Positions 1 to 64,000 of a DNA stretch of 64,000 nucleotides are shown here, in pieces (the first letter of the stretch is position 1; the number at the start of each line of letters is the position of its first letter). Location of the stretch: IMG/VR virus record IMGVR_UViG_3300021256_000064, positions 64,001 to 128,000 of that record; one strand, written 5' to 3'. The translations under genes were made by a program, and so were the position numbers. The notes beneath the pieces were generated by a model that searched no databases, was not told the DNA's origin, and worked only from the letters and a program-made list of their open reading frames with translations. Source of the stretch: a virus.

Positions 1-60
1 GCACGAGCTTGCGCCCCAGGGATTTTAAGTCCCATGCGTCTGCCATTCCGCCATACCCGC
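1..60 (-). tRNA. tRNA-Leu(UAA), class II with long variable arm, 3' part runs off the left edge of the window
   Basis: RC reads GCGGGTATGGCGGAATGGCAGACGCATGGGACTTAAAATCCC..., with anticodon loop CTTAAAA and long-arm start TGGGGCGCAAGC. Confidence 0.6.
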
Positions 61-93
61 TTTTTAATCAAGACAGCTCAATTATACCTTTTA

Positions 94-165
94 TACTGGA
101 CTCGAACCAGCTAAGATTGTTTTACAGACAATTTGTGAACCATATCACTTAAATATTCTTGAAAG
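94..165 (-). ncRNA. tRNA-like element, non-canonical (T-arm GCTGG-TTCGAGT-CCAGT, anticodon-like loop CTGTAAA giving GUA), acceptor stem not resolvable
   Basis: GGTTCGAGTCC T-loop signature on minus strand, downstream of minus promoter at 195-232. Confidence 0.3.
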
Positions 166-194
166 AAAATTTGCTGTATCTGTCTTTACCTTAC

Positions 195-232
195 ATATAT
201 ATTATATTATAATTTTTATTAAAAATCAAAAG
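195..232 (-). promoter_or_regulatory. sigma70-type promoter (minus) driving the leftmost tRNAs, followed by conserved leader RC GATAAAGACAGATACAGCAAA (also at 1735-1757)
   Basis: RC TTGATT-N17-TATAAT. Confidence 0.5.
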
Positions 233-236
233 TAGG

Positions 237-300
237 GTGAAGGGCTCGAACCTTCATAAATAATTTTTAAATTATCATGTCTCCCACGTCTGCATCATTC
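237..300 (-). ncRNA. tRNA-like element with T-arm GAAGG-TTCGAGC-CCTTC; no canonical acceptor or anticodon stems found
   Basis: T-loop signature only. Confidence 0.25.
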
Positions 301-308
301 TTACTTAA

Positions 309-382
309 TGCAGGGAAAGAGATTCGAACTCTAATTATGCAACTTTTGAGGTTGCCACGTCTACCAATTGCGTCATCCCTGC
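309..382 (-). tRNA. tRNA with anticodon CAA (Leu codon UUG) but class I architecture (5-nt variable loop)
   Basis: GCAGGGA/TCCCTGC acceptor, anticodon stem GCAAC/GTTGC, loop CTCAAAA, T-loop TTCGAAT, A73. Confidence 0.6.
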
Positions 383-599
383 TCAAGCTTTTAGGTCAGC
401 CAACCACACATCCACGTTTAACCTCCCGACATTTGTTCCCTGGAGGAAATTTTTTGGTCATCCGATATTTCATAGTTTTACAGTTTCGTCAACTAACCAA
501 AATAACTACTCCCGAAATCGCACTCCTCGGAATAGGGCACGCTTTACTTTAAGTCAGTTAACTGCACATCCGTTTATACACTTATTTGCTATCGTGTGA

Positions 600-672
600 A
601 GCTCCCCGAGGGACTCGAACCCTCAACCTAGTGATTACAAATCACTTGCGCTGCCAATTGCGCCAGAGAAGC
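600..672 (-). tRNA. tRNA-Thr(UGU)
   Basis: acceptor GCTTCTC with 2 G-U, D-stem GCGC, anticodon stem AGTGA/TCACT, loop TTTGTAA, T-arm GAGGG-TTCGAGT-CCCTC. Confidence 0.7.
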
Positions 673-1100
673 AAAAGCGGCTTATATTCTCTATAAACCG
701 CAGTCTATATTACAACTGAGCATTTTCGTCTTAACTACTTGCTCAGATTATAAAGGATTGCGGCTACACGCCCACCAAATCATTGCGTTACTTTGAGTCT
801 CCGAGTTGAAGCTCGGTATGTTACGTCTTTACACTATTTGGTATCGTGGACCCCGCATTTAGCAAGACTATGATCACTCGTCTTGGATACTTAGGCTCGC
901 ATCAAACCACCTCTTATTTTAACTACCCTTTGGCTGGGGCTGCGTGTTTACCAAACCGCTGGCTAATCATTTGCCCGATTAGTAGGGAGAATTTTTCTCT
1001 ATAGAAATTCTCCAAAAGCACACCCTCATTTAGCCCAGATGTAGGCTACACCATTTTCTTTCACGGAAGTGAACACGTGAAAACGGAGGTGTATCCGCGA

Positions 1101-1174
1101 GTGGCGGGTATGGGATTCGAACCCATGACCTTCAGGATATGAACCTGACGAGCTACCAGACTGCTACCAACCCG
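1101..1174 (-). tRNA. tRNA with anticodon CAU (elongator Met or Ile2-type)
   Basis: anticodon stem TCAGG/CCTGA, loop TTCATAT, T-arm ATGGG-TTCGAAT-CCCAT, G1-C72; one acceptor mismatch. Confidence 0.6.
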
Positions 1175-1178
1175 CTAT

Positions 1179-1253
1179 ATCACCCGACTGGGATTCGAAC
1201 CCAGGATCCGCGGTTTTAGAGACCGCTGTGTTAAGCCACTCCACTATCGGGCG
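1179..1253 (-). tRNA. amber suppressor tRNA, anticodon CUA (reads UAG), class I, A73, U8, G18G19
   Basis: anticodon stem GCGGT/ACCGC with loop CTCTAAA (plus-strand TAG at 1217-1219); acceptor CGCCCGA/TCGGGTG; T-arm CTGGG-(G)TTCGAAT-CCCAG. Confidence 0.75.
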
Positions 1254-1963
1254 CTAGAAATTATAGTGACTCGGCGTGGAAACAAAGCTTACCACCATAC
1301 TTTTGAATAAAAATCATTTTGCCTAGGTAACCAACCCTAATCGCCACTATAATTAACGTGGGTAAATGTTCTCTCTCTGCCTGTCCCACCTTGTTGACCG
1401 CATCTTGCTTTCAATCCATTTATAAAATCAGTCTATCATTTATAAATCCCCCTATTTTTACAAGTAGATGCATAGCCAAGAGTTTCAACAAATTTATATA
1501 AATATAGCTTTGTCCATTTTGAGGCTCCCTTTATACTTTCTATAGCCTGAATTCCGTAGGTCATGACTCCCACAAAGGTAGTCTGCTATGGTCTCTCCCT
1601 ACCGACCGCCGCAGTGTGGTGGACTCTTTAAGGGTTTATGCGCACTATTTACCTTAATCGCCATTGCTATATTTTGTTTTCATTTTATTCAAGACAGATA
1701 ATCTTCGTAGTAACAAGTTTCAGTTACAAAGTATTTTGCTGTATCTGTCTTTATCTTACTTATATATTATAACAAAAATTTTTATAAAAATCAATCGTTG
1801 AGTGTGTAGTTTCAATCACACGCATCTGTTTAGGGTTGCAATGATATGTTCTAAGGTATCTTACGGTTCTTCCCCTGCCTTATGAGGTGTCTCTCCTCGA
1901 TGTCCCTAAGTAATTCAGCTTTATTTTCTTATTGACTTTTAATACTTGTCTATCAACGATTGA

Positions 1964-2036
1964 TACCCCGTGGGAGAGTCGAACTCCCGTCTCTGCCGTG
2001 AAAGGGCAGTGGCTTAAACCGCTTGCCTAACGGGGC
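1964..2036 (-). tRNA. tRNA-Glu(UUC)
   Basis: acceptor GCCCCGT/ACGGGGT, anticodon stem CTGCC/GGCAG, loop CTTTCAC, T-arm GGGAG-TTCGACT-CTCCC. Confidence 0.75.
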
Positions 2037-2194
2037 ATTATTTATTTACAACAACACTCTACTGTAATAAAATCAAATCTTTCCTGAATAAAGAGAACTT
2101 CTTTGTAAGTTCTAACGAAAGTCATATGTCTTACTTTGTCATCATCTCTGTAATATACAATATAAAGCATAACTACTCTCCTTTTCTTAAAAAG

Positions 2195-2250
2195 ATTTTT
2201 TTTTAACTTACAATAATATTATATTATATTTTTTTATAAATATCAAATAA
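2195..2250 (-). promoter_or_regulatory. sigma70-type promoter module (minus) within tRNA array
   Basis: TATATTATATTAT...AAATATCAAA motif family shared with early-gene promoters. Confidence 0.4.
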
Positions 2251-2413
2251 AAGATTTATCTTGGTACGCATTATCAAGAGGCGCGATAAATACTGATAAC
2301 TGAGTTTACTTTGCCTTCTTATTAGACGTTTGCCACAAAGCCACATATCATACGCCGGTGGTAGTTTAACTCTAATCCATGTTAACGTCGATTTTAATGT
2401 CTTATCTGACTAG

Positions 2414-2487
2414 CGGCTCTGAAGGGACTCGAACCCTCGACCTCGTGCGTGACAGGCACGCGTGCCACTCTTCTGCACCACAGAGCC
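2414..2487 (-). tRNA. tRNA-Asp(GUC)
   Basis: acceptor GGCTCTG/CAGAGCC, D-stem GTGC/GCAC, anticodon stem CGTGC/GCACG, loop CTGTCAC, G73. Confidence 0.8.
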
Positions 2488-2492
2488 ATATA

Positions 2493-2672
2493 TCACTTAT
2501 TTGCTTTTCCTTCTATTGTAACTCTTCCCTTTACATAATCAACATAATGTTCATCCGTATAAAACCCTTTCATAGATTTATAATGGTCTAATTCAACAGA
2601 ATCTAACGGAACGGAAAAGTGATTCGCTATAATAACTATAATATCTTGTTCGGTCAGTTCATAAACAGTTTT
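2493..2672 (-). CDS. small hypothetical protein (about 60 aa) inside tRNA array
   Basis: ORF track 2493..2723; internal ATG with AAGGAG RBS. Confidence 0.4.
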   Translation of the reverse strand, partial: KTVYELTEQDIIVIIANHFSVPLDSVELDHYKSMKGFYTDEHYVDYVKGRVTIEGKANK

Positions 2673-2910
2673 CATAAAAAATCTCCTTTTTATTAAGAGT
2701 GTATTTCCCTCGTAAGGACGCATACACTAGGCGCGCCTGCAAACTTGGTTATTTTTTACTCCAGTAACACCTGGCTAAAATCCCGAAAAACAGCCGCGGT
2801 TAGTCACGCTCTTTTTGTTTTCTGTTGAAACTGGTGAGACCCTAACTAGTCCTTTCCAAAGTCACCGCAGCGAATATTTAATGTCTCTGTTTGCGGACGT
2901 TTGAGACAAA

Positions 2911-2983
2911 TACTTCAGGAGGGACTCGAACCCACAAAATCTTGTTCCTAAGACAAGCGCGTCTGCCGTTGCGCCACTGAAGC
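2911..2983 (-). tRNA. tRNA with anticodon UAG (Leu CUA/CUG) but class I architecture
   Basis: acceptor GCTTCAG/CTGAAGT, anticodon stem CTTGT/ACAAG, loop CTTAGGA, T-loop TTCGAGT. Confidence 0.5.
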
Positions 2984-3223
2984 TTACTAAGTAGATAGGT
3001 GCCACCCTTTTAGCCCTGCTCAGGTATCTACTATACCTTACCCTCACTATCTGAGGTGCGAGAAAGATTTCACCTTTATAATCTTTCAAAGATACTTGAC
3101 TTTTACCAGGCACCAAGATTGCCTGACCACTCGTCCTTTACTCCCCTTATGGCGACCGCGGCTATATACTCAACAGCTTAGATTTACATTGGCAAGAGGT
3201 AAATCAACTCTTAGCGCGACAGT

Positions 3224-3291
3224 AGGGCTCGAACCTACCTTTCTAGCTTACTTACTAGAATGTGACCTGTTCCATATCGCGGGCATGCATC
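3224..3291 (-). ncRNA. short tRNA-like (68 nt) with apparent 8-nt anticodon loop; possible pseudo-tRNA
   Basis: acceptor CGCGATA/TGTCGCG, T-arm GTAGG-TTCGAGC-CCTAC, stem TCTAG/CTAGA around loop TAAGTAAG. Confidence 0.3.
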
Positions 3292-3439
3292 ATTTGAGCC
3301 GCGTATCTCAAATGCAAACGGGTACGTACTTTTCATAATTTCTGTGCCCTTTGGGACCTACCTTACTTTTATGAACCGTTCTTTTACACTATTCCTGTTT
3401 GGTAGGAAAAACACCTCACTGTCTCGGTGTGAAACCGGC

Positions 3440-3512
3440 GCGGCTCCTGGAGGACTCGAACCTTCGACCCGCTGCTTAACAGGCAGCTGCTCTGCCAACT
3501 GAGCTAAGAAGC
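3440..3512 (-). tRNA. tRNA-Asn(GUU)
   Basis: D-arm GCTC-AGTTGGCA-GAGC, anticodon stem GCTGC/GCAGC, loop CTGTTAA, T-loop TTCGAGT, G73. Confidence 0.8.
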
Positions 3513-3806
3513 CAAATGTGAGCTTGTTTTAGGCGGACTTCCTCACTGTTCAACCGCACGCCGGATTTGCATTGGGTCAGGCGCGTGACCTTGACAAGAT
3601 AGTAAGCTCTTTTTCTAAATTTCCTTTTAATAGGTAGGCAACTTTATCAAAAAAATATGAGCCACAAAAAACTTTAGTTCTTTATTGGTTTTTCAGTGAA
3701 TTTCAATTTTTTTAAAATTATATCATCTGATTTTTTTGAATTGCTGTTTTACTATCTTTATTATATATATATTATATCATATATTTTTTAAAAAATCAAT
3801 AAAAAA

Positions 3807-3986
3807 TTAATCTACATAAAAAGTTCTTTTTTCACCACAGCATAAACATGTTACTGTTTGACATTCTACAATTCCACTTGGAAGAAAATTAAAACTATAA
3901 TGTTCGCCTGCTGTTGCATAACTTTTACATTTTTCATTATGATTTTCAACCCATTTATCTAATTTCTCATCTGTTTTAAATACCAT
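3807..3986 (-). CDS. small Cys-rich (CxxC...CxxC) zinc-binding protein
   Basis: RC ATG preceded by AAGGAG; overlaps ORF-track 3959..4168. Confidence 0.45.
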   Translation of the reverse strand: MVFKTDEKLDKWVENHNEKCKSYATAGEHYSFNFLPSGIVECQTVTCLCCGEKRTFYVD

Positions 3987-4049
3987 TTGTATTTCTCCTT
4001 TTTTATTAAAAATACATTGATTTTTTTAATCAAGCCCGCCCAAGAAATT

Positions 4050-4901
4050 TTAGAAAAATTCCTTGAGCAGAGCAGCCCTCCGCGGATTACGGAGTTTCTT
4101 AAGAGCGGTAGCTTCAATCTGACGAACTCGTTCTCTACTAATACCAAGTTCTTTACCAATTTCATCAAGCGTTTTTGCTCTATTCATACCAATACCAAAT
4201 CTATTTTTGATAATAAGCTGCTCGCGGTCAGTCAAAGTATTAAGGATATTCTGAACTGCTTCTTTTCTTTCGTCATCCTCAATATTCATAAAAGAATCTG
4301 CAACAGATTCATCTTCAATAAAAGAACCAACAGTAGTATCCTCGTCATCTCCAATAACTACATCAAGAGAAGAAGTATCTTTCATCCATGAATATGCTTC
4401 TTTAACTTTTTTAATATCAATTCCAAGAGCTTCCGCAATATCTGCTTCTTTCGGCTCTCTGTTATGAGACTGCTGGAAATCTCTTTCAGCTTTTTTAATT
4501 TTACTAATCAATTCAATAACATGAATTGGAATACGAATATTTCTAGTCTGGTCCATAACCGCACGAGAAATAGACTGTTTAATCCAATAGGTTGCATAAG
4601 TAGAAAATCTAAAACCTTTATCAACCTCATACTTTTCTGTTGCTTTAATCAGACCAAAATTACCTTCCTGAATAAGGTCAGAAAGAGTAAGCCCTCGTCC
4701 CATATACTTCTTAGCAATAGAAACAACAAGACGGAGATTATGGTTAATCAAAGCATTCTTTGCTCCCTGATTTCCTTTTGCGGCAGCCTCAGCATATCTT
4801 ACTTCATCCTCTTTTGAAAGAAGATTATACTGGCTAATTTCATTGAGATAAACTTTAATAGAATTAACAGTAGTTGCTTCAGACGCTTTAATTTCTGCCA
4901 T
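4050..4901 (-). CDS. phage-encoded sigma-70 family RNA polymerase sigma factor (regions 2-4 recognisable); no in-frame TAG
   Basis: 283 aa; YATYWIKQSI (region 2.x), TLDEIGKELGISRERVRQIEATALKKLR (region 4.2 HTH); AAGGAG RBS. Confidence 0.85.
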   Translation of the reverse strand: MAEIKASEATTVNSIKVYLNEISQYNLLSKEDEVRYAEAAAKGNQGAKNALINHNLRLVVSIAKKYMGRGLTLSDLIQEGNFGLIKATEKYEVDKGFRFSTYATYWIKQSISRAVMDQTRNIRIPIHVIELISKIKKAERDFQQSHNREPKEADIAEALGIDIKKVKEAYSWMKDTSSLDVVIGDDEDTTVGSFIEDESVADSFMNIEDDERKEAVQNILNTLTDREQLIIKNRFGIGMNRAKTLDEIGKELGISRERVRQIEATALKKLRNPRRAALLKEFF

Positions 4902-4986
4902 AATAAACTCCTTTATGTTTTTTCTATCTTTACTGTATATATATTATATAATAATTTTTTTAAAAAATCAAAAAAGATTTTTTGAA

Positions 4987-5057
4987 TAGGGCATAATGGA
5001 GTCGAACCAGTATCACTGGTTTATAAGACCAGCGCTCTCACCACTGAGCTAATGCCC
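4987..5057 (-). tRNA. tRNA with anticodon UAU (Ile, AUA reader)
   Basis: acceptor GGGGCAT/ATGCCCT, D-arm GCTC..GAGC, anticodon stem CTGGT/ACCAG, loop CTTATAA. Confidence 0.55.
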
Positions 5058-5060
5058 CAT

Positions 5061-5133
5061 ATATCTCATAAGGGAATCGAACCCCTATCTTAACATTCGT
5101 AGTGTTATATTCTGTCCATTAAACTAATGAGAT
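5061..5133 (-). tRNA. tRNA-Arg(ACG)
   Basis: acceptor ATCTCAT/ATGAGAT, anticodon stem TAACA/TGTTA, loop CTACGAA, T-arm AGGGG-TTCGATT-CCCTT. Confidence 0.65.
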
Positions 5134-5134
5134 A

Positions 5135-5434
5135 TTAAGCGCAGTAATAATTTATTTGCCGCGCCACTTTATTTACATAAGCACAAAATGCTTTTGCTTC
5201 ACTTTCTTTTAAAAAATGAAAAGCTAAATAGTCAGAATTTATATAATAATGCAAACCTTTTGCATTAAATTTCTTTAATAAAAGATTAACATAATCTTCA
5301 ACAGAAAGATTAAGGATACGCATTGGAGTGTACCATTTACCTGACCGCCCACCTAAATTTTTGACATCATTAACATGCCATTTTCCTGCAATCTCCCAAT
5401 AGGTCATTTGATAAAGATGAACTCCTGCTCCCAT
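5135..5434 (-). CDS. hypothetical protein (99 aa)
   Basis: ORF track. Confidence 0.5.
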   Translation of the reverse strand: MGAGVHLYQMTYWEIAGKWHVNDVKNLGGRSGKWYTPMRILNLSVEDYVNLLLKKFNAKGLHYYINSDYLAFHFLKESEAKAFCAYVNKVARQINYYCA

Positions 5435-5444
5435 AATTATCTCC

Positions 5445-5762
5445 TTACAATCCTAACTTATTTAACAAAGTAGTAAGTCTTTCTTTCTCTTCTGCGGTCG
5501 GCTCCTGAGGAATTTTTTCATTGGTCCCTATAGGTTTTACATCTGCGGTTGCCGCAGTTTTTTCACCAGGAAGAACAATGTCATCCCCGCCCTCAACCGC
5601 AACTTTAGCGCATGTGAGAGTTACTTTAATCTGAAGTTTTTGTCCATCTTCAATTCCGTTAATACGAATTTCTTTACCATCGTTATACAAGAAACTTCCA
5701 GGGAATGCCGCCAGAATCTTTGATGCAACTTCTTGTTTTAAGATACTTCCTTTTGCTGCCAT
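5445..5762 (-). CDS. hypothetical protein (105 aa)
   Basis: ORF track. Confidence 0.5.
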   Translation of the reverse strand: MAAKGSILKQEVASKILAAFPGSFLYNDGKEIRINGIEDGQKLQIKVTLTCAKVAVEGGDDIVLPGEKTAATADVKPIGTNEKIPQEPTAEEKERLTTLLNKLGL

Positions 5763-5763
5763 A

Positions 5764-5970
5764 TTATTTTATTACCTCTTCTACATCTATTGTGTTAATA
5801 TCACCATAGTTTTTAAAAATCCAATTACTAGCATCATAAAGATTTTTCATTTTAATAAAAAGAATAGTTTCATTAGTAACAATATTAAAAATTCTAAAAA
5901 CTTTCATATTTAATATTTTTTCCTTTTCATATTGTATATATATTATATCAAAAAATATTAAAAATGTCAA
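5764..5970 (-). CDS. hypothetical protein (68 aa)
   Basis: ORF track; promoter module at 5925-5975. Confidence 0.4.
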   Translation of the reverse strand: MTFLIFFDIIYIQYEKEKILNMKVFRIFNIVTNETILFIKMKNLYDASNWIFKNYGDINTIDVEEVIK

Positions 5971-6005
5971 CTCTTCTTTTTAACTTGTTTTACGATAATT
6001 TTATT

Positions 6006-6742
6006 CTATTTAAAAGTATCTGCTAAATCAATAAAACGATCACATATTTTACATCCATTAGGATCATACATACAACGTTTTTTACATCCTGTACGAACTG
6101 CTCCAAAAGTACTCATAATACATCTGTTATCAAGATTTTCTTTAAATGAAGGAATAACTTCCTTAAGTTCTCCAAACCATTTCTCTTGTTTATAGATTTT
6201 AAATAGAACTTGTTGTCTTTCTTTGTCTGAAATTAATTCAAAAACATCTACAAAATTAGAATAAATATAAATATCTTCTGGTCTAATAAAAAACTTTTTT
6301 ATATCAGGTATTTCAAAGAAACTTGACTGACATATATTTGGATAAACTCTAACTTTGATATTATTTTCATGTAATAATTTACTTATTGAATTAATAAAAA
6401 ACCCTAGTTCTTCACAAATATACATATCTGTTGGGTGATGTTGAATTAGACCATACAACTAATCAAAAGTTGTAACGGGGTTTGTGAAAAAGTATGGAAG
6501 CTAATAAGATTTAGCCCTTAATAAAGAATCTTTATTAAAAAAGTCAAATATGATTTTAAAATTAGAATATTTATCATATAATGCTTTTAATAATCTTGCA
6601 TCTATTTCTTCAAAAGATTCAGAAACATCTATAATAATAGTCTTATCTTGATACTATGTTAAGAAATCTTCTAATGTGCGGTCTGCAGGATTATATACTA
6701 TTTTTAACTAATCCGCATCTTTTAAATATTTTTCATATGGGT
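6006..6742 (-). CDS. hypothetical protein with C-terminal Cys cluster; contains 4 in-frame TAG codons (early-region gene using the recoded codon)
   Basis: ATG at RC 6742 with AAGGAG RBS; reading frame continuous into ORF 6006..6458 through TAGs only. Confidence 0.55.
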
Positions 6743-6819
6743 AATACTGTAAGCAAAACATAAAATCTCCTTATAATAAAAAAGGGGAGATTAATTAATC
6801 TCCCCCTCATTTTATTTTA

Positions 6820-7224
6820 TTACTCTTCAACAGCTGTTGAAATTCTACGATAAGCCATTCTCTTCTTACCGTCCACTCTAACTGACTCCTTCTCAATAAG
6901 TCCTGCATTAACAAGCTTACCAAGTCTAGCAGTTACCTTAGCACGAGTAACTTCCTCGTCATCAAAAGCAACTGTAATCTCATCTACAGTAACAAGCTTA
7001 TCTGTAATAAGTTCATAGATTGCGTCTGTAAGAGCATCAGATTCAGCCTTTTTCTTCTCTGCGCGGGCTGCCGCAGCTGCCTTACGTTTATCAAGAGCTT
7101 CAATCTGCTTATCAATAAACTCTACATACTCTGTCTGCTTCTCTGCATCAGTTACTGTTGTAAGAACAAGTTCTCTAAGTTCCTCAAAATACATAGCCTT
7201 TGTTTTCTTTGTTGCGTTTTCCAT
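6820..7224 (-). CDS. winged-helix-like protein, distant member of the 117-aa paralog family
   Basis: 134 aa; shares Lys/Ala-rich linker and C-terminal R-x-T-x-R-L-x-x-L-V-x-x-G motif. Confidence 0.5.
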   Translation of the reverse strand: MENATKKTKAMYFEELRELVLTTVTDAEKQTEYVEFIDKQIEALDKRKAAAAARAEKKKAESDALTDAIYELITDKLVTVDEITVAFDDEEVTRAKVTARLGKLVNAGLIEKESVRVDGKKRMAYRRISTAVEE

Positions 7225-7324
7225 AGTGTTTTCTCCTTAATAAAATTGAATGTTTATTTTTTCTCTTTATCTTATGTATCTATTATACCAAAAATTTTTA
7301 AAAGTTGCAAATATTTTTTATTAT

Positions 7325-7537
7325 TTATTTTAGACATGCATTGATATATCTAATCTCTCGTTCTGTTAAATCTTTAATTAAAAGCCCATGCTTTTTAAAG
7401 ACTAATTCAATTTCCCAAAAGCTAAAAGTAGGCTTAGGGTCCTCTTTTATTTCCTGTATCGCTGCATTGATTTTACCAGCTCTTGTTGGAAGAAGTCCTT
7501 CAGCTTCCGCATAAAACATCATTTCCGCAAACTTCAT
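7325..7537 (-). CDS. hypothetical protein (70 aa)
   Basis: ORF track. Confidence 0.45.
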   Translation of the reverse strand: MKFAEMMFYAEAEGLLPTRAGKINAAIQEIKEDPKPTFSFWEIELVFKKHGLLIKDLTEREIRYINACLK

Positions 7538-7543
7538 ATTTAT

Positions 7544-7699
7544 TCATCCTCCTCCGGCTCATCTTCGTCCTCTTTTGGGTTTAGTATTGGACAATTTTCA
7601 CAATCGCATTCTCCAAATATTGTACACCAAGATTCAGGCTGAGTATCAAAATTTCCCATTAATGTTCTCATATAAATGCAACCTGTCCAATACATTAAA
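7544..7699 (-). CDS. small Cys-rich acidic protein (about 51 aa)
   Basis: GGAGG RBS + ATG on minus strand; not in ORF track (under 60 aa). Confidence 0.35.
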
Positions 7700-7765
7700 T
7701 TTTTCCTCCTCTTTTTATATTATTATTATATCAAAAATTATTATAAAAAACAAATATTTTATTTT

Positions 7766-8293
7766 TTATTCAATCCAATAAACGATTCTAATCATACTAT
7801 AATTATCTTTCCAAGAACCACAACCTTCCATAACCTCAAAAAAAGTATCAACACGATTTTTAAGAGACATAAGAGGAGTTGGTTTCATAATTTTAGTTAC
7901 TGGTTCATTATTATAATAAGCTTCATCCATAGTTTCATAATCAGGAACCTCTGGATGTTCAAGACAATAAATATACATATCAGCATAAGTAAACCAACGA
8001 ACAATAGGAGTATAAGTATGTTTTTCATCAATTTCATAACAATGCTCGTTATAAACGGTTTTTATATCTGTTGAAACGTCTTTAGGTAAACCATAATGAA
8101 TCCCTTTCATACTTGGAAAATCTCCTGCATTATTTTCCACAATAGAAAAAAGGTCATGACAACCATTATAAGGAAAAAGTGGTGCGGGAACTCGCTTAGT
8201 GTGATTGTAATTCCAAACTAGCGGATGATATATTTCATATTTACCAGTATGCTCATCGATTTTTTCTACAAAAAAGAAAGGACTTCTACTCAT
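7766..8293 (-). CDS. hypothetical protein (175 aa)
   Basis: ORF track. Confidence 0.55.
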   Translation of the reverse strand: MSRSPFFFVEKIDEHTGKYEIYHPLVWNYNHTKRVPAPLFPYNGCHDLFSIVENNAGDFPSMKGIHYGLPKDVSTDIKTVYNEHCYEIDEKHTYTPIVRWFTYADMYIYCLEHPEVPDYETMDEAYYNNEPVTKIMKPTPLMSLKNRVDTFFEVMEGCGSWKDNYSMIRIVYWIE

Positions 8294-8305
8294 AATATCA
8301 CTCCT

Positions 8306-8512
8306 TTAATAATCTTTTATTTGCTGTTTCATATCTTTGCTTCTAATTTTTTCCATCTTTTGTTTCTTTAAATTTTGGCGGGCAGGGGCACTTCCAAGCT
8401 TAGGTTTATATTTACCGCAAGTCTGACAAGCTTTTCTAAAAGTTCCTGCTTTTCCTTTTAAACAGCTCCCTTCATACTCATAAAAAATACAAGCAATTTC
8501 TCTATCTTTCAT
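8306..8512 (-). CDS. small basic zinc-ribbon protein (68 aa)
   Basis: ORF track; CxxC pairs. Confidence 0.45.
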   Translation of the reverse strand: MKDREIACIFYEYEGSCLKGKAGTFRKACQTCGKYKPKLGSAPARQNLKKQKMEKIRSKDMKQQIKDY

Positions 8513-8523
8513 TGTTTTCTCCT

Positions 8524-9201
8524 TTAATCATCTAAGTAATTTGAAAAATCAAAGATGACAGGTGTCTTATTTAATCTATATCCATAATTTCCAGAATGAG
8601 AATCTTCTAAAATATCTAAATCAACTTCATCACAATATTTTAGAAATTCTCTAACTTTATCTTCTCCATAGACATCTAAACACTTAGCGACCCAATCAAC
8701 TGTTAAATCACCTGTTACTCTTTTTTTACTAAATTGTCTTGCTATCTTTTGAGATTTCTTAGAAGGTTTTTTAAAAGATTCTAACCAACTATCATCTTCA
8801 GATATAGCTTTTTCTTGAATAAAAATTCTAATTCCATCAATTGTTTTATAATATATTGTCTTAGCTACAAAACAATCCAAATTTAAAGACTTTAATTTTT
8901 TATATTTCTCATATTCCGCCAAACAATAATCGCTATTATCTTCAACACTTGGTGCCCAATAAAAACTACTCCACTGATTATCTAAATACTGCCCCTTGAA
9001 AGGGATTTTAATAACAACATTTTTTAAACTGGGAGATATAATTACCATTTTAGAAACGCCATACTCCAATTTTGCTTGAGAATCAATTTCACTGATTTTC
9101 TTACGCATTTCTTTAATTTGTTCTGATTTATAACCGAAGTCCTTTGGGAAAGGAGTAATTGCATTTAAAAATTTATTTACTAGATTATAATCAAAAGTCA
9201 T
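8524..9201 (-). CDS. hypothetical protein (225 aa)
   Basis: ORF track; own promoter module 9205-9260. Confidence 0.55.
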   Translation of the reverse strand: MTFDYNLVNKFLNAITPFPKDFGYKSEQIKEMRKKISEIDSQAKLEYGVSKMVIISPSLKNVVIKIPFKGQYLDNQWSSFYWAPSVEDNSDYCLAEYEKYKKLKSLNLDCFVAKTIYYKTIDGIRIFIQEKAISEDDSWLESFKKPSKKSQKIARQFSKKRVTGDLTVDWVAKCLDVYGEDKVREFLKYCDEVDLDILEDSHSGNYGYRLNKTPVIFDFSNYLDD

Positions 9202-9285
9202 AATTAAACCGCCTTTTTATATTATATATATATTATAATATATATTTATAAAAAAATCAATGAGGGATTTTTATCCCTCATTGAT

Positions 9286-9519
9286 TTACCATTCAATGAC
9301 GTAATCGTGCTGTGACTTATGATGAATTTTATATCCCAACTTTTTTAAATGTCTGATATTTGTTTTCTCAATACCGCCATGCCATACAAGTCCAGTATAT
9401 CCTTGCTGAGACGAAAAATCAATATACTGAAGAATAAATTTTAATTCTGTTCTATTGATTTTAGATTCATACTTATTGACGTTGTTTCTTGCGGCACTTG
9501 CGTTCCAATTAAAAAGCAT
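9286..9519 (-). CDS. hypothetical protein (77 aa)
   Basis: ORF track. Confidence 0.45.
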   Translation of the reverse strand: MLFNWNASAARNNVNKYESKINRTELKFILQYIDFSSQQGYTGLVWHGGIEKTNIRHLKKLGYKIHHKSQHDYVIEW

Positions 9520-9522
9520 TTT

Positions 9523-10440
9523 TTATTCCTCCTCAATCTTTTTTACAATACATCTTGTTAAATAAGTATTTTTAATTCCCATATACTCGTCAAATTTTTT
9601 GATTGTACCCGTAAGGTCAACTGTTTCACCAACAGCAACATTAAGACCTTTTGAAGTCATCCATACAAATACATAATTTTCAGATGTAAATGTATAAACA
9701 TTTGTATATCCATAAATACCTTCAAAGCCGCGGATGCTGGCAATTTTTGCTGTAATATTACGAAGTCTTTCTTTCTCTACGCCAGGATAAAATTCTGAAG
9801 TAGACGGTCCCTTAAGCTCAGCAATCTTACGAGCTACAATATTCTTTGCATCTTCTTTAAAACTTGCCCACTTTGATTCAGGATTATAATCAAAAACCTC
9901 ATCAAAAGCAAGTTCGCAGAGATTATAACCCTCCGGAAGTTCTACTTCTTTTGAAAAGAACCATTTAAAAGTGGGGTCAAATTTTCCACCAAGCTTCTTC
10001 AGCTCATCTTTGATTGCGTAAGTGTCATCACCATAAACAAGATAGATTTTCTCATTTTCGCCGAAGCCGCGTTTAAGAGCTACTTCATGCTTATATTCAT
10101 CAGCATGGTCAATAGCATCCTGGATTCTTGCGGCAGCCGCAGCTTCACGTTTCTCTGCAGCTCTTGCTTTTGCCTTCTGAAGAGCATTGTATTCTTTCTC
10201 TGTATAGGCGCGAACTGTTTTGGTCACAACCTTCGCACCGCCGCACTTATAGCAGACACCGCCATCAACAGGAATAGGAACATACTCGCCATTATGAACA
10301 TGAGAAACAATAAAGCCAAGTCCTGAACAGCGGTCACACGGCTCTTTTACCTTAATAACCATCTTACCTTTTTCATTCTCGAACGGCTCACCAATAACTT
10401 CCATATTCTTATAAGAGTCAGCTACAAAGAATTTTTCCAT
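9523..10440 (-). CDS. hypothetical protein with N-terminal zinc ribbon (305 aa)
   Basis: ORF track; CDRCSG...CYKCGG. Confidence 0.55.
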   Translation of the reverse strand: MEKFFVADSYKNMEVIGEPFENEKGKMVIKVKEPCDRCSGLGFIVSHVHNGEYVPIPVDGGVCYKCGGAKVVTKTVRAYTEKEYNALQKAKARAAEKREAAAAARIQDAIDHADEYKHEVALKRGFGENEKIYLVYGDDTYAIKDELKKLGGKFDPTFKWFFSKEVELPEGYNLCELAFDEVFDYNPESKWASFKEDAKNIVARKIAELKGPSTSEFYPGVEKERLRNITAKIASIRGFEGIYGYTNVYTFTSENYVFVWMTSKGLNVAVGETVDLTGTIKKFDEYMGIKNTYLTRCIVKKIEEE

Positions 10441-10627
10441 GCTTTTCTTTTCCTTTCCTTTCTTTTTTATTACTGCTCTTCAACTAAATTAATCTCACAA
10501 TCCCATCCCTTATCTCTTAAATCTTCTTCTAAAAGATAACGAACAGTAGATTCTGTAGCTTCATCGTCTGCTAAAAAAATATGTGCTTTTAATATTACAG
10601 TAAATTCTTTTGTCTTTTCCATGCTCA

Positions 10628-10840
10628 TCACTCCTTATTCATAAGACGCATTTTTACTTGATTGATATTAATTCTTGTATTATCAATATTTCGCTGTAAT
10701 TCTTTTAATTTCATTATAGTATCTAGATCATGATAATAAGATTTATCTTTATTCTTTCGATATACATGACAACGAAAATATTCATTATATTCATTTGTAA
10801 GATTAATTAATCTTATTTCAAGTAATTGTAAATTTTTCAT
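10628..10840 (-). CDS. hypothetical protein (70 aa)
   Basis: ORF track. Confidence 0.4.
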   Translation of the reverse strand: MKNLQLLEIRLINLTNEYNEYFRCHVYRKNKDKSYYHDLDTIMKLKELQRNIDNTRININQVKMRLMNKE

Positions 10841-11117
10841 TGTCTAAGCCTTCTTTCTTTATCTTGTACATATATTATAACAAAATTTTTAAAAAAAATA
10901 AAGCTGCGATTTTGCAGCTTTACATCTTAATAAATAATGGGGCACATATAAAAATAGAAATTATTAGTATTATAAAAATCTTCATTATTGTGGATAAATT
11001 AAGCATAATTGTGTAATATACAAAAGAAGTATTAGTATGCCAACTATTGTATAAGCATATTCAGTTTCTATTGCACTTTCTCCTATTAACCATCCGCATA
11101 ATGCCCCTATACATATA

Positions 11118-11321
11118 TTAAATATTAACAATTTTCCCTCCTTTATCAATCCAGTGACCTTCATGCAGTTCGGGCTGAATGGTCGGCTGTTTAATCACTA
11201 ATCCAGCAATATAGCCAAGCCAGAAAGAGCCGACCTTATCATCTTGCTTGATAACTGTTTTCGTGTCCTCTTTGATTTCATTAAGAAGGACATCTGCATC
11301 AATCAATCTCATCTCTTTCAC
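11118..11321 (-). CDS. hypothetical protein (67 aa)
   Basis: ORF track. Confidence 0.4.
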   Translation of the reverse strand: MKEMRLIDADVLLNEIKEDTKTVIKQDDKVGSFWLGYIAGLVIKQPTIQPELHEGHWIDKGGKIVNI

Positions 11322-11871
11322 CTCTCATATCAGCTCCACAGTTCGAGCAATAATTTTCTGCGTGAAAACCAATATTGTACCCACATTGGTTACATGTATA
11401 TACTTTTTCACCAAGACCGCCAAAGACGGATTTGTGAGGAATCCACTCACCCTTTTTACGTTCTGGCTGCGCGGGTGGTAATTCTGATAAAATATCCTCT
11501 ACGCTATCAGCAATTGTCCTTCCTGTACTCGTAAAATCAAGAATTTCATCATAGCTATTACGTACAGCATCAATTGCCTGTTGTCTGTCAATCATATTAG
11601 ATGATGTGGGCTGTTTTCTGCGCTCCTGTAATTCTTTAAGCCATGTAACAAGCTGCTTAATTACGAGCAAATACTTTTTGTCAAATTCTTTTGCATATCC
11701 ATTATAACTATCTGTTTTCTTAAATTCCTGTAGTTCTCCAAGCTCTGCGGTAAGCTGTTCAATTACTTTCTGTGATTCCTGTGATTCTATCAGATTGTGA
11801 TTCTCATAGATATTCACAAATTGCTCATATTGTTTAATTGCTTCCTCAAGTGTTAACGTAAATTCCGCCAT
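11299..11871 (-). CDS. coiled-coil protein with C-terminal zinc ribbon (190 aa)
   Basis: ORF track; CNQCG...CSNCG. Confidence 0.5.
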   Translation of the reverse strand: MAEFTLTLEEAIKQYEQFVNIYENHNLIESQESQKVIEQLTAELGELQEFKKTDSYNGYAKEFDKKYLLVIKQLVTWLKELQERRKQPTSSNMIDRQQAIDAVRNSYDEILDFTSTGRTIADSVEDILSELPPAQPERKKGEWIPHKSVFGGLGEKVYTCNQCGYNIGFHAENYCSNCGADMRGERDEID

Positions 11872-11873
11872 TC

Positions 11874-12011
11874 TTTAGTCGCCTCCTGCCATAGCACCAG
11901 CCATAATAATAGCTAGCGCTAAAAACATTGTATTATTATCTGCGTGTAAGTCAAGCCAAACGGACAAAATTGCCCATCCAAGTGCAGCTATAATTGCATA
12001 AAAAAATCTCA
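11874..12011 (-). CDS. small hydrophobic membrane peptide (about 45 aa)
   Basis: hydrophobic ORF read on minus strand. Confidence 0.3.
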
Positions 12012-12209
12012 CTTTATTTCACCCATCCTTTCTTTGATAATATATTCATTTAAATTTATTTCAAGACGTTTACAAAGACTGTGTATTGCAATTTTTTTAT
12101 TTGAATTAAGTCGTAATGCATATAATGCTGCATCGCCAATATCATCTTTATGAATATAACCAAATTTTTTAAGTAATTTTTTAATCATATGATTTATTTC
12201 CCTTCTCAT
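12009..12209 (-). CDS. small possible HTH protein (66 aa)
   Basis: ORF track. Confidence 0.4.
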   Translation of the reverse strand: MRREINHMIKKLLKKFGYIHKDDIGDAALYALRLNSNKKIAIHSLCKRLEINLNEYIIKERMGEIK

Positions 12210-12597
12210 TAATCACTGTCAATAGAAGAGTGTTAACTTCCATATTTTTGCCTTCTTGCCAAGCATGAAAAATTGCATTATTTGCATCTATGTCATCCCC
12301 AACAATAGGATAGCTAGGACTAGCCCATATCATTCCGCATTTATGGCAATTAAATTTCATATGTTTCCAATTATATGTTTTTTTAAATAATCCTTTTCCG
12401 CCAATTGGTCTAGATTTTTCTTCTTTAATCTCTTGATAAGAAACTGTTCCTATTCTTGAATAAGAATATGGAGAAGAACTGTATGGATATAAACTATTAC
12501 TATGGCAATAAGGACAAGTACCATAAACTTCTAATATTTTTTCTTCCATATGATCATCAATATTTAATTTACCAGGTAATCTAATTACATTAATCAT
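12181..12597 (-). CDS. hypothetical protein (138 aa), Cys/His-rich
   Basis: ORF track. Confidence 0.5.
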   Translation of the reverse strand: MINVIRLPGKLNIDDHMEEKILEVYGTCPYCHSNSLYPYSSSPYSYSRIGTVSYQEIKEEKSRPIGGKGLFKKTYNWKHMKFNCHKCGMIWASPSYPIVGDDIDANNAIFHAWQEGKNMEVNTLLLTVINEKGNKSYD

Positions 12598-12686
12598 TTA
12601 TTAAGTTCTCCAAATATAAATAACAAATTTTCCTTTTATTATAAATTATAAAATAATTTTTTGGTAAAAACAACTGAAAGTTGTTT

Positions 12687-13193
12687 TTACCAATTCTGAA
12701 TAACTCTTAACTCCGCATTACAACATTTTGTAACATAATTATGCGGGTACTTGGTCATTTTACAAGCACGTGACCTGCCGCCAACCAGCTTGCCGCACTT
12801 AGAGCAATAGAGGGTATATTTATAGATTTCTTCATTTGCTCTTGTGCGTTCAAGATTATTATAAATAGCGGTATCATTTGTTGTACCAATTTTCTGACAA
12901 TAGAAACGGAATGTAGCATCATGACCATGACTCTCATGGGTGATTGCGCAAGCTACATAATGGGCGCATTCATGAGCAATTACATCTTCAATGCATTTAT
13001 CTGTCGCGGTTTCCAGAAGCTGACGTGAAATTTCAATGCGGCTGGGGTTCCAAACAGAGCCAGACTTCTGATAGAAGCATCTACCAAGAGTACGAGTAAG
13101 TCTACCGTTAATAATTACAGGGGAATTAAACTTAACATCACATCTGCCGCAATAATCAATACAAAGTTCTGTAATTCTTTCTATTGTCCACAT
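12687..13193 (-). CDS. SprT-like zinc metalloprotease domain protein
   Basis: 168 aa; HECAHY HExxH motif plus C-terminal zinc ribbon. Confidence 0.65.
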   Translation of the reverse strand: MWTIERITELCIDYCGRCDVKFNSPVIINGRLTRTLGRCFYQKSGSVWNPSRIEISRQLLETATDKCIEDVIAHECAHYVACAITHESHGHDATFRFYCQKIGTTNDTAIYNNLERTRANEEIYKYTLYCSKCGKLVGGRSRACKMTKYPHNYVTKCCNAELRVIQNW

Positions 13194-13282
13194 AGTTTTT
13201 TTCTCCTTTTTTATTATATAAATATTATATCATAAAAGTTTTAAAAAATCAATAGAAGAAAATAGAAGGAGAAGGAACGATT

Positions 13283-13312
13283 GGACAAACTAAAAAAATT
13301 ATTGTATAATAT
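13283..13312 (+). promoter_or_regulatory. plus-strand sigma70-type promoter at start of the plus island
   Basis: TTGGAC-N17-TATAAT, upstream of 13342 ATG. Confidence 0.45.
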
Positions 13313-13341
13313 AAATATAAAAATGAAAGGTGTGATTTAAA

Positions 13342-13575
13342 ATGTTGATAACTTGTCGATGCGGCGGTTGTCCTTATCATAGTAATTAGGGCTTTTGTTT
13401 AAAGCCAACTGTTTTGAATATAGATGAAAATGGAATGTGTGGAGTGGTATGGAAAAGAGGCCAGCAGCGTGTATTAGAAAGACCTTTTACGGATGCTTAT
13501 TATCCAAAAGGAGAAGTGTTAATTATAGATGGAAAGGAGTATAGTTATTGTGAAGAAGATATTAAAAAGAATTAA
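13342..13575 (+). CDS. small Cys-rich protein, 1 in-frame TAG
   Basis: AAAGGTG RBS, ATG 13342, TAA stop; TAG inside. Confidence 0.4.
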
Positions 13576-13740
13576 AGATATTTTTTGTAATCTCAATAGA
13601 AGAAATGAATAGCTTAAATCTGAAAGTATTCAGTCTCTTGATAGGAATGATATATATTTAAATTTATACGATAAAGAAAAGAAATAGAGTGTTGGCAGAT
13701 GGCGGAAAGCATCTGATTTTATAGATATAGGAGAGAAGTT

Positions 13741-13932
13741 ATGAATAGAGCGCAAAGAAGAAGACTAATGAAGAAAATACCGGGTTACAAGGGCATCGTT
13801 AACGAGACCTCCGCAAAAGCACTTGATGATTTGGAAAAAATGTTCCAAAAGAAATGGATGGATGATGAAACACTTAATGAAGGTGAAAAAGATTATACAG
13901 ATCATGGAGATGATGATATTTATAATGATTAA
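13741..13932 (+). CDS. hypothetical acidic protein (63 aa)
   Basis: ORF track. Confidence 0.45.
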   Translation: MNRAQRRRLMKKIPGYKGIVNETSAKALDDLEKMFQKKWMDDETLNEGEKDYTDHGDDDIYND

Positions 13933-14191
13933 TTATGATGATATTTTTTCAAGAGTAGAAAAGATGGATGCGGCGGCTGGTGATGTATTAATTTTTTATA
14001 TAAAGACTGATGATGCGGGGTTGCCTTATTTAAGTTTTGATGAGTATTTAGATATATTTAATACAGTGAGAAATTTTTTAGATGATAAAAATGTATCTGT
14101 ACTCTTTATGATTGATAAAGTTAGCCTTTTTTCTGTTGAAAATGCAAATGAGGCTAAAGAACATTTAAAAAAGTGTATTTCTTATATTTAG
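13925..14191 (+). CDS. hypothetical protein (about 88 aa)
   Basis: in-frame ATG within ORF 13823..14191. Confidence 0.4.
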   Translation: MINYDDIFSRVEKMDAAAGDVLIFYIKTDDAGLPYLSFDEYLDIFNTVRNFLDDKNVSVLFMIDKVSLFSVENANEAKEHLKKCISYI

Positions 14192-14439
14192 GAGGCAGTG
14201 AATAAGGCTGGGGATATTGAAAATGGAAAGTTTCTGAATCCGATTTAGGTGTAGTTTTATTGTGAAGATGCGGAGGGCTAGGTTTGAGAATTTTTTAACG
14301 TAGTATATGACGGCAAGTGAACAGCTATCGCCGCGTAAAAAATTATAACTGTTGGGTAAATATTTGAAATTTTTGGGTAAAAGTAATTAATTTATATGAT
14401 GGTTTTTTAAAATATATAAAATGAGAAAGGAGAGCTTTT

Positions 14440-15078
14440 ATGACAATTATTGAAAAACATTTTCCCGCAGACACGAGTTTAGATATGTAGACTTTTTTAA
14501 ATAATAAGAATATAGACGGAAGATTATATGCGTATTTGCAAAGTAAATCAATTCCAGTTTTAGTAGAAGAAAATGGTATTAAAAATTATGAGACTAGAGT
14601 AGATAAGTATTAGATAGGTACTCAAACTGAGTTTTGTCAAGCAGTTCATATTAAATCACCAAAGACGTTAAGAAAATATTTAAATATTTTAATGATGACT
14701 GGTTATGTTGAAGATAAAGGGCCTTATTATTTATTGCCGCGTAAGGAAGATATATTTTTTAAGATACCGTTAGATACGTTGAGATTTATTCAAAATACTG
14801 TACAAGAGGATGTTATTAAAATTTATATTTATTTAGGTCAAAGATACAAATATGCGGCGATAAATGGCTACAAATATTCTTTTACTATTAAAGAGATTGT
14901 AGAGCATTTAGGATTAAGTGTTAATAGTGAAAGTAGTAGAGCTTTTGTTAAAGATGGTCTGGATGCGTTAATGAATAATGGGTTGATAAAATTTGTTCCT
15001 TTTCATGAGGGGCGGGTGCCTAAATTGCGTTTAATAGATTTTTCATACGAGTATAAGACAAATTTTTTCAAAAGATAA
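14440..15078 (+). CDS. hypothetical protein (about 212 aa), 2 in-frame TAG; possible winged-helix replication or regulatory protein
   Basis: GGAGAG RBS + ATG 14440, same frame as ORF 14692..15078, separated only by TAG. Confidence 0.5.
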
Positions 15079-15091
15079 TTTATTAGATTGG

Positions 15092-15138
15092 GTAAAAAAT
15101 GATGTTTGATTTGGGTAAAAAATGATGTTTGATAGTAA
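15092..15138. repeat. direct tandem repeat 2 x TTGGGTAAAAAATGATGTTTGAT
   Basis: seen directly. Confidence 0.8.
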
Positions 15139-15184
15139 CAAAAAGTATAGAGTTCTAAGTAAGTAAAGAGTAATTTTTCTAAGT

Positions 15185-15235
15185 AAATAAGTGATTTGAT
15201 CTTTCGCTTCGCTCAAGATCAAATCACTTATAGAG
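15185..15235. repeat. perfect palindrome AAGTGATTTGATC-(TTTCGCTTCGCTCAA)-GATCAAATCACTT
   Basis: seen directly; possible terminator or protein site. Confidence 0.7.
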
Positions 15236-15289
15236 CCGGGCATCTTAGTTAGCGGGGAAAATAAGATGGATAATTAATTAGGCATTTTC

Positions 15290-15400
15290 ATCAAAATTGT
15301 CTAAATTTGCTAAAAAATGGATAAACTCTTAACGATTAAGTTATATATATATAATCGTTAAGAGTTTAATTAAAAATTGGCATATTTAGACAATTTTAAA
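15290..15400. repeat. nested inverted repeats around an AT-rich core: AAATTGTCTAAAT...ATTTAGACAATTT flanking AAACTCTTAACGATT-(AAGTTATATATATAT)-AATCGTTAAGAGTTT
   Basis: seen directly; ori-like or operator-like. Confidence 0.7.
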
Positions 15401-15751
15401 TATTTTATAGAAGATGAAAGAAAATAGGTTATATGTTTGGTTGGGCTTCGCCCAACCAAACTCCGCCGGGCTCGTTTCATGGGGGAATAAGGGGAAAACG
15501 GCAAATCGAATTTTTTGAGAACCCGCAACCGTATAAGAATTGAAATGAAAAATAAATATAACGGGGGTAGTTGGGGGAGAAAAAGAAAGGTATTTAAAGT
15601 TGCCGCATTTTAATATAAAGTTCTTTTAAAAAAATGAAAGGAAAAATGAATGAGAAGGTACACCGCATTACTATTGGGTTGGGAGCTATTTGAAAAAATG
15701 ATTTTAAAATTTCGGAAAGGAATCAAGTGAAAATTCATTTGAAAATTTGAT

Positions 15752-16000
15752 ATGATAGAAATAGTTAGAGCTAAGAATAATGAGAATAGATTAGAAGTGA
15801 TGGATAATAGACCTTTTGCTATTGAAGGTGAATATTGTGTAGATGGAATTTTAGTGAGTTTTTATGATATATTTGGGAAGATGAGAAAAAAGACTTTGTG
15901 GTATAAGGAGATTATGGATTTTAAGAAAGAATGGGAATTCATTGATAGTCTTCAATATCAAATTCGTTCTTTTGATTTAATAAATTATTATCAGGAGTAA
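15752..16000 (+). CDS. hypothetical protein (82 aa)
   Basis: ORF track. Confidence 0.45.
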   Translation: MIEIVRAKNNENRLEVMDNRPFAIEGEYCVDGILVSFYDIFGKMRKKTLWYKEIMDFKKEWEFIDSLQYQIRSFDLINYYQE

Positions 16001-16059
16001 GTATGGAGTTTGTTGCGGTTTTGGGGATAATGTTATTTGTGTTATGGAGGAATATGTGA

Positions 16060-16271
16060 ATGGAAGGAAGCTTTGTGATAATGGCAGGAATTGTGGTGTG
16101 TCTGTTGATTGCGGTAATTCTTTTTTGGTTGGTGTTGATTGGATTTGGGATTTATTGGTTGATTGAGCGTGAGAAGGAGATTAAGGAGCGGAAAAGGGAA
16201 GCGTAGAGAAAGGAATAGTTAATTAATAATATTAGGGAATGGACGGAAGAGGATAAAATAGTGAATAAGTG
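16060..16271 (+). CDS. small transmembrane peptide, TAG read-through to TGA
   Basis: hydrophobic; purine-rich coding strand. Confidence 0.3.
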
Positions 16272-16607
16272 AGGGGAATATGGTATTTGGGATAGTATTT
16301 TTAGGAGTGATAGTTTCTTTGATAGGTATAATACGAATAAGTGATGTGATATGGATGATAATGACTGGGAAGGATAATAAATAAGGGAGCAATAATAGTT
16401 AATATATTAATGTTGCTATTGTTATTAAATAATTAAAGTATTAGAATTGTTAAGACTGTTGAAATTGATAGAGTTGTGAGAATAGTAAAAATAGTGAAAA
16501 TAGTGAGTGTGTAGTGCGCGAAACCAGTCCATGTTTTACCACCTATATTAGGTAAAGCGACCGTAAACATAAAAAAAGCTTAGAATTACTTCTAAGCTCT
16601 TGCCATA

Positions 16608-17018
16608 TTAAATCAGTTTATCAATAAAATCTTTAATTATTGCATCATCCGCACTAACACTAGTTGACTTTTCTCTTGTAAAAGTTGCTTTAGGAATCTT
16701 TTCAGAAAAATGCTTAAGCTTTTCAATTTCTTTCAAATCGTGCTCAATGTCTTTAAGCTCTTCTTCTGTTTCTGCAAGGACCTGCTCAAGGGCGGCGCGA
16801 GTACTCTCATCCAAGAAATTCTTATGACCAGTAAGTGCGATACCATAGTTCTCAAAAGCGCTAACAAGACTCTTACGAGATTCCTCAATTTCTCTTTTCT
16901 TTGCGGCTTCCTCTTCCTCAATCATCTTTGTAGCGCATTTAATTTCATATTCAACTTTTGTTCGAATAAAATCTGCAGTCTGACCAGACTTTAGCGCTTC
17001 ATAAACATTAATATTCAT
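16608..17018 (-). CDS. acidic coiled-coil protein (136 aa)
   Basis: ORF track. Confidence 0.5.
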   Translation of the reverse strand: MNINVYEALKSGQTADFIRTKVEYEIKCATKMIEEEEAAKKREIEESRKSLVSAFENYGIALTGHKNFLDESTRAALEQVLAETEEELKDIEHDLKEIEKLKHFSEKIPKATFTREKSTSVSADDAIIKDFIDKLI

Positions 17019-17119
17019 ATATTTTTCTCCTTTACTATTGTAATTATATTATACTAAAAATTTTTTAAAAAATCAAGCGGATTTAAAAAAGTGTTTTTTT
17101 AAAATTATAACAAAATTTT

Positions 17120-17265
17120 TCTAAAAAATCAAGGCATATGGATGGGGATCAATTCTGGGAAAATGGCGGCGGCCAACTCAAATGGCAAGGTTCTAGAAAA
17201 AAATCGCATATGGGACGCGTGTGGGGGAAGCGGGCCTGGGCGGTAGCCCGCGGCCCGACAATTAT
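17120..17265 (-). ncRNA. minus-strand promoter (TTGACA-N18-TATAAT) driving a GC-rich structured small RNA with terminator; no ORF
   Basis: RC TTGACAAACTATATTATTATATGGTATAAT then GGGCCGCGGGCTACCGCCCAGGCCCGC ... GCGTCCCATATGCG + T-run. Confidence 0.45.
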
Positions 17266-17337
17266 ACCATATAATAATATAGTTTGTCAATACTAATTTA
17301 AAAAAATAAAAAAAGATAAAGCATTTCCGCCTTATCT

Positions 17338-17520
17338 TTAAAATCTTTTTCTAAAATCTTCTTCCCAATATTTAGAAATTAGTTTATAATCTTCATCTGA
17401 ACAAAAAGTGAAACAAAACATCATTGCACCATAAGCTCTATTAAGAGCTTTTTGAGGATTGCCACCCCAGGACAAAGCCCGCCATTCACGTTCACAAAAA
17501 TCTTTAAATTTTTCAAACAT
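17338..17520 (-). CDS. hypothetical protein (60 aa)
   Basis: ORF track. Confidence 0.4.
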   Translation of the reverse strand: MFEKFKDFCEREWRALSWGGNPQKALNRAYGAMMFCFTFCSDEDYKLISKYWEEDFRKRF

Positions 17521-17703
17521 TTAATTTTCCTCCTCCTTTACAAATTCAAGATTCCATTTTTCGGGAAGTTGAGAGGTTCCATCATAAATGTAATCACAAA
17601 ACTTATCAAAAGGACATTCTTGACAGTCATTCCATTCAGGATTGTTCTGACAAGCTGACTGAATCATAAGCATACCCATTTTCATTTCTTCTTTCCAATC
17701 CAT
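17521..17703 (-). CDS. small Cys-rich protein (60 aa)
   Basis: ORF track. Confidence 0.4.
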   Translation of the reverse strand: MDWKEEMKMGMLMIQSACQNNPEWNDCQECPFDKFCDYIYDGTSQLPEKWNLEFVKEEEN

Positions 17704-17920
17704 ATTATTTATTTCCTTTCATTCAGAAATTTCACTAATGTCAATATCATAATCAGGAAAGACATCCTCTCTAAACCGAGTTTCAGCTTGCTCATAAGCC
17801 TCATCTATATCATCGGCTTCCACTACTATTGTTATTGTAATTATTGCTTCATAAGTTTTCATTTTAATTTCTACTTCCTTTCATTTGATAAATTAATTAT
17901 AACAGATTAATAATAATTTG

Positions 17921-18124
17921 TCAAGTCTTTTTCTTCTTTTTTTTGTGTTTTATTTCTCTAAATTCATTAGCCTCATACCAATCAAAGTCAACAAGCCCAT
18001 AATTAAACTCAACCCAGCGGTCACCCTCTAAAAAATACTGTTTTGCTTGTTCAAGAGTGGGATAAATTGCTCTTACATAAGTATCATTACCAAAACCATC
18101 TGTCCATCTTAAAACTGCTATCAT
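17921..18124 (-). CDS. hypothetical protein (67 aa)
   Basis: ORF track. Confidence 0.4.
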   Translation of the reverse strand: MIAVLRWTDGFGNDTYVRAIYPTLEQAKQYFLEGDRWVEFNYGLVDFDWYEANEFREIKHKKKKKKT

Positions 18125-18205
18125 TTTTTTATTTCCTCTCTTTTTTTGATAATATAATTATATAAGATTAATAATAATTTGTCAAGAAAAAAATTAATTT
18201 TCTTC

Positions 18206-18544
18206 TTATTTATGTTTATTACAATACCAGACTAAGCAGTCCCCTTTATCGCAAATATCACAATCACAACAATAACTTTTTTTATCTTTGCATGAAAAAC
18301 AAAGACAATTTATGCAAACTGCGTTGGCTTCCTTAACAGTGATTTCAAATCTTTCTGAACCAAAAACAGAAGGTTTTGAAACAACTTTATAAGCCATGTC
18401 AAATTCTTCTTTTAACAGTATCCAATTTGTTTCGGTAGTGATACCATTAGTCTTGTCATTGATAATAATTTTATGCATTTTTGTCATTTTTCTTTTCCTT
18501 TCATTTGATGTATTAATTATAACAGTTAGAAAATAGTTTGTCAA
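18206..18544 (-). CDS. protein with C-terminal poly-Cys cluster (112 aa)
   Basis: ORF track. Confidence 0.5.
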   Translation of the reverse strand: MTNYFLTVIINTSNERKRKMTKMHKIIINDKTNGITTETNWILLKEEFDMAYKVVSKPSVFGSERFEITVKEANAVCINCLCFSCKDKKSYCCDCDICDKGDCLVWYCNKHK

Positions 18545-18777
18545 GTGTTTTTTTCTAATTTTTTAAATTTAGGAAGCATTTTTTCATGCCACCAACTAAG
18601 CAAATCATTTCTCCAATCAGGTTGACAACTAGAAATAAAATCAATCACACCTTGGCAACCGTCTATAAGAGTTTTTATACTTGCGGTTGAATCAACCTTT
18701 TTAAAGATACATGCAGTTTCATATTTTGTTAAAATCCAATTCTGAATACCATCCATTGTAATAGTTTCTGTTTTCAT
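18541..18777 (-). CDS. hypothetical protein (78 aa)
   Basis: ORF track. Confidence 0.45.
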   Translation of the reverse strand: MKTETITMDGIQNWILTKYETACIFKKVDSTASIKTLIDGCQGVIDFISSCQPDWRNDLLSWWHEKMLPKFKKLEKNT

Positions 18778-19031
18778 TGTTTAATTCCTTTCTTTATCTT
18801 ATGTATAAATTATAATAAATTTTAGGAAAAAAGTCAACATGGCATTTTATACAAAAGTGCGGCGAAAAATTTGTTGAATATTACATCTTGACAAATGGCG
18901 GGGCCCGGCGCTTGTCACCGGGCCGAACATTATATCATACCCGCATGAGGTTGTCAATAGGTAATTTTTAACAAAAAAATAGCCAGATTTTCGTCATTTT
19001 AACGAAAATCTGGCTGAAATTGTCAGATTAT

Positions 19032-19424
19032 TTACTTTTTTGGCGGTCTTTTCTTGACTAAATCCAGTTTATAGTGATTTTCACCGACAGAAAACTCAAT
19101 AATTTTTGATTTATTGGTGATTTCCGCATCAAAACCCTCATTTTTCAGACAATTTGCAAGGATTTCGATAATTTTCTCTTTTTCTACATCGGGTTTCCGC
19201 TCACGCTTGACAGACTTTCTAGGTTTGTCTGATTTAGCTTCACGATTTACCTTATTAGCTTTAGCTTTTGCGGTAAGGGCTTCCACTTCCTCATTTTCCA
19301 TATACCCCTCATCCTCAAGGTACATCTGAATGGCTTCTTCTTTTGACAGGTCAAGGAGTTTCATGCTTTTTTCAATTTCAGCATCGGGGATGTTGATAAC
19401 TTTACCATTAAAATCGTATCTCAT
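19032..19424 (-). CDS. basic, Lys-rich protein (130 aa), possibly nucleic-acid binding
   Basis: ORF track. Confidence 0.5.
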   Translation of the reverse strand: MRYDFNGKVINIPDAEIEKSMKLLDLSKEEAIQMYLEDEGYMENEEVEALTAKAKANKVNREAKSDKPRKSVKRERKPDVEKEKIIEILANCLKNEGFDAEITNKSKIIEFSVGENHYKLDLVKKRPPKK

Positions 19425-19535
19425 TTGTCTACCTCATTTCTTTCTTTTGATGATTTAATTATACCGCATCCCCATACTTTTGTCAAGCGTTTTTTAAAAA
19501 ATGGGGGAGATTTTTTTCTCCCCCAAAATTGGCAT

Positions 19536-19886
19536 TTACGCCATAGAGTAATAAGGGGTTTTCTTTACGTAAACCTTTACAAGCTTACCCTCTTTTACAA
19601 GGGCGGACAGCATGTGTGTCACACGCTGGTTTGTAAAGTTTGCAATAGAGGGGACACCGCCCTGAAGCTCGCGGATTGTCTTAGGCTGGTCTACCTCAAT
19701 CAGGTAGGCGACAATATCAGCCTTGCAACTGTCATTCTCAAGCTGAGTTGCGGTAGGCTTACGAGAAGCAGAACGCTTCTTGTCCAGAAGCTTAATCTCA
19801 TTATCAATGAAAGCCACCATATCAGCATTGTCAACAACTACTTCACGGATTGCTACGAACATCTCTCTCTTTGTCATACTAGACAC
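19536..19886 (-). CDS. 117-aa winged-helix-like paralog A
   Basis: about 55-60% identical to 21850..22206 and 24247..24603 (MSSMTKREMF...ITHLLSALVK..GK). Confidence 0.6.
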   Translation of the reverse strand: MSSMTKREMFVAIREVVVDNADMVAFIDNEIKLLDKKRSASRKPTATQLENDSCKADIVAYLIEVDQPKTIRELQGGVPSIANFTNQRVTHMLSALVKEGKLVKVYVKKTPYYSMA

Positions 19887-20071
19887 CTCTTTCTTTTGAA
19901 AAATTGTTATTTGTTGTTTTCTATGTTATTATTATAACAAAGGTTTTTTGTTTTGTCAAGAACTTTTTTATTTTTTTTGAACTTGTCAATCGAACGACCT
20001 AGGACTTGTTCTACCTTATCAAAAAATTTTTTAGTGGTTGACTTCTTTGACTTTCCTTACCTTATGTATTT

Positions 20072-20100
20072 ATTATAACATAGGTTTTTTTATTTGTCAA
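20072..20100 (-). promoter_or_regulatory. archetypal minus-strand early promoter (one of more than 35 copies)
   Basis: RC TTGACA-AATAAAAAAACCTATGT-TATAAT. Confidence 0.6.
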
Positions 20101-20246
20101 GAACTTTTTTTATTTTTTTCTTGACCGCCAAGGCTTTTTCCCTTACCTTGTATAGTAATTATATCAAAAAATTTTTAAAAAGTCAACAATGGAATAATGC
20201 ACTAATTTTGGGATTTTTGCGGATGAAATTTTGTTCAAATTGTCTA

Positions 20247-20378
20247 TTGACAAAAAGTGCTGAGGTGTGGTATAATGGAATTTCAGGCCTAGCCGGAGGC
20301 GTACGGCCCGCCGACTTTAGCGCACTGAAGTGCAAAAGTGTCAAGAGAAAAAATAAAATCCGCATAAGCGGATTTTAT
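20247..20378 (+). ncRNA. plus-strand unit 1: consensus promoter, GC-rich hairpin RNA, shared terminator
   Basis: TTGACA 20247-52, TGgTATAAT 20271-76, GC segment GGCCTAGCCGGAGGCGTACGGCCCGCCG, terminator AAAATCCGCATAAGCGGATTTT. Confidence 0.5.
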
Positions 20379-20385
20379 AAACTGG

Positions 20386-20563
20386 TTTACATAAAGATAA
20401 AATACACGATACAGATAAACGCCAGACGGAAGCAAGAAGTTTGTACAGCCTTACTAAAGAACGGCTCCCACTCGTCATTGTACCACTTAATGTGGCAATC
20501 CGCGATGTGACCAATGAACATAACAATTACAAAAATAATAAACATTGTCATTCTAGTTTCCAT
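20386..20563 (-). CDS. small membrane protein (about 58 aa)
   Basis: GGAGG RBS; hydrophobic. Confidence 0.4.
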
Positions 20564-20566
20564 TTT

Positions 20567-20794
20567 TTAATCCTCCATTACTTCAAAAATATCAAAATTG
20601 GCTACTTTCTCAAATTCTACTTCAACAGAAACTAAATCCAAAATTTCTTCAACTAAATTAGCTTCTCCTTTAGTAAGATTCAAAAATCTAGGTTCTGAAC
20701 AAGGCAAATACAATACATACAATTCTTTTTTCATTTTTTTAATCCTTTCTTCTTTTGATGATATTATTATATCAAAAGGGGACTGTTTTGTCAA
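20567..20794 (-). CDS. acidic small protein (75 aa)
   Basis: ORF track. Confidence 0.45.
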   Translation of the reverse strand: MTKQSPFDIIISSKEERIKKMKKELYVLYLPCSEPRFLNLTKGEANLVEEILDLVSVEVEFEKVANFDIFEVMED

Positions 20795-20812
20795 TCCCCT
20801 TTTTTAATTTTT

Positions 20813-21520
20813 TTACGCCACGCACATTTTAAAATCAGTCTGAGGGATACGCCAAGGCATAGCCAGAATAATTTTATCCATGTGCTTGTGACAAGCGAAA
20901 CATTTAGCAAAAATTTTAGTTTCAATCAGTGCATCCTCAAGGGCGGTGTGCGCTTCCTCAAAAGAAAAATCCCTATTGATGTAGCGGTGGGCAATTTCAG
21001 CGGATGTTTTCACATTCCCGGCATCACTAACCCATGATTCACGGATGGCAAGCTTAAAGAATGTTTTCTGCTTAAGAATTGTCTGACAGCTCATACCCCA
21101 TGAACACCAGATGACAGTCTTTTCATTGAAAAAAGTCTGCTTTTCGTCAAATTTGCTCAGATAGTTAAGGGTTGAATTTAAAGCCCTTGTATCAAAACCA
21201 GCGTTGTAGGCTACTACAGCCTTTACGTTGTATTCTCTCATAAGAGAAAAGATTTCTTTGCGGATTTCCCAAAAAGATTTTACAATCCACTTGCCTGTTT
21301 TAATACCCTCTTTATATGCGGGAATTTTTTCAGCATAGTAGGCGGTTCTCATCTTCTTCCATTCGCCATAAAAGATTTCTCTTACAACGTAGGAACGTGA
21401 TTCATATATATTGCCTTTCTTGTCATGAATGGTGAAACCAATGTCATATACGAGAGGATTACCAAGGTTACCGCAAGTTTCAGTGTCAAGTGTAAGGTAG
21501 TAGTTTTTACGTCTGTCCAT
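20813..21520 (-). CDS. DnaQ-like DEDDh 3'-5' exonuclease
   Basis: LDTETCG (Exo I), NAGFD (Exo II), HTALEDA (Exo III). Confidence 0.75.
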   Translation of the reverse strand: MDRRKNYYLTLDTETCGNLGNPLVYDIGFTIHDKKGNIYESRSYVVREIFYGEWKKMRTAYYAEKIPAYKEGIKTGKWIVKSFWEIRKEIFSLMREYNVKAVVAYNAGFDTRALNSTLNYLSKFDEKQTFFNEKTVIWCSWGMSCQTILKQKTFFKLAIRESWVSDAGNVKTSAEIAHRYINRDFSFEEAHTALEDALIETKIFAKCFACHKHMDKIILAMPWRIPQTDFKMCVA

Positions 21521-21732
21521 TGTTGTTTTCCTTTCCTTTATCTTATGTACTTATTATACATGATTACTTTTAGTTTGTCAAGAGTTTTTTTTTATTTTTT
21601 TTGATTGTTTTTGTGCTTTCCTCTTGACAATTATTATTATACATGAGGGGCGGTAGAAAGTCAATTAAAAGTTATAAAAAAGTTGCACAAATTACAGGAA
21701 AAAAATTTGTGCAACTTTTTTTCAAAAAATGC

Positions 21733-21832
21733 TTGACAAAAATACGCGGGGTGTGGTATAATGGATTTTGCGCGCCAACCCGGGCGTTGGCGCGCTGACA
21801 AAAAAAGACGCCCACTCAGTGGACGCCTTTTG
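21733..21832 (+). ncRNA. plus-strand unit 2: operator IR GTTGCACAAAT...ATTTGTGCAAC, promoter, 10-bp GC hairpin GCGCGCCAAC-CCGGGC-GTTGGCGCGC, terminator
   Basis: TTGACA 21733-38, TATAAT 21757-62; terminator GACGCCCACTCAGTGGACGCCTTTT. Confidence 0.55.
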
Positions 21833-21849
21833 TGTGAGTATTAGGAGCA

Positions 21850-22206
21850 TCACTCCGCCTTGAGAGCGAAGTGAGCAACTTTCTTGACGGTCGTACGCTC
21901 GACCTTGCCATCCTTAACCAGTGCGGACAGAAGATGTGTAATTCTCTGGTTGGTGAGGTCAGCGATAGATTCGCACACCTCACAGAGTTCCCTAATTGTG
22001 ACAGGCTTGTCAACAGTTGCGAGTGCGGAGAGAATATCAGCCTTGAAAGCCTCGTTCTCTACCTGTGTCTTAGTCGGCTTGCGGGTAGCACCGCTCTTAC
22101 GATTAAGAAGGTCGATTTCCTTGTCAATAAAAGCTACCATTTCAGCGTTATCAGCAACAACCTTACGAATTTCTGCGAACATTTCTTTCTTTGTCATACG
22201 AAGCAC
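21850..22206 (-). CDS. 117-aa winged-helix-like paralog B
   Basis: ORF track; paralog of 19536 and 24247. Confidence 0.6.
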   Translation of the reverse strand: MLRMTKKEMFAEIRKVVADNAEMVAFIDKEIDLLNRKSGATRKPTKTQVENEAFKADILSALATVDKPVTIRELCEVCESIADLTNQRITHLLSALVKDGKVERTTVKKVAHFALKAE

Positions 22207-22660
22207 CTCTTTCTTTTGTGTTTTTGTTTTTCTTATGTATTTATTATATTATATTTTTTTTATTTTGTCAATAGTTTTTTTAAGATTTTGAAAAGTTAAA
22301 GTTTCGCTTCCCAGAGCGAGTTGGACTTCAGCCCTGTATCCCACTCCACTTTGTACGATTTAGTCGACTTTACGTACTCGCCTTTATGGCTCATTTTGTG
22401 GGGCTTGCCCTTTCCTCATCTTGTATAATTATTATATCATATATTTAATTGTTTGTCAAGAAGAATTTTCAAAACTTTTTTTTGTTGGGGGAGTGGAGAA
22501 TGGAGCGTGCGCACGTAACTCTTTCTAACCTACTCTCAAGAACTATGTTTCTGTCATCTCCTGACATTGTGTATTATATCAAATACCCATAAGAATTACA
22601 ATAGTCAAAATACACAAAATTATGGGAAAATGTTTGTGCATTTTGCTGAGAAAGTTTTAC

Positions 22661-22755
22661 TTGACAAAAAATGCGGCGGTATGATATACTGGAATTTCGG
22701 CGCGAACCGGAGGCTCGCGCCCCGCCCAAAAGCAGGATTTAATAACCCTGCTCTT
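22661..22755 (+). ncRNA. plus-strand unit 3 (promoter TTGACA...TATACT, hairpin GGCGCGA-ACCGGAGGC-TCGCGCC)
   Basis: seen directly; terminator hairpin overlaps stop of 22739..23002. Confidence 0.45.
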
Positions 22756-23002
22756 CTGCTTCAAGATATTCCTCTTTTGAAATTTCTTCAACGTAAGCTT
22801 GAACATGCATTTCATATATTTCAATTTCATCCCAATTATCCATATCTTCGACAAACCGCTCATCAGGATAAGCAAAAGAGTATTCATCACAACAAATCTC
22901 GTCTGCTTCAGCCCAGGCTTCACTTTCAGATTCTGCTTGAATGTAAAAATGTTCATCACAACCACAATAGCCATTTGTGCAAGTTATTTTGTAATATTTC
23001 AT
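22739..23002 (-). CDS. highly acidic Cys-containing small protein (87 aa), DNA-mimic-like composition
   Basis: ORF track. Confidence 0.45.
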   Translation of the reverse strand: MKYYKITCTNGYCGCDEHFYIQAESESEAWAEADEICCDEYSFAYPDERFVEDMDNWDEIEIYEMHVQAYVEEISKEEYLEAEEQGY

Positions 23003-23143
23003 TTTAATACCTCACTTCCAACTAATGTAAAGTTTATAAAAACAAAACTCATGGTGATAATCACAATTTTCATTGTAATTATAACCCCAATAGGGGTCGT
23101 TCCAACGGTTCCAACCAATTTTAATTTTCATTTTTGTCTCCTT

Positions 23144-23371
23144 TCAATCTTCTTCTACAAGTTCCCCAAACAGCTCACATACTTCACGCCATTCACCATC
23201 ATTACTTGCAATAAATTCAAAGATTTCATCATCAGGTTCATCGGGGACGCCATCTCTAATCCAAATATCATAAACAAAGTCATCCCCCATATCAATGATG
23301 TAGTTATGCATACCTTTAAGAAGTTCAATTCTTCTTTCAATCTCACTCTGTTTCGTACTCTTAATTGTCAT
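23144..23371 (-). CDS. acidic small protein (75 aa)
   Basis: ORF track. Confidence 0.45.
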   Translation of the reverse strand: MTIKSTKQSEIERRIELLKGMHNYIIDMGDDFVYDIWIRDGVPDEPDDEIFEFIASNDGEWREVCELFGELVEED

Positions 23372-23608
23372 TTTTTTTATTTCCTTTCTTCTTTTGATGT
23401 TATTAGTATATCATAAGGAATTAGAGTTGTCAACCCCTTATTTTTTCATTTAGGCGGCTGTCGGGATGCGCTGCATCCTTTTTATCCGACATTTAATCAT
23501 CTTCGTCCGGTGACGCTCCGCAGATTTGCGGGTCTTCCGACTTGCATCCAGTGGAACCGCTTATGTTATTAGTATATCATAAGGGGTTGGAGTTGTCAAT
23601 CCCTTATT

Positions 23609-23800
23609 TTATCTTTCTCTAAAGAAATAATCAGTGAGTTCACTTTCATCTTTTTCGCTATAAGGACACATATAAGTTTCACGAGCTTCAGGTGGAAAAT
23701 ATTGAGGGTCATTGTGGTCTGCCCTAAGATAACAATATTTTTCAGGTGTCATTTCTACAACTTTTTCTACTCGCATTATATAAGAGATTTTAACTTTCAT
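23609..23800 (-). CDS. hypothetical protein (63 aa)
   Basis: ORF track. Confidence 0.4.
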   Translation of the reverse strand: MKVKISYIMRVEKVVEMTPEKYCYLRADHNDPQYFPPEARETYMCPYSEKDESELTDYFFRER

Positions 23801-24018
23801 TTGGTGTGTTCCTTTCTTTATCTTATGTATAAATTATAATAAATTTTAGGAAAAATGTCAAGTTGTAATTTTGCACAAAATACAAATCAAAAATTTGTAT
23901 AGTATCACATATTGACAAAACGCATCCCGCGGCGGTCCGTTGCGGGATGCCAAAAGGGGACTGCCTTCTACGACAGCCCCCACACCAAAAGAAAGGAAAA
24001 CAAATATTAGATTCTGAG

Positions 24019-24092
24019 TGAGGGTGAGGGGACTTGAACCCCCGACACCTAGATTAAAAGTCTAGTGCTCTAGCCAACTGAGCTACACCCTC
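24019..24092 (-). tRNA. tRNA-Lys(UUU) embedded in early region
   Basis: acceptor GAGGGTG/CACCCTC, D-arm GCTC-AGTTGGCTAGA-GCAC, anticodon stem CTAGA/TCTAG, loop CTTTTAA, T-loop TTCAAGT. Confidence 0.7.
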
Positions 24093-24246
24093 AAAATGGG
24101 CGGGCTTATATTGCAAGGCGCTCCGCCAGCCTTAGGACTATTCTACTTAGTTCGTTCTTTTAGGCAACTCGGCTTGAATTATCCCATATATAGAAAGCCT
24201 TTTCCTTTAATGCGGTTTTTAAGGATGACCGCAAACCCTTATGGAG

Positions 24247-24603
24247 TTAAGCGTAGGAGAAGTAAGCAACCTTCTTCACCTGTGTTCTGACTACTTTGCC
24301 ATCCTTAATGAGGGCTGTCAGAAGGTGTGTGATTCTCTGGTTCGTCAGCTCTGCAATAGAGGGGCAAACCGCACACAGTTCCTTGATTGTTACAGGCTTG
24401 TCAACCTCAATAAGAGAAGCAATAATGTCAGCCTTGAAGCCATCATTCTCAACCTGTGTCTTTGTGGGCTTGCGAGAAGCGGATTTCTTCTTATCCAGAA
24501 GCTTAATTTCGTTCTGGATGAAAGCTACCATGTCCTCATTCTCAGCTACTGCGGAAACCTTAAGCATTTCATTGTACATTTCTCTCTTCGTCATACTAGA
24601 CAC
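24247..24603 (-). CDS. 117-aa winged-helix-like paralog C
   Basis: ORF track. Confidence 0.6.
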   Translation of the reverse strand: MSSMTKREMYNEMLKVSAVAENEDMVAFIQNEIKLLDKKKSASRKPTKTQVENDGFKADIIASLIEVDKPVTIKELCAVCPSIAELTNQRITHLLTALIKDGKVVRTQVKKVAYFSYA

Positions 24604-24639
24604 CTCTTTCTTTTTTTATGTTTTGTTTTTTCTTTATCT

Positions 24640-25200
24640 TATGTATTTATTATAACTTATTTTTTTTATTTTGTCAAGAGTTTTTTTTATTTTTTTTATT
24701 TTGTTTTCGTGGGTTTGGCGCCTTATACCACGTGGCTGATAGCATTTTTGTTAGCCCCTTACATCCACCCTAACATGGGGCTTAAATCCTAACTCCCATA
24801 CACTTAATGTCCTTTTCTTTGCTTAACTTCTGTATTTATTATATCATATCTTTTTTAATTTGTCAATCACTTTTTTTATTTTTTTTCGGCGGGTCTCTCA
24901 TAAGATTGGCTCCTCTCCTGACTTTACTTACTTCCAACTTGAAAGTATGTCATCAACTTTTTTCGTATTTTTTAAAGTTTTTTCGGCGGGTCTCTCATAA
25001 GAATCAATCCTTTCTTTATCTTATGTATTTATTATACCATAAGATTTTTTATTTGTCAATAGTTTTTTTAAGATTTTTTGAAGTGACTTTCTTTTGTTCA
25101 GATAACCGATAGGCGCGAGGCTCTACCAATCACCCTACTTAATGTTGTTGTCCTTCCTTTATCTTGATATAATTATATCAAAAGTTTTTTAAAAAGTCAA
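24640..25200 (-). promoter_or_regulatory. four consecutive promoter modules without ORFs, separated by GC-richer filler; repeated motif CGGCGGGTCTCTCATAAGA (x2 here, x1 at 30331)
   Basis: TATTATA...TTGTCAA modules at about 24650-24700, 24835-24880, 25025-25070, 25160-25200. Confidence 0.45.
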
Positions 25201-25260
25201 CAACGGAATAATGCACTATTTTTGGGATATTTTTTTGTGCAACTTTTTTTCAAATTTCAC

Positions 25261-25364
25261 TTGACAAAATGTGCGGGACATGGTATAATGGTGATTTCGC
25301 GCCAGGCCGATGGCTGGCGCGCCGCTAATCTTTAAATAAAAAAAGAGGGTGTAAAACCCTCTTA
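25261..25364 (+). ncRNA. plus-strand unit 4 (hairpin GCGCCAG-GCCGATGG-CTGGCGC)
   Basis: TTGACA 25261-66, TGgTATAAT 25284-89. Confidence 0.5.
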
Positions 25365-25583
25365 ATTGCCCATTCTCAATTCTCGATTCAGTTCTCTTAC
25401 AATCCTTTTAGTCTCATCAAGACCGATTGTATTAATGGCTTCATTAATTTTGGAGAGGATTTCACGCTTACACTCATAACGTCTCTGCTCCTGTGCTTTC
25501 TTTTCTCTAATTTCCATTAAATATTTGTGGAGTGCTTCGCGTTCGTCTGCTGTAATAAGGTATCCCATGAATTCGTTTTTCAT
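25362..25583 (-). CDS. hypothetical protein (73 aa)
   Basis: ORF track. Confidence 0.45.
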   Translation of the reverse strand: MKNEFMGYLITADEREALHKYLMEIREKKAQEQRRYECKREILSKINEAINTIGLDETKRIVRELNRELRMGN

Positions 25584-25638
25584 TTTTTTATTTCCTTTCT
25601 TTTTGATGATTTAATTATACTACAGAAATTATTATCTG

Positions 25639-26094
25639 TCAAGACTTTTGTGTAAAAATAATTTCTGTACCAGTATAGAAAGAGCGAGTACTTATGACTT
25701 CTTTTTTAAACCCTTCTAATTCAAATTTATCATTGAGATATTCCTCAATTTTCCAATGGAATTTACTCCAAAAAAGGCGGTCTTTTATTTTTAAATATTT
25801 TTTTGCAAAACCTATAGTCCATCCTATCCCGTTGTCATAAAAGAAAAAGGTTTTATCATCAGGGTTCCAATCACTTATCTGAGGGATGTAATAAGTAAGA
25901 ATCTCATCGGCTCTTTTTTCATCCCAAGTTGTGCGCTCATAATTCCAATTTTTGATTCGGTCGCTAATTTCAACACAAATCCAAATAGGGAAGAGGATGA
26001 TTCTCATTACTTTATAATCATTTTTGTGCCACCAATCGCGGATGAGGTGCTTTTTCTGTTTATCTTCAATAGCTTTTAAGATTTCTTTATTCAT
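25639..26094 (-). CDS. hypothetical protein (151 aa)
   Basis: ORF track. Confidence 0.55.
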   Translation of the reverse strand: MNKEILKAIEDKQKKHLIRDWWHKNDYKVMRIILFPIWICVEISDRIKNWNYERTTWDEKRADEILTYYIPQISDWNPDDKTFFFYDNGIGWTIGFAKKYLKIKDRLFWSKFHWKIEEYLNDKFELEGFKKEVISTRSFYTGTEIIFTQKS

Positions 26095-26159
26095 TTTTTT
26101 ATTTCCTTTCTTTCTTTTGATATATTAATTATACTATGAAAAACTAAAATTGTCAATAG

Positions 26160-26399
26160 TTATTTTATTTTTTCAATAATTAACCAACCGCAATTAATAC
26201 GAGCTGAATCATTAACCCTTTCAATAATAGATGTTCCCCATCCATTAGCTTTTGAAAAAATCATTTGCTTTGCGGAGTCATAAGAGTTAAAAGCATGTGG
26301 ATATTCACCAAATTTAGTTGAAAGGTCATTCTCATCACAAAAGGCTATTACATATTGAGGGGTATTTATTTCTTTTTCTTTAGAAAATATAAAAAACAT
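26160..26399 (-). CDS. hypothetical protein (79 aa)
   Basis: ORF track. Confidence 0.45.
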   Translation of the reverse strand: MFFIFSKEKEINTPQYVIAFCDENDLSTKFGEYPHAFNSYDSAKQMIFSKANGWGTSIIERVNDSARINCGWLIIEKIK

Positions 26400-26465
26400 T
26401 ATTTAGCTCCTTTTCTTTTGATACACTAATTATACAGCATTCTTTTTGGAATGTCAAGGGGATTT

Positions 26466-26909
26466 TTACATCCCCTTGAGAATTTCAATAATTGAGTGGA
26501 CATCGAAAGCCTTGCCTGTCCAGTTTTCTCTGTTCTTAGATTCATCATCGAACAGAATATCATTAGTTGTGTTAGCGAACGTCTGTTTAGGAGTGCCATA
26601 AGGAACAATGTTAATTTCATCGAATTTTACACTTGCCAGATGCTTATTAAGCCATGCCATTTTAGCTTCCGTTACTTTTGTATCGTATGATGCGGTGGAT
26701 GTTTTAGAAAGCCAAGAGATAACGCCGATTCTGTAGCCCTGTTTCTGAAGTCTATTCAAAATGCGGGCAAGTGAATTGAGGTTGACAAGTGGCTTTGCAT
26801 TAGCGTACGGGAACGGGTCATATGCTCTAAGAAGGGGAAGCCAATTGGGGACACTGTAAAGGTCTGCGATTGTACCGTCCATATCAAAGTAGATTGTAGT
26901 AGCTGTCAT
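26466..26909 (-). CDS. HAD-superfamily phosphatase (5'-nucleotidase-like)
   Basis: FDMDGTIAD DxDGT motif near N-terminus; GAGGAG RBS. Confidence 0.65.
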   Translation of the reverse strand: MTATTIYFDMDGTIADLYSVPNWLPLLRAYDPFPYANAKPLVNLNSLARILNRLQKQGYRIGVISWLSKTSTASYDTKVTEAKMAWLNKHLASVKFDEINIVPYGTPKQTFANTTNDILFDDESKNRENWTGKAFDVHSIIEILKGM

Positions 26910-27036
26910 GTTTCTGTTCTCCTCTCTCTTGATGATACTATTATAGCATGGGGGCATTGGGGTGTCAACTATTTTCAATAAAAAAGTTGCACAAATTATG
27001 GGATAAAAATTTGTATTTTTTTGTGCAAAATTTCGC

Positions 27037-27134
27037 TTGACAAAATGGTGCGGCATGTGGTATAATGGTTGAACGGGCTGCGCCCGGCCGCCCCCGCGGC
27101 GACGAAAAAATAGAGGTAATTACCCCTATTTTTT
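27037..27134 (+). ncRNA. plus-strand unit 5
   Basis: TTGACA 27037-42, TATAAT 27061-66, GC tract GGGCTGCGCCCGGCCGCCCCCGCGGCG, terminator AGAGGTAATTACCCCT+T6. Confidence 0.5.
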
Positions 27135-27405
27135 AAATATGATAAAGTTTTCCGTCAAGGACGTAGATGACACCCTCAGAACCATCATACTCGTCAATCT
27201 CCCAATCAGTAGCTTCATCCGGAATATCTACAATAGCAAGTCGGGCACAATGACCATTTGCGGCTTTCCCTAAAGTGTTAACTACCTCGATTAGACGAGG
27301 GTCTGTTCGAGAGATTAGAGGATAACGAGTTTTAAACCCAAGCATCTGCAAAGCTTCATCTGAAAGACCAAAACCGCCAAAACAAGTATTAATGCAAATC
27401 TTCAT
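27133..27405 (-). CDS. hypothetical protein (90 aa)
   Basis: ORF track. Confidence 0.5.
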   Translation of the reverse strand: MKICINTCFGGFGLSDEALQMLGFKTRYPLISRTDPRLIEVVNTLGKAANGHCARLAIVDIPDEATDWEIDEYDGSEGVIYVLDGKLYHI

Positions 27406-27438
27406 TTTTTATTTCCTCTCTTTTCTTTATCTTATGTA

Positions 27439-27624
27439 TTAATTATAGCCTGCTTCTTTCATTTTGTCAAGCATTTTTTGAGAAGTTTTTAAATATTTAT
27501 ATTTTCTATTTTCTTCACACCAGGGGCAACCGCCATGATTTCTGCATCTTTTAGAAATTGCTTTTCCGCCAGAATAGGGGCGCCGATGTTCTTTTCCACT
27601 TGTGATTGATTTCATTAAAGACAT
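27439..27624 (-). CDS. small basic zinc-ribbon protein (61 aa)
   Basis: ORF track; CRNHGGCPWC. Confidence 0.45.
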   Translation of the reverse strand: MSLMKSITSGKEHRRPYSGGKAISKRCRNHGGCPWCEENRKYKYLKTSQKMLDKMKEAGYN

Positions 27625-28163
27625 TTTTATTTACCCCCTTTTTAATTTTCCTTAAGGTTTTTATAAAGTTCCGCCAGTTGCTCATACAGAACTCCAATTT
27701 CATAATCCAATTTAATTCTTTTTGCAAAACTCCGGCACTTATTATAAGCACGTCTTTTATCTTTAAGCTGTTTCTCTATCTCATCAATCTGAATTCTTGT
27801 CATTGTTTTAACTTCCTTTCTCTTGATGATATAATTATACTATAGGGGTTGAGATTTGTCAACCCCTATTTTAATTTTTTAATTCGGGAAGGCTTCCATC
27901 ATAGCCTTGTACTCATCAGGTGTCTTTGCCAGTCTATCAACAATACGCCACCAAAGATCCATTCGGTCAGAAATATTGGACTTATGACCAACCAGATATT
28001 CAAAATTTTCGATTGTTTTGTTGTAGATTGCGATTGCTTCTTCCATGTCTGTGTTCTCCTCTCTCTTGATGATACTAGTATAGCATAGCCTACATAAGAA
28101 GTCAAGTAAAATATTGCACAAATTTGGGAATTTTTTCAGCTAATTTTTTGTGCAAATTGCCAA

Positions 28164-28257
28164 TTGACAAAAGTTGGAAGGTATGCTATAATGGTTCGGC
28201 GGGCAGGCCCCGGCTGCCCGCGCGCCACTCAAAAAAGAGGGCTTAAGCCCCCTTTCT
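28164..28257 (+). ncRNA. plus-strand unit 6 (hairpin GCGGGCAG-GCCCCGG-CTGCCCGC)
   Basis: TTGACA 28164-69, TATAAT 28187-92, terminator AGAGGGCTTAAGCCCCCTTTCT. Confidence 0.5.
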
Positions 28258-28434
28258 GGCTCTCTCACGTCTCTTCTTTTCAGCTTTCAGTGCGTGCTCC
28301 CGCATCTGAAGCTTCACATTTTCTGGAGTTTCGTCTACAGGAAGCAGGTGAACCGCCTTAATACCCTCAGCCTTAGCAGTTGCAAAATTCTCAGTTACCT
28401 TACCGCCCTTTGTCTCGTATCTAACTGTTCTCAT
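28243..28434 (-). CDS. hypothetical basic protein (63 aa)
   Basis: ORF track. Confidence 0.45.
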   Translation of the reverse strand: MRTVRYETKGGKVTENFATAKAEGIKAVHLLPVDETPENVKLQMREHALKAEKKRRERARKGA

Positions 28435-28503
28435 TCTAATTTCTCCTTTTCTTTTGTTATCTTATATATAAATTATACTATTTTTCTTTTAAGTTGTCAA
28501 CAA

Positions 28504-28692
28504 TTATTTTTCATTTTCAAAAGGAACGTTTAAAGCTACAACCATAGCCAGTGTTACGATTTCATCAGAAACTGCTTTGTTTTCCGCCAGATTGCAAAAC
28601 CAAATTGTAGTTTCGTCCTCTAATCCTCTAAAAGTTGCGACCTTATTTTCCATTTCCATTCTAGACATAATTAATCCTCCATTTTGATCCAT
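28504..28692 (-). CDS. hypothetical protein (62 aa)
   Basis: ORF track. Confidence 0.4.
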   Translation of the reverse strand: MDQNGGLIMSRMEMENKVATFRGLEDETTIWFCNLAENKAVSDEIVTLAMVVALNVPFENEK

Positions 28693-28734
28693 ATATGAGG
28701 GGTTCGGTTCGTTTACCGAACCCCTAACCAGTTA

Positions 28735-28920
28735 TCAGATTCTAGCAAGAATCTTTGACATGATTTCATTGTGTGCGTTAAGAGCATCCATATACAGGCT
28801 ATCAGCTCTGCACCATGCTTCGAAGTTGTTTGCCCTTGTAGCTCTGACCAGTTCGGCATATGCACGATTAAGTTCTGTTCTAAGTTCCTGTTCCTTTGCT
28901 CTCATTTCTGTAAGTGTCAT
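28735..28920 (-). CDS. hypothetical protein (61 aa)
   Basis: ORF track; similar to 32146..32328 (MT..EMRAKE..L...AY.L..A). Confidence 0.45.
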   Translation of the reverse strand: MTLTEMRAKEQELRTELNRAYAELVRATRANNFEAWCRADSLYMDALNAHNEIMSKILARI

Positions 28921-29178
28921 TTTTGTTTTCCTCTCTTTCTTTATCTTATGTACTTATTATACATGATGTTTTTTATTTTGTCAAGGGGTTTTTTATTTTT
29001 TTTCAAGTTTCCAGATTGGATTTTTTGTTGTATCCCGTGTGCCGTCGGCATTGAAGAACCAAATTGCGCGATAATTATCCATTGAAATAATTACCATATT
29101 GCCAAACTCTTTTATTTGATAGCCACGGCTTCTATGAATACGAATGAATTTGTCTTTTGTCATTTTTTTGTTCTCCTT

Positions 29179-29361
29179 TCAAAAACCAATGTAGTGGTCA
29201 AACTGTCCGTCAATCCGACATTCAATGTACCAATCTTCTTCAGAACACATATCTTCTTCTAAAAGACAGCCAAAAGCGTGAGCATTTTCGTAAGAAGTAA
29301 ATGTATCTTCTTTAAAATGATGTCCCATACAATCAATCACCCACACCACATATTCAAACAT
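29179..29361 (-). CDS. acidic Cys/His small protein (60 aa)
   Basis: ORF track. Confidence 0.4.
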   Translation of the reverse strand: MFEYVVWVIDCMGHHFKEDTFTSYENAHAFGCLLEEDMCSEEDWYIECRIDGQFDHYIGF

Positions 29362-29449
29362 TTTTTTGTTCTCCTCTCTTGTTTCTGATATAATGATACT
29401 ACTTTTTTAGTCACTTGTCAAAGGATTTTTTTAATTTTTATGCGGTTTA

Positions 29450-29732
29450 GCATTTTGCACAAAAAGGCTTTAAAAAGTTTGTGCAATTTGCTATTTTTAT
29501 TTTTAGCTATTGACAAAAAATTTTTTGTGCAAACTGCACAATAACAGAGTGCTTCACTTGTGTAGTTTGCACAACTCCAGAAAAGTCAAGTAGAAATGTT
29601 GCACAAAAATGGGGCAGTTTTGGGCGTTCTTTTTGTGCAATTTGACGAGAAGCACATCTGCACCGATCTGTCAATGGGCAAATTGCACAAATTTGGGAAA
29701 AAATTGCGCTTAATCTTTGTGTAATTTGCCTA
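29450..29732. promoter_or_regulatory. dense array (8 or more) of TTGCACAAA / TTTGTGCAA operator half-sites upstream of unit 7 promoter
   Basis: seen directly. Confidence 0.6.
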
Positions 29733-29815
29733 TTGACAAAACCGCGAGGGTATGGTATAATGGTTGAACGGGCAAAGCCCGTGCGCCCACGGCGCGCCGA
29801 GCAAGAGCCGGAGCT
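29733..29815 (+). ncRNA. plus-strand unit 7 (hairpins ACGGGC-AAA-GCCCGT and GCGCC-CAC-GGCGC)
   Basis: TTGACA 29733-38, TGgTATAAT 29756-61. Confidence 0.45.
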
Positions 29816-30009
29816 TAGGAGAAGAATCTATTCCAAGCTTCCCACTCCTCAGTCCAGAGGTCCTCGATGTCTGTCCAATCGAGGTTCTCATCTCCGCTCA
29901 GCATAGCCGAACGAGCAAAGGCTGTAGCTTCCATAGCCTTGCGGTACTGCTCTACCTTGCGGTTTGTGAGGGTTGCTGTGATGCCGTCTGCGATAATGAT
30001 TGTTGTCAT
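29815..30009 (-). CDS. acidic small protein (64 aa)
   Basis: ORF track. Confidence 0.45.
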   Translation of the reverse strand: MTTIIIADGITATLTNRKVEQYRKAMEATAFARSAMLSGDENLDWTDIEDLWTEEWEAWNRFFS

Positions 30010-30094
30010 TTTTTTATCTCCTCTCTCTTGATGATTTTATTATATCAGATGGGATTGTTTTTGTCAACTACTTTTTTTTATTTTTTTTAGCGGA

Positions 30095-30180
30095 GCGAGT
30101 GGGAGTTGAACCCAAGAGAACTACTTGCTAGCATTTTCGTTCCCAGACGTCACCGTCTACCTACTTCCGTTCGGCTTACC
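30095..30180 (-). ncRNA. promoter-driven tRNA-like RNA (T-loop GGGTTCAACTCCC) occupying the slot where a module normally carries a CDS
   Basis: promoter 30185-30235 has ATCATCGGAAGG in place of RBS; transcript lacks ORF. Confidence 0.35.
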
Positions 30181-30418
30181 CTTCCGATGATTTTATTATA
30201 TCAAAGACTTTTTAGTTTGTCAACTACTTTTTTTATTTTTTGGTGAGGGATGGGAACTTGTCCGCTCACCGTGCCTGTATTCATCGCGCCCTAATGTCCC
30301 CAGGCTCTGGCGCATTTCTTTGGTTTGTTGGTTTTTACGGCGGGTCTCTCATTTCTGTGTTCCTCTCTTTTGATGATTTTATTATATCAGGTGGGGTTGA
30401 TTTTGTCAACCCCTTTTT

Positions 30419-30565
30419 TCAATTTTTTTCTTCTATTGTCATGTACTCTTCATAACCGAGGTTATCCCAAGCAGTATCTACATATTCGCAAGCCTCTTCA
30501 TAAGAATCGAATACTTCATCTACACTCCAGTTTCCACAGCAATCCATGAACCATACTTCGTACAT
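30419..30565 (-). CDS. acidic Cys-containing small protein (about 48 aa)
   Basis: internal ATG of ORF 30419..30622. Confidence 0.35.
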   Translation of the reverse strand: MYEVWFMDCCGNWSVDEVFDSYEEACEYVDTAWDNLGYEEYMTIEEKN

Positions 30566-30734
30566 TTTTGTTCTCCTCTCTCTTGATGATTCTATTATAT
30601 CAGATAGGTTGAAGTTTGTCAACCTTTTATTTTTATTTTTTAGAAGTTTTTGATATGAGTGGGAGATTTTCGACTTAGTTTAAAACTTACTCGCCTCGTC
30701 TGGGTGAACTTGCTTTAAAACACCCTTCGAAGTA

Positions 30735-30790
30735 AAGGAAGGAATCGAACCTTGTGTTGCTGTCAGCCTTTCTGACTGCCTTTACCTTAT
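30735..30790 (-). ncRNA. mini tRNA-like RNA at +1 of a promoter module: acceptor-like, D-arm-like and T-arm (AAGG-TTCGATT-CCTT) but no anticodon arm
   Basis: RC GGTAAAGGCAGTCAGAAAGGCTGACAGCAACACAAGGTTCGATTCCTTCCTTTACT. Confidence 0.3.
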
Positions 30791-31494
30791 GTTTTTATTA
30801 TACCAGAGGGGTTGAGGTTTGTCAACCCCTCTTTTTCATTTTTTTAATTTTCTTTGAGAAGCTCTTCAGCGATTTCCTCGGCTTCCGCCTCGGTGATTTC
30901 GTTGTATGCTACCATTCTGACCAGTTCTTCGAACATCATGTACTTCATTTTGCGTTCCTCGCTTTCTTTATCTTATGTACTTATTATATCAGATGTTTTG
31001 TAGTTTGTCAACTACTTTTTTTATTTTTTTGAAGCTTTCTACATTTCAGATGAACAACCGGCGCTTGGCTCGTCCGCCCACCCTATTCTGTTTTGTTGCT
31101 TCCTTTCTTTTGATGATTTAATTATATCATGGGGCTTGGCTTTTGTCAAGCCCCTTTTTTAATTTTTTTAAAAGATTTTTACGACTTTTCTGTCATCGTT
31201 ATCGTTATCTGTTGTGATAACCGCTGTTGTAGCATCTACATCTACAATACCATCCCAACCGCCATCCATAGCTGTCTGAACCGGAATGTTAAGTGCGTTA
31301 TTTGCTACTGCCCAGTTATAAAGATCCATGATTGTCATTTTTTTTACTTCCTTTCGTTTGTGTTTTTGTTTTCCTTTGATGATATAAGTATACCATCCTA
31401 GGTTTCTGTTGTCAATAGTTTTTTAAAAATCATATCAAAAATATTGCACAAAAATAGGAATTTATTTTTGTACATTTTGACGAATAAATTAGTC

Positions 31495-31606
31495 TTGACA
31501 AACTGCGTTGTAGTGTGGTATAATTTTCACGGCCTCCAGCCGTTCGTTTGTGGTTGCTAATCTTATTAGTTAATAAAAAGATAAGAGCGTTTCCGCTCTT
31601 ATCTTA
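31495..31606 (+). ncRNA. plus-strand unit 8 (hairpin ACGGC-CTCCA-GCCGT; terminator AGATAAGAGCG-TTTC-CGCTCTTATCT)
   Basis: TTGACA 31495-500, TGgTATAAT 31519-24. Confidence 0.5.
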
Positions 31607-31904
31607 CCTCGTTATATTTATTTCTTGTGTGTTCTTTTGCCAGTGCTAAAAGGTCTGTCGGGATTGTTTCATTTTCGTTGTAGTATCTTCTAATCTGTCC
31701 TGGTCTAGCGATTAATCTAGTTACCATTTTCTTTGTTCTTTCATTGTAGATTGTAATGATTGCTGTTGAGCTAATCACGTGGATTTCAGCACCGTTGCGA
31801 TGTCCTCTGTCTACTCTAACTTCCTTTACTGGTGTTCCTTCACCGATCTGCTGAATAAGTTCTTCTCTTGCTTTTCTATCTTTTGTGTAATGCTTGCTTG
31901 TCAT
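31599..31904 (-). CDS. hypothetical protein (101 aa)
   Basis: ORF track. Confidence 0.5.
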   Translation of the reverse strand: MTSKHYTKDRKAREELIQQIGEGTPVKEVRVDRGHRNGAEIHVISSTAIITIYNERTKKMVTRLIARPGQIRRYYNENETIPTDLLALAKEHTRNKYNEVR

Positions 31905-32044
31905 GTCTTTGTTCTCCTTTGCTTTTGTTTTCTTTTGATGATACTATTATAACGCTTACTTTATTAGTTGTCAATAGGTTTTCAACAAAAATATTGCACA
32001 ATTTTAGGTGATTTATTTTGTTACTTTTGACGAATAACTTAGTC

Positions 32045-32140
32045 TTGACAAACTGCATCGTTGTGTGGTATGCTGTTTCGGTGTCCGAACGACTGTTCAC
32101 GTTAGCAAATAAGTAAAAGCCTAACTTTCGTTAGGCTTTT
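32045..32140 (+). ncRNA. plus-strand unit 9 (promoter near-identical to unit 8, -10 TATGCT; terminator AAAAGCCTAAC-TTTCG-TTAGGCTTTT)
   Basis: seen directly. Confidence 0.45.
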
Positions 32141-32145
32141 ATTCT

Positions 32146-32328
32146 TTATACTCTATCGAGCAGTTCGCTTGTGGCGTCCAGCCATTCACGAGAAGCTTTC
32201 ATGTAGTTATCGTTTGCTAACATCCATGTTTCTGCATCAGCTGTTTTTGCTTCGATAAGCTGATTAAATGCGTAATCCATGTTTGCCTTAAGTTCCTTGC
32301 ATCTCATTTCCATAGCCTTTACTGTCAT
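32146..32328 (-). CDS. hypothetical protein (60 aa)
   Basis: ORF track. Confidence 0.45.
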   Translation of the reverse strand: MTVKAMEMRCKELKANMDYAFNQLIEAKTADAETWMLANDNYMKASREWLDATSELLDRV

Positions 32329-32439
32329 TGTTTTGTTCTCCTTTTCTTTTGTTTGAGGTTTCTTTCCTCATCTCTTGAATACATTATACTGCTAAGTAGT
32401 TCACTTGTCAATACTTTTTTATAAAAAATATTATCTTTT

Positions 32440-32940
32440 TATTGGTTAGTAGTGCCTACCTACTACCATGCTGTACTACATACATGTATTAACATATTAA
32501 TGTGTTAATGTATTAATGTTGTATTGTGTTAATGTGTTAATGTTGTATCACTTCACATCGTTACACTTCAACGTGGTGAAGTGATGCAGCTCAGCACTTC
32601 AACGTGGTGAAGCGTCACAGTGATACCACTTTAACGCGCTGAAGTGGCAATGCTTTAACGCGGTGAAGTGATAGCGCTTTAACGTACTAAAGTTTCATAC
32701 TTTAACGCGGTGAAGTGGCACCGTGGTGACGCGCGAAAAACAGCCATAAGTAAGACTTTAGCGAGGTGAAGTGTTAACGCGCTGACGCTTTAACGCGGTG
32801 AAGTGGTGACGCTGTGAAGCGCTGAAATCGCCCCTAAAATGGGACTTTAGCGCGGTGAAGTGTGACGCTTTAACGCGCTAAAATTTAACGCTTTAGCGTG
32901 GTGAAGTGCAAAAACGGCTCTCAACCAACCCGTTTCGAGC
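32440..32940. repeat. iteron array: about 11 degenerate copies of ACTTYAACGCGGTGAAGTG (partly palindromic ACTTCA-N6-TGAAGT) at irregular 20-45 bp spacing, preceded by GTTAATGT mini-repeats
   Basis: seen directly; noncoding 950-bp gap between gene blocks. Confidence 0.75.
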
Positions 32941-33060
32941 CGCGCGCAATACGAAGATTATTATAATTACTAATCAAGAATTTTCCATAAATTAAGAATT
33001 GATTTTTTGAAAATATTATTTTTATTATTTTATTTTTTATTATTTTATTTTTATGGCAGG
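32941..33060. repeat. AT-rich tract with TATTTTATT repeats (DNA-unwinding-element-like) adjoining the iterons
   Basis: seen directly. Confidence 0.6.
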
Positions 33061-33297
33061 TATGAGTGTTTTATGTATTTTTTGGGGCGTATCAATCTAC
33101 AGACGTACTCGTCAGATTTGTTCAGCTACAGACACTTCCTTAATAATTATCTGGGGGGGTATATTTCGGGAGAAAAATTTTTTAAAAATGTGAAAAGGGT
33201 ATTGTCTCCACACAACTCTCTCCAAATTAATTTTCAAAATTAAAAAACGATTTAAATCCCACTTCCCTCTCCAAACCAAAAATGGAGGGATGATTTA

Positions 33298-33654
33298 TCA
33301 TCCCTCCATTTCCTTTGCCTCATAAATATTTGGATACCAACTAAAAAATGGTTTCCTACTTCCGCCAACTTTTATCCTATAAGTTTTTCCAACTTCAATT
33401 TTCCCATATAAATCAGAAGAATTAAATCTTCCATAAAGCCAACTATCAGTAATCTCATAAGTGGTATCAGTAGAATAAACTAAATATTTATCATCTTTAA
33501 CCATTTTATCAGTAACTTCAATAGTTTCATATCTTATATTTGTAGCTTTATCAATAGGTCTCCAAAAACTAACTACAATAAGAAACCCTATAATAAGGAT
33601 ATAAAAAATAAATGCAATAACTTTTACATTAGAACCTTCATCATAATAACCCAT
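33298..33654 (-). CDS. membrane protein (118 aa, N-terminal TM helix)
   Basis: ORF track. Confidence 0.5.
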   Translation of the reverse strand: MGYYDEGSNVKVIAFIFYILIIGFLIVVSFWRPIDKATNIRYETIEVTDKMVKDDKYLVYSTDTTYEITDSWLYGRFNSSDLYGKIEVGKTYRIKVGGSRKPFFSWYPNIYEAKEMEG

Positions 33655-33657
33655 CTC

Positions 33658-33840
33658 TTAATCCTTCACATTTTCCCAATTAAGCGGGGTTCCACAGTGC
33701 CCGCAAGTTTCTCTTTCCCAATTTGCGGAATCTCTATAAAAAGCAGCTCCGCACGTCGGACACCAAACAACATTCTTTTCATCTTCTCTAATTACAACAT
33801 TCTTTTCATTCATTTCCTTCTTACCTCTCCTTTTAATCAA
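33658..33840 (-). CDS. zinc-ribbon small protein (60 aa)
   Basis: ORF track; CPTCG...CGHCG. Confidence 0.45.
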   Translation of the reverse strand: MIKRRGKKEMNEKNVVIREDEKNVVWCPTCGAAFYRDSANWERETCGHCGTPLNWENVKD

Positions 33841-33981
33841 AACATCTTGCCGCCAAATTTACAAGCAACATAATCCAACACAAAACATAATTAACAATAG
33901 AAATCTCTCCACCATTAGCGGCGTTCGCAATATTAATTACTCCAATAAAAATCCAAAGTATCAATAACAACATATCCATTT

Positions 33982-34314
33982 TTATTCATCCTTATCCGCC
34001 ACATAATCAGCGATTCTTTCAATAGTATCTTCTACCTTATCCAAATTTTCTGCGGTGACCTGTGATGCAATAATCATTTTATAACAAGTACTCTGTGAAG
34101 GAATAGCTACTGCAAAAATCATAAAAATAATTCCAATAATTGTAACTATTTTTGTTTTCTTATCCCACCAAAAAGATCTTATTTCTCCAGCCTTCCATAA
34201 ACCCCATATACATGCTACATAAACAAAAGCAGTTATTGCAAAAATAATAGCAACAGCCTTTATTCCCTCACATATTTCAGCAAAATAAAAAATCCACGGA
34301 TTTACAATAAACAT
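33982..34314 (-). CDS. multi-TM membrane protein (110 aa)
   Basis: ORF track. Confidence 0.5.
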   Translation of the reverse strand: MFIVNPWIFYFAEICEGIKAVAIIFAITAFVYVACIWGLWKAGEIRSFWWDKKTKIVTIIGIIFMIFAVAIPSQSTCYKMIIASQVTAENLDKVEDTIERIADYVADKDE

Positions 34315-34316
34315 TC

Positions 34317-34673
34317 TTATACTCCTTTTCTTTCAGGTAGATTTAAAATTTCATCAATTGGTGCGGATCTCCATATAACTCTCCACCAATTATTTTCATC
34401 ACGATACCCACTATAACAATGTGATGCTTGAGGAGAGCCAGAAAGCGGGCTCCAATCAATTAAACAATCACTGCAGTCCCCATCTTTCTGCTCATCATAT
34501 TCACACAAAAAACAATGAGCCATTACATCTTTAAAATTATGTTCTGCGCACCATTTTTCTTTAAATTTTCTTCTATCAAAACCATCAGGATTATTACCTA
34601 ATTCCGCCCGCATATCACTCCACATCCGCCGATGAAGCTCTAGCGCTCTTTCTTTTGTTAATTTCTCTTTCAT
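34317..34673 (-). CDS. hypothetical Cys/His/Trp-rich protein (118 aa)
   Basis: ORF track. Confidence 0.5.
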   Translation of the reverse strand: MKEKLTKERALELHRRMWSDMRAELGNNPDGFDRRKFKEKWCAEHNFKDVMAHCFLCEYDEQKDGDCSDCLIDWSPLSGSPQASHCYSGYRDENNWWRVIWRSAPIDEILNLPERKGV

Positions 34674-35062
34674 TATACAAGTCCTTTGTTTGCGGCTTCA
34701 ATCTCAGGATTTTCTTTTGAATATCCCCTAGGCGGAGTTGGCTTTTTTAGCATACCATAAGTTTCAAGTGTTACAAGTCTATCACGCATACTAAAAGTAT
34801 AGTCATAGATTTCATTATTAATATCTACCTGACGCTGACGCTCAGCTCTCCATTCTGCAAGTTTCTTCCCATAAGATTCATCCCAGGTATCCTGCGGGCA
34901 GCATTTCGCAATTCCTTTATAAATGCGAACATCTTCAATATCATCATATTTATCATCACCAAGTCCATATTTTTCAATTCTAGTGATAAAATCATCAACT
35001 GTAGTAATGATACAAACAACTGTGCGCTTCTTTTCATTTACAATAAATTCTGTAGTTACCAT
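34673..35062 (-). CDS. hypothetical protein (129 aa)
   Basis: ORF track. Confidence 0.5.
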   Translation of the reverse strand: MVTTEFIVNEKKRTVVCIITTVDDFITRIEKYGLGDDKYDDIEDVRIYKGIAKCCPQDTWDESYGKKLAEWRAERQRQVDINNEIYDYTFSMRDRLVTLETYGMLKKPTPPRGYSKENPEIEAANKGLV

Positions 35063-35343
35063 GCGGTTTTGCAGGTATATGGCCGTCTCATACCTGCCGC
35101 CTCCTTTTCTCTTTAGTCTTTAATATTTTATTTATTTATCATTTACAAGTATATTATATTATAAATTTTTTAATTTTTCAAAATAGTAAAAAATATATCA
35201 AACTCCGCAAATTCTAAATCTTGCTCTTTACCTTCTTCTGTTGTTATAAAAAATTTTCCTTTACGCTCTTGATAATTGTAAACTTTATTTTTTACAAAGC
35301 TTCCTTTATTAAGAGTTAAATTATAATTTGCTTTAACTTTCAT

Positions 35344-35772
35344 TTATCTTAACCCCATATATTCAATAATTTGTTTATTTTTTTCAATAGCATAATTCCT
35401 TGTTATGAATGTTCCTCCACCGCCAACACCGTCCCATACACACAAGAGAGTATCTGCATTATCCACCATAAAACGGTCTCTAACAAAATATGCCATTTTT
35501 GAATATTTATCAGAAATAAAAGCAATATGATTTCCTTCCATAATCCACTTTTCTGTTGGTGAATAATACTTTTTGGGAAATGGATAGCAGCAAACTATAG
35601 GTATATCCAACTCCTTTGCGGCTGTTGCTATAATTTGATCAGTCCCTTGTGCCATGCCGTCAAAAATCAATGATGGCTGAAGGCGAGTAAGCTGCTCCAC
35701 CGCCCACTTTTTTACTAGTTTCTCTTGTCCTTTTAATCGTCCTGGTCGATGTCCTGTTACAGCTAAAATCAT
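35344..35772 (-). CDS. SLOG / DUF1273 (YpsA-like) family protein
   Basis: 142 aa; N-terminal VTGHRPxRL and GGG(G)T motifs. Confidence 0.5.
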   Translation of the reverse strand: MILAVTGHRPGRLKGQEKLVKKWAVEQLTRLQPSLIFDGMAQGTDQIIATAAKELDIPIVCCYPFPKKYYSPTEKWIMEGNHIAFISDKYSKMAYFVRDRFMVDNADTLLCVWDGVGGGGTFITRNYAIEKNKQIIEYMGLR

Positions 35773-35858
35773 TTTTTATTTTCCTCTTTCATTTTTACTA
35801 TACAATTATTATACAAAATTTTTTTAAAAAAATCAATTAAGGTATGCTTAAAACTAGA

Positions 35859-35888
35859 TTGACAAAGAAAAATTTTTTTGCTATAATA
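35859..35888 (+). promoter_or_regulatory. first late (plus-strand) promoter, divergent from last minus early promoter (35790-35830)
   Basis: TTGACA-AAGAAAAATTTTTTTGC-TATAAT then AAGGAG RBS. Confidence 0.6.
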
Positions 35889-35917
35889 TATCTATAAGAC
35901 TAAGAAAGGAGTGTTTT

Positions 35918-37048
35918 ATGAAATAGGCAGGTATAAAAAATGCTCCTCTATCTAAAAATATTGATAGTAAAAGACCTTATGCTAGATTGGATCATACTAT
36001 TACTGATATTAATTAGCGTAATAAAATAGTTCATCAAATTGTAAATACTACACCTCCTTAGCGGTTAACGCCTTATTATTTGGAAGAGTTAACTAGATAT
36101 TTAGTATAGACTCAACAGAGCAAGAAAGAAAAGACAATTTTAACAGATAATAGAATGGTTACCGTTAATAAAAGAGAAACTTCTTATGAAGGGCTTGTTT
36201 TAAAATTAGAGAATGGTGAAGATGGTATTTATAATTTTATGACTGGCGGCGATAAGAATATTTTATTAGTTCCAAAAATATAGATCACTGAAGATGATAT
36301 TGCTACAATACCTGGATTAAAAGAATTAAGAGAATAGATAAAAAAAATAGAGAGTCAACAAAAAGAAGCAACTGGGAAAAAGAAATTTTTATTAACTAAA
36401 CAATTAATATAGATGCGGCAAGATCAATACATATTAAAAAGTTCCTATAAACCGCCAATTACCTCAATGAAATTAACAAAAAATGTAAATCATATTGTTT
36501 TAAATGAAAGAGTAAAAATTGATGAAAAAGGTGACCCAGTTAGTAATTGTTTAATATCATTATTTAATCCTCATCATGTTAGTTGTCTATTGTGTAATTA
36601 TTCTAAAATAAAAGAATAGGCTTGGGGTAATTTTGATGGAGATTGGTGGTTTTTAATGGAGGATTTTGATAATCTTATTGATAAAGCTTTACAAAAAGAT
36701 TATCCTATTTTATATGATGTTGTTAAATTAAAAATTGACGGCTTACAAAATAAAGACATTTCTATATAGCTGAAACAAAAATATGGCGTTACCTATTCTG
36801 TTGAATACCTTTCCGTTGTTTGGCGTAAAAAAATCCCAAAAATAATTTCAGATAGGGCAAAAGAAGATTGGATCGTATGGTATTATACCATAAAAGAAAA
36901 GGGTAAATGGAAAAGATGTTCTAGATGTCATGAAGTAAAATTAGCTCATCCCTATTTTTTCACAAAAAATAAAACCGCAAAAGATGGTTTATATAGTATG
37001 TGTAAATGTTGTAGAAATAAAAAAACAACAAAGGTCAAAAAAGCTTAA
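35918..37048 (+). CDS. late protein with C-terminal Cys/His cluster (possible HNH/Zn-finger); 7 in-frame TAG
   Basis: single frame (mod 3 = 2) open from ATG 35918 to TAA 37046 except TAGs; ORF-track fragment 36413..36619 in same frame. Confidence 0.55.
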
Positions 37049-37091
37049 TTTAATATACTATTTTTTATATAAAAATAGAAAGGAGATTTTT

Positions 37092-38414
37092 ATGGCAAAG
37101 AAATTAGGACAAGAACCAGATAAGAATGGGAAATGTGCATGTTAGAGATGCGGTAAACGGATCGGTCAAATTAATTTTTACACATATAAAGATGGTAGTA
37201 AATGTGAGATTTGTAAAGAATGTTTAACTGCACATATTGATAATTTTGATTTCCATACTTTTGAATGGATTTTAGAAAAATTTGATGTTCCCTATATTCC
37301 TACTGAATGGAATGTATTAAGAGATAGAGCATTTGCTAAAGATCCTTATAAAATGAATGGAATGTCAGTTGTAGGTAAGTATCTTGCGAAAATGAAACTT
37401 AAACAATGGCGGGAATATGGATATGCAGATACTAAAAAAATTCAAAAAGAAATGGATGAAAAAAAGGCTAAAAAAGAATAGGCAGAAAAAGAAGAAAAGT
37501 AGCGATATGAAGCTGAATTGAAAGTTAAATTAAGTTAGGGAAAAATTTCACTTGCTGAATATCAAACTTTAGTTAGCACAGAAACCCAAAATAAAGAATT
37601 ACCTCAATGGGGAAATAATATAACTGGCTAGCATTTGGGTCAAATGTATTAGGCATATGGTCAACCGCAATCTTATGCTGATGCATTAAGCCAAGCTAAA
37701 AATCCATTTCAATAGCAGAACTTTTTATCTTAGAATGAACTGCCAGATGTTGGTTCAGATTTAAGTAAAGATGATAAAATGTATCTTGCGGTTAAGTGGG
37801 GTAGATTGTATAAACCTAGTCAATGGGTTGCTCTTGAACAGTTATATAATGAGTTTATGAGTTCTTTTGATATACAAGGTGCCGCCAGAATTGATACTTT
37901 AAAGAAAATTTGTAAAACTTCTTTAAAAATGGATTAGGCTATTGATTGCGGCGACATAGATTCTTATCAAAAATTATCTCGTGTATATGATTCATTAATG
38001 AAATCCGCAAAATTTACAGAAGCGCAAAATAAAGATAAAGAAGGTGCGGGAATTGATTCTGCTTCTGCTATTGTTGATTTTGTATAGAGTCATAGTGGAG
38101 AAATTCCACGTTATCATTGTGATGAACCTCAGGATATTATTGATCAAATTATTTTAGATTTAAAAGCTTATAATAAAAATTTAATTTATGAAGATAAATC
38201 TTTAGCTCAAGAAATTGAAAAATATCTTCAAGATAAGCGTATCTCTGATGAAATGAAGAAAGATAAAAAAGAAGCAAGAGCAAAAGGATTAGATACCGTT
38301 GAACTTGAAGATGATGATTTTGTAGATTTTAAAAATGTTTTAAATCATATGAAGACACATGATAATGACCTAGATGATACTTTAATTGAAGAATAGTATC
38401 AAAATAGGAGGATA
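37092..38414 (+). CDS. packaging-region protein with N-terminal zinc ribbon (possible small terminase by position); many in-frame TAG
   Basis: GGAG RBS, ATG 37092, TAA 38412; immediately upstream of TerL. Confidence 0.45.
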
Positions 38415-38421
38415 AAACAAG

Positions 38422-40159
38422 TATGAATTTAAAAGAATTACTTTAGTTATCCTCGGGGAGAGATTTTAGAAAACAAGGGCTATCTGAATAGCGATTACTA
38501 CAAGATATAGATGGATTAAGAGATTTAATTGCTTATTTTAGGGAATACCCTGATATATTTGTAGATTTTATAAAAGGAAAAGATAGTACATTTAATTTCT
38601 TATTTTATCAAAGAATATTTTTAAGAATTGTTATGCGGCATAGGTATGTGTACGCGACTTTTCCACGTGCTTATTCGAAGTCTTTTTTGTCAATGATGGC
38701 GTTGATGATAAGATGTATTTTATATCCTAACTCACATTTGTTTGTAACCACGGGCGGTAAGTAGCAAGCAGCCTCGATTACAATCGCAAAGATCTAGTAG
38801 ATATGTAGACTTATTCCTGGATTAAATAATGAAATTAATTGGGATCGTGGAGTTTCTACTAAATCAAAAGACAACGTAAAATATGTATTTAAAAATGGTT
38901 CAACTATTGATATTCTTGCGGCAAGACAATCTTCTAGAGGCCAGCGTCGAACAGGCGGATTAATGGAATAGTGCGTTCTTATTGATGGAGACATTTTAAA
39001 TGAAGTTATTATTCCTACTACCAACGTTGATAGGCGTCTCTCAGATGGCAGCCGCCACAAAGAAGAAAATGTAAATAAAAGTCAAATTTATATTACTACC
39101 GCCGGATGGAAAAATTCATTTGCTTATCATAAACTAATATAGATTTTAATTAATTCAATTATAGATCCTGATTAGTTTATGATTATGGGTGGAACTTATG
39201 AAACGCCTGTTGTTTCAGGACTATTAGATGAAGACTTTGTTTAGCAATTAAGATTACAAGGTACTTTTAATGATTAGTCGTTTAATAGATAGTATAGAAG
39301 TATATGGTCTGGAGATGTAGAAAATGCTTTCTTTTCTTCCGAAAAATTTGATAAATATAGAGTATTATTACAACCAGAATATGAGTACAGCGGGAGATCT
39401 TCTAAAAATGCATATTATGTATTTGGAGTGGACGTTGGGCGTGTAGGATGTACAACTGAAATTTGTGTTTTTAAAGTAACCCCACAAGTACAGGGGTCAG
39501 CTCATAAGACTCTTGTTAATATTTATACATATGATGCAGAACATTTTGAAACTCAATGTATTCATATTAAACATTTATATTATAAATATAAACCTCGTAG
39601 AATTGCGGTGGATGCGAATGGATTAGGTGTTGGATTAATTGATTATTTAATAAAACCGCAAGACACTGAAGATGGATAGTATTTACCTCCTTTTGGAGTT
39701 TTTAATACAGATGAATATCCTGAATATAAAAAATTTGTGACACCAGAGACTTAGAAAGATGTTTTATATTTAATTAAAGCTAATGCACCAATTAATACTT
39801 AGGCTTATAGTTATGCTCAAACTCAAATGTTTAGCGGGAAAATCAGATTTTTAATTGATGAAGGATTAGCAAAAACAAAATTAATGTCTACTAAGCAAGG
39901 TCAAAATATGAACATGGATGAAAGAAATGAATATTTACGACCTTTTATATTAACTTCTATTTTAAAATAGCAAATGTTAAATCTTGTTTAGGAAAATGAA
40001 GGTGTTAATATTATTTTAAAACAAAGTAATAGAAGTGTCAAAAAAGATAAATTTTCTGCTTTTATTTATGGTTTATATTATATTCGTTATGAAGAATAGT
40101 TAAATAAAAAGAAAAGAAAACGTAATATTTCTGACTTTTTATTTTTTACACAAGGTTAA
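38422..40159 (+). CDS. terL: terminase large subunit (Walker A ATFPRAYSKSF; RNaseH-like nuclease motifs FGVDVGRVG, IAVDANGLGVG); N-terminus shows a frame discontinuity
   Basis: body in frame 2 from 38432 to TAA 40157; strong RBS+ATG at 38422 is in frame 1 which hits TGA at 38485; in-frame TAGs throughout. Confidence 0.7.
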
Positions 40160-40221
40160 GGTCAAAAGTTATTAATTATATAAAAACTTTTTTTATATAA
40201 TTATAGTGAAGGAGAAAAAAT

Positions 40222-40578
40222 ATGCGAGCGTCTAGAGGAGAAATAAAAATAGAATAGATTTTACAAGCATCTGGATTAGAGTTCGCAGAAGAATACTCTT
40301 TTCCAGATTTAGTAAGTAATACTGGTCGTCCATTAAGATTTGATTTTGCGGTTTTTGATGATTAGCATAATATTGATTTTTTAATTGAATTTCAAGGTAT
40401 TCAACATTATGAAGCTAAAGAAAAATTTGGTGGATATAATGGTTTAAGAAAACAACAATATAATGATATGAAAAAAAGATAGTATTGTCGAGATCATGAT
40501 ATTAATTTAGTGATTATTCCCTATTGGGACTATGGTAGAATTAATTATGATTATATTCTTAATGCGGCAGGGTATTAA
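40222..40578 (+). CDS. small putative nuclease-like protein, 3 in-frame TAG
   Basis: GGAG RBS; frame consistent ATG to TAA. Confidence 0.4.
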
Positions 40579-40640
40579 AGAAGGAGAGGTATCTAAAGTT
40601 GATAAATCGAATGGCATAGATAAAGAAAAAAGGCTTTAAT

Positions 40641-42182
40641 ATGATTGGAACTGAAGATTACCAAATTCCCAATTAGGCTACTGGATATACACCAGTTGAT
40701 TTTGCAAAAATTCGAGTTGGAGTAAAAAATGTATCTGATGTTATTTTAAAACTTGGAGATTTAAGAAGAGTCAATCCGCAACTAGCAGATAAAGGACAAG
40801 TATTAAGAGCTATCCATTATGGTGATCTTAATAAGATGAGAGATATTTCTAATTATTTTTATAAAATTAGTGGTATTTATCAAAGATTATGTCGTTATAT
40901 GGCATATATGTATAGATATGATTGGCTTGTTACCCCTTATTATGCTTAGTCTGTCAAGCCTACAAAGATACTTGATGGTTTTAATAAAGTTTTAACATAC
41001 TTAGATAAATTTGAGGCTAAAAGATTTTTTGGAGACGTTGCTTTAAAAGTTATTAAAAATGGTTGCTATTATGGATATTTAATTGCTAAAAATGGAACTG
41101 TGGTAGTTCAAGAACTACCTCCGAGATATTGTAGATCTAGATATGTAGTTTCTAATGGGCAGCCGCTTGTTTAGTTTAATATGAAATACTTTGATGATAT
41201 GTTTACAGATGCGTAGCAACGTCTTAGAATGTTAAAAGTATTTCCGCCAGAATTTGAAAAAGGATATAAGTTGTATAAACAAGGAAAATTAAAGCCTGAT
41301 TTTCCTGGAGATGATTCTGGATGGTACTTATTGACTGTTGGTTCTGTTATAAAATTTAATTTAAATGGGGAAGATTTCCCGCCTTTTATTGCAGTTATTC
41401 CAGCTATTATTGATTTAGATGCAGCGCAAGATCTCGATCGTAGAAAGATGCAACAACAATTATTAAAAATTATTATTCAGAAAATGCCTATTGATAAAAA
41501 TGGAGATTTAGTGTTTGATGTAGACGAAGCTCAACAACTTCATAATAATGCAGTGCAAATGTTATCAAAAGCTATTGGTATTGATGTTTTAACTACTTTT
41601 GCGGAAGTTGATGTTGCGGATATGGCAGATAATCATACTACAACAACAACAGATGATTTAGAAAAAGTAGAGCGTACTGTTTATAATGAAGCAGGTGTTT
41701 CACAGATGCAATTTAATACTGATGGTAATATTGCTCTTGATAGATCTATTTTAAATGATGAAGCTTCAATGTGGAATTTAATACAGCAATTTGAAACATT
41801 TTTAAATGCTTTATTAACACCTTTCAATACAAGTCCAAAAAAAGTAACTTACAGAGCGCAAATTCTTCCTACTACGATTTACAATTATAAAGATTTAGCT
41901 AAACAATATAAAGAGCATACTCAATTAGGTTATTCTAAAATGTTACCTCAGATTGCTCTTGGGCAATCACAAAGCGCAATTTTAGCAACAGCTTATTTTG
42001 AAAATGATATTCTTGATTTAGTTAATGTCTTTATTCCACCATTAATGTCGAGCACTATGAACGCAGAAGTTCTTAATCGCAATAAGACTACTGGCGAGAC
42101 AAAATAGGGTGCGGGTAGGCCTGAGAAAGAAGATAGTGAGAAATCAACTAAAACAATTCAGAATCGTGAAAGTATGAATTAA
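40641..42182 (+). CDS. portal protein (by position and size, about 513 aa)
   Basis: ATG 40641 in frame with ORF 41229..42107; continues through TAG to TAA 42180. Confidence 0.55.
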
Positions 42183-42267
42183 AAATTTTTAAAATTTTTT
42201 GGACAAGAGTTATTAAGAATATTATTCAAATTTTTATTATATATGGGAATGAAAAGGAGATTTTATT

Positions 42268-43611
42268 ATGCATCAATCAGTTGCGACAATAGATTCTCCT
42301 GAATTTTTAAATCTTCAACCTCTTGATATAAATCCTTTAATGTCAAAATGTGATATTAAAGTTCTTTATGTTGGAACAAATAGAAACCGCAGTTTCATTT
42401 CTGAAGAAGTTGCGACAGAAATTGGTAAGACCCTTCGTGGGGCGCCAATTGTTGGATATTATAGAGATAATAAAGAAGATTTTACAGATCATGGAGAAAA
42501 AATAATTATTGATGATGAGGGAATCAAATTCGAGTGTCAAACAATTCCTTATGGATTTGTTTCTCCTGATGCTCAAGTGTGGTTTCAAAATTTCGAAGAC
42601 AGTGATGGAATGGGTAATACAGTTGTTAGAAAGTATCTTATGACAACTGGTTATCTTTGGACAGAACAATTTCCAGAATCCAGCTTACCTGTGAAAGAGG
42701 GACGTCCACAGTCAATGTAGCTTCAATAGAAATCAGTTCAAGGACATTGGGAAAAGAATTATGCTAATGGATTAGATTTCTTTATTATAAATGATGCTAT
42801 TATTCAAAAAATTTGTATATTAGGAGACGATGTTGAGCCTTGCTTCGAAGGCGCTTCTGTAACGGCTCCAGATGTAAGTACAAAATTTACATTAGACGAT
42901 AAGTTTACGCACACACTTTATAGTATGATGCAAGATTTAAAGAATGCCTTAAACGGAGGAGGACAACAGATGGAGAATCTTGAAAACACTGTGGTTGTTG
43001 AGAATGAAAATACTGATCCTGTAACTGAATTTACACAGGAAACGGCGGTTTCTGAAACAACTCCATAGGTTAATGATGAAGGAACTTCTGCTCCTGCTGA
43101 TTATGTAAAAAAGGATGAAGAAAAAGAAAAGAAATCTGCGGAAGAAAATGCAGATGGCGAATCTGATGAAAATTCTGAAGATGACACAGACGATGAAAAT
43201 ACTGATAAAGATGATGATGATAAAGATAAGAAAAATGCTAAGAAGTATGAATTACTTCAAGAAGAACTTGATTCTTTAAAGAATTCTTATACTGAACTTC
43301 AAAGTCAATATCAAGAACTTTTAAATTTCAAGAAAGAAATTGATAATCAGAAAAAGGATGCACTTATTGCTGAATTCTATATGCTTTCTGATGAAGATAA
43401 GGCTGATGTTATTAGCAATAAAGAGAAGTACACTTTAAGTGAAATTAAAGCAAAACTTTCAGTAATTTGTTTTGATAAGAAAATCAGTTTTTCAAAAGAA
43501 ACTGAAGAAAAAGAAGATAAAATTATTACTTATACATTAAATAGTGATAATGAAAACAGCAACTTACCAGATTGGGTGAAAGCTGTTAAAGAACAAGAAA
43601 AACTTGGTTAA
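42268..43611 (+). CDS. scaffolding / prohead-core protein (acidic D/E-rich and coiled-coil C-terminal half)
   Basis: ORF fragments 42268..42720 and 43381..43611 are one frame joined across TAGs. Confidence 0.5.
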
Positions 43612-43637
43612 TATTTTTATTAGGAGGATGCTAAAAT

Positions 43638-44216
43638 ATGGCAACGATTAAGAGAAAAGGTTATGGACAAGTTGAGCCTAATCACCTTTCTGGTATTGTC
43701 ACTGGTCAGATTTATGCTCAATTACCTGCAAAAGCTAACACTGCGGCAAGTGGCCAGCCAAGTAATGCAATTACTCAACTTGAGCAGGGTCAGTTTGCTA
43801 AATATGACTACGCTGCAGGTGAAGTAAATTTCACTGGTGATGGTGAATTTATGCTTGTTTACAATGAAGAAAAACTTTATGATGAAAGAAAACAACATCA
43901 TAAAGATTTTGTATATAAAGTGGACGATTTTACTGATGGAAAAATTTATCCACGCTTAATTAGAACTTATGTTGGCGATATTATGACAACAAATACTTTT
44001 GAAGCTAACACTTCAGATACGGCAGAAACTACTGGTGTTGAAATTTCTGAGGGTAATTATTTAGCGCCTGGAACTACAGGATTCTTAGAAGTAATTAAGT
44101 CTAGTGGTAGTGCTGCTTCTACTCTTTCTGGAGTAACAGGAATGGCTTGGAAAGTTGTAAAAATTTATACTATGCCCGATGGACAACAGGGTGTTAAAAT
44201 TCAGAGAGTTCAGTAA
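43638..44216 (+). CDS. head-associated protein (192 aa, no TAG)
   Basis: ORF track; between scaffold and capsid genes. Confidence 0.45.
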   Translation: MATIKRKGYGQVEPNHLSGIVTGQIYAQLPAKANTAASGQPSNAITQLEQGQFAKYDYAAGEVNFTGDGEFMLVYNEEKLYDERKQHHKDFVYKVDDFTDGKIYPRLIRTYVGDIMTTNTFEANTSDTAETTGVEISEGNYLAPGTTGFLEVIKSSGSAASTLSGVTGMAWKVVKIYTMPDGQQGVKIQRVQ

Positions 44217-44236
44217 TAAGGAAGGAGAAAAAAACA

Positions 44237-45298
44237 ATGGCATTAACAAAAGATCAATTAATTGAATTAGCTAGAGCCAATGCGAAAGCATCATTAAATC
44301 CTTCTACTGCTTTTTCTTTTGGTGGAGAAAAGCTTTCAGCAGAAGCTCTGAATAAAACTTTTATTAAAGAATTAAATGAACTTGGGGCAACTCCTCAAGA
44401 TTTTAGAGAGAATAAAAATCTTATTTATACATTAATGTAGGTAAGTCTTACAGAAGTTTTACCGCAAAAGATTATGCAATCTTATGGACAGTTTGCGGAT
44501 GTTCGTACTTTTGCTCAGGGAACAAAGCCTGTTTACAAAGTTAAAATTAGTGAAGCTTCAAAGAAGCGTGCTAAGCAGTTCGTAACTAGAGTTGGATTAG
44601 CAGGTAGATATGAAGTCTTCAAGCTTGATGGATATTCATTCGAAGTTGCTACAGCTGCATACGGAGGAGCTTCTCGTGTAGAATGGGAAGAACTTCTTGA
44701 TGGCCGCATGACAATGAATGATTACTATAGCCTTGTTCTTGAAGGAATGGATGAACAAGTTTATAAAGAAATCGCGAAAGCTCTTGAAGCTTTAATTAAT
44801 AGTATTCCTGCACTTCAAAAGGTAATTCATACTGGTTTCGACGAAACCAAGATGGATACATTATTAGCACTTGCTGATAGCTATGGCGGAAAGAGTACAA
44901 TTTATTGTACATTTGAATTTGCTTCAAAAATGCTTCCAGCTTCAAGTGCTAATTGGTCAGATGGAATGAAAGAAGAAATCTGGAATAATGGATATTTTGC
45001 TACTTATAAAGGACATAGAGTAATTATTCTTCCGCAGTCTATTGAAGATAATGTAGGTATGACAGATACTAGAATTAATAAAGTTATTAATCCTCAGCTT
45101 GCCTATATCATTCCGACTGGTTCAGAAAAACCTGTAAAAGTTGCTTTTGAAGGTTCTGCACAGGTTAAATCTTTTGATAATCGTGATTGGTCAACAGAAA
45201 TTCAGACTTATCAAAAATTTGGTGTAGCTACTTATTTAGTACATCCAGGTATTTGTATCTATAAGAATGAAGCGTTAAATCCTTATTATGGTGTATAA
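44237..45298 (+). CDS. major capsid protein candidate (about 353 aa, one in-frame TAG)
   Basis: ORFs 44237..44440 and 44474..45298 share a frame and are separated by a single TAG; position after scaffold. Confidence 0.55.
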
Positions 45299-45392
45299 TG
45301 GATAAGGATTAATTATCAATAAAATTACATAGGGGAGAATTGTTTTAATTCTCCCCTATTTTTTGTAAGTAGAGATAAAAGGAGATTTTTAT

Positions 45393-45971
45393 ATGATTGA
45401 TGAAAATAAAGTTATAAAAGTTATAAATAAATATAATGGAATTGTTGGGTATAAAGTTCCATAGCTTGGAGTTGAGAGAACTTTTCATCCAAAAGAAAGT
45501 AAGAAAATTACTTTTAATGAATTAGAAAAATTATCATTTTTACCCGGTGGAGAGTCTATCTTAAAAAATTATTTGGAAATTACTGATGAAGATGCTATTA
45601 TGGAATTATTTAATACTAAATTAGAACCAGAATATCATTATTCAGAATAGGATATAAAGACGCTATTAAGAGAAGGGACTTTAGATCAGTTTTTAGATTG
45701 TTTAGATTTTGCTCCTTAGGGAATTATTGATTTAATTAAAGATATAGCAGTTAGTTTACCTGTAAATGATATGGCTAAAAGAGAAGCTATAAAAGAGAAA
45801 TTGGGTTTTGATGTTACAAGAGCCATCGAAATTAAAAACACTAAGTATGATGGCGGTGATGAGGATGATTCAAAATCTGATAATCATAGAACTGGTAGAA
45901 GAACTGCTCCAATTAAAACTGGTGCGGCGCCCGCGCCAACAGGACGAAGATATACTTCAAATAAAGAATAA
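45393..45971 (+). CDS. hypothetical head/neck protein, 4 in-frame TAG
   Basis: GGAG RBS; same frame as ORF 45771..45971. Confidence 0.45.
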
Positions 45972-45992
45972 TTTTATACAGGGGGTATATAA

Positions 45993-46712
45993 ATGAATAC
46001 TACTTCTTTTTCACTTGTATATGACTCCTTTTTTTCAAAAATTACAGATGATATGTATTTATAGTTAAATGAAATAGATACATTCAGAATGTTATAGTAG
46101 TTATTACTTTCTGCTATTGAAAAATTTGAATTTCCAAGAGTTAATTTATGGAATTATGAGTTATTTGAAATAACAGATCAAACAACTTATAATGGAGTGG
46201 AGAGTAATCATCAAGATGCTTTAGCTATTGTTTATAGTGGTGGATGTTTTAATATTAAATTGACACATGAAGAGATAAATATTTTAGCTGTTTATATGAT
46301 CGTTGAATGGCTAAGTCAGCAGCTTGCTAGTGTAGAAAATACGCGAATGAAGTACAGCGGATCTGATTTTAAATTTACATCGCAAGCTAATCATATGCAA
46401 AAACTTTTACAATTAAAAAAAGATTATGAAAGAGAAGGCTTTCATCTTCAAAGATTATATAAAAGAAGAATCCAAGATAGACGAGGAGTTATGCGTTCTA
46501 CTTTTGGAGTTATTATGCAATCAACGCCTTATCCTTCAGATGAAAATTTATCTAAAGATAATTATGAAAACAGAAATGTTATTAATTACGAAGATTTAAT
46601 TAATAAACCAAAAATAGAGCATCATACATTAATTAATGATAAGAGTTTTAGTGATTTAGATATGACAAGAATTGATTATGATGAATTAGAAAGTATTATT
46701 TCTTCTTCATAA
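45993..46712 (+). CDS. hypothetical head-tail joining region protein, 2 in-frame TAG
   Basis: same frame as ORF 46197..46712. Confidence 0.45.
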
Positions 46713-46728
46713 AGGAGGCTGATAAAAT

Positions 46729-47136
46729 ATGCCAAAATATTTAGATTCAGATGGCGTTGCTTATTTATGGAGAAAATTAAAAAATAATTTAAGTAATAAA
46801 ATGGTTTATTATTCTAAGAAAAAAGCTGATTGGGATGCGGATCGAGATATGATTTCTTAGAAAGATGTTCTCTATATTTATTCAGATTATAAATTAATTG
46901 ACCAAGATGGAAAACAAATATATATGCCTGGAATAAAGGTAGGGGATGGGACTAGTTATTTAATTGATTTACCTTTTGCTAATTAGAATAAAAATAATGA
47001 GATTGAAGATTTATTATTAGATCATATTAATAATAAAATAGTCCATATTTCCGCAGAATAGAGAGATTTTTGGAATAATAAATTAAATTTATCATTAACT
47101 CCATAGTCATAGACTCTTGTTTTAAATAGATATTAA
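46729..47136 (+). CDS. hypothetical protein, several in-frame TAG
   Basis: GGAGG RBS; frame consistent to TAA 47134. Confidence 0.4.
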
Positions 47137-47149
47137 GGAGGGTTTTAAA

Positions 47150-48754
47150 ATGGCTGATATTTCGAAGATTACGCTGCCTAGTGGAACTACGTATGACATT
47201 AAAGATGCTACTGCACGTTCTTTAATAGAATAGTTACAAAGTTATACTGATTATTTAGGTGTTTCTGCTACTGCGATTTCAGATGGATCAACCACAAATC
47301 CAATTAAAATTGGCACAGAAGATGTTACTGCAAAAAAAGGTAATATTGTCAATTATAATAGTAAAGAATTTATTTTTAATGGAACTGCTTGGCAAGAGTT
47401 TGGTGATTTAAGTGCTTTAGGCGATCTTGCTTACAAGGATACGGCAAGTGCAACATATAAGCCAGAAGGTACAATAACAGCGCCAACTTTTACTGGTAAG
47501 AGTTCTAATTTAACAATTACAACAGCTGATAATACCAGTGGAAATTATCAGCCAAAAGGTACTGTAAGTAAGCCTACTTTTACTGGTGAAAGCACAACTT
47601 TTACTGGTACATTTACACCAGAAGGCTCAATTTCAGTTACTACAAATGCAACTACAAATAAAACTGCAACTGTTAGTGCTGCAGCTTCTGGTACTACAAC
47701 TTATACTCCTGGTGGAGATATATCTCAAATTAACTTTACAGGTACTTCTTTTAGTTCAACTGGAAAATTTACGCCTACAGGAAGCGTTGCTTTAACTAAT
47801 ACTAATAAAACTGCGGAGGTTAGTCCTATAGAGGGAACAGCTACTTATATTCCTGGTGGACAAATTTCACAACCAACTTTTTCAGGTAATAATTTAACTT
47901 CTGAAGGTACTTTTACACCACATGGAAGTGTAAGTTTTACTAATGAAAATAGGACTACTACAGTTAGTGCTGCCTCTTCCGGTACCGCAACTTATACTCC
48001 TGCGGGGAATGTTAGTACACCAACTATAACCGTAAAAACAGCGGGATCAACAACTACAATTAAAAATCCTACTAGCGTTACTGTAGCAAAGACTGTAGTT
48101 GCAGCTGCTCCTGGGGCGACGGCTCCAAGTAATGCGATAACATATTATAATGTTGCAGATGAAACATTAAGTTTATATCAATTGGGATATACAACTGGAG
48201 CATCAATTACTACAAGTAATGTAACTGTCAAAAATGGAGACGCTACCTACGAATCTTCACAGCCTTCCTTTACTGGTACTGGAGCAAGACTTGTAACTGG
48301 TAATATTTCAGTACCGAAAAGTGCTTCTTTTACTGGCACCGAAGAAGATATAAGCGTTTCAGGAAAACCTTCTGGTACTGTTTCTAAACCAGAATTTACT
48401 GGTACTGGGGTTAGATTGGTTACTGGAGATATTCCTGTACCCACAAGCGCTTCTTTTACTGGTACAGAAGGAAATGTTAGTGTTAGCGGTATTCCAACAG
48501 GAAGTGTTTCTCAACCAGAATTTACTGGTACTGCGGTTAGACTTGTTACTGGAAATATCCCTGTGCCTGATACTTATACTGCGACTTGGACAGGGACTGA
48601 GGGAGATGTTTCTGTGTCTGGACAACCAAAAGGATCTGTTTCACAGCCAACCTTTACAGGAACAAAAACTCAAATTTCTGGTACAACAATCGCAAATGGA
48701 GATGTTTCAGCACCTACATTTACAGGTACTCAAAAAACTATTACAGTTAGCTAA
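47150..48754 (+). CDS. tail fibre protein with about 12 repeats of PTFTG / SVSQPEFTGT modules; conserved N-terminus MADISKITLPSGTTYDIKD
   Basis: same frame as ORF 48182..48754; repeat visible at nucleotide level. Confidence 0.6.
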
Positions 48755-48769
48755 TAAGGGGGTAATTTT

Positions 48770-49567
48770 ATGGCAGAAATATCTAAAATTACCCTGCCCA
48801 ATGGCAACACTTATGATATAAAAGATACTGTAGCATATGCACATGCCACAGATGCAAATAGGTTAACTACAGCAACATCAAGTGGTTTATATAAAATTGC
48901 CGCGACTGAGTATGGACATGTATCTTCGTTAACAGCAGTTACAAAAGCTGATATTACTGGTTTAGGAATTCCTGGGTCTGATAATGATACAAAAAATACT
49001 GCGGGTTCAACCAATTCATCTAAAAAATTATTTTTAATTGGTGCAGAAACACAAGCAGCTAATCCACAAACTTATTCACAAGATACTGCTTATGTTGGAA
49101 CAGATGGTAAATTATATTCTAATAGTAAAGTAGTATTAACTGGTGGATCTAATGCTTCATCTGCTGTTACTATTATACCGAGTACTACTGATGTATATTC
49201 GATGACTAGTGCGGGTAGTGTAACAGCGGGAACTAAAAATGTTCCAACAAAAATTGATACAAGTAAATTTAGCGGTGGTAGTTTTACAAGAGGAACTTTT
49301 AATCAAGGAACTTTGCCAACCCTAACTTTTGCTATGGATACAGTAGATACTAAAAGATTAAAAATTTCTTTTAATCAAGGTGCTTTACCTACACATGCGG
49401 CGGATAGTTTTACTGCTGCTGCAATTCAAAGTGGTTTTTATACTGCTGGTACAGCTAATACTCCAACTGCAGTTACGTTACCAGGAAGAAGCTCGGCTAT
49501 TAAAGCATGGACTGGATATACTTCAGCGACGGCGGCCGCGCAAACTTTCACTGGAAGTTCGAATTAA
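48770..49567 (+). CDS. tail fibre paralog (N-terminus MAEISKITLPNGNTYDIKD), Ser/Thr/Gly-rich
   Basis: ORF track 265 aa, no TAG. Confidence 0.6.
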   Translation: MAEISKITLPNGNTYDIKDTVAYAHATDANRLTTATSSGLYKIAATEYGHVSSLTAVTKADITGLGIPGSDNDTKNTAGSTNSSKKLFLIGAETQAANPQTYSQDTAYVGTDGKLYSNSKVVLTGGSNASSAVTIIPSTTDVYSMTSAGSVTAGTKNVPTKIDTSKFSGGSFTRGTFNQGTLPTLTFAMDTVDTKRLKISFNQGALPTHAADSFTAAAIQSGFYTAGTANTPTAVTLPGRSSAIKAWTGYTSATAAAQTFTGSSN

Positions 49568-49580
49568 TGGGGGTGATTAA

Positions 49581-51335
49581 ATGAGTTTACAAGTTTGGTT
49601 GCCCCTAAATGGGGACTTACATAATCAAGGAATTTTAGGTAATTTAAATTTCACTAAAATTGGTGAAAGCGGAACTATTATAGATACAAATGAAGGCAAA
49701 ATTGGAAAAGCAAAAGAATTTTCTGCCGCAGGATTAAGAGCACCTCTATCTTATACTCTTGGATCATAGCTTTCTTTTTCTTGTTGGATATATTATAATA
49801 GTTTTCAAACTAATAATGAATGGATTCTTGAATTAGGAGATACTAGTTCTGGATACGCCAATGCTTTATTTGGAATTGCTTCAACTCCGACTAAACTTGT
49901 AGTTTGTGTTGGAGGAGCTTATGATTCTGCAACTGTTCATGATTTTGTTATAAACACATGGTATCATTTAGCTTTTACATATGATGGTACTACATGGAAA
50001 ATTTATAAAAATGGTTAGTTAATAAGAAATTTTGATAAAAATATAAGTTCTATTACTTCTAGTTCAAATATAACTATTGCTTCTAATGTTGCGTCTTCCG
50101 CAACAAAACTTAATGGGCGATTAAATGATATTAGAATATATAATAATTGTTTATCTTAGCAATAGATTAAAGAAATTTCTAAAGGATTAATTTTACATTA
50201 TCCATTAAATAGACAATGTTGGGGACAAGAAAATTTATTAAAAGCATCAAACGTTCCAGTTACTAATAGTAACTATTGTATTCAATCTTATTATTTTGGA
50301 GATAATCCGCCACAAGCAGACGAGTAGGTTACGATTCAAATTAAAGGACATCTTGCTGATACAAAATCATATTGGTATGTATATAATAGCGGTGGTACTG
50401 TTCAATGTTTAAAAATATAGAAAAATACTTATAATGAAAATACTGGTATATACACTATGGCAGGGGAATGGAAAACTCAAAAGAATACTACAACTGCTGC
50501 GAACACTTATATAAATGTATATGCATTTACAAGGTCTCAATCGGGTGAATCTACAATTGAATGGATAAAATTAGAACGAGGTAATAAAGCAACTCCATGG
50601 TGTCCTAATGCGGCGGATGATATATATACTACATTAGATTTAGGTAATAATATTTAGTATGATATATCTGGTTATCAAAATAATGGTACTAAATATAATA
50701 TCACTTATGATTCTGATACACCAAAATATGATGTATCTTCAGTATTTACAAGTGTAGATACTAGTTATATAAAAGTAAATGAAAATAATTGGATACCGCA
50801 ATATCAAGAGGCTATGACAATAAATCTTTTTGCGTATTCTACAAATTGGGCATAGACCACAAAATTATATTCTTGTATGCAGACCGGTGGTTTTGGAACT
50901 AATGTTAGTAAGATATCTGGGTATGTAAGAATTGCGGTTTATGTAGCTACAAATGAATAGAGAACAAATCATAGTTATAAATATAGTAATCAAGAATTAA
51001 AAATTTCAGACTTACCTGCGGGTTGGCATATGCTTACTTTTATTTATGATTCTACTGGTAATAAAGTTTATGTAGATGGACAATTACATTCTAGTTATGC
51101 TTTTACTTCATATGGTATAAAATATAATACTAATGCAAAATTATTTTTAGGATGTGAGGGAGATGCCGCTTCTCCTACCGGTCCTTATTTTAATGGAAAA
51201 ATAAGTGATTTTAGATTATATGCAACAGCGTTTTCTGCTGAGGATGTATTATCACTTTATAATGATAAAGTTGATTTTTCATCTAGTGATATTGTAGGAG
51301 AAGGATTAGTAGGCTATATGATATTAAAATAGTAA
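49581..51335 (+). CDS. tail / receptor-binding protein with two concanavalin-A-like (LamG) lectin domains; ends TAG-TAA
   Basis: ORFs 50457.. and 51030.. in same frame (mod 3 = 0) as ATG 49581; motifs TWYHLAFTYDGTTWKIYKNG and WHMLTFIYDSTGNKVYVDGQ. Confidence 0.6.
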
Positions 51336-51405
51336 AAAAAATATATTATATAGTTTTATAATATAGTTTTATAACTCACGGACAAATGAGATAAAAGGAG
51401 AAAAT

Positions 51406-54400
51406 ATGGCAACTTATATTACAGATAAAATTGAATTTAATAATAATATATATAAATTACAAGATAGTGATGCCCTACCTCTTGCGGGAGGTAACGTAAC
51501 TGGTCCAGTGAATTTCGGTGATACGGTTACAATGGAATAGGCATCAGTTGGAGATCTTATTATTACTGGTAATGCAAGTTCCACTAATAACCTTCAAGTA
51601 AATACAATTAATGGTGTCGCAGTTGGTAATTCACCGAAATTTACTGATACTGGATGGATTCCTTTTGGTCAAGTAGATAGTACTTCAACAAGCACTGCTT
51701 TTACAGCTACGATAGATGGAATTACTGAATTAAAACCTGGAACTTGTGTATTATTAAAGAATGGAGTTGTTACTAGCGATTCTGGTTTTACTATAAATAT
51801 TAATAATTTAGGAGCAAAAAGAGTTTATAATAATCTGACTGCTGGCACAGCAGACACGACAATCTTTAATATACACTATACAATGTTATTTATTTATGAT
51901 CCAACTGTAACGATTGAGGATAGCGTTGGATGTTGGAATTGTTATAGAGGATACGATTCTAACACTAATACCATTGGGTATCAATTAAGAACAAATAATA
52001 CAGTATTAAAAACTTATGATAAGAGCAGATATTATAGAATATTTTTTACATCTGCAGATGGGACGCATTGGGTTCCAGCAAATACGGGAACAGATAACAG
52101 CTCTACATCCAAAAAAACAGTGAATCAAAGACCTATTAATCCCTTTGGTCGAATTGTTTATACATCAGCTTCAACTAGTTATGCAGCAGGAGCTGATATT
52201 GCAGCAACAACTATTTGGGATCAATATAATATGAATTTAGGATATTCATTTAATACTACTGGAGCAACGTTAACATTAACTTCAAAAAACCCTGTATATA
52301 TTAAATGTGCGCCACAATCAGACGGTTCTGTTGTCATAGATTCAACGACTCCTTTTGTGCAAACACTTCCTACTTCTGAAGATGGTAAAATTTATATATT
52401 TTTAGGAATTGCAACTTCAGCAACTAACGTCGAATTAATTATTAATCATCCTGTGTATATGTATAAAAATGGAAAAATTATACAATATACTGGTTCGGAG
52501 ACAGATGATTTATCTTAGATTGGCGGTAGAAATCTTTTAATTGGAACTGAGAAGAAACTTTTTTAGGGAGTTTCTAACACTCTTGAGATTCCTTATTAGC
52601 TGTCTTTATACGCACAAAGTAAGAATGTTTTTTATATACAAGATGAAACTTATACTATTTCTTTTGATTATACTGTTTCAAATGCTGGTGGTACAGTAGC
52701 TATAAAAGTTAATAATTTAGATGGAGTGCCTTTAGATATAGGAAATAGATATGATAGTTCTTTAAGTCAAAGCGTTACTGCGGTTAAAACAACATATAGA
52801 CGGACTGTGAAAATATCTCAAGCGCAAGCTAATAATGCTGGTAATGCAAGCTTTAAAATAGTTTTTAGCGGACTTACTTCAAATAGCACTGTTACAGTGT
52901 AGAATGTAAAACTTGAATATGGAAACATAGTAACTGATTATACACCTTCTCCTGAAGAGCTTGGATGGGAACCTCAAGTTATTGCACCTAGTGGAGAAAA
53001 AATTTAGTATCAAGGTGAAGAAGTTAATTTAAATATTTTAAATAAACCAAATGTCTATCTTGAATAGTTTAAACGTGCAGGTGGGACTTCAGGAAATAGT
53101 AATAGAAATGCATGGCAAGGTATGGACGTTTATGGAAAATATTTATTTAGGGCTAAAGTCGGAGGGGTAGTATATGTTTATGATTTAACTGAAAATACTC
53201 AAGATTTAACTATACTAGGTTCTTTTAGATTAGGTAGTTATAGAGCTAGTGCAGGAACAATGCATGGTATTGAATTTTCTACTTCTAATCATGCTGGAGT
53301 TTTAAGTTTTACTGATTATACAATTCCTGGTGATGAATTTCCTTTGTTACTTGTATCTGATGGAAGTAGCGTAGACACTGGTGATAATACGCAAGTAGAT
53401 GCTAAAGGATATTGTTATATATAGAGGATCCAAAGAACAAATGATACATCAAATCCTTTTACAAGTACTTTACTTACTATTATTGAATTACAATTTGTGA
53501 TGGCAAGTCCACAAAACCCTTGGGATTCTCAACACTTTTTCTATCCTTGGTGCCAATGGCATTATTATGATAATCATATATATAGTTTTGGACATTATAG
53601 GAGAGGGGCAGGTGGTACTACAAAAAAATTTAATGAACATATTTTGACTAGATGGTCACCTTCCATTGCGTCTTTACTTCCGCAAGGAAATGAAAGTACA
53701 CCTAACTATCAACTTTTTACACAAAATCAAATGGATAATCTATGGAGAATAGAATATACTTAGCAATATATGCAAGGTTGTAGATTTTATAATGATAAAA
53801 TTATTGCTACATTTGGTCATCCAGGTAAAGGTTTTCCAAATTATGTAATAATTTTTTCTATATCATCTAGTACTGTACTTAGTATTATAGACTTAACCAC
53901 AACATTAATATCTGCAAAAACTATGGAAGGATGTTTTGTTTATAATAATAAAATTTATTTAGGTTTTACAGGAAGTAATGATGATGATAGTAATCTTTAT
54001 TCTTTAACTCTAGTTAAAAATGAAAATAATGAAGTTGCTAGTCCGCTTGCACCTGCTACAACTAGTTCAAATGGTTTAATGACTGCTCAAGATAAAATAG
54101 CATTAAATACAGTATATTCTAATTATTTATTAAATCCATAGCTTCAACCTCCAACCGGATTGCCAGTAGATCCTTCTCTATCTATATTTCGTTCAATGGC
54201 AGTTTTTGGAGATAGCTATGCTAGTGGTAGCTTTTATTGGGCTGATAATAGTAATAGTGGTAAATCTAATGAATATGAAAGATCCTGGGGCAAACAAATA
54301 GGAAGACATTATGGTATAAATATAATGAACTATTCAGCTGGAGGATGGACTGCAAAAGATTTTATGTATGCTCCAACACGACAATAGGATCCAACTGGCT

Positions 54401-55062
54401 ATACATTATCAGATAACCATGGATGGATTAAATTTAATAGAGATTTAACTTCTGCTACTGATTCTGAAATTAGACATAGAGATTTATATATTTTAGCTTT
54501 TGGTATTAATGATTTTAGAATTATAAATACGGCAAATAGTGATTATAAATGGACAAATTATTATAATATTGATGATGATGATATTTCTTATTTTAATAAT
54601 ACCACTCAGTCAAATAATTCTCAATATTATTTAAACAGTCCAGATACTTTTTTTGGAGTACATAATAAAATCATTAGACATATTTTAAAATATTCTGAAC
54701 ATTCAGTAATTCTTTTATTATCATATTTAAGACCTGTTCCAATTGGAACCTATGATGTTGATAATAATTATAGTAGTGATGATCCAAGGTATTTTAAAGC
54801 TAAAAACGATGTAAATGGTAACTTGCAACAAATTGCTTCTCATTTTTCATCAAATAATGTTTTATATATAGATGTTAATGCTGATCCATTTTTTGCATCA
54901 GATTTTTATAAATCTGATGCATATAAAAATTATCATCCTGCTGCAATTGGATATGCTGGAATGGCTACAGCGATAGAAAGATTAATTAGTAAAGCAATGA
55001 GATAGCATCCAAATAAATTTTTATCAGTTGGTAGAGTAACGAATCCTACTAATTGGCTCTAA
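51406..55062 (+). CDS. giant tail fibre/tailspike (about 1218 aa) with C-terminal SGNH/GDSL hydrolase domain
   Basis: six ORF-track fragments (51883, 53122, 53497, 53770, 54160, 54823) all mod 3 = 1 with ATG 51406, separated only by TAG; N-terminus LQDSDALPLAGGNVTGPV; FGDSYASGSF, GGWTA, FGINDF, NYHPAAIGYAGMA. Confidence 0.7.
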
Positions 55063-55138
55063 TTTTAATTATAAAAATAATTATTCCATTTATCTACCGA
55101 AAATATTTTGTAGATAAATGGAATATAAAGGAGATAAA

Positions 55139-58018
55139 ATGGCAACTCAAATTGTAAACAAAATAAATTATAATGGAAAAGTATATAAGCTACAAGATAG
55201 TGATGCTTTACCTCTTGCTGGCGGTAATGTAACTGGTCCAGTAGAATTTAATGATTCAGTTACAATGTAGTAGGCATTAGTTGGAGATCTTGTTATTACT
55301 GGTAATGCGAGTTCTACTAATAATCTTCAAGTAAATACAATTAATGGTGTTGCGGTAGGGGCTAATCCGCGATTTACTGATACTACTTATAATCCAGTTA
55401 CAACTTCTGCAAATGGATTAATGTTAAAAGAAGATAAGCAATTTATTGATACATTATAGATTGGCGGAAGAAATTTATTAAATGAAACTGAAAGAAAAGT
55501 TTTTGAGAATGTTTCTAGCCCATTTGAAGTTTCTTATCCACTTTCTTTATATGCTCAAGATAAAAATGCTTTTCGTGTACAAGATGAAATTTATACTATT
55601 TCTTTTGATTATATAGTTTCAAATATTGGCGGAGTTGTGACTGTAAAGATTAATGATTTAGATGAAGTTTTATTGGATAAAGGAAATAAATATGAAAATT
55701 CAATAAATCAAAATATTACCGCAATTAAAATGACTTATAAACGAACTTTTAAAATAACTTAGGAACAAGCTAATAGTATAAATACAAGTTTTAAAATAGT
55801 TTTTAATGACTTAGTTTCAAATAATGTTATTATAATAGAAAATGTAAAACTTGAATATGGAAATATGGCAACAGACTACACTCCGTCTCCTGAGGAACTT
55901 GGATGGGAACCTTAGCTTGTTGCTCCTGAGGGAGACAAAGTTCAGTATTAGGGTGAAGAAGTTTCTTTTAATATTTCAAATAAGCCAAATGTTTATATTC
56001 AAGAATTTAAACGGGCAGGTGGCAATAGCGGAGCTAGTGATGAAGACGCATGGCAAGGTATGGACACCTATGGAAAATATCTATTTAGATCAAAAAAGAA
56101 TGGTACAGTATATGTTTATGATTTAACTGAAGATTCACAAAATTTATCAATTATTGATAGCTTTCAACTAGGAAGTTACAGAACCACTGGAAAAACAGTG
56201 GATGCATGGGGTCTAACTTTTAATGAACATAATCATGCTGGTGTTCTGTGTTTTACAGATAAAAAGTTTAATAACAATGATGAATTTCCTTTATTGCTTG
56301 TATCTGATGGATGCGGATCAGGAACTAAAGGAATAGATGGTCAAGGATTTTGTTATATATAGAGAATCCAAAGAACTGATAATAATTTTACCAGTACTAC
56401 CGTTGGAGTTATTTAGTTACGTTGGACAAAAGGTAGTGAGGCAGATTACGCTGATGCAACAAAAGGTCTTACAGAATATTTTTTCTTCCCTTGGTGTCAA
56501 TGGCATTATTATAATGGATATATTTATAGTTTTGGGCACAAAAGAAGAGGTACTGGTACTGTAACAAAAAAATTTAATGAACATATACTTACCCGATGGC
56601 ATCCAGACATTTTAACTTTAATTAACAAAAATGCCACAAATTCCAATCAAGCTAAAATAACTAGATTTTATTAGGGAACTTATACAACAAATGGGGCGTC
56701 TGTATCAATAATAGATAATCAATGGAAAATAGAATATGCTTGGGATTACTTAGATGGTTGCAGATTTTATGATGATAAAATTATTGCTACATATGGACAT
56801 GGGACATGGCTTCTTCCTAATAAAATTGTAATTTTTTCTTTAGCTTCTACAACAGCTATAGCTACTATTGATTTATCTAAAAATCCAGCTTCATCAACAA
56901 AATAGATGGAAGGATGTATTATTTATAATAATAAAATATATTTAGGATATAATGCAGATAGTATGCTTTATTTATTATCCTTTGTAAAAAATAAAACTGG
57001 TGAAATTGCAAATCCAATCTCTATTGCAACTCCTACTACAGATGGATTAATGTCTATTGCAGATAAAGTAATGTTAGATACAATGAGTGCAAGCTATGTA
57101 TTAAATCCAAATCTTTAGCCACCAGTTTTAGCAGTTGATCCTGCTATATCAGCTTTTCGTACTATTGGTATTCTTGGAGATAGCTATTCTTCTGGGTCAT
57201 TTTATTTTCCTGTTCCAGTGTCAACTGAACATCCCAATGGTTATTCTAATCAATTAGGTTCAAATGAATATACTTCAGATAGATATACTACTTCATGGGG
57301 AAAACAATTAGGTAGAATGACTGGAAGAGATAATGGAAAAAATGTAATGATCTATGCTAAAGGCGGATGGACAGCTAAAAAATGGTATTAGGATACAACA
57401 GGAAGTGGTCGTAGCTGGGGAAAGTTTGATCGAGATATGCAACCAAAAAATGGTACTGAAGGTGGAAAAGCAAAAGATTTATATATTATAGCTTTTGGTA
57501 TTAATGATTACAGAGAAATAGTAGAAAAAAGTGGACAAAATGTTGATTTAACATATGATTGGGGTGACCCTACTGATATTACAAACTATAGTAATATTAC
57601 AGATAGCACTAGTAATTTTTATTATTTAAAAGCTCCAAATACTTTTTTTGGTGTTTATAATAAAATTATTAGAAATATAAAAAGATGGACACCAGATTCT
57701 ATTATTATTATATTATCATATTTAAAATATGAATAGGGATTTGAAACAGCAAGAGATTTTACTAATCAAAAACTTATAAAGATTGCAAATACTTTTAATA
57801 ATGCAGGTGAATCTGTAGTTTATATTGATGTTAATGGTGATCCGTTTTTTAATTCAGATTTTTATAAGAAAAAAGCTTATATAAACCATCATCCTACTGT
57901 CATTGGGCATGCGGGTATGGCGACTGCAATAGCAAGACTCATTAGTAAAGCTATGCGCGAATAGCCAGAGAAATTTCTTACACTTGGTAAGATTGATGAT
58001 CCTGATTATATCACTTAA
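55139..58018 (+). CDS. paralogous giant tail protein (about 959 aa) with C-terminal SGNH/GDSL hydrolase domain
   Basis: fragments 56060, 56906, 57437 mod 3 = 2 with ATG 55139; LGDSYSSGSF, GGWTAK, FGINDY, NHHPTVIGHAGMA; N-terminus near-identical to 51406 gene. Confidence 0.7.
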
Positions 58019-58044
58019 TAAAGTAAAAGTAAAGGAATGAATTT

Positions 58045-58375
58045 TATGATTTTAAAATATGATATTGAAATAAATAATAAAATAATTTCTGAACGATTAC
58101 AAAATCTTATAAATCAAACTTATAAACTTTTACCAAATCGAGAATAGGGAATAGATTGGAAAAAACCTTTATAGACAATTTTAGAATAGTTAATTGGAAT
58201 GTATAGATTAATGAATGATTATTCAGAAATCTTTTTTCCTTTGTTAAATAAAATGGAAGGGCTTTATTCATTAACTAAAGATGATGACTTTTCATGTTAT
58301 CGAAGAACAATTTTTGAATGTCTAGGTTTAATGAATGAGTTGCGGTAGAACATATGTCATCATTAGAATTGTTAA
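58045..58375 (+). CDS. small tail-region protein with apparent +1 frame discontinuity after codon 15
   Basis: RBS+ATG 58045 frame 1 stops at TGA 58090; frame 2 open 58073..58375 (TAA). Confidence 0.35.
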
Positions 58376-59337
58376 AACAAAGATTACAATATCAAGGCGG
58401 GAATCAAGAGCAAAGATTTATTAACGATAAATTAAAAGGATTAAAGAAGGCTTTACTTTATTCTTATCAGGCGGCGACTGCTATTTTAGAAGATGGAAAA
58501 TAGTTTAGATGTTTAATTAACCCTGATAAAAATAAACCTGCTTATGATAATAAAATTATTTCAATTCCTTATAAGGATGTTTGTTTAAATATGCCAAGAG
58601 TTGGAAAAACTACTCAAGGAGAGATTGATATTAATTTAAAACCAGGTAATACTTTTACTTGGAAAGAAACTAACACGCACTGGTTAGTTTATTTAGAGTA
58701 TCTTGAGTAGGACGCTTATTTTAGAGCAGAGATTCGTAGATGTGATCAATAGGTAAAGATAGGGTAGAAAAACTACTGGGCTTATATCAGAGGCCCAGTA
58801 GAAACTTCCATTTAGTGGTCACAGAAAGCAGGAATTGAATGGAATACTTTAAATTATTCATTAGTTATGTATATTACAGCTGATGAAAATACCAATAATT
58901 ATTTTGAAAGATTTAAAACTATAAAAATATCAGATCCAAGAAAGAATATTGAAAAAACTTGGCAAGTAGTTGGTGTTGACCCGTATTATGGAGATGGAAT
59001 TATTCAAGTATTTTTAGATGAGTTCTTTGAAAATAGTATTGCGGATGCGGTCACTCAAGAACGCAAAGAAACTGGATAGAAAGATCCGATAGATGAGACT
59101 GCCGCGTATATAGATGGACCAACTTAGGTTGCTCAATATAGTAAAGCATATTATGAAATTCATAATGCTGAAAATGGTCATTGGTATATTTTATGGGGTA
59201 ATGAAGAAATAGATTTAAATAGTTCTTTAAAAATTCTTCCGCTAGAGATAACTGGTAAATTAAAAACATTTACTTTAATTTATAGAGTGGAAGGTCAAGA
59301 TGATATTAAATTAGATATAAATATCACAACACTATAA
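58354..59337 (+). CDS. tail/baseplate-region protein (about 327 aa), many in-frame TAG
   Basis: ATG 58354 same frame as ORF 58867..59079; TAA 59335. Confidence 0.5.
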
Positions 59338-59364
59338 AGGAGATAAAAGGAGTAGATAAAATAT

Positions 59365-59973
59365 ATGAAGAAAGATTTAGCTTTAAGACCTGTTGACTTT
59401 ACTTCATCTTTTTTATCATGCTAGAAAGATTTAGAAGAGATTTTGAAAAGATTGTTCGTAACAAGTCAACCATATAGTGATGAGTTGAAAAGATTGTTAG
59501 TAATCAACACAAAAGATTGTTTAGATGATAAAAATAGCGTTGTTTATAAAAACGCTATTAAAGACATGAGTCTTGCAAAACTGAGGGAAAAGGGATATAT
59601 CAAATTTGAACCAAAAATAAAAATGACAGAACATGAATAGGTAAAAAGTTATTTATTAATTAGTTTTGATAATTTTAGACCTAATATGCAAAATCCTCAG
59701 TTTAGAGATTGTAATGTACATATTGATGTGCTTTGTCACACAGATTGTTGGGATTTAGGTAATTTTAGAATCCGACCTTTAAAGATTTGCGGATATATTG
59801 ATGGAATTTTAAATAATGCTCGTTTATCTGGCATTGGTACATTCCAATTTGCGGGATGTAATGAATTAGTTTTAGATGAAACTTTATCTGGTTATACATT
59901 AACATACGCCGCAATTCATGGCACAGATGATGTATTACCAAGTTCACATGGGTGGATTCCAGTAAATGCTTGA
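59365..59973 (+). CDS. hypothetical tail-region protein, stops at TGA-TGA
   Basis: same frame as ORF 59686..59973; shows TGA is a stop in this genome. Confidence 0.5.
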
Positions 59974-59979
59974 TGAGTT

Positions 59980-60005
59980 ACTTTTGTTATCGGGGAATGA
60001 TATAC
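59980..60005 (+). terminator. hairpin GGGGAATG-ATATAC-CATTCCCC after 59973 stop
   Basis: seen directly. Confidence 0.5.
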
Positions 60006-60151
60006 CATTCCCCTAGGCACAGTTAATAATCCATCAACCGCGATTGAAAGAAATAGCTTATATCACTGAATAGCGCTTTTGGCCTGGATGTGAACTATTA
60101 AAATTTAATAAAGAAAATTTAACAACTTAGGACAAAGTTGATTTATCAAAT

Positions 60152-60745
60152 ATGTCAAATTTTAATATAATAATGATGATAATACAAGAAAAAAATTTAT
60201 AGGCTCATTAGGCTAGATTAAATGTTTTATCTATTCTTGCGTTATTATTTCCAACAAAAGAAATTTTGTTGGGTCGAAAAGCAATACAGCTACGTGATAA
60301 TTAGACTGGAGAAGTAAATGAGATAAATGAAAAAAATTTTGAGGCTTTTAAGAAAATTATCATTTAGATGTTTTGTCTTACAAATAAAGAAAATAAATAG
60401 TATAATCCGAGTGGATAGTTAGCTAAGAAGATTGCTGATAAAATTAAAAAAGGTAGACAGAAAAAGGCGGAGCTGGCGCCCGATTCTAAAATTGCCATAT
60501 TAAGTCGTTATATTTCTATTCTTGCTGTTGGTTAGCAAAAAAATATAAATGATTTAATGAATTATACTATTTATCAACTTATGGATGAATTTAACCGATT
60601 TGAATTAAAAATGCGTTATGACTCTTGGTAGAGATTTAAAGCAGCAGGATGTACTGGTATGGATGATCCTGAAGATTGGTTAAAAGATATTCATGATGAC
60701 AATTAGTCTAACGATTAGGATAACGATATTTTGTACAAAATATAA
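60152..60745 (+). CDS. hypothetical protein with several in-frame TAG
   Basis: ATG 60152; frame consistent to TAA 60743 overlapping next RBS. Confidence 0.35.
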
Positions 60746-60758
60746 GGAGGAAATCCAA

Positions 60759-61766
60759 ATGAAATTTGGTGTACGTGAAATTGCTAACGTAGTATTTAAG
60801 GCTAAGAATCAACAAAGAATTGGTAGCCAAATTTTCGCAAAAGGACAACCAGTTTTTTATCTTGATTCTGCAAAAACTTCTTCTATGGAAGGCGCGGCTA
60901 CTACAGTATATGCAACAGGTGGTCGTGGTAATACTCGTTTAATTGCTTGGGAAGGTGAAAAAACTTTAACATTTACTGTTGAAGATGCTCTTCTTTCACC
61001 GGTAAGTTTTGCTATGCTTTCTGGTGCTGGTATTATAAAAGGTGCGGCAGATTCTGAAAAAACAATTCATTTCCATCAAACTACTAATGCAGTAATTGAA
61101 ACAGCTCAAGGTGGAGGTCTTGAAATTGATTTAACAGAAGCTTTAGAATCTACAGAAAAAATTTGTCCGACAGCTCCTATTTATATTATGAAACTTGATG
61201 CTTATGGAGATTTAACTGGAGAAGTTCTTACAGGATGGACGGTTGATAGTGCTGGTAAGAAATTAACTCATAGTAAAGTTAGTGGATTAGAAGGCGCTAT
61301 TATGGTTGACTATTATGTATTAAAGAAAGAAGGAACTGTTTCCGAACTTCAAATTGATGCAGAACACTTTGGTGGATACTATTATGTAGAAGCTGATACA
61401 TTATTTAGACGTCAATCAGATGGTAAAGATTTACCTGCAAATCTTACATTCCCTAATGTTAAGATTCAGTCTAATTTTACATTCTCTATGGCTTCAACTG
61501 GTGATCCAAGTACATTTACTTTTACTATGGATGCGTTCCCTGGATATACATATTTTAATAAAACAAATAAAGTCTTATGTGCTATCCAGGTTGTTGATGA
61601 TGCTACAGAAGCTAAATATGAAGCTAAGCCATTATTCCCACATCCAACGGGATTCAATATTGAGGAATCTATTCCTAGAACTGAAGCTGATGGTCAAGTT
61701 ACTAGATATGGTGACTCTGTTGATGGCCCAGATAATGAAGATGGTGTAGAAGGAGATGCGCCGTAA
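60759..61766 (+). CDS. major structural protein candidate (tail tube/sheath-like), no TAG
   Basis: AAGGAGG RBS, MKFGVREIANVVFKAKN...; 335 aa continuous. Confidence 0.5.
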   Translation: MKFGVREIANVVFKAKNQQRIGSQIFAKGQPVFYLDSAKTSSMEGAATTVYATGGRGNTRLIAWEGEKTLTFTVEDALLSPVSFAMLSGAGIIKGAADSEKTIHFHQTTNAVIETAQGGGLEIDLTEALESTEKICPTAPIYIMKLDAYGDLTGEVLTGWTVDSAGKKLTHSKVSGLEGAIMVDYYVLKKEGTVSELQIDAEHFGGYYYVEADTLFRRQSDGKDLPANLTFPNVKIQSNFTFSMASTGDPSTFTFTMDAFPGYTYFNKTNKVLCAIQVVDDATEAKYEAKPLFPHPTGFNIEESIPRTEADGQVTRYGDSVDGPDNEDGVEGDAP

Positions 61767-61848
61767 GGCTAACTTTGAAACATTAAAAATTTTATAGGGA
61801 GAGTATAATTTTACTCTCCCTATTTTTTGTTAAAATAGGTGAGGTCAT

Positions 61849-62922
61849 ATGGATGAAATTACAAAAATTGGTGTCCAATATGTTGCAAAAGATATAAAAG
61901 AGCAGGAATTAAAAAATGCGGCTCATTTAGTAGACGCTGCTGTAACTTTTATAAGAGATGTAGAAATTATTATAAATAAATATGAAATTTTAGGAAAATA
62001 GATTAGTTTATTTGGACAACCTTTGAAAAATTTGGGAAAAGCTATGCAACGAAATAACGAAGATTTACAAGCCATAATCTCTAGACAATATACATTTGAA
62101 TAGTAGTTAAATAGATTTTTAGGTAGGTCAATAAATTTTGCTTGGGTTGATTCTAACGGAAAAATTTTGTATGCAGATGAAGAAACAGCAAGAAAAATAT
62201 ATGAAACTGCTACTTTATCTACAGATAAAGATAAAACTTATGTAGGAAAATTATCTTCATCTTAGGTAAAAAAGAAAGCACAAGAAGTTCCTAATTTTGT
62301 TCTAAAATTATACGCAGATGCAGTTCAAGAAAGGACTCAAAAACATCAGAGACTTTTTCAAGAAATGATAAAACGGTTAAATGAAAATAAAAATAAAGAA
62401 AATGTTTGGGCAAAAGAACATTATTCAACAGTATATTGGAGAGGGCATTCACCTTTTGGAGATTCAAATTTTCATCATCCAAAATATTAGTGGTCTTACA
62501 AATATAATCAAGGACATATTTCATAGGGATATGTAAATTTTATTTTTAATAAAATAATAAACTATGATTCTGGAGAAAGCAGTATTGGTAATTTTATGAT
62601 GAATGAAATTACAAAAGATACTACCCCAGGAATTGTAAAAGGAGACGTAGTTTTAGGATAGGGAAATGGAATAAGTAATAAAATTCAAATTGCAGTAAAA
62701 TCTCAAGATACTTTTAACACTGCTTCTATTGGAACTTATTTAAGTGTTGCCTATCAAGTCGTAGCTTTTAATAATAATTTAGAAAATTTAACAACATAGG
62801 AAGTAGAAAAAATATTAAATAATTTAAAACGATATAGTGTTAAAGTCACTGAAGCAGGTAGAAAAGAAGCTAAAAAAATTATTGAAGATATGGCTAAAGA
62901 TACTGGCGGTAAAATAACATGA
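61849..62922 (+). CDS. hypothetical late protein, multiple in-frame TAG, TGA stop
   Basis: frame consistent ATG 61849 to TGA 62920. Confidence 0.4.
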
Positions 62923-62924
62923 AC

Positions 62925-62953
62925 TTGACAAAATAAAAATTTTATATTATAAT
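62925..62953 (+). promoter_or_regulatory. internal late promoter
   Basis: TTGACA-AAATAAAAATTTTATAT-TATAAT. Confidence 0.45.
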
Positions 62954-62982
62954 ATAAAAAAGAGTTAAAAGGAGAACTGGAT

Positions 62983-63534
62983 ATGAAAGTATCATATGCA
63001 AATATGAAATTAAAAGTTAATACACAAGTGAAAACTTTTGATTTTTGCGGACAAAAGATTTAGGTTTTACAATACCTTCCCGCAAGAGATAAATATGATT
63101 TATTAATGATCACGTTACAAAAAGCTTAGGAAAATGGTATTTATAATGAATTTAAATTAAATCTTTATTTTGAATTAAATTTAGTATATTTATATACAAA
63201 TATTTCATTTACTGAAAAACAAAGAGAAGATGAATTAAAATTATATGATACGTTAAAAAGTAATGGATTCTTTGAACAATTTTTCCAAGCTATAAATGAA
63301 GAAGAATATAATGAACTTTTTGCACAACTTAATGCGATTAGATATTCCTTAACACAGAATCATAAGAGCGTTGCGGCAATTGTTCAATCACTTATTAATG
63401 ATTTACCTGCTAATGCAGAAGCTGCCGCTAAGATTGTAGAAAGTTTTGATATGAATAAATATAAACAAGTAATTGATTTTGCTACTTATGCAAATGGTGG
63501 TAGAAATATTAAAACTAATTTACCAATGGAATAA
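62983..63534 (+). CDS. hypothetical late protein, in-frame TAGs
   Basis: AAGGAG RBS; ATG 62983 to TAA 63532. Confidence 0.4.
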
Positions 63535-63547
63535 TGAATAAAAATAA

Positions 63548-63584
63548 AAGGGTAGATGATTTAATCATCTACCCTCTTTTTTAT
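63548..63584. terminator. bidirectional rho-independent terminator between late operon and convergent dUTPase
   Basis: AAAAGGGTAGATGATT-TAA-TCATCTACCCTCTTTTTT. Confidence 0.7.
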
Positions 63585-63588
63585 TGTT

Positions 63589-64000
63589 TACCAGTTGAAC
63601 CAAAACCGCCATCTCCACGTTCTGTTTCAGATAAATTATCTGTTTCATAAAAATCCATTTCAATATAAGGAAGAAGAATCATTTGAGCAATTCGTTCTTG
63701 AGGTACGATAGTTTGAACTTCATCTGTATCATTATGAATAGCTACAATATACTATCCACGATAATCACTATCACATACACCTACACAATTTGCAGGGCGA
63801 AGACCTTGCTTTGCGGCGATGCCTGATCTGGCGAAGATTGCTGCAAAAGTTCTTTCAGGTAACTCAAAAGAAAGACCTGTTCCAATTTTCATTGTAGAAT
63901 GAGGTAAAATATAAACAGTATCATCGGTTGCTGCATACAAATCATATCCCGCTGCATATTCACTTCCTCTTGTGGGAAGTTTAGCAAGATTATTAAGTTT
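63589..64000 (-). CDS. dut: dUTPase (C-terminal part; N-terminus beyond window) with one in-frame TAG at the conserved residue after DSDYRG
   Basis: RSGIAAKQGLRPANCVGVCDSDYRG-TAG-YIVAIHN...RGDGGFGSTGKQ* (motifs 3 and 5). Confidence 0.75.

Follow-up and report, generated by a model that had tools for sequence, protein, structure and literature searches.

The window, that is, the whole 64,000-nt stretch of DNA that was analysed, is the early region of a large (~125-140 kb), uncultured, TAG-recoded rumen phage, and has a GC content of 33%. Across it, 43 matches to TTGACA-N16-19-TATAAT are found versus 0.17 expected, so these promoters are non-random. The window carries about 40 consensus sigma-A promoters, nearly all of them on the minus strand, on which the genes lie. 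A preliminary description of the region listed nine consensus promoters on the plus strand, convergent on minus-strand genes, and all nine do oppose such genes. Seven match TTGACA/TATAAT exactly (20247, 21733, 25261, 27037, 28164, 29733 and 31495), whereas the sites at 22661 (TATACT) and 32045 (TATGCT) deviate at the -10. The sequence GTGGTATAATGG is exact at three sites, has one mismatch at two and two mismatches at two more. From 17.2 to 32.4 kb the minus strand has a further 32 exact consensus promoters, absent from that description, which drive the early genes.

Anatomy of the promoter-hairpin units

The module has a defined plan, found in seven of the nine plus-strand sites (units 20247 to 29733; Table 1): a consensus -35, TRTG, a consensus -10, GG, an AT leader of 7-8 nt, and a GC-only hairpin that starts 7-10 nt past the -10, with stems of 5-10 bp and folding z-scores of -1.7 to -4.1. 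The immediate GC hairpin had been ascribed to all nine sites, but 31495 and 32045 are promoter variants without the GC clamp, their stems weak and non-GC. Hardly any stretches with 80% GC or more lie outside promoter-hairpin elements, and 11 of the 12 in the window are located at 17.2-31.1 kb. No strength element is lacking from type I promoters (TTGACAAAa...gtGTGGTATAAT then GG), which have a 17-18 bp spacer, the TRTG/-16 motif of Gram-positives and a GG discriminator; 79 of 102 units also have GGGA 37-38 nt ahead of the -35. Read in the sense of the genes, a boundary consists of gene A, its terminator, the GC hairpin and, facing back to gene A, a sigma-A promoter of maximal predicted strength, in that order. 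As had been proposed, the units are devoid of coding sequence, with no ORF led by a ribosome-binding site starting in any of them. Units occupy only 9-11 of the ~45 gene boundaries in the window, and among these boundaries no obvious trait separates the genes that have a unit from the rest.

Table 1. Positions of units and associated features in the window
Feature	Position	Strand	Details
Face-to-face element	18878-18957	.	GC hairpin 18902-18924; minus side, type II promoter 18957-18929 co-oriented with genes, preceded by terminator 19015-18981; plus side, -35 at 18878-18883, no -10
Unit 1, type I	20247-20378	+	promoter 20247-20276, TTGACA-N18-TATAAT, TGTGG, then GG; GC-rich irregular hairpin ~20286-20314 (z -4.1); second, small hairpin 20314-20340; terminator of convergent gene 20353-20378, T-runs on both strands
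Unit 2, type I	21683-21832	+	TTGCACAAA 21683-21691, TTTGTGCAA 21706-21714; promoter 21733-21762; 10-bp GC hairpin 21770-21795 (z -3.0); terminator 21808-21832, minus strand 7 T, plus strand TTTTGTGTG, weak
Winged-helix protein	21850-22206	-	early; one of three paralogues
Other winged-helix paralogues	19536-19886, 24247-24603		early
Unit 3, type I	22661-22751	+	promoter 22661-22690; hairpin 22699-22721; terminator 22732-22751, minus strand, no usable plus-strand T-run
-35-only element	23912-23981	.	TTGACA 23912-23917 abuts 13-bp GC hairpin 23922-23950 (z -4.5); follows minus-strand terminator of tRNA-Lys unit, 23956-23981
Unit 4, type I	25211-25363	+	right half of repeat 25234-25242; promoter 25261-25289; hairpin 25298-25321 (z -3.9); terminator 25343-25363, minus strand only
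Unit 5, type I	26987-27134	+	repeat 26987-26995 / 27020-27028; promoter 27037-27066; two hairpins, 27074-27086 and 27087-27100, 5-bp GC stems (z -3.2); bidirectional terminator 27105-27134
Unit 6, type I	28114-28255	+	repeat 28114-28122 / 28147-28155, 8 nt from each of two divergent -35 hexamers; promoter 28164-28192; hairpin 28199-28221; terminator 28234-28255, plus-strand T-run weak, reads as terminator only on minus strand
Cluster of further TTGCACAAA / TTTGTGCAA inverted repeats	29455-29640	.	~300-bp non-coding stretch upstream of unit 7
Unit 7, type I	29683-29795	+	repeat 29683-29691 / 29716-29724; promoter 29733-29761; hairpins 29768-29782 and 29783-29795 (z -1.7); no terminator ahead of convergent gene's stop codon (29815)
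Unit 8, variant	31444-31605	+	TTGCACAAA 31444-31452; promoter 31495-31524; stem 31529-31543, only 5 bp, no GC clamp; terminator 31578-31605, plus-strand T-run usable
Unit 9, variant, paralogue of unit 8	31994-32143	+	promoter 32045-32074; no GC hairpin; bidirectional terminator 32112-32143

Upstream of the promoters lies an inverted repeat, TTGCACAAA-N14/24-TTTGTGCAA, and 16 of the 17 exact copies of TTGCACAAA are located between 21.6 and 31.5 kb. The inverted pairs are spaced 23 or 33 bp, a difference of one helical turn. The winged-helix proteins of the region (pLDDT 90; ArsR, MarR and MecI-like folds) belong to a family found at 40 of 55 loci with units and at 16 of 62 loci without, and the three paralogues are candidate binders of the repeat. 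Neither the repeat, the face-to-face variants nor the wide distribution of the module featured in the preliminary description.

Two elements had been taken for degenerate copies. The one at 18898-18960 does have a plus-side -35 without a -10, but it is a face-to-face pair, with its working promoter on the minus strand; the arrangement is conserved in a relative, L001, and full convergent promoter pairs are present in other contigs. The other, at 23921-23960, is indeed a -35 followed by a hairpin, but L001 conserves the arrangement while differing in hairpin sequence, and strain L149 has seven substitutions in it that include two compensatory pairs. A supposed minus-strand analogue (17120-17265) turned out to be something else: 17100-17290 on the minus strand is a separate, conserved small-RNA candidate. 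An iteron-like array of a separate sequence family lies near the units, at 32.5-32.9 kb.

Occurrence, orientation and termination

The module is widely conserved, and rather than being private to the source phage it is found again in the genomes of dozens of related uncultured phages. A set of 164 non-redundant promoter and GC-hairpin units was assembled from uncultured viral contigs, including phAss-1 from GenBank; no cultured-phage match to the module was found, and no Rfam family matches it. The orientation rule seen in the window extends to these contigs, where 84 of the 87 type I units that could be tested are flanked by genes of the opposite strand. In this test, pyrimidine-richness of the unit strand on either side was read as genes on the opposite strand, and the signal was found downstream in 84 and upstream in 82 of the 87. 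The hairpin lies a median of 40 nt from the stop codon of the convergent gene. Clustering sorted the 86 proteins encoded by the convergent genes into 51 groups, so the element is generic and does not belong to any particular gene.

The preliminary description also had each unit producing a discrete RNA of 60-100 nt that ends at a bidirectional terminator, and this is not the rule. In the window, a usable plus-strand T-run is found in units 20247, 27037, 31495 and 32045, and a weak one in 21733, but the terminator reads only on the minus strand in 22661, 25261 and 28164, and 29733 has none. Among type I units, 54 of 102 are followed by the convergent gene's terminator (an A-run plus hairpin), only 16 of those 54 also having an own-strand T-run, and another 12 units are opposed by a full convergent promoter. 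No more than about a third of the units run into an own-strand terminator that works, so many of the transcripts are expected to continue, antisense, into the upstream gene.

A hairpin under selection

Each copy of the hairpin has a different sequence, as had been noted, but size and a loose consensus are shared. In the multi-contig set, the hairpin begins at a fixed 7-8 nt past the -10 and has a modal length of 27 nt, and the 27-nt class conserves CGC at positions 6-8, GCG at 20-22 and a central CG-NN-CG. Perfectly paired stems of 8 bp or more occur in 63% of units versus 1% of shuffles, eight of nine pairs change on both sides, and the covariation score is 0.61 versus 0.18, with none of 500 shuffles reaching 0.61. 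Hairpin changes between strains that are 97-99% identical are compensated; for instance, strain L153, 98.5% identical, carries a replacement hairpin, with compensation, in unit 3, and strain variants of unit 2 lose the outer pair. Between strains ~99% identical, hairpins change ~7 times faster than background with pairing kept, and variable positions among near-identical strains amount to 14 of 135 in the hairpins versus 1.5% overall (p ~2e-8). In the L001 orthologue of unit 1, the flanks are conserved and the hairpin is replaced. The hairpin is under selection. G.U pairs are nearly absent (3 G.U versus 6 A.C among 15 mismatches), so the plus-strand RNA is not singled out as the folded species over the minus-strand RNA or the DNA.

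Interpretation of the units

We lean, tentatively and at rather less than an even chance, towards the units being regulated cis-antisense boundary elements of early cassettes that act by convergent transcription. That the promoters fire, what becomes of the RNA, that it interferes and which protein regulates it we infer from sequence. Host RNA polymerase would start at the unit and make an untranslated RNA whose first ~27 nt would fold into the GC-only hairpin, a clamp on the 5' end that may resist 5' exonuclease and prevent the polymerase from backtracking. The RNA would enter the terminator of gene A and that gene's 3' end, crossing both in most units, and would oppose sense transcription in cis in two ways, by head-on collision or occlusion of polymerases and by pairing of the antisense RNA with the mRNA of gene A at its 3' end. 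The predicted outcome is less read-through into the next cassette, with expression of gene A tuned or timed. An early phage DNA-binding protein, for which the winged-helix paralogues are candidates, may switch the antisense promoter from the upstream inverted repeat, which could provide delayed or transient expression where every promoter has the sigma-A consensus. Of the roles suggested earlier, insulation by convergent transcription appears to fit best. Against the antisense reading, the fixed 27-nt size, the loose consensus and the restriction to GC pairs are more than a simple 5' stabiliser should require. In about a third of units a bidirectional terminator is met, so that the terminator hairpin would be the only part to overlap with the sense mRNA. 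Where two promoters stand face to face, the start of the sense promoter lies inside the stem, so the hairpin cannot work alike for both RNAs. The near-absence of G.U pairs and the small share of gene boundaries with a unit also count against this reading.

It is conceivable, if unlikely, that the product RNA is irrelevant and that the unit is a roadblock, an over-stable open or early-elongation complex at the antisense promoter. Consensus elements and a hard-to-melt GC start would hold the complex, with the hairpin locking it against backtracking; it would stop sense polymerases that leak past the gene A terminator, reinforce that terminator and shield the next sense promoter. The promoters have all elements known to raise occupancy, the GG discriminator among them, the GC block opens exactly where transcription would start, and units sit immediately past sense terminators. 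Furthermore, all nine window units have a strict divergent sense promoter no more than 170 nt upstream, as do 38 of 101 units (background 12%). That still leaves 62% of units with no nearby strict sense promoter needing protection, and the sense promoters, being themselves consensus, are little threatened by occlusion. A hard-to-melt start needs only GC content, yet it is palindromic symmetry that stays conserved and compensated.

Improbable, in our view, is that the units are PeSL-like cassettes (PMC2839356, PMC4122927) that shuffle early genes and persist by spreading, with little regulatory role of their own, the promoter block providing short homologies and the GC palindrome a fragile or template-switch-prone site. 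The early region is a mosaic relative to L001, with block ends at units: the L001 block at 6225-6700 stops at the -35 of unit 22661, and unit 28164 loses homology at the start site and hairpin. A cassette missing in strain L148 has one of its ends at the hairpin at 23922-23950 (alignment block end 23949), and hairpin and promoter move jointly, apart from the adjacent terminator and gene. Recombination leaves unexplained, however, the strict antisense orientation, the fixed position and size of the hairpin, and the upkeep of the full promoter consensus and perfect pairing in contigs of 29% to 50% GC.

Strong promoters, very stable 5' hairpins of defined size and loose consensus, and rapid change with pairing kept would suit trans-acting structured RNAs, namely abundant, nuclease-resistant decoys or sponges for a host RNA-binding protein, RNase or defence sensor, or else identity or incompatibility determinants under diversifying selection. 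We consider this quite improbable, since most units have no own-strand terminator to assure a discrete RNA, no complementary targets of the hairpins were found elsewhere in the window, the absence of an Rfam match counts against it, and strict antisense placement is not required. The turnover of hairpin sequence speaks against mimicry of a single fixed host molecule, and the earlier suggestion of decoy, sponge or mimic RNAs appears weakened by it.

Transcript-primed origins such as ColE1, T4 oriF/oriG and the yeast mitochondrial ori resemble a promoter followed by a GC element, and by that analogy, with repeats clustered at 29.4-29.7 kb as possible initiator sites and the iteron-like array nearby, a short GC-rich transcript might stay annealed and prime replication or recombination, but this earlier suggestion finds no apparent support and is very improbable given nine or more copies in 12 kb, a palindrome that gives the RNA no G-over-C skew and a self-folding transcript that competes with the R-loop, no AT-rich unwinding element after the hairpin, and the separate family of the array. 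Equally remote is a palindromic operator at +1 to +28 at which a dimeric phage repressor would block one or both flanking promoters: the position-specific conservation of the 27-nt class, the palindrome between the two -10 boxes of face-to-face pairs and the abundance of phage-encoded winged-helix proteins would suit it, but variable positions covary perfectly, arm against arm and between strains, as expected of intramolecular pairing and not of uncontacted operator bases, and units 27037 and 29733 have two short hairpins in place of a single palindrome.

The antisense-boundary reading has precedents in both of its parts, namely the OOP RNA of phage lambda, which acts against the 3' end of cII (PMC5869508), and the repressors that can relieve transcriptional interference between convergent promoters (PMC5001618, PMC5423467).

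The early region and its promoter-hairpin units

The source of the window is a large tailed phage. Against the terminases of Enterococcus H1/EF1 and Geobacillus E3, siphoviruses of ~140 kb, its terminase shows 45% identity, and against that of phAss-1 44%, with the SPbeta-type YonF as a more distant relative. A 124.6-kb scaffold from a sheep-rumen metagenome (ENA ERZ28612970 SHIW14-1_SAMN02144230-S004 scaffold_240) matches the window at 100% identity; the study behind this scaffold is reported to have generated metatranscriptomes as well. The late structural genes on the plus strand (35900-64000) are open only when TAG is read as sense, a reading that doubles total ORF length and extends the longest ORF from 357 to 1218 codons; a matching suppressor tRNA is encoded in the window. 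The early region (17-32.4 kb) consists of small minus-strand ORFs in the standard code, nearly every one of which has its own consensus sigma-A promoter. A lone tRNA-Lys(UUU) gene (24018-24092, minus strand) lies inside this region, remote from the main tRNA cluster, and is followed by its own terminator (23956-23981) and then by a GC hairpin; the suggestion that an early-expressed tRNA-Lys serves as a countermeasure to host anticodon nucleases is speculation.

The pattern TTGACA-N16-19-TATAAT occurs 43 times in the window, against 0.17 expected, and 32 exact consensus promoters lie on the minus strand at 17.2-32.4 kb. Nine further consensus promoters had been placed on the plus strand in the preliminary description, each followed by a GC hairpin. 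Seven of the nine are exact, and those at 22661 (-10 TATACT) and 32045 (TATGCT), named like the others by the start of the -35, are one base off. The hairpin is present in seven units (20247, 21733, 22661, 25261, 27037, 28164 and 29733) and absent from 31495 and 32045, a paralogous pair without the GC clamp. In the seven GC units the -10 boxes (at 20276, 21762, 22690, 25289, 27066, 28192 and 29761) lead into GG and a short leader rich in A and T, after which come one or two hairpins of G and C only; folding z-scores of these units range from -1.7 to -4.1. Twelve stretches of at least 80% GC occur in the window, 11 of them at 17.2-31.1 kb; of these 11, nine immediately follow a consensus promoter and one a bare -35. 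The earlier statement that the units contain no ORF stands, as no start codon with a ribosome-binding site lies within them, and a back-to-back promoter on the sense (gene) strand is found 62-84 nt from each.

Units whose promoter is antisense to the genes are referred to here as type I. In type II units, of which the window has two, the promoter lies on the gene strand, with a terminator and a T-rich TTTGTGCA upstream, and the GC hairpin begins only 3-4 nt after the -10. A bare -35 is also found on the far side of two hairpins (18878-18883 and 23912-23917). Such arrangements had been described as degenerate copies, but both are conserved in a relative and hence are not the product of random decay. 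Several minus-strand gene promoters have their -35 hexamer within a hairpin that, with its T-run, reads as a terminator on the plus strand; placed at the start of a cassette, such hairpins could halt antisense transcripts.

Predicted features of the window by position
Feature	Position	Strand	Remark
Suppressor tRNA	1180-1253	minus	anticodon CTA; within tRNA cluster at 0.3-5.1 kb
Sigma factor	4050-4901
Terminase	38423-40159
Portal protein	40599-42182
Winged-helix protein	19536-19886	minus	one of three paralogues of 113-116 aa; own promoter
Winged-helix protein	21850-22206	minus	as above
Winged-helix protein	24247-24603	minus	as above
Type II promoter	17290-17261	minus
Type II promoter	18957-18929	minus
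RBS-like leader without real ORF	19965-20157	minus
RBS-like leader without real ORF	24690-25171	minus
RBS-like leader without real ORF	30090-30380	minus
RBS-like leader without real ORF	30640-30796	minus
RBS-like leader without real ORF	31025-31120	minus
Terminator-like hairpin	23579-23607	plus	holds a minus-strand -35
Terminator-like hairpin	27842-27869	plus	holds a minus-strand -35
Terminator-like hairpin	30393-30413	plus	holds a minus-strand -35
Terminator-like hairpin	30606-30625	plus	holds a minus-strand -35
Terminator-like hairpin	30805-30832	plus	holds a minus-strand -35
Terminator-like hairpin	31131-31154	plus	holds a minus-strand -35

Several other non-coding features accompany the units. 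Many consensus minus-strand promoters lead to an RBS-like leader without a real ORF, the mini-ORF ATGAGAGACCCGCCG (MRDPP...) is present three times, and three tandem promoters (20186, 20100 and 19959) have no more than 50-110 nt of non-coding DNA between them. One non-coding transcript ends in a fragment resembling a tRNA/tmRNA T-arm and acceptor 3' end (GGGTTCAACTCCCACTCGCTCCGC; 30095-30130, minus strand), for which ARAGORN made no call and Rfam returned partial tmRNA hits only. Downstream of a type II promoter lies a conserved small-RNA candidate (17100-17290, minus strand) of a family distinct from the plus-strand units; its parts, in order, are a GC hairpin, a linker CUUCCCCCAC that is C-rich and single-stranded, and CCCAUAUGCGA with U7; it is followed by a second CCAUAUG..U6 module, and it has homologues in at least 8 other contigs. 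An iteron-like array at 32484-32910, with about 8 copies of CTTTAACGCGGTGAAGTG at a period of ~24 nt plus TTAATGTG repeats, separates the early region from the minus-strand genes ahead of the late operon, and may represent an origin, a site of packaging or an end of the genome.

Distribution among relatives and turnover of the hairpins

One relative is L001, a 139.8-kb IMG/VR contig with an exonuclease-like protein 88% identical to that of the window phage; its early region is shuffled and carries nine units, seven of type I and two of type II. A generic promoter-pattern scan of viral contigs yielded 164 non-redundant promoter and GC-hairpin units, window and L001 included, from dozens of contigs of 29% to 48% GC. 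Units also occur in the GenBank genome phAss-1 (uncultured, "code 15 clade"), where they include a full face-to-face pair at 40714(+)/40804(-); the phAss-1 paper makes no mention of promoters or hairpins. At BLAST sensitivity (megablast, and blastn run twice with sensitive settings, against 50,697 phage records) the module was found in no cultured phage, and only the uncultured phAss-1 matched. A pattern scan of reference bacterial genomes gave matches only on metagenome-bin contigs, mostly of Clostridia, Oscillospiraceae and Acutalibacteraceae and some of them 140-176 kb long, which are probably phage contigs. These bins make a member of the Oscillospirales a candidate host. No unit matched Rfam at E up to 5 over 16.5-33.5 kb, where the sole hit at gathering score was the tRNA-Lys. 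In "code 15" phAss-like siphoviruses and their relatives, the module can serve as a sequence marker of the early region; it is real and conserved, and apparently undescribed.

The consensus of the type I units (n=102) is ttgcacAAATTTcGGGA...TTTGTgCAA...TTGACAAAa-spacer-gtGTGGTATAAT-GGAAATTT. Gene orientation was taken from purine skew, a longest-open-frame test for same-strand downstream ORFs being uninformative, and on this measure the unit strand is pyrimidine-rich over 500 nt downstream in 84 of 87 units and over 500 nt upstream in 82 of 87, which places the genes on the opposite strand. Type II units are co-oriented with the genes. Each genome carries 9-11 copies, and the convergent genes are diverse, with 86 proteins falling into 51 clusters. 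A complete convergent promoter faces 12 of the 102 type I units, a bare -35 faces 7, and facing promoters are found for 15 of 41 type II units; full pairs stand ~95 bp apart in relatives and in phAss-1, the only example in the window being half-decayed (18878-18957).

A perfect stem begins 7-8 nt after the -10, the expected start site, in 96 of 157 units with a stem of at least 5 bp. Stems are mostly of 8-9 bp and of G and C only, and hairpin length peaks at 27 nt (exactly 27 nt in 34 of 102, 23-29 nt in 82 of 102). A perfect stem of at least 8 bp is found in 63% of units and in 1% of shuffled controls. Among 30 different 27-nt hairpins in ungapped alignment, both sides change in 8 of 9 pairs, and the covariation score, from rows that had been chosen for having stems, is 0.61 as compared with 0.18 in shuffles, none of 500 of which reached it, and sliding the partners gives no more than 0.12. 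G.U pairs are nearly absent and A-T pairs rare; maximal stability is the selected property of the hairpin, whichever strand folds and whether as RNA or as DNA.

The most unusual feature is the compensated hypervariability of the hairpin at the level of strains. In orthologous pairs across contigs the spacer is up to 100% identical and the flanks 83-95%, whereas the hairpin is only 63-70% identical yet perfectly paired. At strain identities of 97.5-99.6% to the window, 14 of the 135 positions in hairpins are variable as against 1.5% overall (binomial p about 2e-8), with the changes concentrated in three events. The hairpin at 23922-23950 differs from that of strain L149 at 7 positions, including two fully compensatory pair changes, and the hairpin of unit 22661 reads GGCGCGA..TCGCGCC in the window and GGCGCCAG..CTGGCGCC in strain L153. 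From the strain and ortholog comparisons, turnover of the hairpins is both fast and structure-preserving, and they form a clean case of such evolution, being hypervariable but perfectly paired even at ~99% strain identity. Exchange among units or template switching within the palindrome could be the source of this turnover, and diversifying selection on the hairpins is conceivable.

Gain and loss affect whole cassettes as well. L148, a 99%-identical strain compared over window positions 15239-25078, lacks three cassettes of ~0.9-1 kb (around 17215-18165, 20063-20985 and 22990-23949), one end of a missing cassette falling at the hairpin 23922-23950. A fourth gap of ~240 nt lies at 15239-15480, and ~100 nt of unaligned L148 sequence bridges each gap. 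The comparison shows cassette gain and loss inside one phage population.

Predicted transcript ends, the upstream repeat and candidate roles

Each RNA had been described as ending at a bidirectional terminator shared with the convergent gene, which is borne out for part of the units. A usable plus-strand T-run follows at 20247, 27037, 31495 and 32045 (and a weak one at 21733), but at 22661, 25261 and 28164 the T-run is on the minus strand only, and unit 29733 meets no terminator. Across the 102 type I units, the terminator of the sense gene (A-run and hairpin) lies downstream in 54, 16 of which have a T-run on the unit strand, as do 4 to 5 of the 9 units in the window. The stop codon of the convergent gene is a median of 40 nt from the hairpin, and by this geometry the sense terminator would fall within the predicted unit transcript, giving an overlap with the 3' end of the gene. 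The GC hairpin is not itself an intrinsic terminator, as it has no U-tract directly after it on either strand; its 3' flank is C-rich then A-rich on the unit strand, and the other strand reads AAATTTCC.

Upstream of the plus-strand promoters is an inverted repeat, TTGCACAAA...TTTGTGCAA, with 16 of its 17 exact 9-mer copies at 21.6-31.5 kb. Pairs are spaced 23 or 33 bp and the promoter-proximal half lies 8 or 18 nt from the -35, all spacings being one helical turn apart. The repeat is in part the upstream element (TTTGTGCAA-N8/18-TTGACA) of each of two divergent promoters, and its reading as a simple operator was rejected on that ground. Only 38 of 101 units, however, have a strict divergent promoter, so that a protein-binding role for the repeat remains likely. 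Between 29420 and 29730, ~300 bp of non-coding sequence hold nine or more copies of TTGCACAAA or TTTGTGCAA, together with a number of -35-like hexamers without a -10; this stretch may be a regulatory hub for the candidate repeat-binding protein. Candidates for that protein are the three paralogous winged-helix proteins of the early region, whose very abundant family counts >1000 metagenomic relatives and matches no Pfam domain. The winged-helix fold is predicted from a model with a pLDDT of 90, its closest solved folds are the ArsR, MarR and MecI repressors at weak E-values (~0.006-0.06), and the protein co-occurs with units at 40 of 55 loci as compared with 16 of 62 loci without units.

Tentatively, the units are read as regulated, cis-acting antisense or convergent-transcription boundary elements, a reading that is preferred here but is less than even in probability, and whose steps beyond the anatomy are inferred. 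The promoter unites all the features that raise occupancy in Gram-positive bacteria (the -35, 17-18 bp spacing, a TRTG/-16 motif, the -10 and a GG discriminator), and it always opposes the genes from just beyond a gene end, most unit transcripts having no predicted stop on their own strand. The 5' GC clamp would shield the RNA from 5' exonucleases and, once emerged, would block backtracking of the RNA's own polymerase, and the complex would thereby be a firm opponent of read-through sense polymerases. The helical-turn-phased inverted repeat would set the unit promoters apart as a separately controllable class. A repressor that silenced the antisense promoters would relieve interference and lead to delayed expression of the flanked cassettes, and late activation of the same promoters would have the opposite effect. 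Large uncultured phages of gut and rumen Clostridia rely for their early programme on dozens of host promoters that look alike. As a means to order or insulate the early genes, regulated antisense promoters placed where cassettes meet would, if real, be a compact, portable solution and a possible timing mechanism. The very strong promoter with its 5' clamp is also a candidate synthetic-biology part for Gram-positive hosts.

A pure roadblock or insulator is the strongest of the rival readings, if an unlikely one. More doubtful is the view of the units as recombination cassettes like the promoter-early stem-loop (PeSL) elements of T4-type phages. Mosaic blocks relative to L001 do end at units, and hairpin and promoter move together, in that unit 22661 resembles L001 unit 8167 while the terminator and gene beside it match the neighbourhood of L001 unit 6700 instead; the position and orientation of the stem-loop differ from those of PeSL cassettes, as set out below.

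It is about as improbable that the GC hairpins, instead of passively stabilising the 5' end, work in their own right as a set of structured RNAs that diversifies rapidly. The basis for this idea is the presence of some ten different, very stable 27-nt hairpins per genome behind maximal promoters, with compensated change even between 99%-identical strains, as hypervariable paired hairpins are the pattern expected of specificity or identity determinants under diversifying selection. If true, they might be, for example, kissing-loop antisense elements for incompatibility or superinfection exclusion between co-infecting relatives, or alternatively decoys in an arms race against host RNA-sensing defence.

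Trans-acting decoy or identity RNAs are slightly less probable still. No matches of at least 10 nt to any hairpin, beyond trivial ones, were found elsewhere in the 64-kb window, and mimicry of one host CRISPR repeat is argued against because the hairpins differ between units and between strains. Mimicry of a tRNA minihelix with NCCA after the stem, as a substrate of RNase P or the CCA enzyme, was rejected: of 84 units, only 24 have CCA at offset 0 or 1, and this CCA is partly the reverse complement of the GG after a facing -10. For a Chi-site or restriction-site decoy, k-mer sharing is meaningless in a GC-only alphabet. Pairing between promoter spacer and hairpin loop, suggested by two units, gave identical duplex energies for cognate and non-cognate combinations (-12.14 vs -12.14 kcal/mol) and was rejected. 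Hairpin promoters of the N4 type were also discarded, with only 27037 and 29733 having 5-6 bp stems and 3-nt loops; the other hairpins have 8-10 bp stems and larger loops, and consensus sigma-A elements are present throughout. Type I toxin-antitoxin pairs fail as a general explanation because only 20387-20563 encodes a hydrophobic peptide (58 aa), the other eight convergent genes of the window specifying soluble, acidic or DNA-binding-like proteins.

Replication priming and a duplex operator are both very improbable. The mismatches in the stems (3 G.U vs 6 A.C) are too few to assign the folded strand, and the CG-NN-CG loop motif gives no strand call because it is itself symmetric.

Comparison with described elements

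The nearest described elements are the PeSL cassettes (Arbiol et al. 2010, PMC2839356; Comeau et al. 2014, PMC4122927). In these the stem-loop serves as a terminator ahead of the promoter, all parts run in the direction of the genes, and a Shine-Dalgarno sequence with a start codon comes after the promoter. PeSL cassettes and the units alike are repeated composites of a near-consensus sigma-70-type early promoter and a stem-loop, both occupy a plastic early region rich in small ORFs with insertion, deletion and replacement junctions between close relatives, and both include degraded copies keeping only the -35 and stem-loop. Unlike in PeSL, the stem-loop of the units is downstream of the promoter at +1 (7-8 nt after the -10), GC-only and without a U-tract, and the units are antisense to the genes in 84 of 87 cases with no gene following; an upstream terminator, as in PeSL, is found only at the rarer type II promoters. 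Phage lineage and host phylum also differ.

In function, the units most resemble antisense RNAs of the lambda OOP type and face-to-face interfering promoters. Lambda OOP is a 3'-overlapping cis-antisense RNA (PMC5869508). Like it, each unit would use a strong promoter of its own to make a short RNA that is not translated and that runs convergently into the 3' end or terminator of an upstream phage gene, and an RNA duplex is the proposed means of regulation. RNAs of this type, which down-regulate their target through the duplex and RNase III, are single loci of conserved sequence with a defined terminator, whereas the units are a multi-copy generic module with a 5' GC clamp, an upstream inverted repeat, often no own-strand terminator, and targets that are mostly not toxin-like. 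The RatA and SR4 antitoxins of Bacillus prophages are further 3'-overlapping cis-antisense RNAs.

The pR/pL pair of coliphage 186 is a face-to-face promoter switch. Face-to-face promoters act by transcriptional interference (PMC5001618, PMC5423467), and a subset of the units shares their close-range convergence, with polymerases that would collide or occlude one another. The known cases are single developmental switches between coding transcripts; in the units one partner is non-coding, the arrangement is repeated many times, and a GC palindrome fills the gap between the two -10 boxes. As GC-rich palindromes after gene 3' ends the hairpins also recall intrinsic terminators and REP/BIME elements, but unlike REP/BIME they have no one sequence common to the copies, and the palindrome is fixed at a set distance from a consensus promoter. 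The module is best filed with two known kinds, putative cis-antisense or convergent-promoter control and promoter-stem-loop cassettes.

Follow-up and report, generated by a model that had tools for sequence, protein, structure and literature searches.

The region upstream of small-RNA unit 7 (29450–29765) in the 64,000-nucleotide stretch of phage DNA analyzed here (the window) is a dense cluster, or hub, of a bipartite site, TTGCACAAA-N14-TTTGTGCAA or TTGCACAAA-N24-TTTGTGCAA, that recurs in phase with the −35 elements of divergent early promoters. We favor its interpretation as an upstream site in phase with promoters, at which a candidate host Clostridia factor, co-opted by the phage, probably binds (probability about 0.5). 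Judged from sequence, a host protein is more likely to be the reader of the putative site than the 117-aa proteins of the phage, because the same site occurs with the same spacing both in Clostridia chromosomes and in gut phages that are unrelated to this one. The cis element itself is real and non-random, and its fixed placement upstream of the −35 is that expected of a protein-binding operator.

Exact copies of TTGCACAAA on both strands of the window number 17, against 1.24 on average (at most 5) in dinucleotide shuffles, and 15 of the 17 lie within 21683–31452. The enrichment of an inverted-repeat motif reported in the initial annotation was thus borne out, and the motif was not comparably dense in randomized sequence. 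Its proposed spacer of N18–25 was incorrect: the two 9-mers are separated by either 14 or 24 bp exactly (23 or 33 bp start to start). The outward flanks of the site favor GGCAnn, and each half-site faces its own promoter as 5'-TTTGTGCAA-N8/18-TTGACA. The placement upstream of the −35 is indeed fixed, as had been claimed, with the distal half-site starting exactly 50–51 bp away in all eight window units that have a consensus promoter (8/8). The pair was also correctly said to be present at the other plus-strand units, although its quality is uneven: three copies are perfect (21683, 26987 and 28114) and seven others carry 2–5 mismatches (Table 1). The minus-strand promoter beside each pair had been overlooked.

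Each pair in the window is common to a small-RNA unit on the plus side and a divergent, sigma-A-type promoter of an early protein gene on the minus strand, with gaps of 8–10, 18–19 or 28 bp between pair and minus-strand promoter. The same divergent layout is found in phages such as L010, L031, L085, L089 and L106, and in other phages the site precedes ordinary protein genes too. The site is therefore not dedicated to the small-RNA family, as first supposed, yet it is enriched there: in related phage loci, 31% of 172 GC-hairpin units have it upstream, compared with 2.9% of 1140 other consensus promoters. The element that is specific to small-RNA units differs from the pair; it is TTYRGGA (TTTTGGGA), located 40–41 bp upstream of the −35.

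Both the spacing and the phasing extend well beyond the window. More than 100 other phage contigs, among the matches listed, share the N14/N24 spacings and the 10-bp phasing, and the total site length across phage contigs is bimodal, with 54 sites of 32 bp, 49 of 42 bp and 1–10 at other lengths (among the matches listed). In a set of 53 loci that was retrieved through the protein, independently of the motif, N13–15 or N23–25 accounts for 137 pairs and control spacings for only 3; 106 of their 154 exact half-sites are partnered, at 22–23 bp (67) or 33–34 bp (33). Gaps from half-site end to −35 were counted as in phase at 7–10, 17–20, 27–30 or 37–40 bp. By this measure, 45 of 51 near-consensus promoters beside 100 non-redundant sites are in phase (binomial p = 3e-15, among the matches listed), at 8–9 (26), 18–19 (14), 28–30 (4) and 39 bp (1), with 6 elsewhere; phasing to the −35 was not found in displaced control windows, and solo half-sites keep the same gaps as paired ones. 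In its position the site resembles an upstream activator site, lying upstream of the −35 at positions whole helical turns apart.

Table 1. Features of the window that bear on the bipartite site. Gaps are in bp; mismatches are given per half-site.
Feature	Position	Strand	Description
Hub pair A	29455–29486		TTGCACAAA-N14-TTTGTGCAA, perfect
Hub pseudo −35, TTGACA	29510–29515	+	No −10 hexamer 16–18 bp downstream; decayed promoter of module A
Hub block B	29524–29575		Messy; exact half-site 29524(−), half-site TTGCACAAC at 29567
Hub pair C	29599–29640		N24, perfect
Hub pseudo −35, TTGACA	29669–29674	−	8 bp from pair D; without −10
Hub pair D	29683–29724		N24, 0+1 mismatch; inner TTTGGGAA element
Unit 7 promoter	29733–29761	+	TTGACA-17-TGgTATAAT; 12/12, extended −10
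Unit 7 transcript, 5' part	29768–29815	+	GC-rich hairpins; without own terminator
Promoter of 60-aa gene 29179–29361	29393–29421	−	TTGACA-17-TATCAT, 11/12; outer left promoter of hub
Perfect N14 pair	21683–21714		Between 21664(−), gap 18, and 21733(+), gap 18
Perfect N24 pair	26987–27028		Between 26968(−), gap 18, and 27037(+), gap 8
Perfect N24 pair	28114–28155		Between 28105(−), gap 8, and 28164(+), gap 8
Degenerate N24 pair, 2+1 mismatches	20197–20238		Between 20186(−), gap 10, and 20247(+), gap 8
Degenerate N14 pair, 2+1 mismatches	22610–22641		Between 22601(−), gap 8, and 22661(+), gap 19
N14 pair, 0+3 mismatches	23871–23902		Minus promoter 23861, gap 9; plus-side TTGACA 23912 without −10
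N14 pair, 3+0 mismatches	25211–25242		Between 25200(−), gap 10, and 25261(+), gap 18
N14 pair, 0+2 mismatches	31444–31475		Between 31415(−), gap 28, and 31495(+), gap 19
Degenerate N14 pair, 1+4 mismatches	31994–32025		Between 31974(−), gap 19, and 32045(+), gap 19, −10 TATGCT
Degenerate N14 pair, 2+2 mismatches	18847–18878		Minus promoter 18837, gap 9; plus promoter decayed
117-aa family paralog	21850–22197	−	115 aa from ATG; predicted N-terminal helices and C-terminal winged helix
Further paralog	19536–19877	−	
Further paralog	24247–24594	−	
More distant paralog	6820–7224	−	

The hub was described as holding eight or more half-sites, a count that is reached when one mismatch is allowed: six are exact (29455(+), 29478(−), 29524(−), 29599(+), 29632(−) and 29683(+)) and two carry one mismatch (29567, TTGCACAAC; 29716, TTACACAAA), with more degenerate copies at 29534 (CTGCACAAT) and 29557. 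Pair A is separated by 33 bp from the minus-strand −35 at 29421 and by 23 bp from the plus-strand TTGACA at 29510–29515, a pseudo −35 that is missing from the promoter scans of the window. Block B contains a tight palindrome, TTTGTGCAA-a-CTGCACAA (29524–29541), and a degenerate N14 pair (29534–29565, 2+3 mismatches); in the terminator scan, 29525–29541 appears as a weak terminator-like hairpin on the minus strand. Pair C is flanked by TTGACT on the minus strand (29584–29589, gap 9) and TTGACG on the plus strand (29642–29647, gap 1), both lacking a −10. Pair D lies 84 bp from pair C, start to start, equivalent to 8 helical turns, and 8 bp upstream of the unit 7 −35 (TTGACA 29733–29738, TATAAT 29756–29761). 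The hub is composed of three to four tandem module copies, in which −10 boxes survive only at the outermost promoters, 29421(−) and 29733(+). Its paralogous similarity to other units is confined to the part from pair D to the RNA (74%), and no diverged ortholog was found for a comparative footprint, only identical copies or no ortholog. The unit 7 transcript is predicted to run antisense into the gene at 29815–30009, with the first strong plus-strand terminator at 30393–30413; on the sequence-based prediction, it is the only unit whose transcript continues antisense into early genes.

Phage and bacterial collections were then scanned for the site; both scans are samples, the bacterial one comprising at least 120 loci. 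In about 22 complete 13-kb phi29-like phages, among the matches listed, the site starts 17–20 nt from both physical ends of genomes that have inverted terminal repeats and encode a DNA_pol_B_2 polymerase. As these phages represent one closely related lineage plus L062, they amount to few independent observations. No protein family common to them and the window or large phages was found, Pfam searches of their small early proteins revealed no recognizable regulator, and their closest cultured relative, Clostridium symbiosum phage CS229P2, does not have the site. The large phage gave no DNA match and a single uncultured protein match in the GenBank phage collection, and thus has no cultured relative there. 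Among the phi29-like genomes, L018 still carries an Illumina adapter remnant.

Among the bacterial matches listed, 40 of 44 N14 sites fall in Clostridia, compared with 16 of 59 at other spacings (p = 2e-9), and about 80% of sites are intergenic. Cultured species with chromosomal N14 sites include Anaerotignum neopropionicum DSM 3847 and Ruminococcus flavefaciens. The N24 class is not enriched in bacterial genomes (2/9 in Clostridia, among the matches listed) but is common in phages, so phage usage differs from host usage, a point against the host-factor reading. Neighboring genes include secA, pyrG, rpe, plsY and genes for a Mur ligase, an OppA-type SBP, MsmK and ECF sigma factors. At orthologous loci across species (L165/L172/L189, L198/L220/L235, L201/L207 and L185/L187) the arms are kept while the spacers differ, and the flank preferences are common to phage and bacterial sites. 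The gaps to host promoters are approximately 22–25 and 32–35 bp, corresponding to the opposite helical face, which also counts against that reading. No autoregulated regulator gene was found constantly beside the site, the neighbors being diverse; in the single bacterial case, a TetR gene that starts 19 bp from the site was taken as a local arrangement.

The initial annotation had proposed the 117-aa winged-helix paralogs as candidates for a dedicated regulator of the whole small-RNA family; in such a model they would occupy the inverted repeat as dimers or tetramers. The fold part of that proposal stands. The AlphaFold2 model is confident (pLDDT 89; H-H-H-H-H-E-E with a C-terminal winged helix) and does not indicate a non-DNA-binding fold; its Foldseek matches are ArsR, CadC, SmtB, PcaV, Zur and the Rpc34 WH (prob ~1, E 4e-3 to 4e-2), giving a predicted resemblance to ArsR/SmtB, MarR, Fur/Zur and Rpc34 winged-helix domains, and the modeled N-terminal helices could dimerize. 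The best PDB profile match is the Hop2 WH (E = 0.015). The window encodes three such paralogs and one distant member, and they have the sole recognizable DNA-binding fold of 56 early proteins, for which Pfam returned no transcription-factor domain except a sigma factor. Within the large-phage clade, 33 of 53 paralog-bearing loci have a pair within ±10 kb, and 20–24 of 118 motif-selected loci, among the matches listed, encode a paralog homolog. Phi29 p4 would offer a precedent by analogy, as a small phage protein that acts on long-spacer inverted repeats between divergent promoters. The paralog genes were also said to adjoin the units, which is correct for 21850 and only loosely so for 19536 and 24247.

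As binders of the site, however, the paralogs fare poorly, and we consider this reading unlikely, because site and family are dissociated in both directions. The site occurs without the family: no homolog was detected by profile HMM (E ≤ 10) in the approximately 22 complete 13-kb phi29-like genomes and L062, all of which contain the site; the site also lies in intergenic DNA of Clostridia chromosomes, and only 1 of 120 genome loci, among the matches listed, has a homolog nearby. Conversely, the family occurs without a pair within ±10 kb at 20 of the 53 phage loci, and L249/L250 encode it without an exact half-site in 17–19 kb. An identical recognition-helix region, LSNQRITHMLTDLRKDGKV, is present in P0007 and P0011, of which only the P0007 phages have kept the sites, and no covarying replacement palindrome was found where the site is lost. 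The family instead tracks the small-RNA units, which are carried by 46 of the 53 loci, and TTYRGGA more closely than it does the pair. Searches of the paralogs against PHROGs and Pfam gave only sub-threshold winged-helix matches, with none above the curated Pfam threshold (MarR_2, 15.9–16.7 bits versus a cutoff of 27).

Other readings concern the hub as such. It is decidedly unlikely that the amplification is functionless tandem-duplication debris in which only pair D (for 29733), and perhaps pair A (for 29421), work. The four inner −35-like hexamers without a −10 (29510, 29642, 29674 and 29589), the degeneracy of block B, the atypical gaps of pair A, the absence of the hub from relatives and the restriction of paralogy to the D-to-RNA part are all consistent with debris, but pairs A and C are perfect (18/18) despite their decayed promoters, which argues for continued selection on the sites, and the exact helical register of C and D likewise speaks against it. 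That the hub serves as a decoy or sponge, which would titrate a host global regulator and be amplified by phage replication while unit 7 itself is not regulated, appears very improbable. It shares the host-factor evidence with our preferred explanation, and at least 8 half-sites in 300 bp, at least 25 over the 10-kb early region of the window and dead inner promoters that leave the extra sites with nothing to regulate nearby would suit it; yet the hub was not found in the moderately diverged relatives L247–L250, sites elsewhere are mostly single and promoter-phased, which indicates local regulation, and the copies are rather few to titrate an abundant factor. We give almost no credence to a non-transcriptional role, as either an iteron-type replication origin or RNA hairpins and terminators, even though the cluster adjoins AT-rich DNA, the site lies beside the terminal origins of phi29-like phages, and the palindrome at 29525–29541 is followed by a T-run in terminator-like fashion on the minus strand. 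The repeats are inverted pairs and not direct iterons, no initiator gene is present among the early proteins, and cumulative GC skew does not change at 29.5 kb; as RNA, A/T-rich 9-mer arms would enclose loops of 14 or 24 nt, a U-tract is lacking, and no Rfam match was obtained. The 10-bp quantization of both spacer and −35 distance is, moreover, a property of double-stranded DNA.

Under the preferred reading of a promoter-phased site for a host factor, a putative protein bound on one helix face would contact RNA polymerase via the alpha-CTD, by analogy with class I activators, and would modulate both divergent promoters. Activation would be the most likely outcome, because the minus-strand promoters linked to a site are imperfect whereas site-less early ones match the consensus perfectly (11/12 in 6 of 9 site-linked versus 2 of 32 site-less promoters in the window; Fisher p = 4.5e-4). 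Counting against activation, the plus-strand small-RNA promoters are perfect consensus (12/12, with an extended −10) and should not need an activator. In the window, each pair forms the core of a bidirectional module, with a GC-hairpin small-RNA promoter on the plus strand and an early protein-gene promoter on the minus strand, and the hub would have originated by tandem duplication of this module and decay of the inner promoters. Its present state would provide a high local density of sites upstream of unit 7, with C and D in exact register, although the additional copies may be functionless in themselves.

Several known systems resemble this arrangement in part. Class I, alpha-CTD-dependent activator sites, such as those of CRP at −61.5/−71.5/−82.5, are similarly located upstream of the −35 at whole-turn positions (gaps of 8, 18 and 28 bp here) on one face, and may serve divergent promoters. 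The CRP sequence is unrelated, however, its half-sites are ~11 bp apart as opposed to 23 or 33 bp, and many of the target promoters here are already perfect consensus. In phi29, the phage protein p4 binds inverted repeats with a ~15 bp spacer between divergent promoters, and sites for the host regulator Spo0A accompany early promoters and also lie close to the terminal origins. The N14/N24 inverted pairs between divergent promoters parallel the former; the latter has its parallel in the presence of the site at promoters of phages and, in phi29-like phages, within the inverted terminal repeats. No p4 homolog is present, though, and the fold predicted for the paralogs is a winged helix and not that of p4; the 0A box of Spo0A is TGTCGAA, whereas the half-site has TGTGCAA, with the two central bases swapped; and the site is additionally found beside host housekeeping genes. 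ComK of Bacillus subtilis recognizes K-boxes (AAAA-N5-TTTT), with two dyads 8, 18 or 31 bp apart. Two recognition units, a variable whole-turn spacer and a location upstream of the −35 are features in common, and by analogy the whole-turn spacer would imply two DNA-binding units on one face; the recognition sequence differs, and ComK is a protein of Bacilli. The CIRCE element, TTAGCACTC-N9-GAGTGCTAA, is bound by the winged-helix repressor HrcA and controls a chaperone regulon. It too consists of inverted 9-bp repeats around a spacer that is not conserved, with a similar arm core (GCAC/GTGC), but the arm sequence differs, its spacer is 9 bp instead of 14 or 24 bp, and the neighbors here are diverse rather than chaperone genes. 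Sigma-54 and alternative-sigma readings of GGCAnnTTGCA and TTGCAC-N17-TTTGTG were rejected on spacing and on the existence of the N24 class.

A literature search for the 9-mer and 8-mer returned primers and unrelated eukaryotic sites, and its sole lead was the '−44 element' recognized by Spx and the alpha-CTD at B. subtilis trxB, which comprises AGCA at −45 to −42 followed by an A-tract (PMC2801614). Both are short elements near the −35, the −44 element being read together with the alpha-CTD, and the trxB sequence TTGAGCAAAAAAA (PMC2801614) is similar to TTGTGCAA(a/t) here. This candidate was rejected on register: the corresponding tetramer is TGCA (first base A to T), and for gap 8 the GC falls at about −47/−46, 3 bp further upstream. 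The second class is positioned another 10 bp out, beyond contact with sigma region 4, and the elements here are paired.

More tentatively, the site may define the regulon of an undescribed Clostridia-wide factor that has been captured independently by at least three unrelated lineages of gut phages or mobile elements: large TAG-recoded phages, with the site at divergent early promoters; phi29-like phages, with the site beside terminal replication origins; and a higher-GC group, with the site in a divergent control region. If so, these phages would all respond to a single physiological signal of the host, in the way that phi29 responds to Spo0A, and the hub would be a high-avidity sensor or sink for the factor. 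If the host-factor reading holds, several unrelated phages converge on one host signal, and the 9-bp half-site provides a handle on a global regulator of gut Clostridia, mostly uncultured Oscillospirales, whose predicted regulon would in part cover the transport of peptides and sugars, along with an ECF sigma factor and housekeeping genes. In this phage, the site delineates a putatively regulated class of early promoters among ~30 unregulated consensus ones, and places the small-RNA units in bidirectional modules with protein genes. For organisms with a very limited genetic toolkit, the strict TTTGTGCAA-N8/18-TTGACA rule supplies a promoter architecture that is both portable and testable.

Searches of the operator and the small-RNA units against Rfam gave no match at the gathering threshold or at E ≤ 1, apart from chance miRNA-like hits (E 0.3–0.7). 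In 22 small-RNA units, MAFFT combined with RNAalifold recovered 5 pairs from an alignment that is not structure-aware. Beside the degenerate pair at 18847–18878, the GC hairpin is now read from a minus-strand promoter at 18957.

The half-site TTGCACAAA is enriched in the window: its 17 exact copies compare with an expectation of 1.24, and the highest count among 100 shuffles was 5. Of the 17 copies, 15 fall within 21683-31452. The hub of at least eight half-sites that the initial annotation placed upstream of small-RNA unit 7 is real: within 29450-29765 six copies are exact, two have one mismatch and two others are more degenerate, and together they form pairs A, C and D and block B. A pair is likewise present at all of the remaining plus-strand units, as had been claimed, but its quality is uneven (three perfect, seven with two to five mismatches), and the spacer takes exactly two values, 14 or 24 bp (N14 or N24), rather than the loose range proposed. 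Every pair in the window sits between divergent promoters, an arrangement missed in the earlier reading. N24 pairs lie 8 bp and N14 pairs 18-19 bp from the plus-strand −35 box, and the gap to the minus-strand −35 box on the opposite side is 8-10, 18-19 or 28 bp. The operator therefore belongs to protein-gene promoters as well, and the idea that it is dedicated to the small-RNA family falls. On the protein-gene side the linked promoters are weaker: imperfect (11/12) minus-strand promoters make up 6 of 9 site-linked cases vs 2 of 32 site-less ones (Fisher p = 4.5e-4).

Coordinates, in the window, of the hub and associated features
Feature	Position	Strand	Remark
Hub pair A	29455-29486		N14
Hub block B	29524-29575		messy, with tight palindrome
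Hub pair C	29599-29640		N24
Hub pair D	29683-29724		N24; ends 8 bp upstream of unit 7 promoter
Hub inner −35-like hexamers	29510-29515, 29642-29647	+	no −10
Hub inner −35-like hexamers	29669-29674, 29584-29589	-	no −10
Hub outer promoter	29421	-	complete
Hub outer promoter	29733	+	complete
Promoters across from pairs (examples)	21664, 26968, 28105, 22601, 23861, 18837, 25200, 20186, 31415, 31974	-	
GC-hairpin RNA family	20247, 21733, 22661, 25261, 27037, 28164, 29733, 31495, 32045	+	
GC-hairpin RNA family	18957, 17290	-	
TTYRGGA element (examples)	28123-28130, 29692-29699, 26996-27003		
Promoter-embedded terminators	30393-30413, 30606-30625, 30805-30832, 31131-31154, 27842-27869, 23579-23607	+	
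Sigma-70-family factor	4050-4901	-	full-length
Suppressor tRNA	1180-1253	-	anticodon CTA
Lone tRNA-Lys(TTT)	24018-24092	-	between decayed unit 23871-23960 and paralog 24247-24594
Late genes	35852-64000	+	

The spacing rule extends beyond the window. When viral contigs were scanned for the pair, with spacers from 12 to 26 allowed, at least 118 loci matched; among the matches listed, total site lengths are sharply bimodal, with at least 54 of 32 bp, at least 49 of 42 bp and 1-10 for each other length. The motif-independent set of 53 loci, fetched via the family of the 117-aa paralogs, contains 137 pairs (≤2 mismatches) at N13-15 or N23-25 vs 3 at control spacings, and 106 of its 154 exact half-sites are partnered, 67 at 22-23 bp and 33 at 33-34 bp. 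A set of 100 non-redundant sites is accompanied by 51 near-consensus promoters, with gaps of 8-9 (26), 18-19 (14), 28-30 (4), 39 (1) and other values (6) bp; 45 of these promoters are in phase (p = 3e-15), and no pattern appears in displaced control windows. Solo half-sites keep the same gaps to the −35 box, and the basic unit is therefore 5'-TTTGTGCAA-N8/18-TTGACA. The promoter leads either into a GC-hairpin unit or into an ordinary protein gene, the latter preceded by a Shine-Dalgarno sequence. These results establish a bipartite site, enriched at the units and strictly phased to one or two flanking −35 boxes, and the operator nature proposed for it stands. A protein bound to one face of double-stranded DNA and interacting with RNA polymerase would produce just this 10-bp quantisation of spacer and −35 distance; an RNA hairpin would not be expected to show it, and an Rfam search gave no match.

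The same site is present in unrelated phages and in host chromosomes. Its carriers include ~22 complete 13-kb phi29-like genomes of 50% GC (among them L018, L029, L074, L092, L103 and L114) and the 14.5-kb L062 (32% GC), all with a protein-primed type-B polymerase (DNA_pol_B_2). Here an N24-type site (N26 in L062) lies inside the inverted terminal repeats, beginning 17-20 nt from both physical ends; in L018 an Illumina adapter remnant marks the true genome end. In L062 an inward promoter follows the site at a gap of 29 bp. In a third group, higher-GC mobile elements (L001, L009, L019, L035, L057, L082, L087), an N14/N15 pair lies within a divergent control region and is interleaved with the elements' own repeats gcacggtacaggg; TTGACA follows at a 24-bp gap. 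The scan of bacterial genomes gave at least 120 loci, and the matches listed show a flat background over spacings and phyla plus an N14 peak: 40 of the 44 N14 matches are Clostridia (Oscillospiraceae, Acutalibacteraceae, Ruminococcus, 'Eubacteriales', Lachnospiraceae), vs 16 of 59 at other spacings (p = 2e-9). Among the matches listed ~80% of these sites are intergenic, with neighbours that include secA, pyrG, rpe, plsY, a Mur ligase, OppA-type binding proteins, MsmK-type ATPases, ECF sigma factors and a TetR/aminotransferase divergon. On their outward flanks, sites from phages and from bacteria alike prefer GGCAnn. Between species, orthologous loci keep the arms and vary in the spacers, a classic footprint. 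In three Clostridia MAGs (L165, L172, L189) a TetR-family gene and a class-III aminotransferase gene are divergent, and a chromosomal N14 site lies 19 bp upstream of the TetR-family start codon; the arms of the site, not its spacers, are kept across the three species.

Which protein reads the site is a separate matter. The initial annotation named the 117-aa paralogs, and its suggestion of a winged-helix fold is borne out by a confident AlphaFold model (pLDDT 89) with two N-terminal helices, a basic linker and a C-terminal winged helix, whose nearest solved folds are the ArsR/CadC/SmtB, MarR-type, Fur/Zur and Rpc34 WH domains. Sequence searches with the paralogs gave no match above threshold; the family has >1000 members, all metagenomic, none annotated and none with a Pfam domain. 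Comparative sequence data part the paralogs from the site in both directions. The phi29-like carriers encode no homolog of the family, even by profile HMM at E ≤ 10, and have no protein family in common with the large phages or the window; among the 120 bacterial loci listed a homolog occurs at one, which resembles a phage contig. Conversely, 20 of the 53 loci with the family lack a pair within ±10 kb, and the 17-19 kb of L249/L250 contain no exact half-site although their small-RNA units are intact. The recognition-helix region of their paralog, P0011, is identical to that of P0007, whose phages retain perfect pairs, and no replacement palindrome was found where the pair is lost. The observation behind the annotation is confirmed. 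Its interpretation is partly supported: the site is an operator enriched at units, but it is not exclusive to them, and the named regulator gains no support.

A putative DNA-binding protein of the host (Clostridia) would be the simplest common denominator. The Spo0A box, CIRCE, sigma-54, LacI- and GntR-type boxes and the Spx −44 element (PMC2801614) were rejected as candidates on sequence or register. Such a factor, sitting on one helical face, would contact RNA polymerase and set the activity of both divergent promoters, activation being likelier than repression; in this way the phage would place its small RNAs and some of its early genes under a host signal. Against this mechanism, however, the small-RNA promoters are consensus already, the N24 spacing is phage-specific, and bacterial sites, at gaps of ~22-25 and 32-35 bp to host promoters, lie on the other helical face relative to phage sites. 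Hub pair A, with gaps of 23 and 33 bp, matches the bacterial values. Because the inner hexamers lack a −10 and only the outer promoters are complete, the hub looks like a bidirectional module present in 3-4 tandem copies, the inner promoters of which have decayed; the offset between pairs C and D is 84 bp, or 8.0 helical turns. As a duplicated array it would increase occupancy locally, upstream of unit 7, but it could instead be a sink for the factor or mere debris. In kind the site belongs to a known category, that of transcription-factor sites upstream of promoters. No prior description of this motif was found in the literature nor, as far as it was searched, of the two-spacing rule or of the motif's presence in both Clostridia and several unrelated phages.

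The small-RNA units carry an upstream element of their own. Ten are recognisable, scattered among minus-strand early genes, and 8 of the 10 have a consensus promoter; the layout is such a promoter with an extended −10, then a GC-rich hairpin of 40-60 nt, and most units read into the bidirectional terminator of a converging minus-strand gene. The RNAs start at about GGAAAUUUCG, with a GC stem of 8-16 bp and, in many, GGA or GGAGG in the loop; an Rfam search with the family gave no match. Among 172 non-redundant copies in related phage loci, TTYRGGA starts exactly 40-41 bp upstream of the −35 box in 91 (53%), compared with 4 of 1140 other consensus promoters (0.35%). Its form in the window is 'tttGGGAa', adjoining the distal half-site. 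The element is kept in phages without the TTGCACAAA pair (L256, L280, L282-L284, L290) and follows the 117-aa family, 46 of whose 53 loci have units, more closely than the pair does. If the paralogs bind DNA at units, TTYRGGA is the better candidate target, and may be what a phage factor really targets.

Unusually, unit 7 has no terminator of its own. Its transcript is predicted to read antisense into gene 29815-30009, and the first strong plus-strand terminator after it (30393-30413) lies inside a minus-strand promoter. Several plus-strand intrinsic terminators are built in this way round the −35 box of minus-strand promoters (GGGGTTGACAAA..CAACCCC plus T-run) and would halt antisense transcription at each early promoter. 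The surrounding region (17-35.8 kb) consists of tiny minus-strand early genes in the standard code, nearly each with its own perfect TTGACA-17-TATAAT promoter (~45 promoters score ≥11/12), and a lone tRNA-Lys lies inside it. The source is a large phage with 11 tRNAs, one a CTA suppressor, and its late genes form long contiguous ORFs only with TAG as sense. It also encodes a sigma-70-family factor in which Pfam regions 1.2, 2, 3 and 4 all score above threshold. Some GC hairpins are flanked by two convergent consensus promoters (L031 ~2981/6280, L089 ~1932, L105 ~1195/7229, and likewise 18889-18957 in the window), so that both hairpin strands would be transcribed.

Follow-up and report, generated by a model that had tools for sequence, protein, structure and literature searches.

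A conserved array of 20-bp dyad sites heading the early region in a relative of the gut phage phAss-1

Dyad sites in arrays are a well-known type of DNA element, and the systems that come closest to the locus described here belong to well-studied phages and plasmids. The replication origin of phage lambda has a similar layout; transcription helps this origin, and the winged helix is a common fold of initiator proteins. In the Bacillus phage SPO1 the host-takeover module lies in the terminal redundancy and holds about 12 early promoters; we know of no comparable palindrome array described for SPO1. In phage T5, a 1.2-kb untranslated region of repeats and palindromes closes the pre-early gene block (bioRxiv 10.1101/866236).

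The DNA analysed here, referred to as the window, is a stretch of 64,000 nt (positions 64,001 to 128,000 of the virus record IMGVR_UViG_3300021256_000064). It carries 11 tRNA genes, including a suppressor with a CTA anticodon, as well as a gene for a phage sigma factor, and its structural genes are interrupted by in-frame stops. The nearest named relative is phAss-1 (OQ749652), whose portal protein is 43% identical. phAss-1, a gut phage assembled from metagenomes, belongs to the 'code 15' clade, where TAG codes for glutamine; Clostridia are its predicted hosts (PMC10607447). The same paper, the only one we found that is devoted to these phages, makes no mention of repeats or regulatory DNA (PMC10607447).

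The gene-free stretch and the early region it borders

A gene-free stretch of about 970 bp is bounded by genes at 32328 (-) and 33298 (-). Its left border is a 60-aa gene (32146-32328, -) with a strong ribosome-binding site, its right border a 118-aa gene (33298-33654, -) that ends the neighbouring leftward operon. A relative of the 118-aa protein is encoded in a 165-kb contig (L008), without synteny. No genes were called within the gap in any of the eight independent assemblies that span it, which agrees with the non-coding gap of about 950 bp given in a preliminary description of this DNA.

At the left end of the gap lies the most upstream early promoter (32383..32411, -; TTGACA-17-TATAAT, 12 of 12 consensus positions), which drives the 60-aa gene and the genes beyond it and is kept in the closest relative (L009). 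Back-to-back with this promoter, a possible antisense promoter (32405..32434, +; TTGTCA-18-TATTAT, 10 of 12) aims into the array; it is not conserved in L009, and its function is therefore doubtful. Six 8-bp repeats TTAATGTR (the TTAATGTG mini-repeat; 32484..32548) follow between promoter and array with a period of 8 and 5.9 copies, so that the mini-repeats previously placed before the array are indeed present. They are kept in L009/L007, analogous runs of the half-site YRCTTTAA occur in L003, and their sequence suggests degenerate, AT-rich versions of the half-site arranged in direct register. The exact 8-mer GTTAATGT showed no enrichment, with 6 occurrences in the window and 3.5 expected.

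The array itself (32549..32908), delimited by motif matches and a half-site scan, consists of 11-12 copies of the 20-bp dyad CACTTYAMYG-CRKTRAAGTG. A search for CTTTAACGCGGTGAAGTG with up to three mismatches revealed nine matches in 32566-32908, all on the + strand, where 0.02 would be expected by chance in the window; the single further match outside the array lies at 20315. The half-site scan (at least 16 of 20 positions) detected 11 sites, starting at 32564, 32595, 32627, 32651, 32675, 32698, 32754, 32786, 32843, 32866 and 32889, and weaker copies at 32549 and 32881. The preliminary description had reported about 11 degenerate copies of a palindrome ACTTCA-N6-TGAAGT at irregular distances of 20-45 bp. 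Copy number and palindrome were borne out, but the full unit is the 20-bp dyad with its two 10-bp half-sites; the spacing is roughly as claimed, with 23-57 bp from start to start, i.e. gaps of 3-37 bp.

On the side away from the promoter, the array is followed by a terminator-like GC-rich hairpin with TTTTT on the - strand (32907..32948, -; -19.6 kcal/mol). This hairpin separates the array from an AT-rich tract of 113 bp with 14% GC (32950..33062), which contains TTATTTTTATTATT repeats and has a 57-bp core of 7% GC. An AT run of more than 100 bp had thus been correctly recognised behind the array, but the hairpin intervenes, and the tract is not unique, being one among ten such tracts in the 64-kb window. 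The next block of about 210 bp (33063..33277), with GGGGGGGTATATTTCGGGA and two TTTGGAGAG repeats, shows about 75% identity to L009 and is not coding, as judged from 2-nt indels relative to L009. Strains L047/L052 carry a diverged allele at about 33150-33280, and scaffolds L048/L049 an N-gap at about 33105-33270. The gap ends with the intrinsic terminator of the upstream leftward operon, that of the 118-aa gene (33278..33313, -; -23.7 kcal/mol, z = -4.6, U-run after the stem). An Rfam search over 17-36 kb at E-values up to 1 returned only a tRNA and noise, and no match in the gap.

The array lies just at the upstream edge of a promoter-dense early region of 15 kb (17261..32411, -), beside the most upstream promoter of this region. 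With a cut-off of at least 11 of 12 consensus positions (TTGACA-17/18-TATAAT), 49 promoters were found there, 40 on the - strand and 9 on the + strand, whereas the remaining 49 kb of the window hold only 8, and past the array there is no consensus promoter over 2.7 kb. Nearly all promoters on the - strand have a 17-nt spacer, while six of the nine on the + strand have an 18-nt spacer. The genes of the early region are tiny and include a 5' deoxyribonucleotidase-like gene (26466-27056); by analogy, the region resembles a host-takeover region. The early regions of these phages also hold a second operator-like motif, the inverted repeat TTGCACAAA-N14-24-TTTGTGCAA. The one dyad site of the window that stands apart from the array (20313-20332) lies in a mini transcription unit (20247..20380, +; 95 nt from promoter to terminator), which comprises an 18-spacer promoter, a GC-rich hairpin, the site and a terminator; the site starts at about +28 from the transcription start predicted for the promoter at 20247.

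Conservation and setting of the sites in related phages

A motif scan of public viral contigs, bacterial genome contigs and metagenomes brought to light some 30 related contigs with the motif, from gut phages of the TAG-recoded phAss-1 group, where it is always found between early promoters. The closest relative, a 139.8-kb contig (L007/L009), has the same gap with its parts in the same order at about 75% identity. An alignment of the window with L009 showed 80% identity for the sites, 55% for the spacers of the array and 59% for the remaining gap. Among near-identical strains the array is almost invariant, and the substitutions read off inside sites are C/T exchanges at position 6 (three) and G/A exchanges at position 2 (two), both of which are degenerate positions. 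The higher conservation of sites than of spacers and the location of the strain substitutions at degenerate positions show that the sites are under selection. Megablast of 31.5-34.5 kb against phage records detected nothing, and a distant blastn search only an identity of 28 nt to phAss-1. A scan of genome collections with the 20-mer gave 30 hits, approximately the number estimated for chance plus phage contigs in MAGs, and gave no hint of a regulon in host chromosomes.

Pooling of 86 sites gave the half-site C-R-C-T-T-Y-A-N-Y-G, in which C3, T4, T5 and A7 are nearly invariant. The half-site comes in two flavours, CACTTTAAYG and CACTTCACCG; single arrays contain every one of their four possible pairings, in either orientation. 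The spacing of the sites is quantised: 19 of 58 neighbour pairs are 23 bp apart, 5 are 24 bp apart and 11 fall at 31-34 bp, and L003 has eight sites that are each exactly 23 bp apart.

The number of arrays per early region varies, with four in L068, at least six in L080, three in L149, two in L132 and 4-5 small clusters in L006, and array sizes reach 14-16 dyads. Other relatives, including phAss-1, have scattered single sites between early genes and no array. The phage of the window has one large array and a solitary site, and an argument from multiple arrays, which comes from the relatives, may not transfer to it. The genes that follow first downstream of the arrays do not belong to one conserved family, and an autoregulated operon of the ParR or omega type was rejected on these grounds.

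The position of the sites relative to promoters recurs between phages. In seven cases from five phages, the site nearest to a forward promoter with a 17-nt spacer starts 67-76 bp upstream of the -35 box, and in two more cases 47 bp upstream; taken together, the distances are clustered (47, 67-76 and 91-172 bp), not fixed. An antisense promoter with an 18-nt spacer stands back-to-back with the forward promoter in L080 (five of six clusters), L149/L153, L039 and L041. In these phages and at position 20313 of the window, hence in at least six phages, the sites begin at about +10 to +45 from the start of the antisense promoter, which is the classical position of an operator. A GC-rich hairpin of unrelated sequence occupies the same position in L009 (-32.1 kcal/mol), L003, L004 and L018, a GC-rich 25-mer flanks most large arrays, and in several cases a T-run comes after the GC-rich hairpin when the DNA is read the way the early genes are transcribed. 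Hairpin and promoter are thus conserved partners of the arrays, whereas the AT tract is not. Few of the arrays with at least three sites in relatives lie within 300 bp of a 100-bp stretch of similar AT-richness, and the lowest GC content of 100 bp on the distal side is 0.09 for the array of the window versus 0.15-0.45 in the relatives.

Candidate functions of the array

We read the array as an operator or architectural array for a dimeric DNA-binding protein of the phage that would take part in early-gene control, a reading to which we give an even chance. In its favour are the enrichment of the sites and the selection on them, their behaviour as DNA half-sites, their recurring place beside promoters, the multiple arrays of relatives, the recurring GC-rich hairpin and the presence of candidate binders. 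A sequence-specific dimer, probably encoded by the phage, would bind each 20-bp site through its two inverted 10-bp half-sites, and with a period of 23 bp about a dozen dimers could build a nucleoprotein complex that spans about 360 bp. This complex would have the terminator-like GC hairpin on one side and, on the other, the foremost of some 40 consensus early promoters that point leftward, and it may control or insulate early transcription by barring read-through from the leftward operon at 33.3-35.8 kb. The effect could also be a different one: the array may serve as operator for the antisense 18-spacer promoters and repress them, or it may set the activity of the adjacent first forward promoter.

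Three paralogous winged-helix proteins are encoded in the early region (21850..22206, -; 19536-19886; 24247-24603). The AlphaFold2 model of such a paralog has a pLDDT of 88, its best matches among PDB folds are dimeric repressors of the ArsR/SmtB/MarR type, and the recognition helix in the model carries a conserved (T/S)xQ(R/K) motif. The family has 744 unannotated homologues in metagenomes and is present in at least 12 motif-carrying loci. From this co-occurrence and the fold we infer that the paralogs are candidate binders of the array. The winged-helix protein could just as well recognise the TTGCACAAA inverted repeat, and the 8-bp period of the half-sites fits a ribbon-helix-helix protein better than a winged helix. 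As regards an operator, twelve sites are far more than a simple one needs, and the antisense promoter that faces the main array is weak (10 of 12) and not conserved in L009; these observations speak against the operator reading, as do the distances between sites and promoters, which cluster without being constant.

Each site could also fold into a 7-bp hairpin, and about 12 such hairpins transcribed from the antisense strand could act as a sponge or decoy for an RNA-binding protein of host or phage, e.g. a defence or decay factor. Several features would suit such an RNA: the lone site at 20313 inside its 95-nt unit bounded by promoter and terminator, the strong 18-spacer promoters of L080, L149, L039 and L041 that are aimed into arrays, and the would-be G-U wobbles among the mispairs, which are commoner on the antisense strand (106) than on the gene strand (65). 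Judged by such promoters, some arrays clearly are transcribed. However, pairing is lost at the variable positions: across the 86 sites, stem position 6/15 showed 37 Watson-Crick pairs versus 49 mispairs and position 2/19 showed 49 versus 37, no covariation was detected, and the positions that always pair are the invariant bases. Asymmetric pairs of half-sites occur in both orientations in one array, half-sites are also found as 8-bp direct repeats, which are unable to form hairpins, the promoter facing the main array is the weak one that L009 lacks, and Rfam contributed no match. The occurrence of all half-site combinations, the pairing not kept at variable positions and the 8-bp direct repeats argue for a function at the DNA level; judged by sequence, the sites behave as independently read DNA half-sites, not as RNA stems, and we consider an RNA sponge very unlikely.

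At the DNA level, the preliminary description had proposed an iteron-type replication origin. In an origin of this kind, an initiator dimer would bind the iterons and bend the DNA and the AT tract would melt, possibly helped by negative supercoiling from early transcription. The layout of clustered dyads beside an AT-rich tract was confirmed: dyads with a 23-bp period adjoin the 113-bp tract of 14% GC, a palindrome is nearby, and the array is intergenic with strong promoters next to it. Yet an origin is not favoured by skew, initiator genes, DnaA boxes or relatives. The GC skew, proposed as a check, is negative on both sides of the array and does not change sign; the nearest minimum of the cumulative skew is at 35.8-36.0 kb, about 3 kb away, where transcription switches strand. 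The proposed search for an initiator gene was likewise negative: Pfam and PHROGs scans of 66 ORFs between 2.5 and 35.8 kb recognised neither an initiator nor a helicase loader or partition protein, and the genes flanking the gap matched no DNA-binding family. No DnaA box with up to one mismatch lies in 32.3-33.3 kb, and there is no DnaA-box cluster. Moreover, relatives carry 2-6 arrays within a few kb in addition to single sites beside individual promoters, a very AT-rich tract is missing next to most of their arrays, and the window itself counts ten tracts of this kind. Multiple arrays, or single sites by promoters, are not what one would expect of a unique origin, pac site, centromere or entry stop. 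We regard an origin as unlikely, and the array is a caution against origin annotation, the site being unfit to orient genomes or to infer replication.

The same expectation bears on a role at the genome end, where the array would be the inner boundary of a terminal, possibly repeated early region and serve either in DNA entry, by stopping or anchoring injection as in T5, or in recognition by the terminase. The geometry resembles first-step transfer in T5, with strong sigma-70 promoters that lead away from 1 kb of untranslated repeats, and a 5' deoxyribonucleotidase-like gene is among the early genes. The circular assembly of phAss-1 was cut open where PhageTerm had placed a terminus (PMC10607447). 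This cut falls within the early region, some 1 kb away from the site at its upstream boundary, which is located at position 1048 of the phAss-1 record and adjoins lysis genes; the cut is the sole, indirect point for a packaging role of the array, suggestive but thin. A literature search on terminal repeats in the distant cultured relatives yielded nothing of use. Against this stands that no contig of the window phage ends consistently at the array, that the early regions of relatives contain several arrays or sites and not a single stop or cut signal, that DnaA boxes are absent, and that the terminase genes are several kb off, past an operon on the opposite strand; the module for packaging, encoded on the strand opposite to the early genes, starts only after 36 kb. 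We consider a genome-end element quite unlikely. An RNA sponge or a genome-entry stop would, if true, be of much higher interest. The partition site that had been named as another alternative fared no better than the origin, and no par genes were found. It would be a centromere (parS, parC or tubC-like) that is bound by an adaptor and segregates a plasmid-like prophage. Closely spaced arrays of dyads or direct repeats upstream of an operon do resemble type Ib, II and III centromeres, and the half-site TTTAGCG-CGCTAAA resembles the KorB operator, TTTAGCSGCTAAA. However, the 66 ORFs scanned include no ParA, ParM, TubZ or ParB-like gene, the genome looks virulent (host-takeover region, own sigma factor, tRNAs) and relatives have many arrays per genome, which makes partition extremely improbable. 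The sites also recall CIRCE, parS, Rex, cre and the MotA box, but these likenesses were set aside, some of them because spacing or order differs.

Comparison with known systems

A full-text search of the literature for the motif sequence returned nothing relevant. As far as the searchable literature shows, the dyad family is undescribed, together with its consensus, its spread over multiple arrays, its pairing with hairpins and antisense promoters and its place in the early region. TAG-recoded phages like phAss-1 are common in the guts of humans and animals, and no member of the group is in culture. The conserved cis-element, for which the consensus is precise and the setting defined, offers a handle on the early-infection programme of this abundant gut phage clade.

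With the lambda origin and its O protein and with the iterons of P1, F and RK2, the array shares dyad sites of about 19-20 bp, a period of about 23 bp and an AT tract plus palindrome. Unlike lambda and plasmid iteron origins, it has no initiator gene or skew switch nearby, it is tied to promoters and multi-copy in relatives, and its AT tract is not conserved. Similarly, repeat region 3 in the left terminal repeat of T5 is an untranslated repeat block of about 1 kb that heads small early genes with very strong sigma-70 promoters and a dmp-like nucleotidase gene, but the two show no sequence similarity, the DnaA boxes that T5 has as pairs within inverted repeats are absent from the array, and relatives of the window phage have multiple arrays. 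The SPO1 module compares with the neighbouring region and not with the array itself: both have dense tiny genes behind strong consensus host promoters in a Firmicutes-type phage, whereas about 12 early promoters in SPO1 contrast with 49 in 15 kb here.

Further parallels are found in operator sets, namely the KorB OB sites of RK2, the omega heptads of pSM19035 and the MetJ metboxes. Unlike in these sets, no ParB/KorB or ribbon-helix-helix protein was identified here, and arrays of 14-16 dyads exceed typical operators. The sites described here nevertheless share with all three sets the combination of arrays and scattered short sites at varying distances from the numerous promoters of a regulon, and with the MetJ metboxes also the 8-bp tandem half-sites.

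Promoters and operator-like motifs of the early region

A search for TTGACA-17/18-TATAAT promoters matching at least 11 of 12 positions revealed 49 in the 15 kb of the early region (17261-32411), 40 on the - strand and 9 on the + strand, spaced at about one per 300 bp and followed by tiny genes. The remaining 49 kb of the window contained 8 promoters at the same threshold. An equal promoter density was found in the closest relative (L009), in phAss-1 (L010) and in three further contigs (L043, L068 and L137).

A family of promoter-hairpin mini-units is located within this region, with eight members on the + strand (20247, 21733, 22661, 25261, 27037, 28164, 29733 and 31495) and one on the - strand (17261-17290). 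Their promoter is conserved (cTTGACAAAA..TGgTATAATGG, mostly with an 18-nt spacer) and is directly followed by a very GC-rich hairpin, the sequence of which is not conserved between units. Most + strand mini-units have an A-run and a bidirectional terminator downstream, the latter common to the convergent early gene. Transcripts of these mini-units would be about 60-95 nt long.

The inverted repeat TTGCACAAA-N14-24-TTTGTGCAA makes up a second motif that resembles an operator and occurs in pairs at 21683/21706, 26987/27020, 28114/28147, 29455/29478, 29599/29632 and 29683/29716, and singly at 22974, 23871, 25234, 29524 and 31444. Within the window, its exact copies are confined to the early region except for one at 52354. 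In five of the six pairs, the distance from the end of the pair to the + strand mini-unit promoter downstream is 10-30 bp; in phAss-1 and four other contigs (L003, L005, L012 and L018) the motif is placed between palindromes and promoters.

The palindrome in other contigs and the block beside the AT tract

Contig L068 carries three tandem modules (1669-5525), each headed by an array of 5-8 palindromic sites with small genes behind it. The first genes of the three modules (about 72 aa) are mutually homologous and the second genes are similar in size, so an array and its genes appear to be duplicated together as one module. The exact 20-mer palindrome was also detected on four contigs (L028, L035, L037 and L038) of a single MAG, WY2.bin112, labelled Deltaproteobacteria and with a GC content of 56-60%, where it is probably an unrelated dispersed repeat of that genome.

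Lying between the AT tract and the terminator, the non-coding block at 33150-33280 contains GGGGGGGTATATTTCGGGA and two TTTGGAGAG repeats. Strain assemblies L047 and L052 display a diverged allele instead, and scaffolds L048 and L049 have an N-gap at about 33105-33270; outside this block, the gene-free gap is nearly identical across all strains.

Probable TAG recoding, structural genes and a tandem repeat

A suppressor tRNA with the anticodon CTA was found at 1180-1253, and in-frame stops fragment structural genes in 36000-64000, such as the portal gene (41229-42107). Together these are consistent with TAG-to-Gln recoding, which has been described before for this phage clade (PMC10607447). At 13200-16600 the GC skew is strongly positive (+0.28 to +0.41), the flanks are transcribed leftward and no ORFs of at least 150 aa are present; this stretch probably comprises rightward genes broken up by recoded stops. 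A separate tandem repeat (48269-48564; 126-bp unit, 2.3 copies, 78% match) is located within a Thr/Gly/Ser-rich ORF (48182-48754).

Proteins encoded in or near the early region

Three winged-helix paralogs of about 117 aa (19536-19886, 21850-22206 and 24247-24603) and a distant member (6820-7224) belong to a family with 744 unannotated homologues in metagenomes, the nearest folds being ArsR/SmtB/MarR repressors. A 130-aa protein is encoded at 19032-19424 beside a gene of this family, and the two are also neighbours in contig L001. The early region also encodes a HAD/NT5C-type 5' deoxyribonucleotidase-like protein (26466-27056) with homologues in contigs L002, L003, L004 and L006. The position of this gene inside the early region resembles that of dmp inside the pre-early region of T5.

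Follow-up and report, generated by a model that had tools for sequence, protein, structure and literature searches.

[quoted passage not shown] The window, the whole stretch of 64,000 nucleotides that was analysed, in all likelihood covers about half of a ~125-140 kb SPβ-like tailed phage with this amber reassignment, its host being an anaerobe of Bacillota type; the habitat of the phage is given as gut or rumen. Recoding itself is already known in phages; what stands out here is the residue that the codon specifies: no published report of a TAG-to-Glu reassignment in phages or bacteria was found. The features of the window are as follows, with early, middle and late classes inferred from gene content and strand.

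1-60: further tRNA, truncated
309-5134, minus strand: tRNA array on the early strand (Leu, Thr, Met, Sup-CUA, Glu-UUC, Asp, Leu, Asn, Ile, Arg; ARAGORN, Rfam)
1180-1253, minus strand: suppressor tRNA with anticodon CUA (Sup-CUA; ARAGORN, Rfam)
1964-2036, minus strand: phage tRNA-Glu(UUC), D-loop AAGCGGUUUAA, 4-nt variable loop
4050-4901, minus strand: sigma-70 family factor (regions 1.2, 2, 3 and 4), inside the tRNA array, no TAG
5967-6761, minus strand: conserved gene, function unknown, five in-frame TAG, adjoining the tRNA array and kept in 13 related loci
6820-35772, mostly minus strand: left arm, many small genes readable in the standard code
~13.8-15.1 kb, plus strand: short block interspersed within the left arm
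35859-35887, plus strand: sigma-70/sigmaA-type promoter by pattern match only (TTGACA, 17 nt, TGnTATAAT; 12/12 matches)
35918-37048, plus strand: sigma-factor-like protein (phrog_5767), first gene of the operon, nine TAG, the first at codon 3
38423-40159, plus strand: large terminase (TerL), SPβ YonF-type (PHROG phrog_2), 578 aa, 17 TAG
40611-42182, plus strand: portal protein (phrog_2739), six TAG
44237-45298, plus strand: capsid-like protein (phrog_4088), one TAG (44438)
45329-45359: strong terminator 3' of the capsid-like gene
51406-55062, plus strand: tail-fibre-like protein, 1,218 aa, 12 TAG, C-terminal GDSL/SGNH domain (PF13472, residues 933-1184)
55139-58018: paralogue of the tail-fibre-like protein, 14 TAG
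60759-61766, plus strand: tail tube protein (PF27173 YomU_Tube), no TAG
63581-64000, minus strand: dUTPase (PF00692), N-terminus cut by the window end, one TAG (63752-63754)

The late operon (35918-63534, plus strand) comprises 23 called, tightly packed genes with 8,932 codons, and an AGGAG/GGAGG-type ribosome-binding site (Shine-Dalgarno) lies upstream of most of them. Their reading frames contain 135 TAG, no TAA and no TGA; in the two other frames of the same genes every stop triplet occurs 192-559 times (TGA 87 in one frame). TAA terminates 20/23 genes and TGA the remaining 3/23 (37092-38426, 59365-59973 and 61849-62922), in agreement with an earlier note on this DNA, which had taken TAG alone as sense, had named the latter two genes as TGA-terminated and had counted exactly one TAG in the capsid-like gene. 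The check on coding density proposed there gave the same answer: with TAG as sense, coverage of the plus strand from 36 to 64 kb by stop-to-stop ORFs of at least 120 aa rises to 92-100% in every 4-kb bin, from only 9-61% under the standard code, whereas a control with TGA as sense instead gained almost nothing. For 51406-55062, the single frame ending in an SGNH domain held, but the six fragments assigned to it are 13, as its 12 TAG imply. In codon-pair alignments TAA pairs with TAA in 84% of relatives. That TAG truly terminates here, the sequence being a decayed or mis-assembled prophage, or that programmed read-through bypasses it at a few sites, is a formal possibility of negligible probability, given the 27 kb of frames free of TAA and TGA, the encoded suppressor tRNA and the retention of TAG-bearing frames, with TAG positions that differ between relatives, across dozens of independent metagenomes.

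Within the late genes TAG accounts for 1.5% of codons and 22% of all Glu-type codons (TAG 135, GAA 399, GAG 71). It is frequent in late virion genes and rare in nucleotide-metabolism and replication genes, middle genes of the same contig being sparsely recoded (NrdD, 4 TAG/775; Pol III alpha, 0/979). From 22 confident left-arm genes (3,500 codons) TAG is absent both as sense codon and as stop, with TAA ending 19 and TGA 3. Recoding is biased towards late, lytic genes and early genes stay readable in the standard code; TAG-bearing genes also occur beyond the late interval, for example 5967-6761. The dUTPase gene, whose TAG the earlier note had used, belongs neither to the plus-strand operon nor to the interval given there; with it begins a block of nucleotide-metabolism and replication genes on the minus strand, which runs past the window. 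Presumably abundant virion proteins, encoded at 60759-61766, 43638-44216 and 48770-49567, avoid TAG. The promoter match at 35859-35887 is situated directly 5' of the TAG-rich sigma-like gene, and the number of promoter-like sites in the region overall is not above shuffled expectation. The marks of a stop-codon-recoded phage, namely an in-frame stop whose reading as sense restores coding density, a matching suppressor tRNA and a late bias, are all present. A standard-code host is likely, as supported by standard-code sister phages and the Bacillota-phage relatives of TerL.

To assign the amino acid, codon pairs were compared across 79 related contigs and 18 genes (2,775 codon pairs), data that report the residue selected for at TAG sites rather than the residue chemically inserted and that are compatible with a minor fraction of Gln or of termination. 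TAG of the window is paired with GAA (44.0%), TAG (19.6%), GAG (12.2%), GAT (6.2%), CAA (4.7%) and CAG (1.1%), thus with GAA/GAG in 56% and with CAA/CAG in 5.8%, and its partner profile mirrors that of genuine GAG codons; CAA and CAG codons have TAG as partner in only ~1%. In sister clades whose TerL (61-77% identity) lacks TAG, coding density is normal under the standard code and TAG serves as stop in 22/197 long ORFs. There, 37/54 TAG sites are majority Glu (69%), the same share as at true Glu sites. By per-site log-likelihood, Glu exceeds Asp by 48.6 nats and Gln by 66.8 nats. Portal TAG188 is Glu in 25/25 standard-code relatives, the TAG of the capsid-like protein in 19/19, and the TAG sites of NrdD correspond to Glu or Asp in solved cellular NrdDs, never to Gln. 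Applied identically to phage phAss-1, the codon-pair method returned TAG 48%, CAA 26%, CAG 9% and GAA 1.8%, that is Gln, so it is able to tell the two residues apart. Over evolution TAG has been interchangeable with GAA and GAG, and it is found at invariant-Glu positions.

At 16/17 TAG sites of the terminase, 20 close relatives bear TAG or GAA/GAG, and positions 126, 183 and 290 are Glu in the cultured standard-code phages Enterococcus H1, Geobacillus E3 and Alicyclobacillus KKP_3916. TAG183 (38969-38971) falls on E256 of T4 gp17, the catalytic residue of Walker B, in an hhalign match that is statistically weak (E = 0.044), the motif being assigned from register and spacing. Exchange of the Walker B catalytic glutamate for Gln is lethal in lambda (PMC6379665, PMC5737356).

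The suppressor tRNA is consistent with the codon data. Sup-CUA sits 3 nt upstream of tRNA-Met(CAU), fits the canonical Rfam tRNA model from end to end (62.8 bits) and is kept in relatives. It has C1-G72, G2·U71, discriminator A73, an 11-nt D-loop (...GGCUUAA) and a 5-nt variable loop, and lacks U1-A72; the signature C1-G72, G2·U71, A73 is that of phage tRNA-Glu(CUC) in L090-L093. A73, a G·U high in the acceptor stem, a 3-bp D-stem and an enlarged D-loop with extra residues after G18G19 all match a tRNA-Glu body, whereas the variable loop differs from the 4 nt of phage tRNA-Glu and the sister-lineage suppressor. The latter has a GGCCCCA acceptor and a GUC-AAGCGGUUUAA-GAC D-arm, and shares its D-loop and 4-nt variable loop with phage tRNA-Glu(UUC); it appears to have the textbook body of a Firmicute tRNA-Glu such as that of B. 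subtilis. By contrast, a weak first pair (U1-A72 or A1-U72) goes together with G73 in the phage tRNA-Gln genes and in the phAss-1 Sup-CUA, the latter being tRNA-Gln-like with U1-A72 and G73. Isotype profiles with the anticodon masked (leave-one-out accuracy 151/182) place Sup-CUA of the window best as Glu (41.4 bits), ahead of Met (36.1) by ~5 bits; for two lineage variants, profiles of other isotypes reach the same or a higher score, and whole-sequence similarity to any isotype is uninformative. From these features we infer that the suppressor is a tRNA-Glu derivative.

Glutamine, the sole amber reassignment so far reported for phages, was one alternative, and the earlier note had favoured it. 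A tRNA-Gln-type suppressor would then read TAG as in crAss-like phages, Lak and phAss-1 (genetic code 15); the related phAss-1 does use Gln, public protein predictions for the clade already show Q at TAG sites, and a handful of sites match Gln in relatives (residue 283 of 37092-38426, residue 101 of the gene at 5967 and residue 8 of TerL). The last occur, however, at the rate expected for E/Q substitution. The dUTPase TAG that had been put forward for Gln falls at a position variable among solved dUTPases and decides nothing, and homologue alignments, including TerL and portal, give Glu. Packaging would be abolished if TerL had Gln in place of its catalytic carboxylate (PMC6379665), the codon pairing is the opposite of that of phAss-1, the likelihoods favour Glu, and Sup-CUA is devoid of both U1-A72 and G73, which are found in the phage's own tRNA-Gln as well as in the phAss-1 suppressor. 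Code 15 was accordingly rejected as a candidate, all comparative tests having returned Glu and the phAss-1 control Gln, and we regard it as very improbable. Still less probable is another residue, either Asp or a non-canonical one such as pyrrolysine. Asp is the second commonest partner at TAG sites (11%), but this equals its share at true Glu sites, and its likelihood is far below that of Glu. Although ARAGORN labels Sup-CUA 'Pyl', this is its default name for any CUA tRNA; the cloverleaf is normal rather than of the atypical tRNA-Pyl shape, no large ORFs with pylS- or pylBCD-type functions were seen in the window, and the TAG columns are Glu. Pyrrolysine decoding was rejected for these reasons. 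Genetic code 30, which matches in TAG = Glu, was also discarded, as TAA ends most late genes and never occurs in frame.

Ambiguous or leaky decoding has somewhat more in its favour but is still unlikely. TAG would then yield Glu in some copies and Gln in others, or host RF1 would terminate at a share of the codons; late proteins would be mixed, and TAG would mainly throttle expression. Costly or inefficient decoding would fit the distribution of the codon, with no or one TAG in the virion proteins presumed to be made in the largest amounts (tube, capsid-like, 43638-44216 and 48770-49567) and many in low-copy ones; moreover, the window showed nothing that would neutralise RF1, and Glu-tRNA could be amidated in part. 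On the other hand, 17 TAG in the essential TerL, the catalytic residue included, demand efficient and faithful insertion of Glu, and the conservation profile of TAG sites equals that of true Glu sites.

Reassignment to glutamate would set this phage apart from otherwise similar systems. The earlier note had considered amber recoding in a phage with sigmaA-type promoters remarkable in itself, but amber- and opal-recoded Firmicutes phages have already been described (Borges et al., bioRxiv 10.1101/2021.08.26.457843; phAss-1, PMC10607447). Code 15 phages (crAss-like, Lak, Garnet/Topaz-type Firmicutes; Borges et al. 2021/2022; Peters et al. 2022, PMC9523058) likewise use TAG as sense in late and structural genes, have early genes compatible with the standard code, encode a tRNA(CUA), appear with fragmented genes under code 11 and presumably infect standard-code hosts; they differ in inserting Gln by a tRNA-Gln-type suppressor, in place of Glu and a tRNA-Glu-type body. 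A relative is phAss-1, a ~136 kb gut phage of the proposed Phassvirus (PMC10607447; OQ749652; NCBI 'Caudoviricetes code 15 clade') for which no dedicated aminoacyl-tRNA synthetase is reported. It shares a homologous YonF-type TerL (44% identity), a large early-strand tRNA array with Sup-CUA, and the use of TAG both in virion genes and in a few genes of DNA metabolism, dUTPase among them. Its TAG, unlike that of the window, pairs with CAA/CAG in 11 relatives and with invariant Gln in TerL. Since both TAG pairing and suppressor features differ, the two lineages acquired different amber meanings. Membership in Phassvirus/phAss-1 (nucleotide identity of ~80% or higher, synteny, TAG = Gln) was rejected, as only a 149-nt blastn match was obtained, TerL identity is 44% and TAG has another meaning.

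The TGA-to-Trp phages Agate, Jade and Sapphire with their 'code-change' operons (Borges et al.) also combine stop recoding of lytic or late genes with a suppressor tRNA, but stop codon and amino acid are others, and TrpRS or RF1 is sometimes encoded; a search of the window found no GluRS or other aminoacyl-tRNA synthetase, no release factor and no RF1 antagonist. SPβ-like siphophages of Bacillota (YonF; YomU/YomV/YomW/YomO), Enterococcus H1/EF1 and Geobacillus virus E3 have TerL proteins 43-45% identical to that of the window and similar genome sizes (120-140 kb), but use the standard code. The virion genes of the window match SPβ-derived Pfam families. Outside prokaryotic systems, ciliates read UAG as glutamate: peritrichs by code 30 (UAA and UAG Glu) and Oligohymenophorea sp. 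PL0344 (UAG Glu, UAA Lys) (PMC10553269, PMC11687900), with a mutated tRNA-Glu-type suppressor as decoder. The ciliate change is eukaryotic, nuclear and genome-wide, with an altered eRF1 and, in code 30, reassigned TAA, whereas here it is viral, leaves TAA and TGA as stops and probably operates in a standard-code cell.

On the basis of these comparisons, we propose that a C36-to-A change in tRNA-Glu would have turned the GAG-reading anticodon CUC into the UAG-reading anticodon CUA. The host glutamyl-tRNA synthetase would charge the suppressor with Glu. [quoted passage not shown] Early genes would remain compatible with the host code, and late genes, the first of which encodes the TAG-rich sigma-like factor and follows a consensus sigmaA promoter, could be translated only after the suppressor had accumulated. 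TAG may thus time translation, a role suggested before for other recoded phages.

Taken together with phAss-1, the findings suggest a wider reading, which we hold tentatively and at slightly less than even chances: in large SPβ-like phages of anaerobic Bacillota the amber meaning would be switchable between Gln and Glu. Both suppressors would enter via a non-discriminating GluRS, and tRNA features would decide on amidation by GatCAB (U1-A72, G73 and a short D-loop versus C1/G1-G72/C72, A73 and an enlarged D-loop), the Glu type arising from phage tRNA-Glu(CUC) by C36A alone, with GAG codons converted to TAG. As a corollary, the sigma-like factor would be a tRNA-gated translational timer for late transcription. 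Borges et al. observed only TAG-to-Gln and TGA-to-Trp, which they explained by the susceptibility of GlnRS and TrpRS (bioRxiv 10.1101/2021.08.26.457843), an explanation that leaves a TAG-to-Glu case uncovered. If the assignment is true, translating this lineage by the standard 'code 15' gives incorrect proteins, and the phage would represent a natural stop-to-Glu code in a prokaryotic system, contradicting the view that GlnRS channels amber recoding to Gln.

Translating TAG as a sense codon opens the late part of the window (33% G+C). On the plus strand, ORFs of 100 aa or more then span 43.9 kb instead of 24.6 kb, and the longest ORF reaches 1,244 aa, up from 506. In 4-kb bins between 36 and 64 kb, stop-to-stop ORFs of at least 120 aa cover 0.09-0.61 of the sequence under the standard code versus 0.92-1.00 with TAG as sense, and treating TGA as sense leaves this coverage almost unchanged. 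The 23 abutting genes at 35,918-63,534 (+), most of them preceded by an AGGAG/GGAGG ribosome-binding site, comprise 8,932 codons with 135 in-frame TAG and not one TAA or TGA. Their terminators are TAA (20 genes) and TGA (3), and each stop triplet occurs 87-559 times in their other two frames. The proposal of an earlier note that TAG is sense in the late structural genes is thus borne out, including by the improved coding density, and we regard it as practically certain that TAG is a sense codon. Several particulars need correction. The gene at 51406-55062 is a single TAG-bearing gene as described, but its 12 TAG codons are at odds with the six fragments counted; the dUTPase does carry a TAG, but is a minus-strand gene at the right edge of the window and not part of the late operon; and recoding holds for the late operon but is not confined to 35900-63540, as another recoded gene lies at 5967-6761 (-). 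Two late genes have TAG among their last codons, at 51330-51335 (AAA TAG TAA) and 58361-58375 (TAG AAT TGT TAA). Each of these TAGs could once have been the stop, with translation now continuing to the TAA close by.

Pfam returned no matches for TerL, portal, capsid and others. PHROGs, used where Pfam was silent, identified the large terminase (TerL, 38423-40159 (+), 17 in-frame TAG), portal, capsid-like, sigma-factor-like and homing endonuclease proteins in the late operon, and in identical contigs the precomputed Pfam calls include the SPbeta families YomW, YomV, YomU (tube) and YomO. The features referred to here are:

1180-1253, minus strand: tRNA with anticodon CUA, 3 nt away from tRNA-Met in a tRNA array of the same strand
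35859-35887, plus strand: sigmaA-type promoter, TTGACA-17-TGnTATAAT, with extended -10 (12/12), before the TAG-rich sigma-like gene
49581-51335, plus strand: gene with a Laminin_G_3 domain (Pfam)
51406-55062, plus strand: 1,218-aa fibre protein with a C-terminal GDSL/SGNH domain (Pfam)

Residues 17-233 at the N-terminus and 350-575 at the C-terminus of TerL are all that is matched by phrog_15503 and phrog_24618, two PHROGs annotated as 'unknown function', and both score higher than the terminase family; they resemble families assembled from pieces of recoded TerL genes that had been called under code 11. In five related loci (L026, L028, L045, L059 and L066) the TerL match spans ~2.5 kb instead of 1.7 kb, which suggests that an intron, an intein or a homing endonuclease has been inserted. 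In Enterococcus phage EF1 the homologous gene contains an HNH endonuclease, and a homing-endonuclease-like gene with 3 TAGs (40222-40578) lies directly downstream of TerL in the window. The Thr/Gly/Ser-rich structural gene 47150-48754 contains a 126-nt tandem repeat (48269-48564; 2.3 copies, 78% identity) encoding FTGT...VSG...P.GTVS.P.FTGT units.

To which amino acid TAG is assigned was read from relatives. A protein search with TerL yielded thousands of them, and in the 111 full-length close ones the 17 TAG positions are occupied almost exclusively by Q or E. Because such databases apply code 15 to amber-recoded contigs, a database 'Q' at these sites may be a translated TAG; we therefore compared codons, using the DNA of 79 related IMG/VR loci. 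In-register alignment with 20 relatives shows only TAG or GAA/GAG and occasionally GAT at 16 of the 17 TerL sites, and CAA is found only at the variable N-terminal site 8. Across 18 late genes (2,775 aligned codon pairs between window and relatives), TAG of the window is paired with GAA (44.0%), TAG (19.6%), GAG (12.2%), GAT (6.2%), CAA (4.7%), AAA (2.8%) and CAG (1.1%), the profile of a genuine GAG codon. Comparison of the relatives' TAGs with window codons gives the same picture, CAA and CAG codons pair with TAG at only ~1%, and TAA and TGA remain stops. Glutamine (code 15), which had been guessed for TAG, is not borne out by these proportions.

As a positive control we used phAss-1, a 136-kb gut phage for which TAG was assigned to Gln by its authors (PMC10607447). 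Its TerL is homologous to that of the window (44% identity), and its TAGs face invariant Q in the TerL alignment. Since a megablast search of the annotated phage collection for phAss-1 relatives returned phAss-1 itself only, 11 relatives were taken from IMG/VR. With the same codon-pair method, the partners of phAss-1 TAG are TAG (48%), CAA (25.8%), CAG (8.9%) and GAA (1.8%). The method therefore separates Gln from Glu, and TAG differs in meaning between these two related phage groups. In phAss-1 (L084), two one-frame runs of 'hypothetical proteins' (3434-9961 and 16270-21927), annotated as fragments in GenBank, become ORFs of 2,175 and 1,885 aa with 28 and 25 TAGs when TAG is sense.

Sister clades that retain the standard code provide a second line of evidence. 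Members of the recoded subclade (TerL identity to the window at least 86%) have 1-17 TAG per TerL, and the sister clades (61-77%) have 0-1, with a standard-code coding density of 0.8-0.99 and TAG as the stop in 22 of 197 long ORFs. By tblastn, 12 window proteins were compared with 32 standard-code sister loci, keeping TAG sites covered by at least five sequences. At the 54 resulting sites the majority residue is E in 37, D in 6, Q in 2 and K in 2, so that this alignment, too, does not favour Gln. In these proteins 69% of true Glu sites are majority-E, which equals the share at TAG sites, and true Gln sites are majority-Q in 51% and majority-E in 9%. Empirical substitution profiles, with each site counted once, place E ahead of D by 48.6 nats and ahead of Q by 66.8 nats. 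TAG faces invariant Glu at TerL 23, 114, 126, 183, 290 and 460, portal 188 and position 68 of the capsid-like protein; TerL 126, 183 and 290 are Glu also in the cultured standard-code phages Enterococcus H1, Geobacillus E3 and Alicyclobacillus KKP_3916. The E/Q motif position of the dUTPase TAG had been taken to support Gln. Homologues were confirmed, but dUTPases differ at this position (E, Q or N), and the motif was dropped as uninformative.

The active site of the terminase bears on the same question. PDB sequence searches with TerL, as a single sequence or as a profile, gave no match, and its catalytic residues were mapped by hhalign of the TerL family alignment against T4 gp17. In this weak match (E = 0.044), the Walker A motif SRQLGKT lies opposite PRAYSKS and the Walker B motif MIYID-E256 opposite GGLME-TAG183; register and spacing agree with a published TerL motif table (PMC6379665). 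Glu256 is the catalytic carboxylate of gp17 (PMC5737356), and the equivalent E179Q mutation in lambda terminase is lethal and leaves 0.2-0.7% of the ATPase activity (PMC6379665). By this analogy, Gln at TAG183 would be expected to kill packaging. A public scaffold, L139 (ena:ERZ28612970, SHIW14-1_SAMN02144230-S004_METAG-scaffold_240, 124,598 bp), is 100% identical to the last 11 kb of the window, which probably derives from it, and continues beyond the window with minus-strand genes for NrdG, a formate/nitrite-transporter-family protein, NrdD, a dGTPase-like protein and the Pol III alpha subunit. In alignments to three solved NrdDs, the four TAGs of its anaerobic ribonucleotide reductase NrdD face E, E/E, R/D/D and D/D/N, never Q. 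The presence of this enzyme on L139 points to a strictly anaerobic host. On the basis of these results, we consider it highly probable that TAG means Glu rather than Gln.

The suppressor tRNA with anticodon CUA is kept in relatives. A scan for the neighbouring tRNA-Met located one locus only, and the syntenic arrays were found with the sigma-factor gene as anchor. Whole-sequence identity to many isotypes ranges from 0.65 to 0.76 and permits no assignment of origin; being uninformative, it was replaced by a comparison of identity elements and by anticodon-masked isotype profiles. The D-stem of the window suppressor has 3 bp and its D-loop 11 nt, the last of them GGCUUAA; the suppressor further shows C1-G72, G2·U71 and the discriminator A73. 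In the related loci L090-L093, a tRNA-Glu(CUC) with exactly C1-G72, G2·U71 and A73 adjoins the suppressor, and the suppressor of these loci (acceptor GGCCCCA, D-arm GUC-AAGCGGUUUAA-GAC, 4-nt variable loop) has what we take to be the textbook Firmicute tRNA-Glu body, as in B. subtilis. The tRNA-Gln genes of these phages and the phAss-1 suppressor display a weak first pair (U1-A72 or A1-U72), G73 and shorter D-loops. Leave-one-out validation of the profiles on 182 tRNAs of these phages gave 151 correct calls (Glu 9 of 11, Gln 7 of 8); the window suppressor scores best as Glu (41.4 bits), followed by Met (36.1), with Gln outside the top four.

[quoted passage not shown] A tRNA-Glu-derived suppressor would be charged by the host GluRS and left alone by GatCAB, so that Glu is inserted, and the Gln-like determinants of the phAss-1 type would lead to Gln. 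The suppressor may have arisen from the GAG-reading tRNA-Glu(CUC) by a C36-to-A change. Codon counts fit such an origin: GAG accounts for 30% of Glu codons in early genes, and GAG for 12% and TAG for 22% in late genes. Judged from tRNA sequence features, we slightly favour this charging route and origin.

Other tRNA arrays of the group hold further variants. A tRNA-like gene with anticodon UUA occurs besides the CUA suppressor in IMGVR_UViG_3300021399_000007 (L080:2898-2972 and L097:14099-14173); with its Glu-like D-arm (GUC-AAAAGGUUAA-GAC) it would be a tRNA-Glu(UUC) with the same C-to-A change at position 36 and could read UAA and UAG. The main stop of this phage still looks like TAA. The distant relatives L104 and L105:17284-17358 (sigma factor 42% identical) encode a tRNA(CUA) that resembles tRNA-Gln in its UGGGG... 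acceptor, its G73 and its encoded CCA; they may represent TAG-to-Gln lineages, in which case both meanings may recur in the phage group. In a recoded relative (L082:7283-7560 and L100, IMGVR_UViG_3300021400_000126), ARAGORN predicts a tmRNA with the tag ADNYTYQMAA* closing the tRNA array, which is noteworthy in a phage that interferes with termination.

TAG accounts for 1.5% of late-gene codons and is unevenly distributed. It is missing from the tube protein and from the products of 43638-44216 and 48770-49567, and it occurs once each in the capsid-like protein and 47150-48754; these virion proteins nearly free of TAG are presumably the most abundant ones. TAG is also sparse in the nucleotide-metabolism/replication block right of the window (NrdD 4/775, dUTPase 1, Pol III alpha 0/979). 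The 22 confident early genes of the left arm use TAG neither as sense nor as stop; the absence of sense TAG is partly circular, because this set was defined under the standard code. Independently, TAG-sense calling lengthens no left-arm ORFs except at 5967-6770 and ~29.5-32 kb. For the ORF-poor left arm, TGA recoding was rejected, as it brings little gain, and TAA recoding, as its gain is at chance level for AT-rich sequence; the region tiles into small standard-code ORFs. None of the larger left-arm ORFs of the window was recognized as an aminoacyl-tRNA synthetase or release-factor gene. Searched against Rfam with permissive E-value cut-offs, the tRNA region and the stretch 27.5-36 kb gave tRNAs only, with no HDV-like or theta ribozyme. 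Gln codon preference flips from CAA 22/CAG 54 in early genes (4050-35772, -) to CAA 261/CAG 50 in late genes (35918-63534, +), and G+C is 35-39% across much of the left arm versus ~30% in the late operon. Within the ORF-poor 29500-32500 region, direct repeats of 23-24 nt, some CTTTAACGCGCTGAAGTGGCAATG-like and others TTAATGTG units, form a cluster (32484-32908) that adjoins a 3-kb stretch with an AT skew of -0.3 to -0.4, hardly any ORFs and no Rfam matches; the cluster could be an origin/iteron or regulatory region.

The first late gene encodes the sigma-factor-like protein and contains nine TAG codons, beginning with codon 3. The tRNA array holds a standard sigma-70 gene, which has no TAG. 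Promoter-like matches between 35 and 45.5 kb number 55 versus 55.3 in shuffled sequence, so that the sigmaA-consensus promoters of the earlier note rest on a few strong sites such as 35859-35887. Translational gating has been proposed for recoded phages (Borges et al.), and a TAG-rich sigma-like gene behind a sigmaA-type promoter would fit this model.

Late-gene amber recoding with a phage tRNA(CUA) is well described in crAss-like, Lak, Garnet/Topaz and phAss-1 phages. They share this architecture with the window phage, but there TAG is reported or validated as Gln and here it reads as Glu; what is new is the codon meaning and, we infer, a different charging route. Gln and Trp are the sole reassignments seen in phages according to Borges et al., a generalization that TAG = Glu contradicts. 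Full-text literature searches for TAG/UAG-to-glutamate retrieved ciliate nuclear codes only and none for any phage or bacterium. Among NCBI translation tables 11, 15 and 30, none combines TAG = Glu with TAA and TGA as stops; in code 30 TAA is reassigned too, whereas the window phage keeps it as a stop. TAG as Glu, with TAA and TGA still terminating, would thus be a new natural variant of the genetic code. Amber-aware gene callers put Q for TAG, and public predictions of this abundant clade appear to hold systematic E-to-Q errors: the catalytic glutamate of TerL is Q in 29 of the 111 full-length database relatives. Such errors would affect ~1.5% of late-protein residues and touch structure prediction, family building and proteomic searches. 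A natural Glu-inserting tRNA(CUA) in Gram-positive hosts could serve genetic-code engineering, and the related phages supply a natural tRNA(CUA) pair of opposite meaning that is open to direct experiment. [quoted passage not shown]
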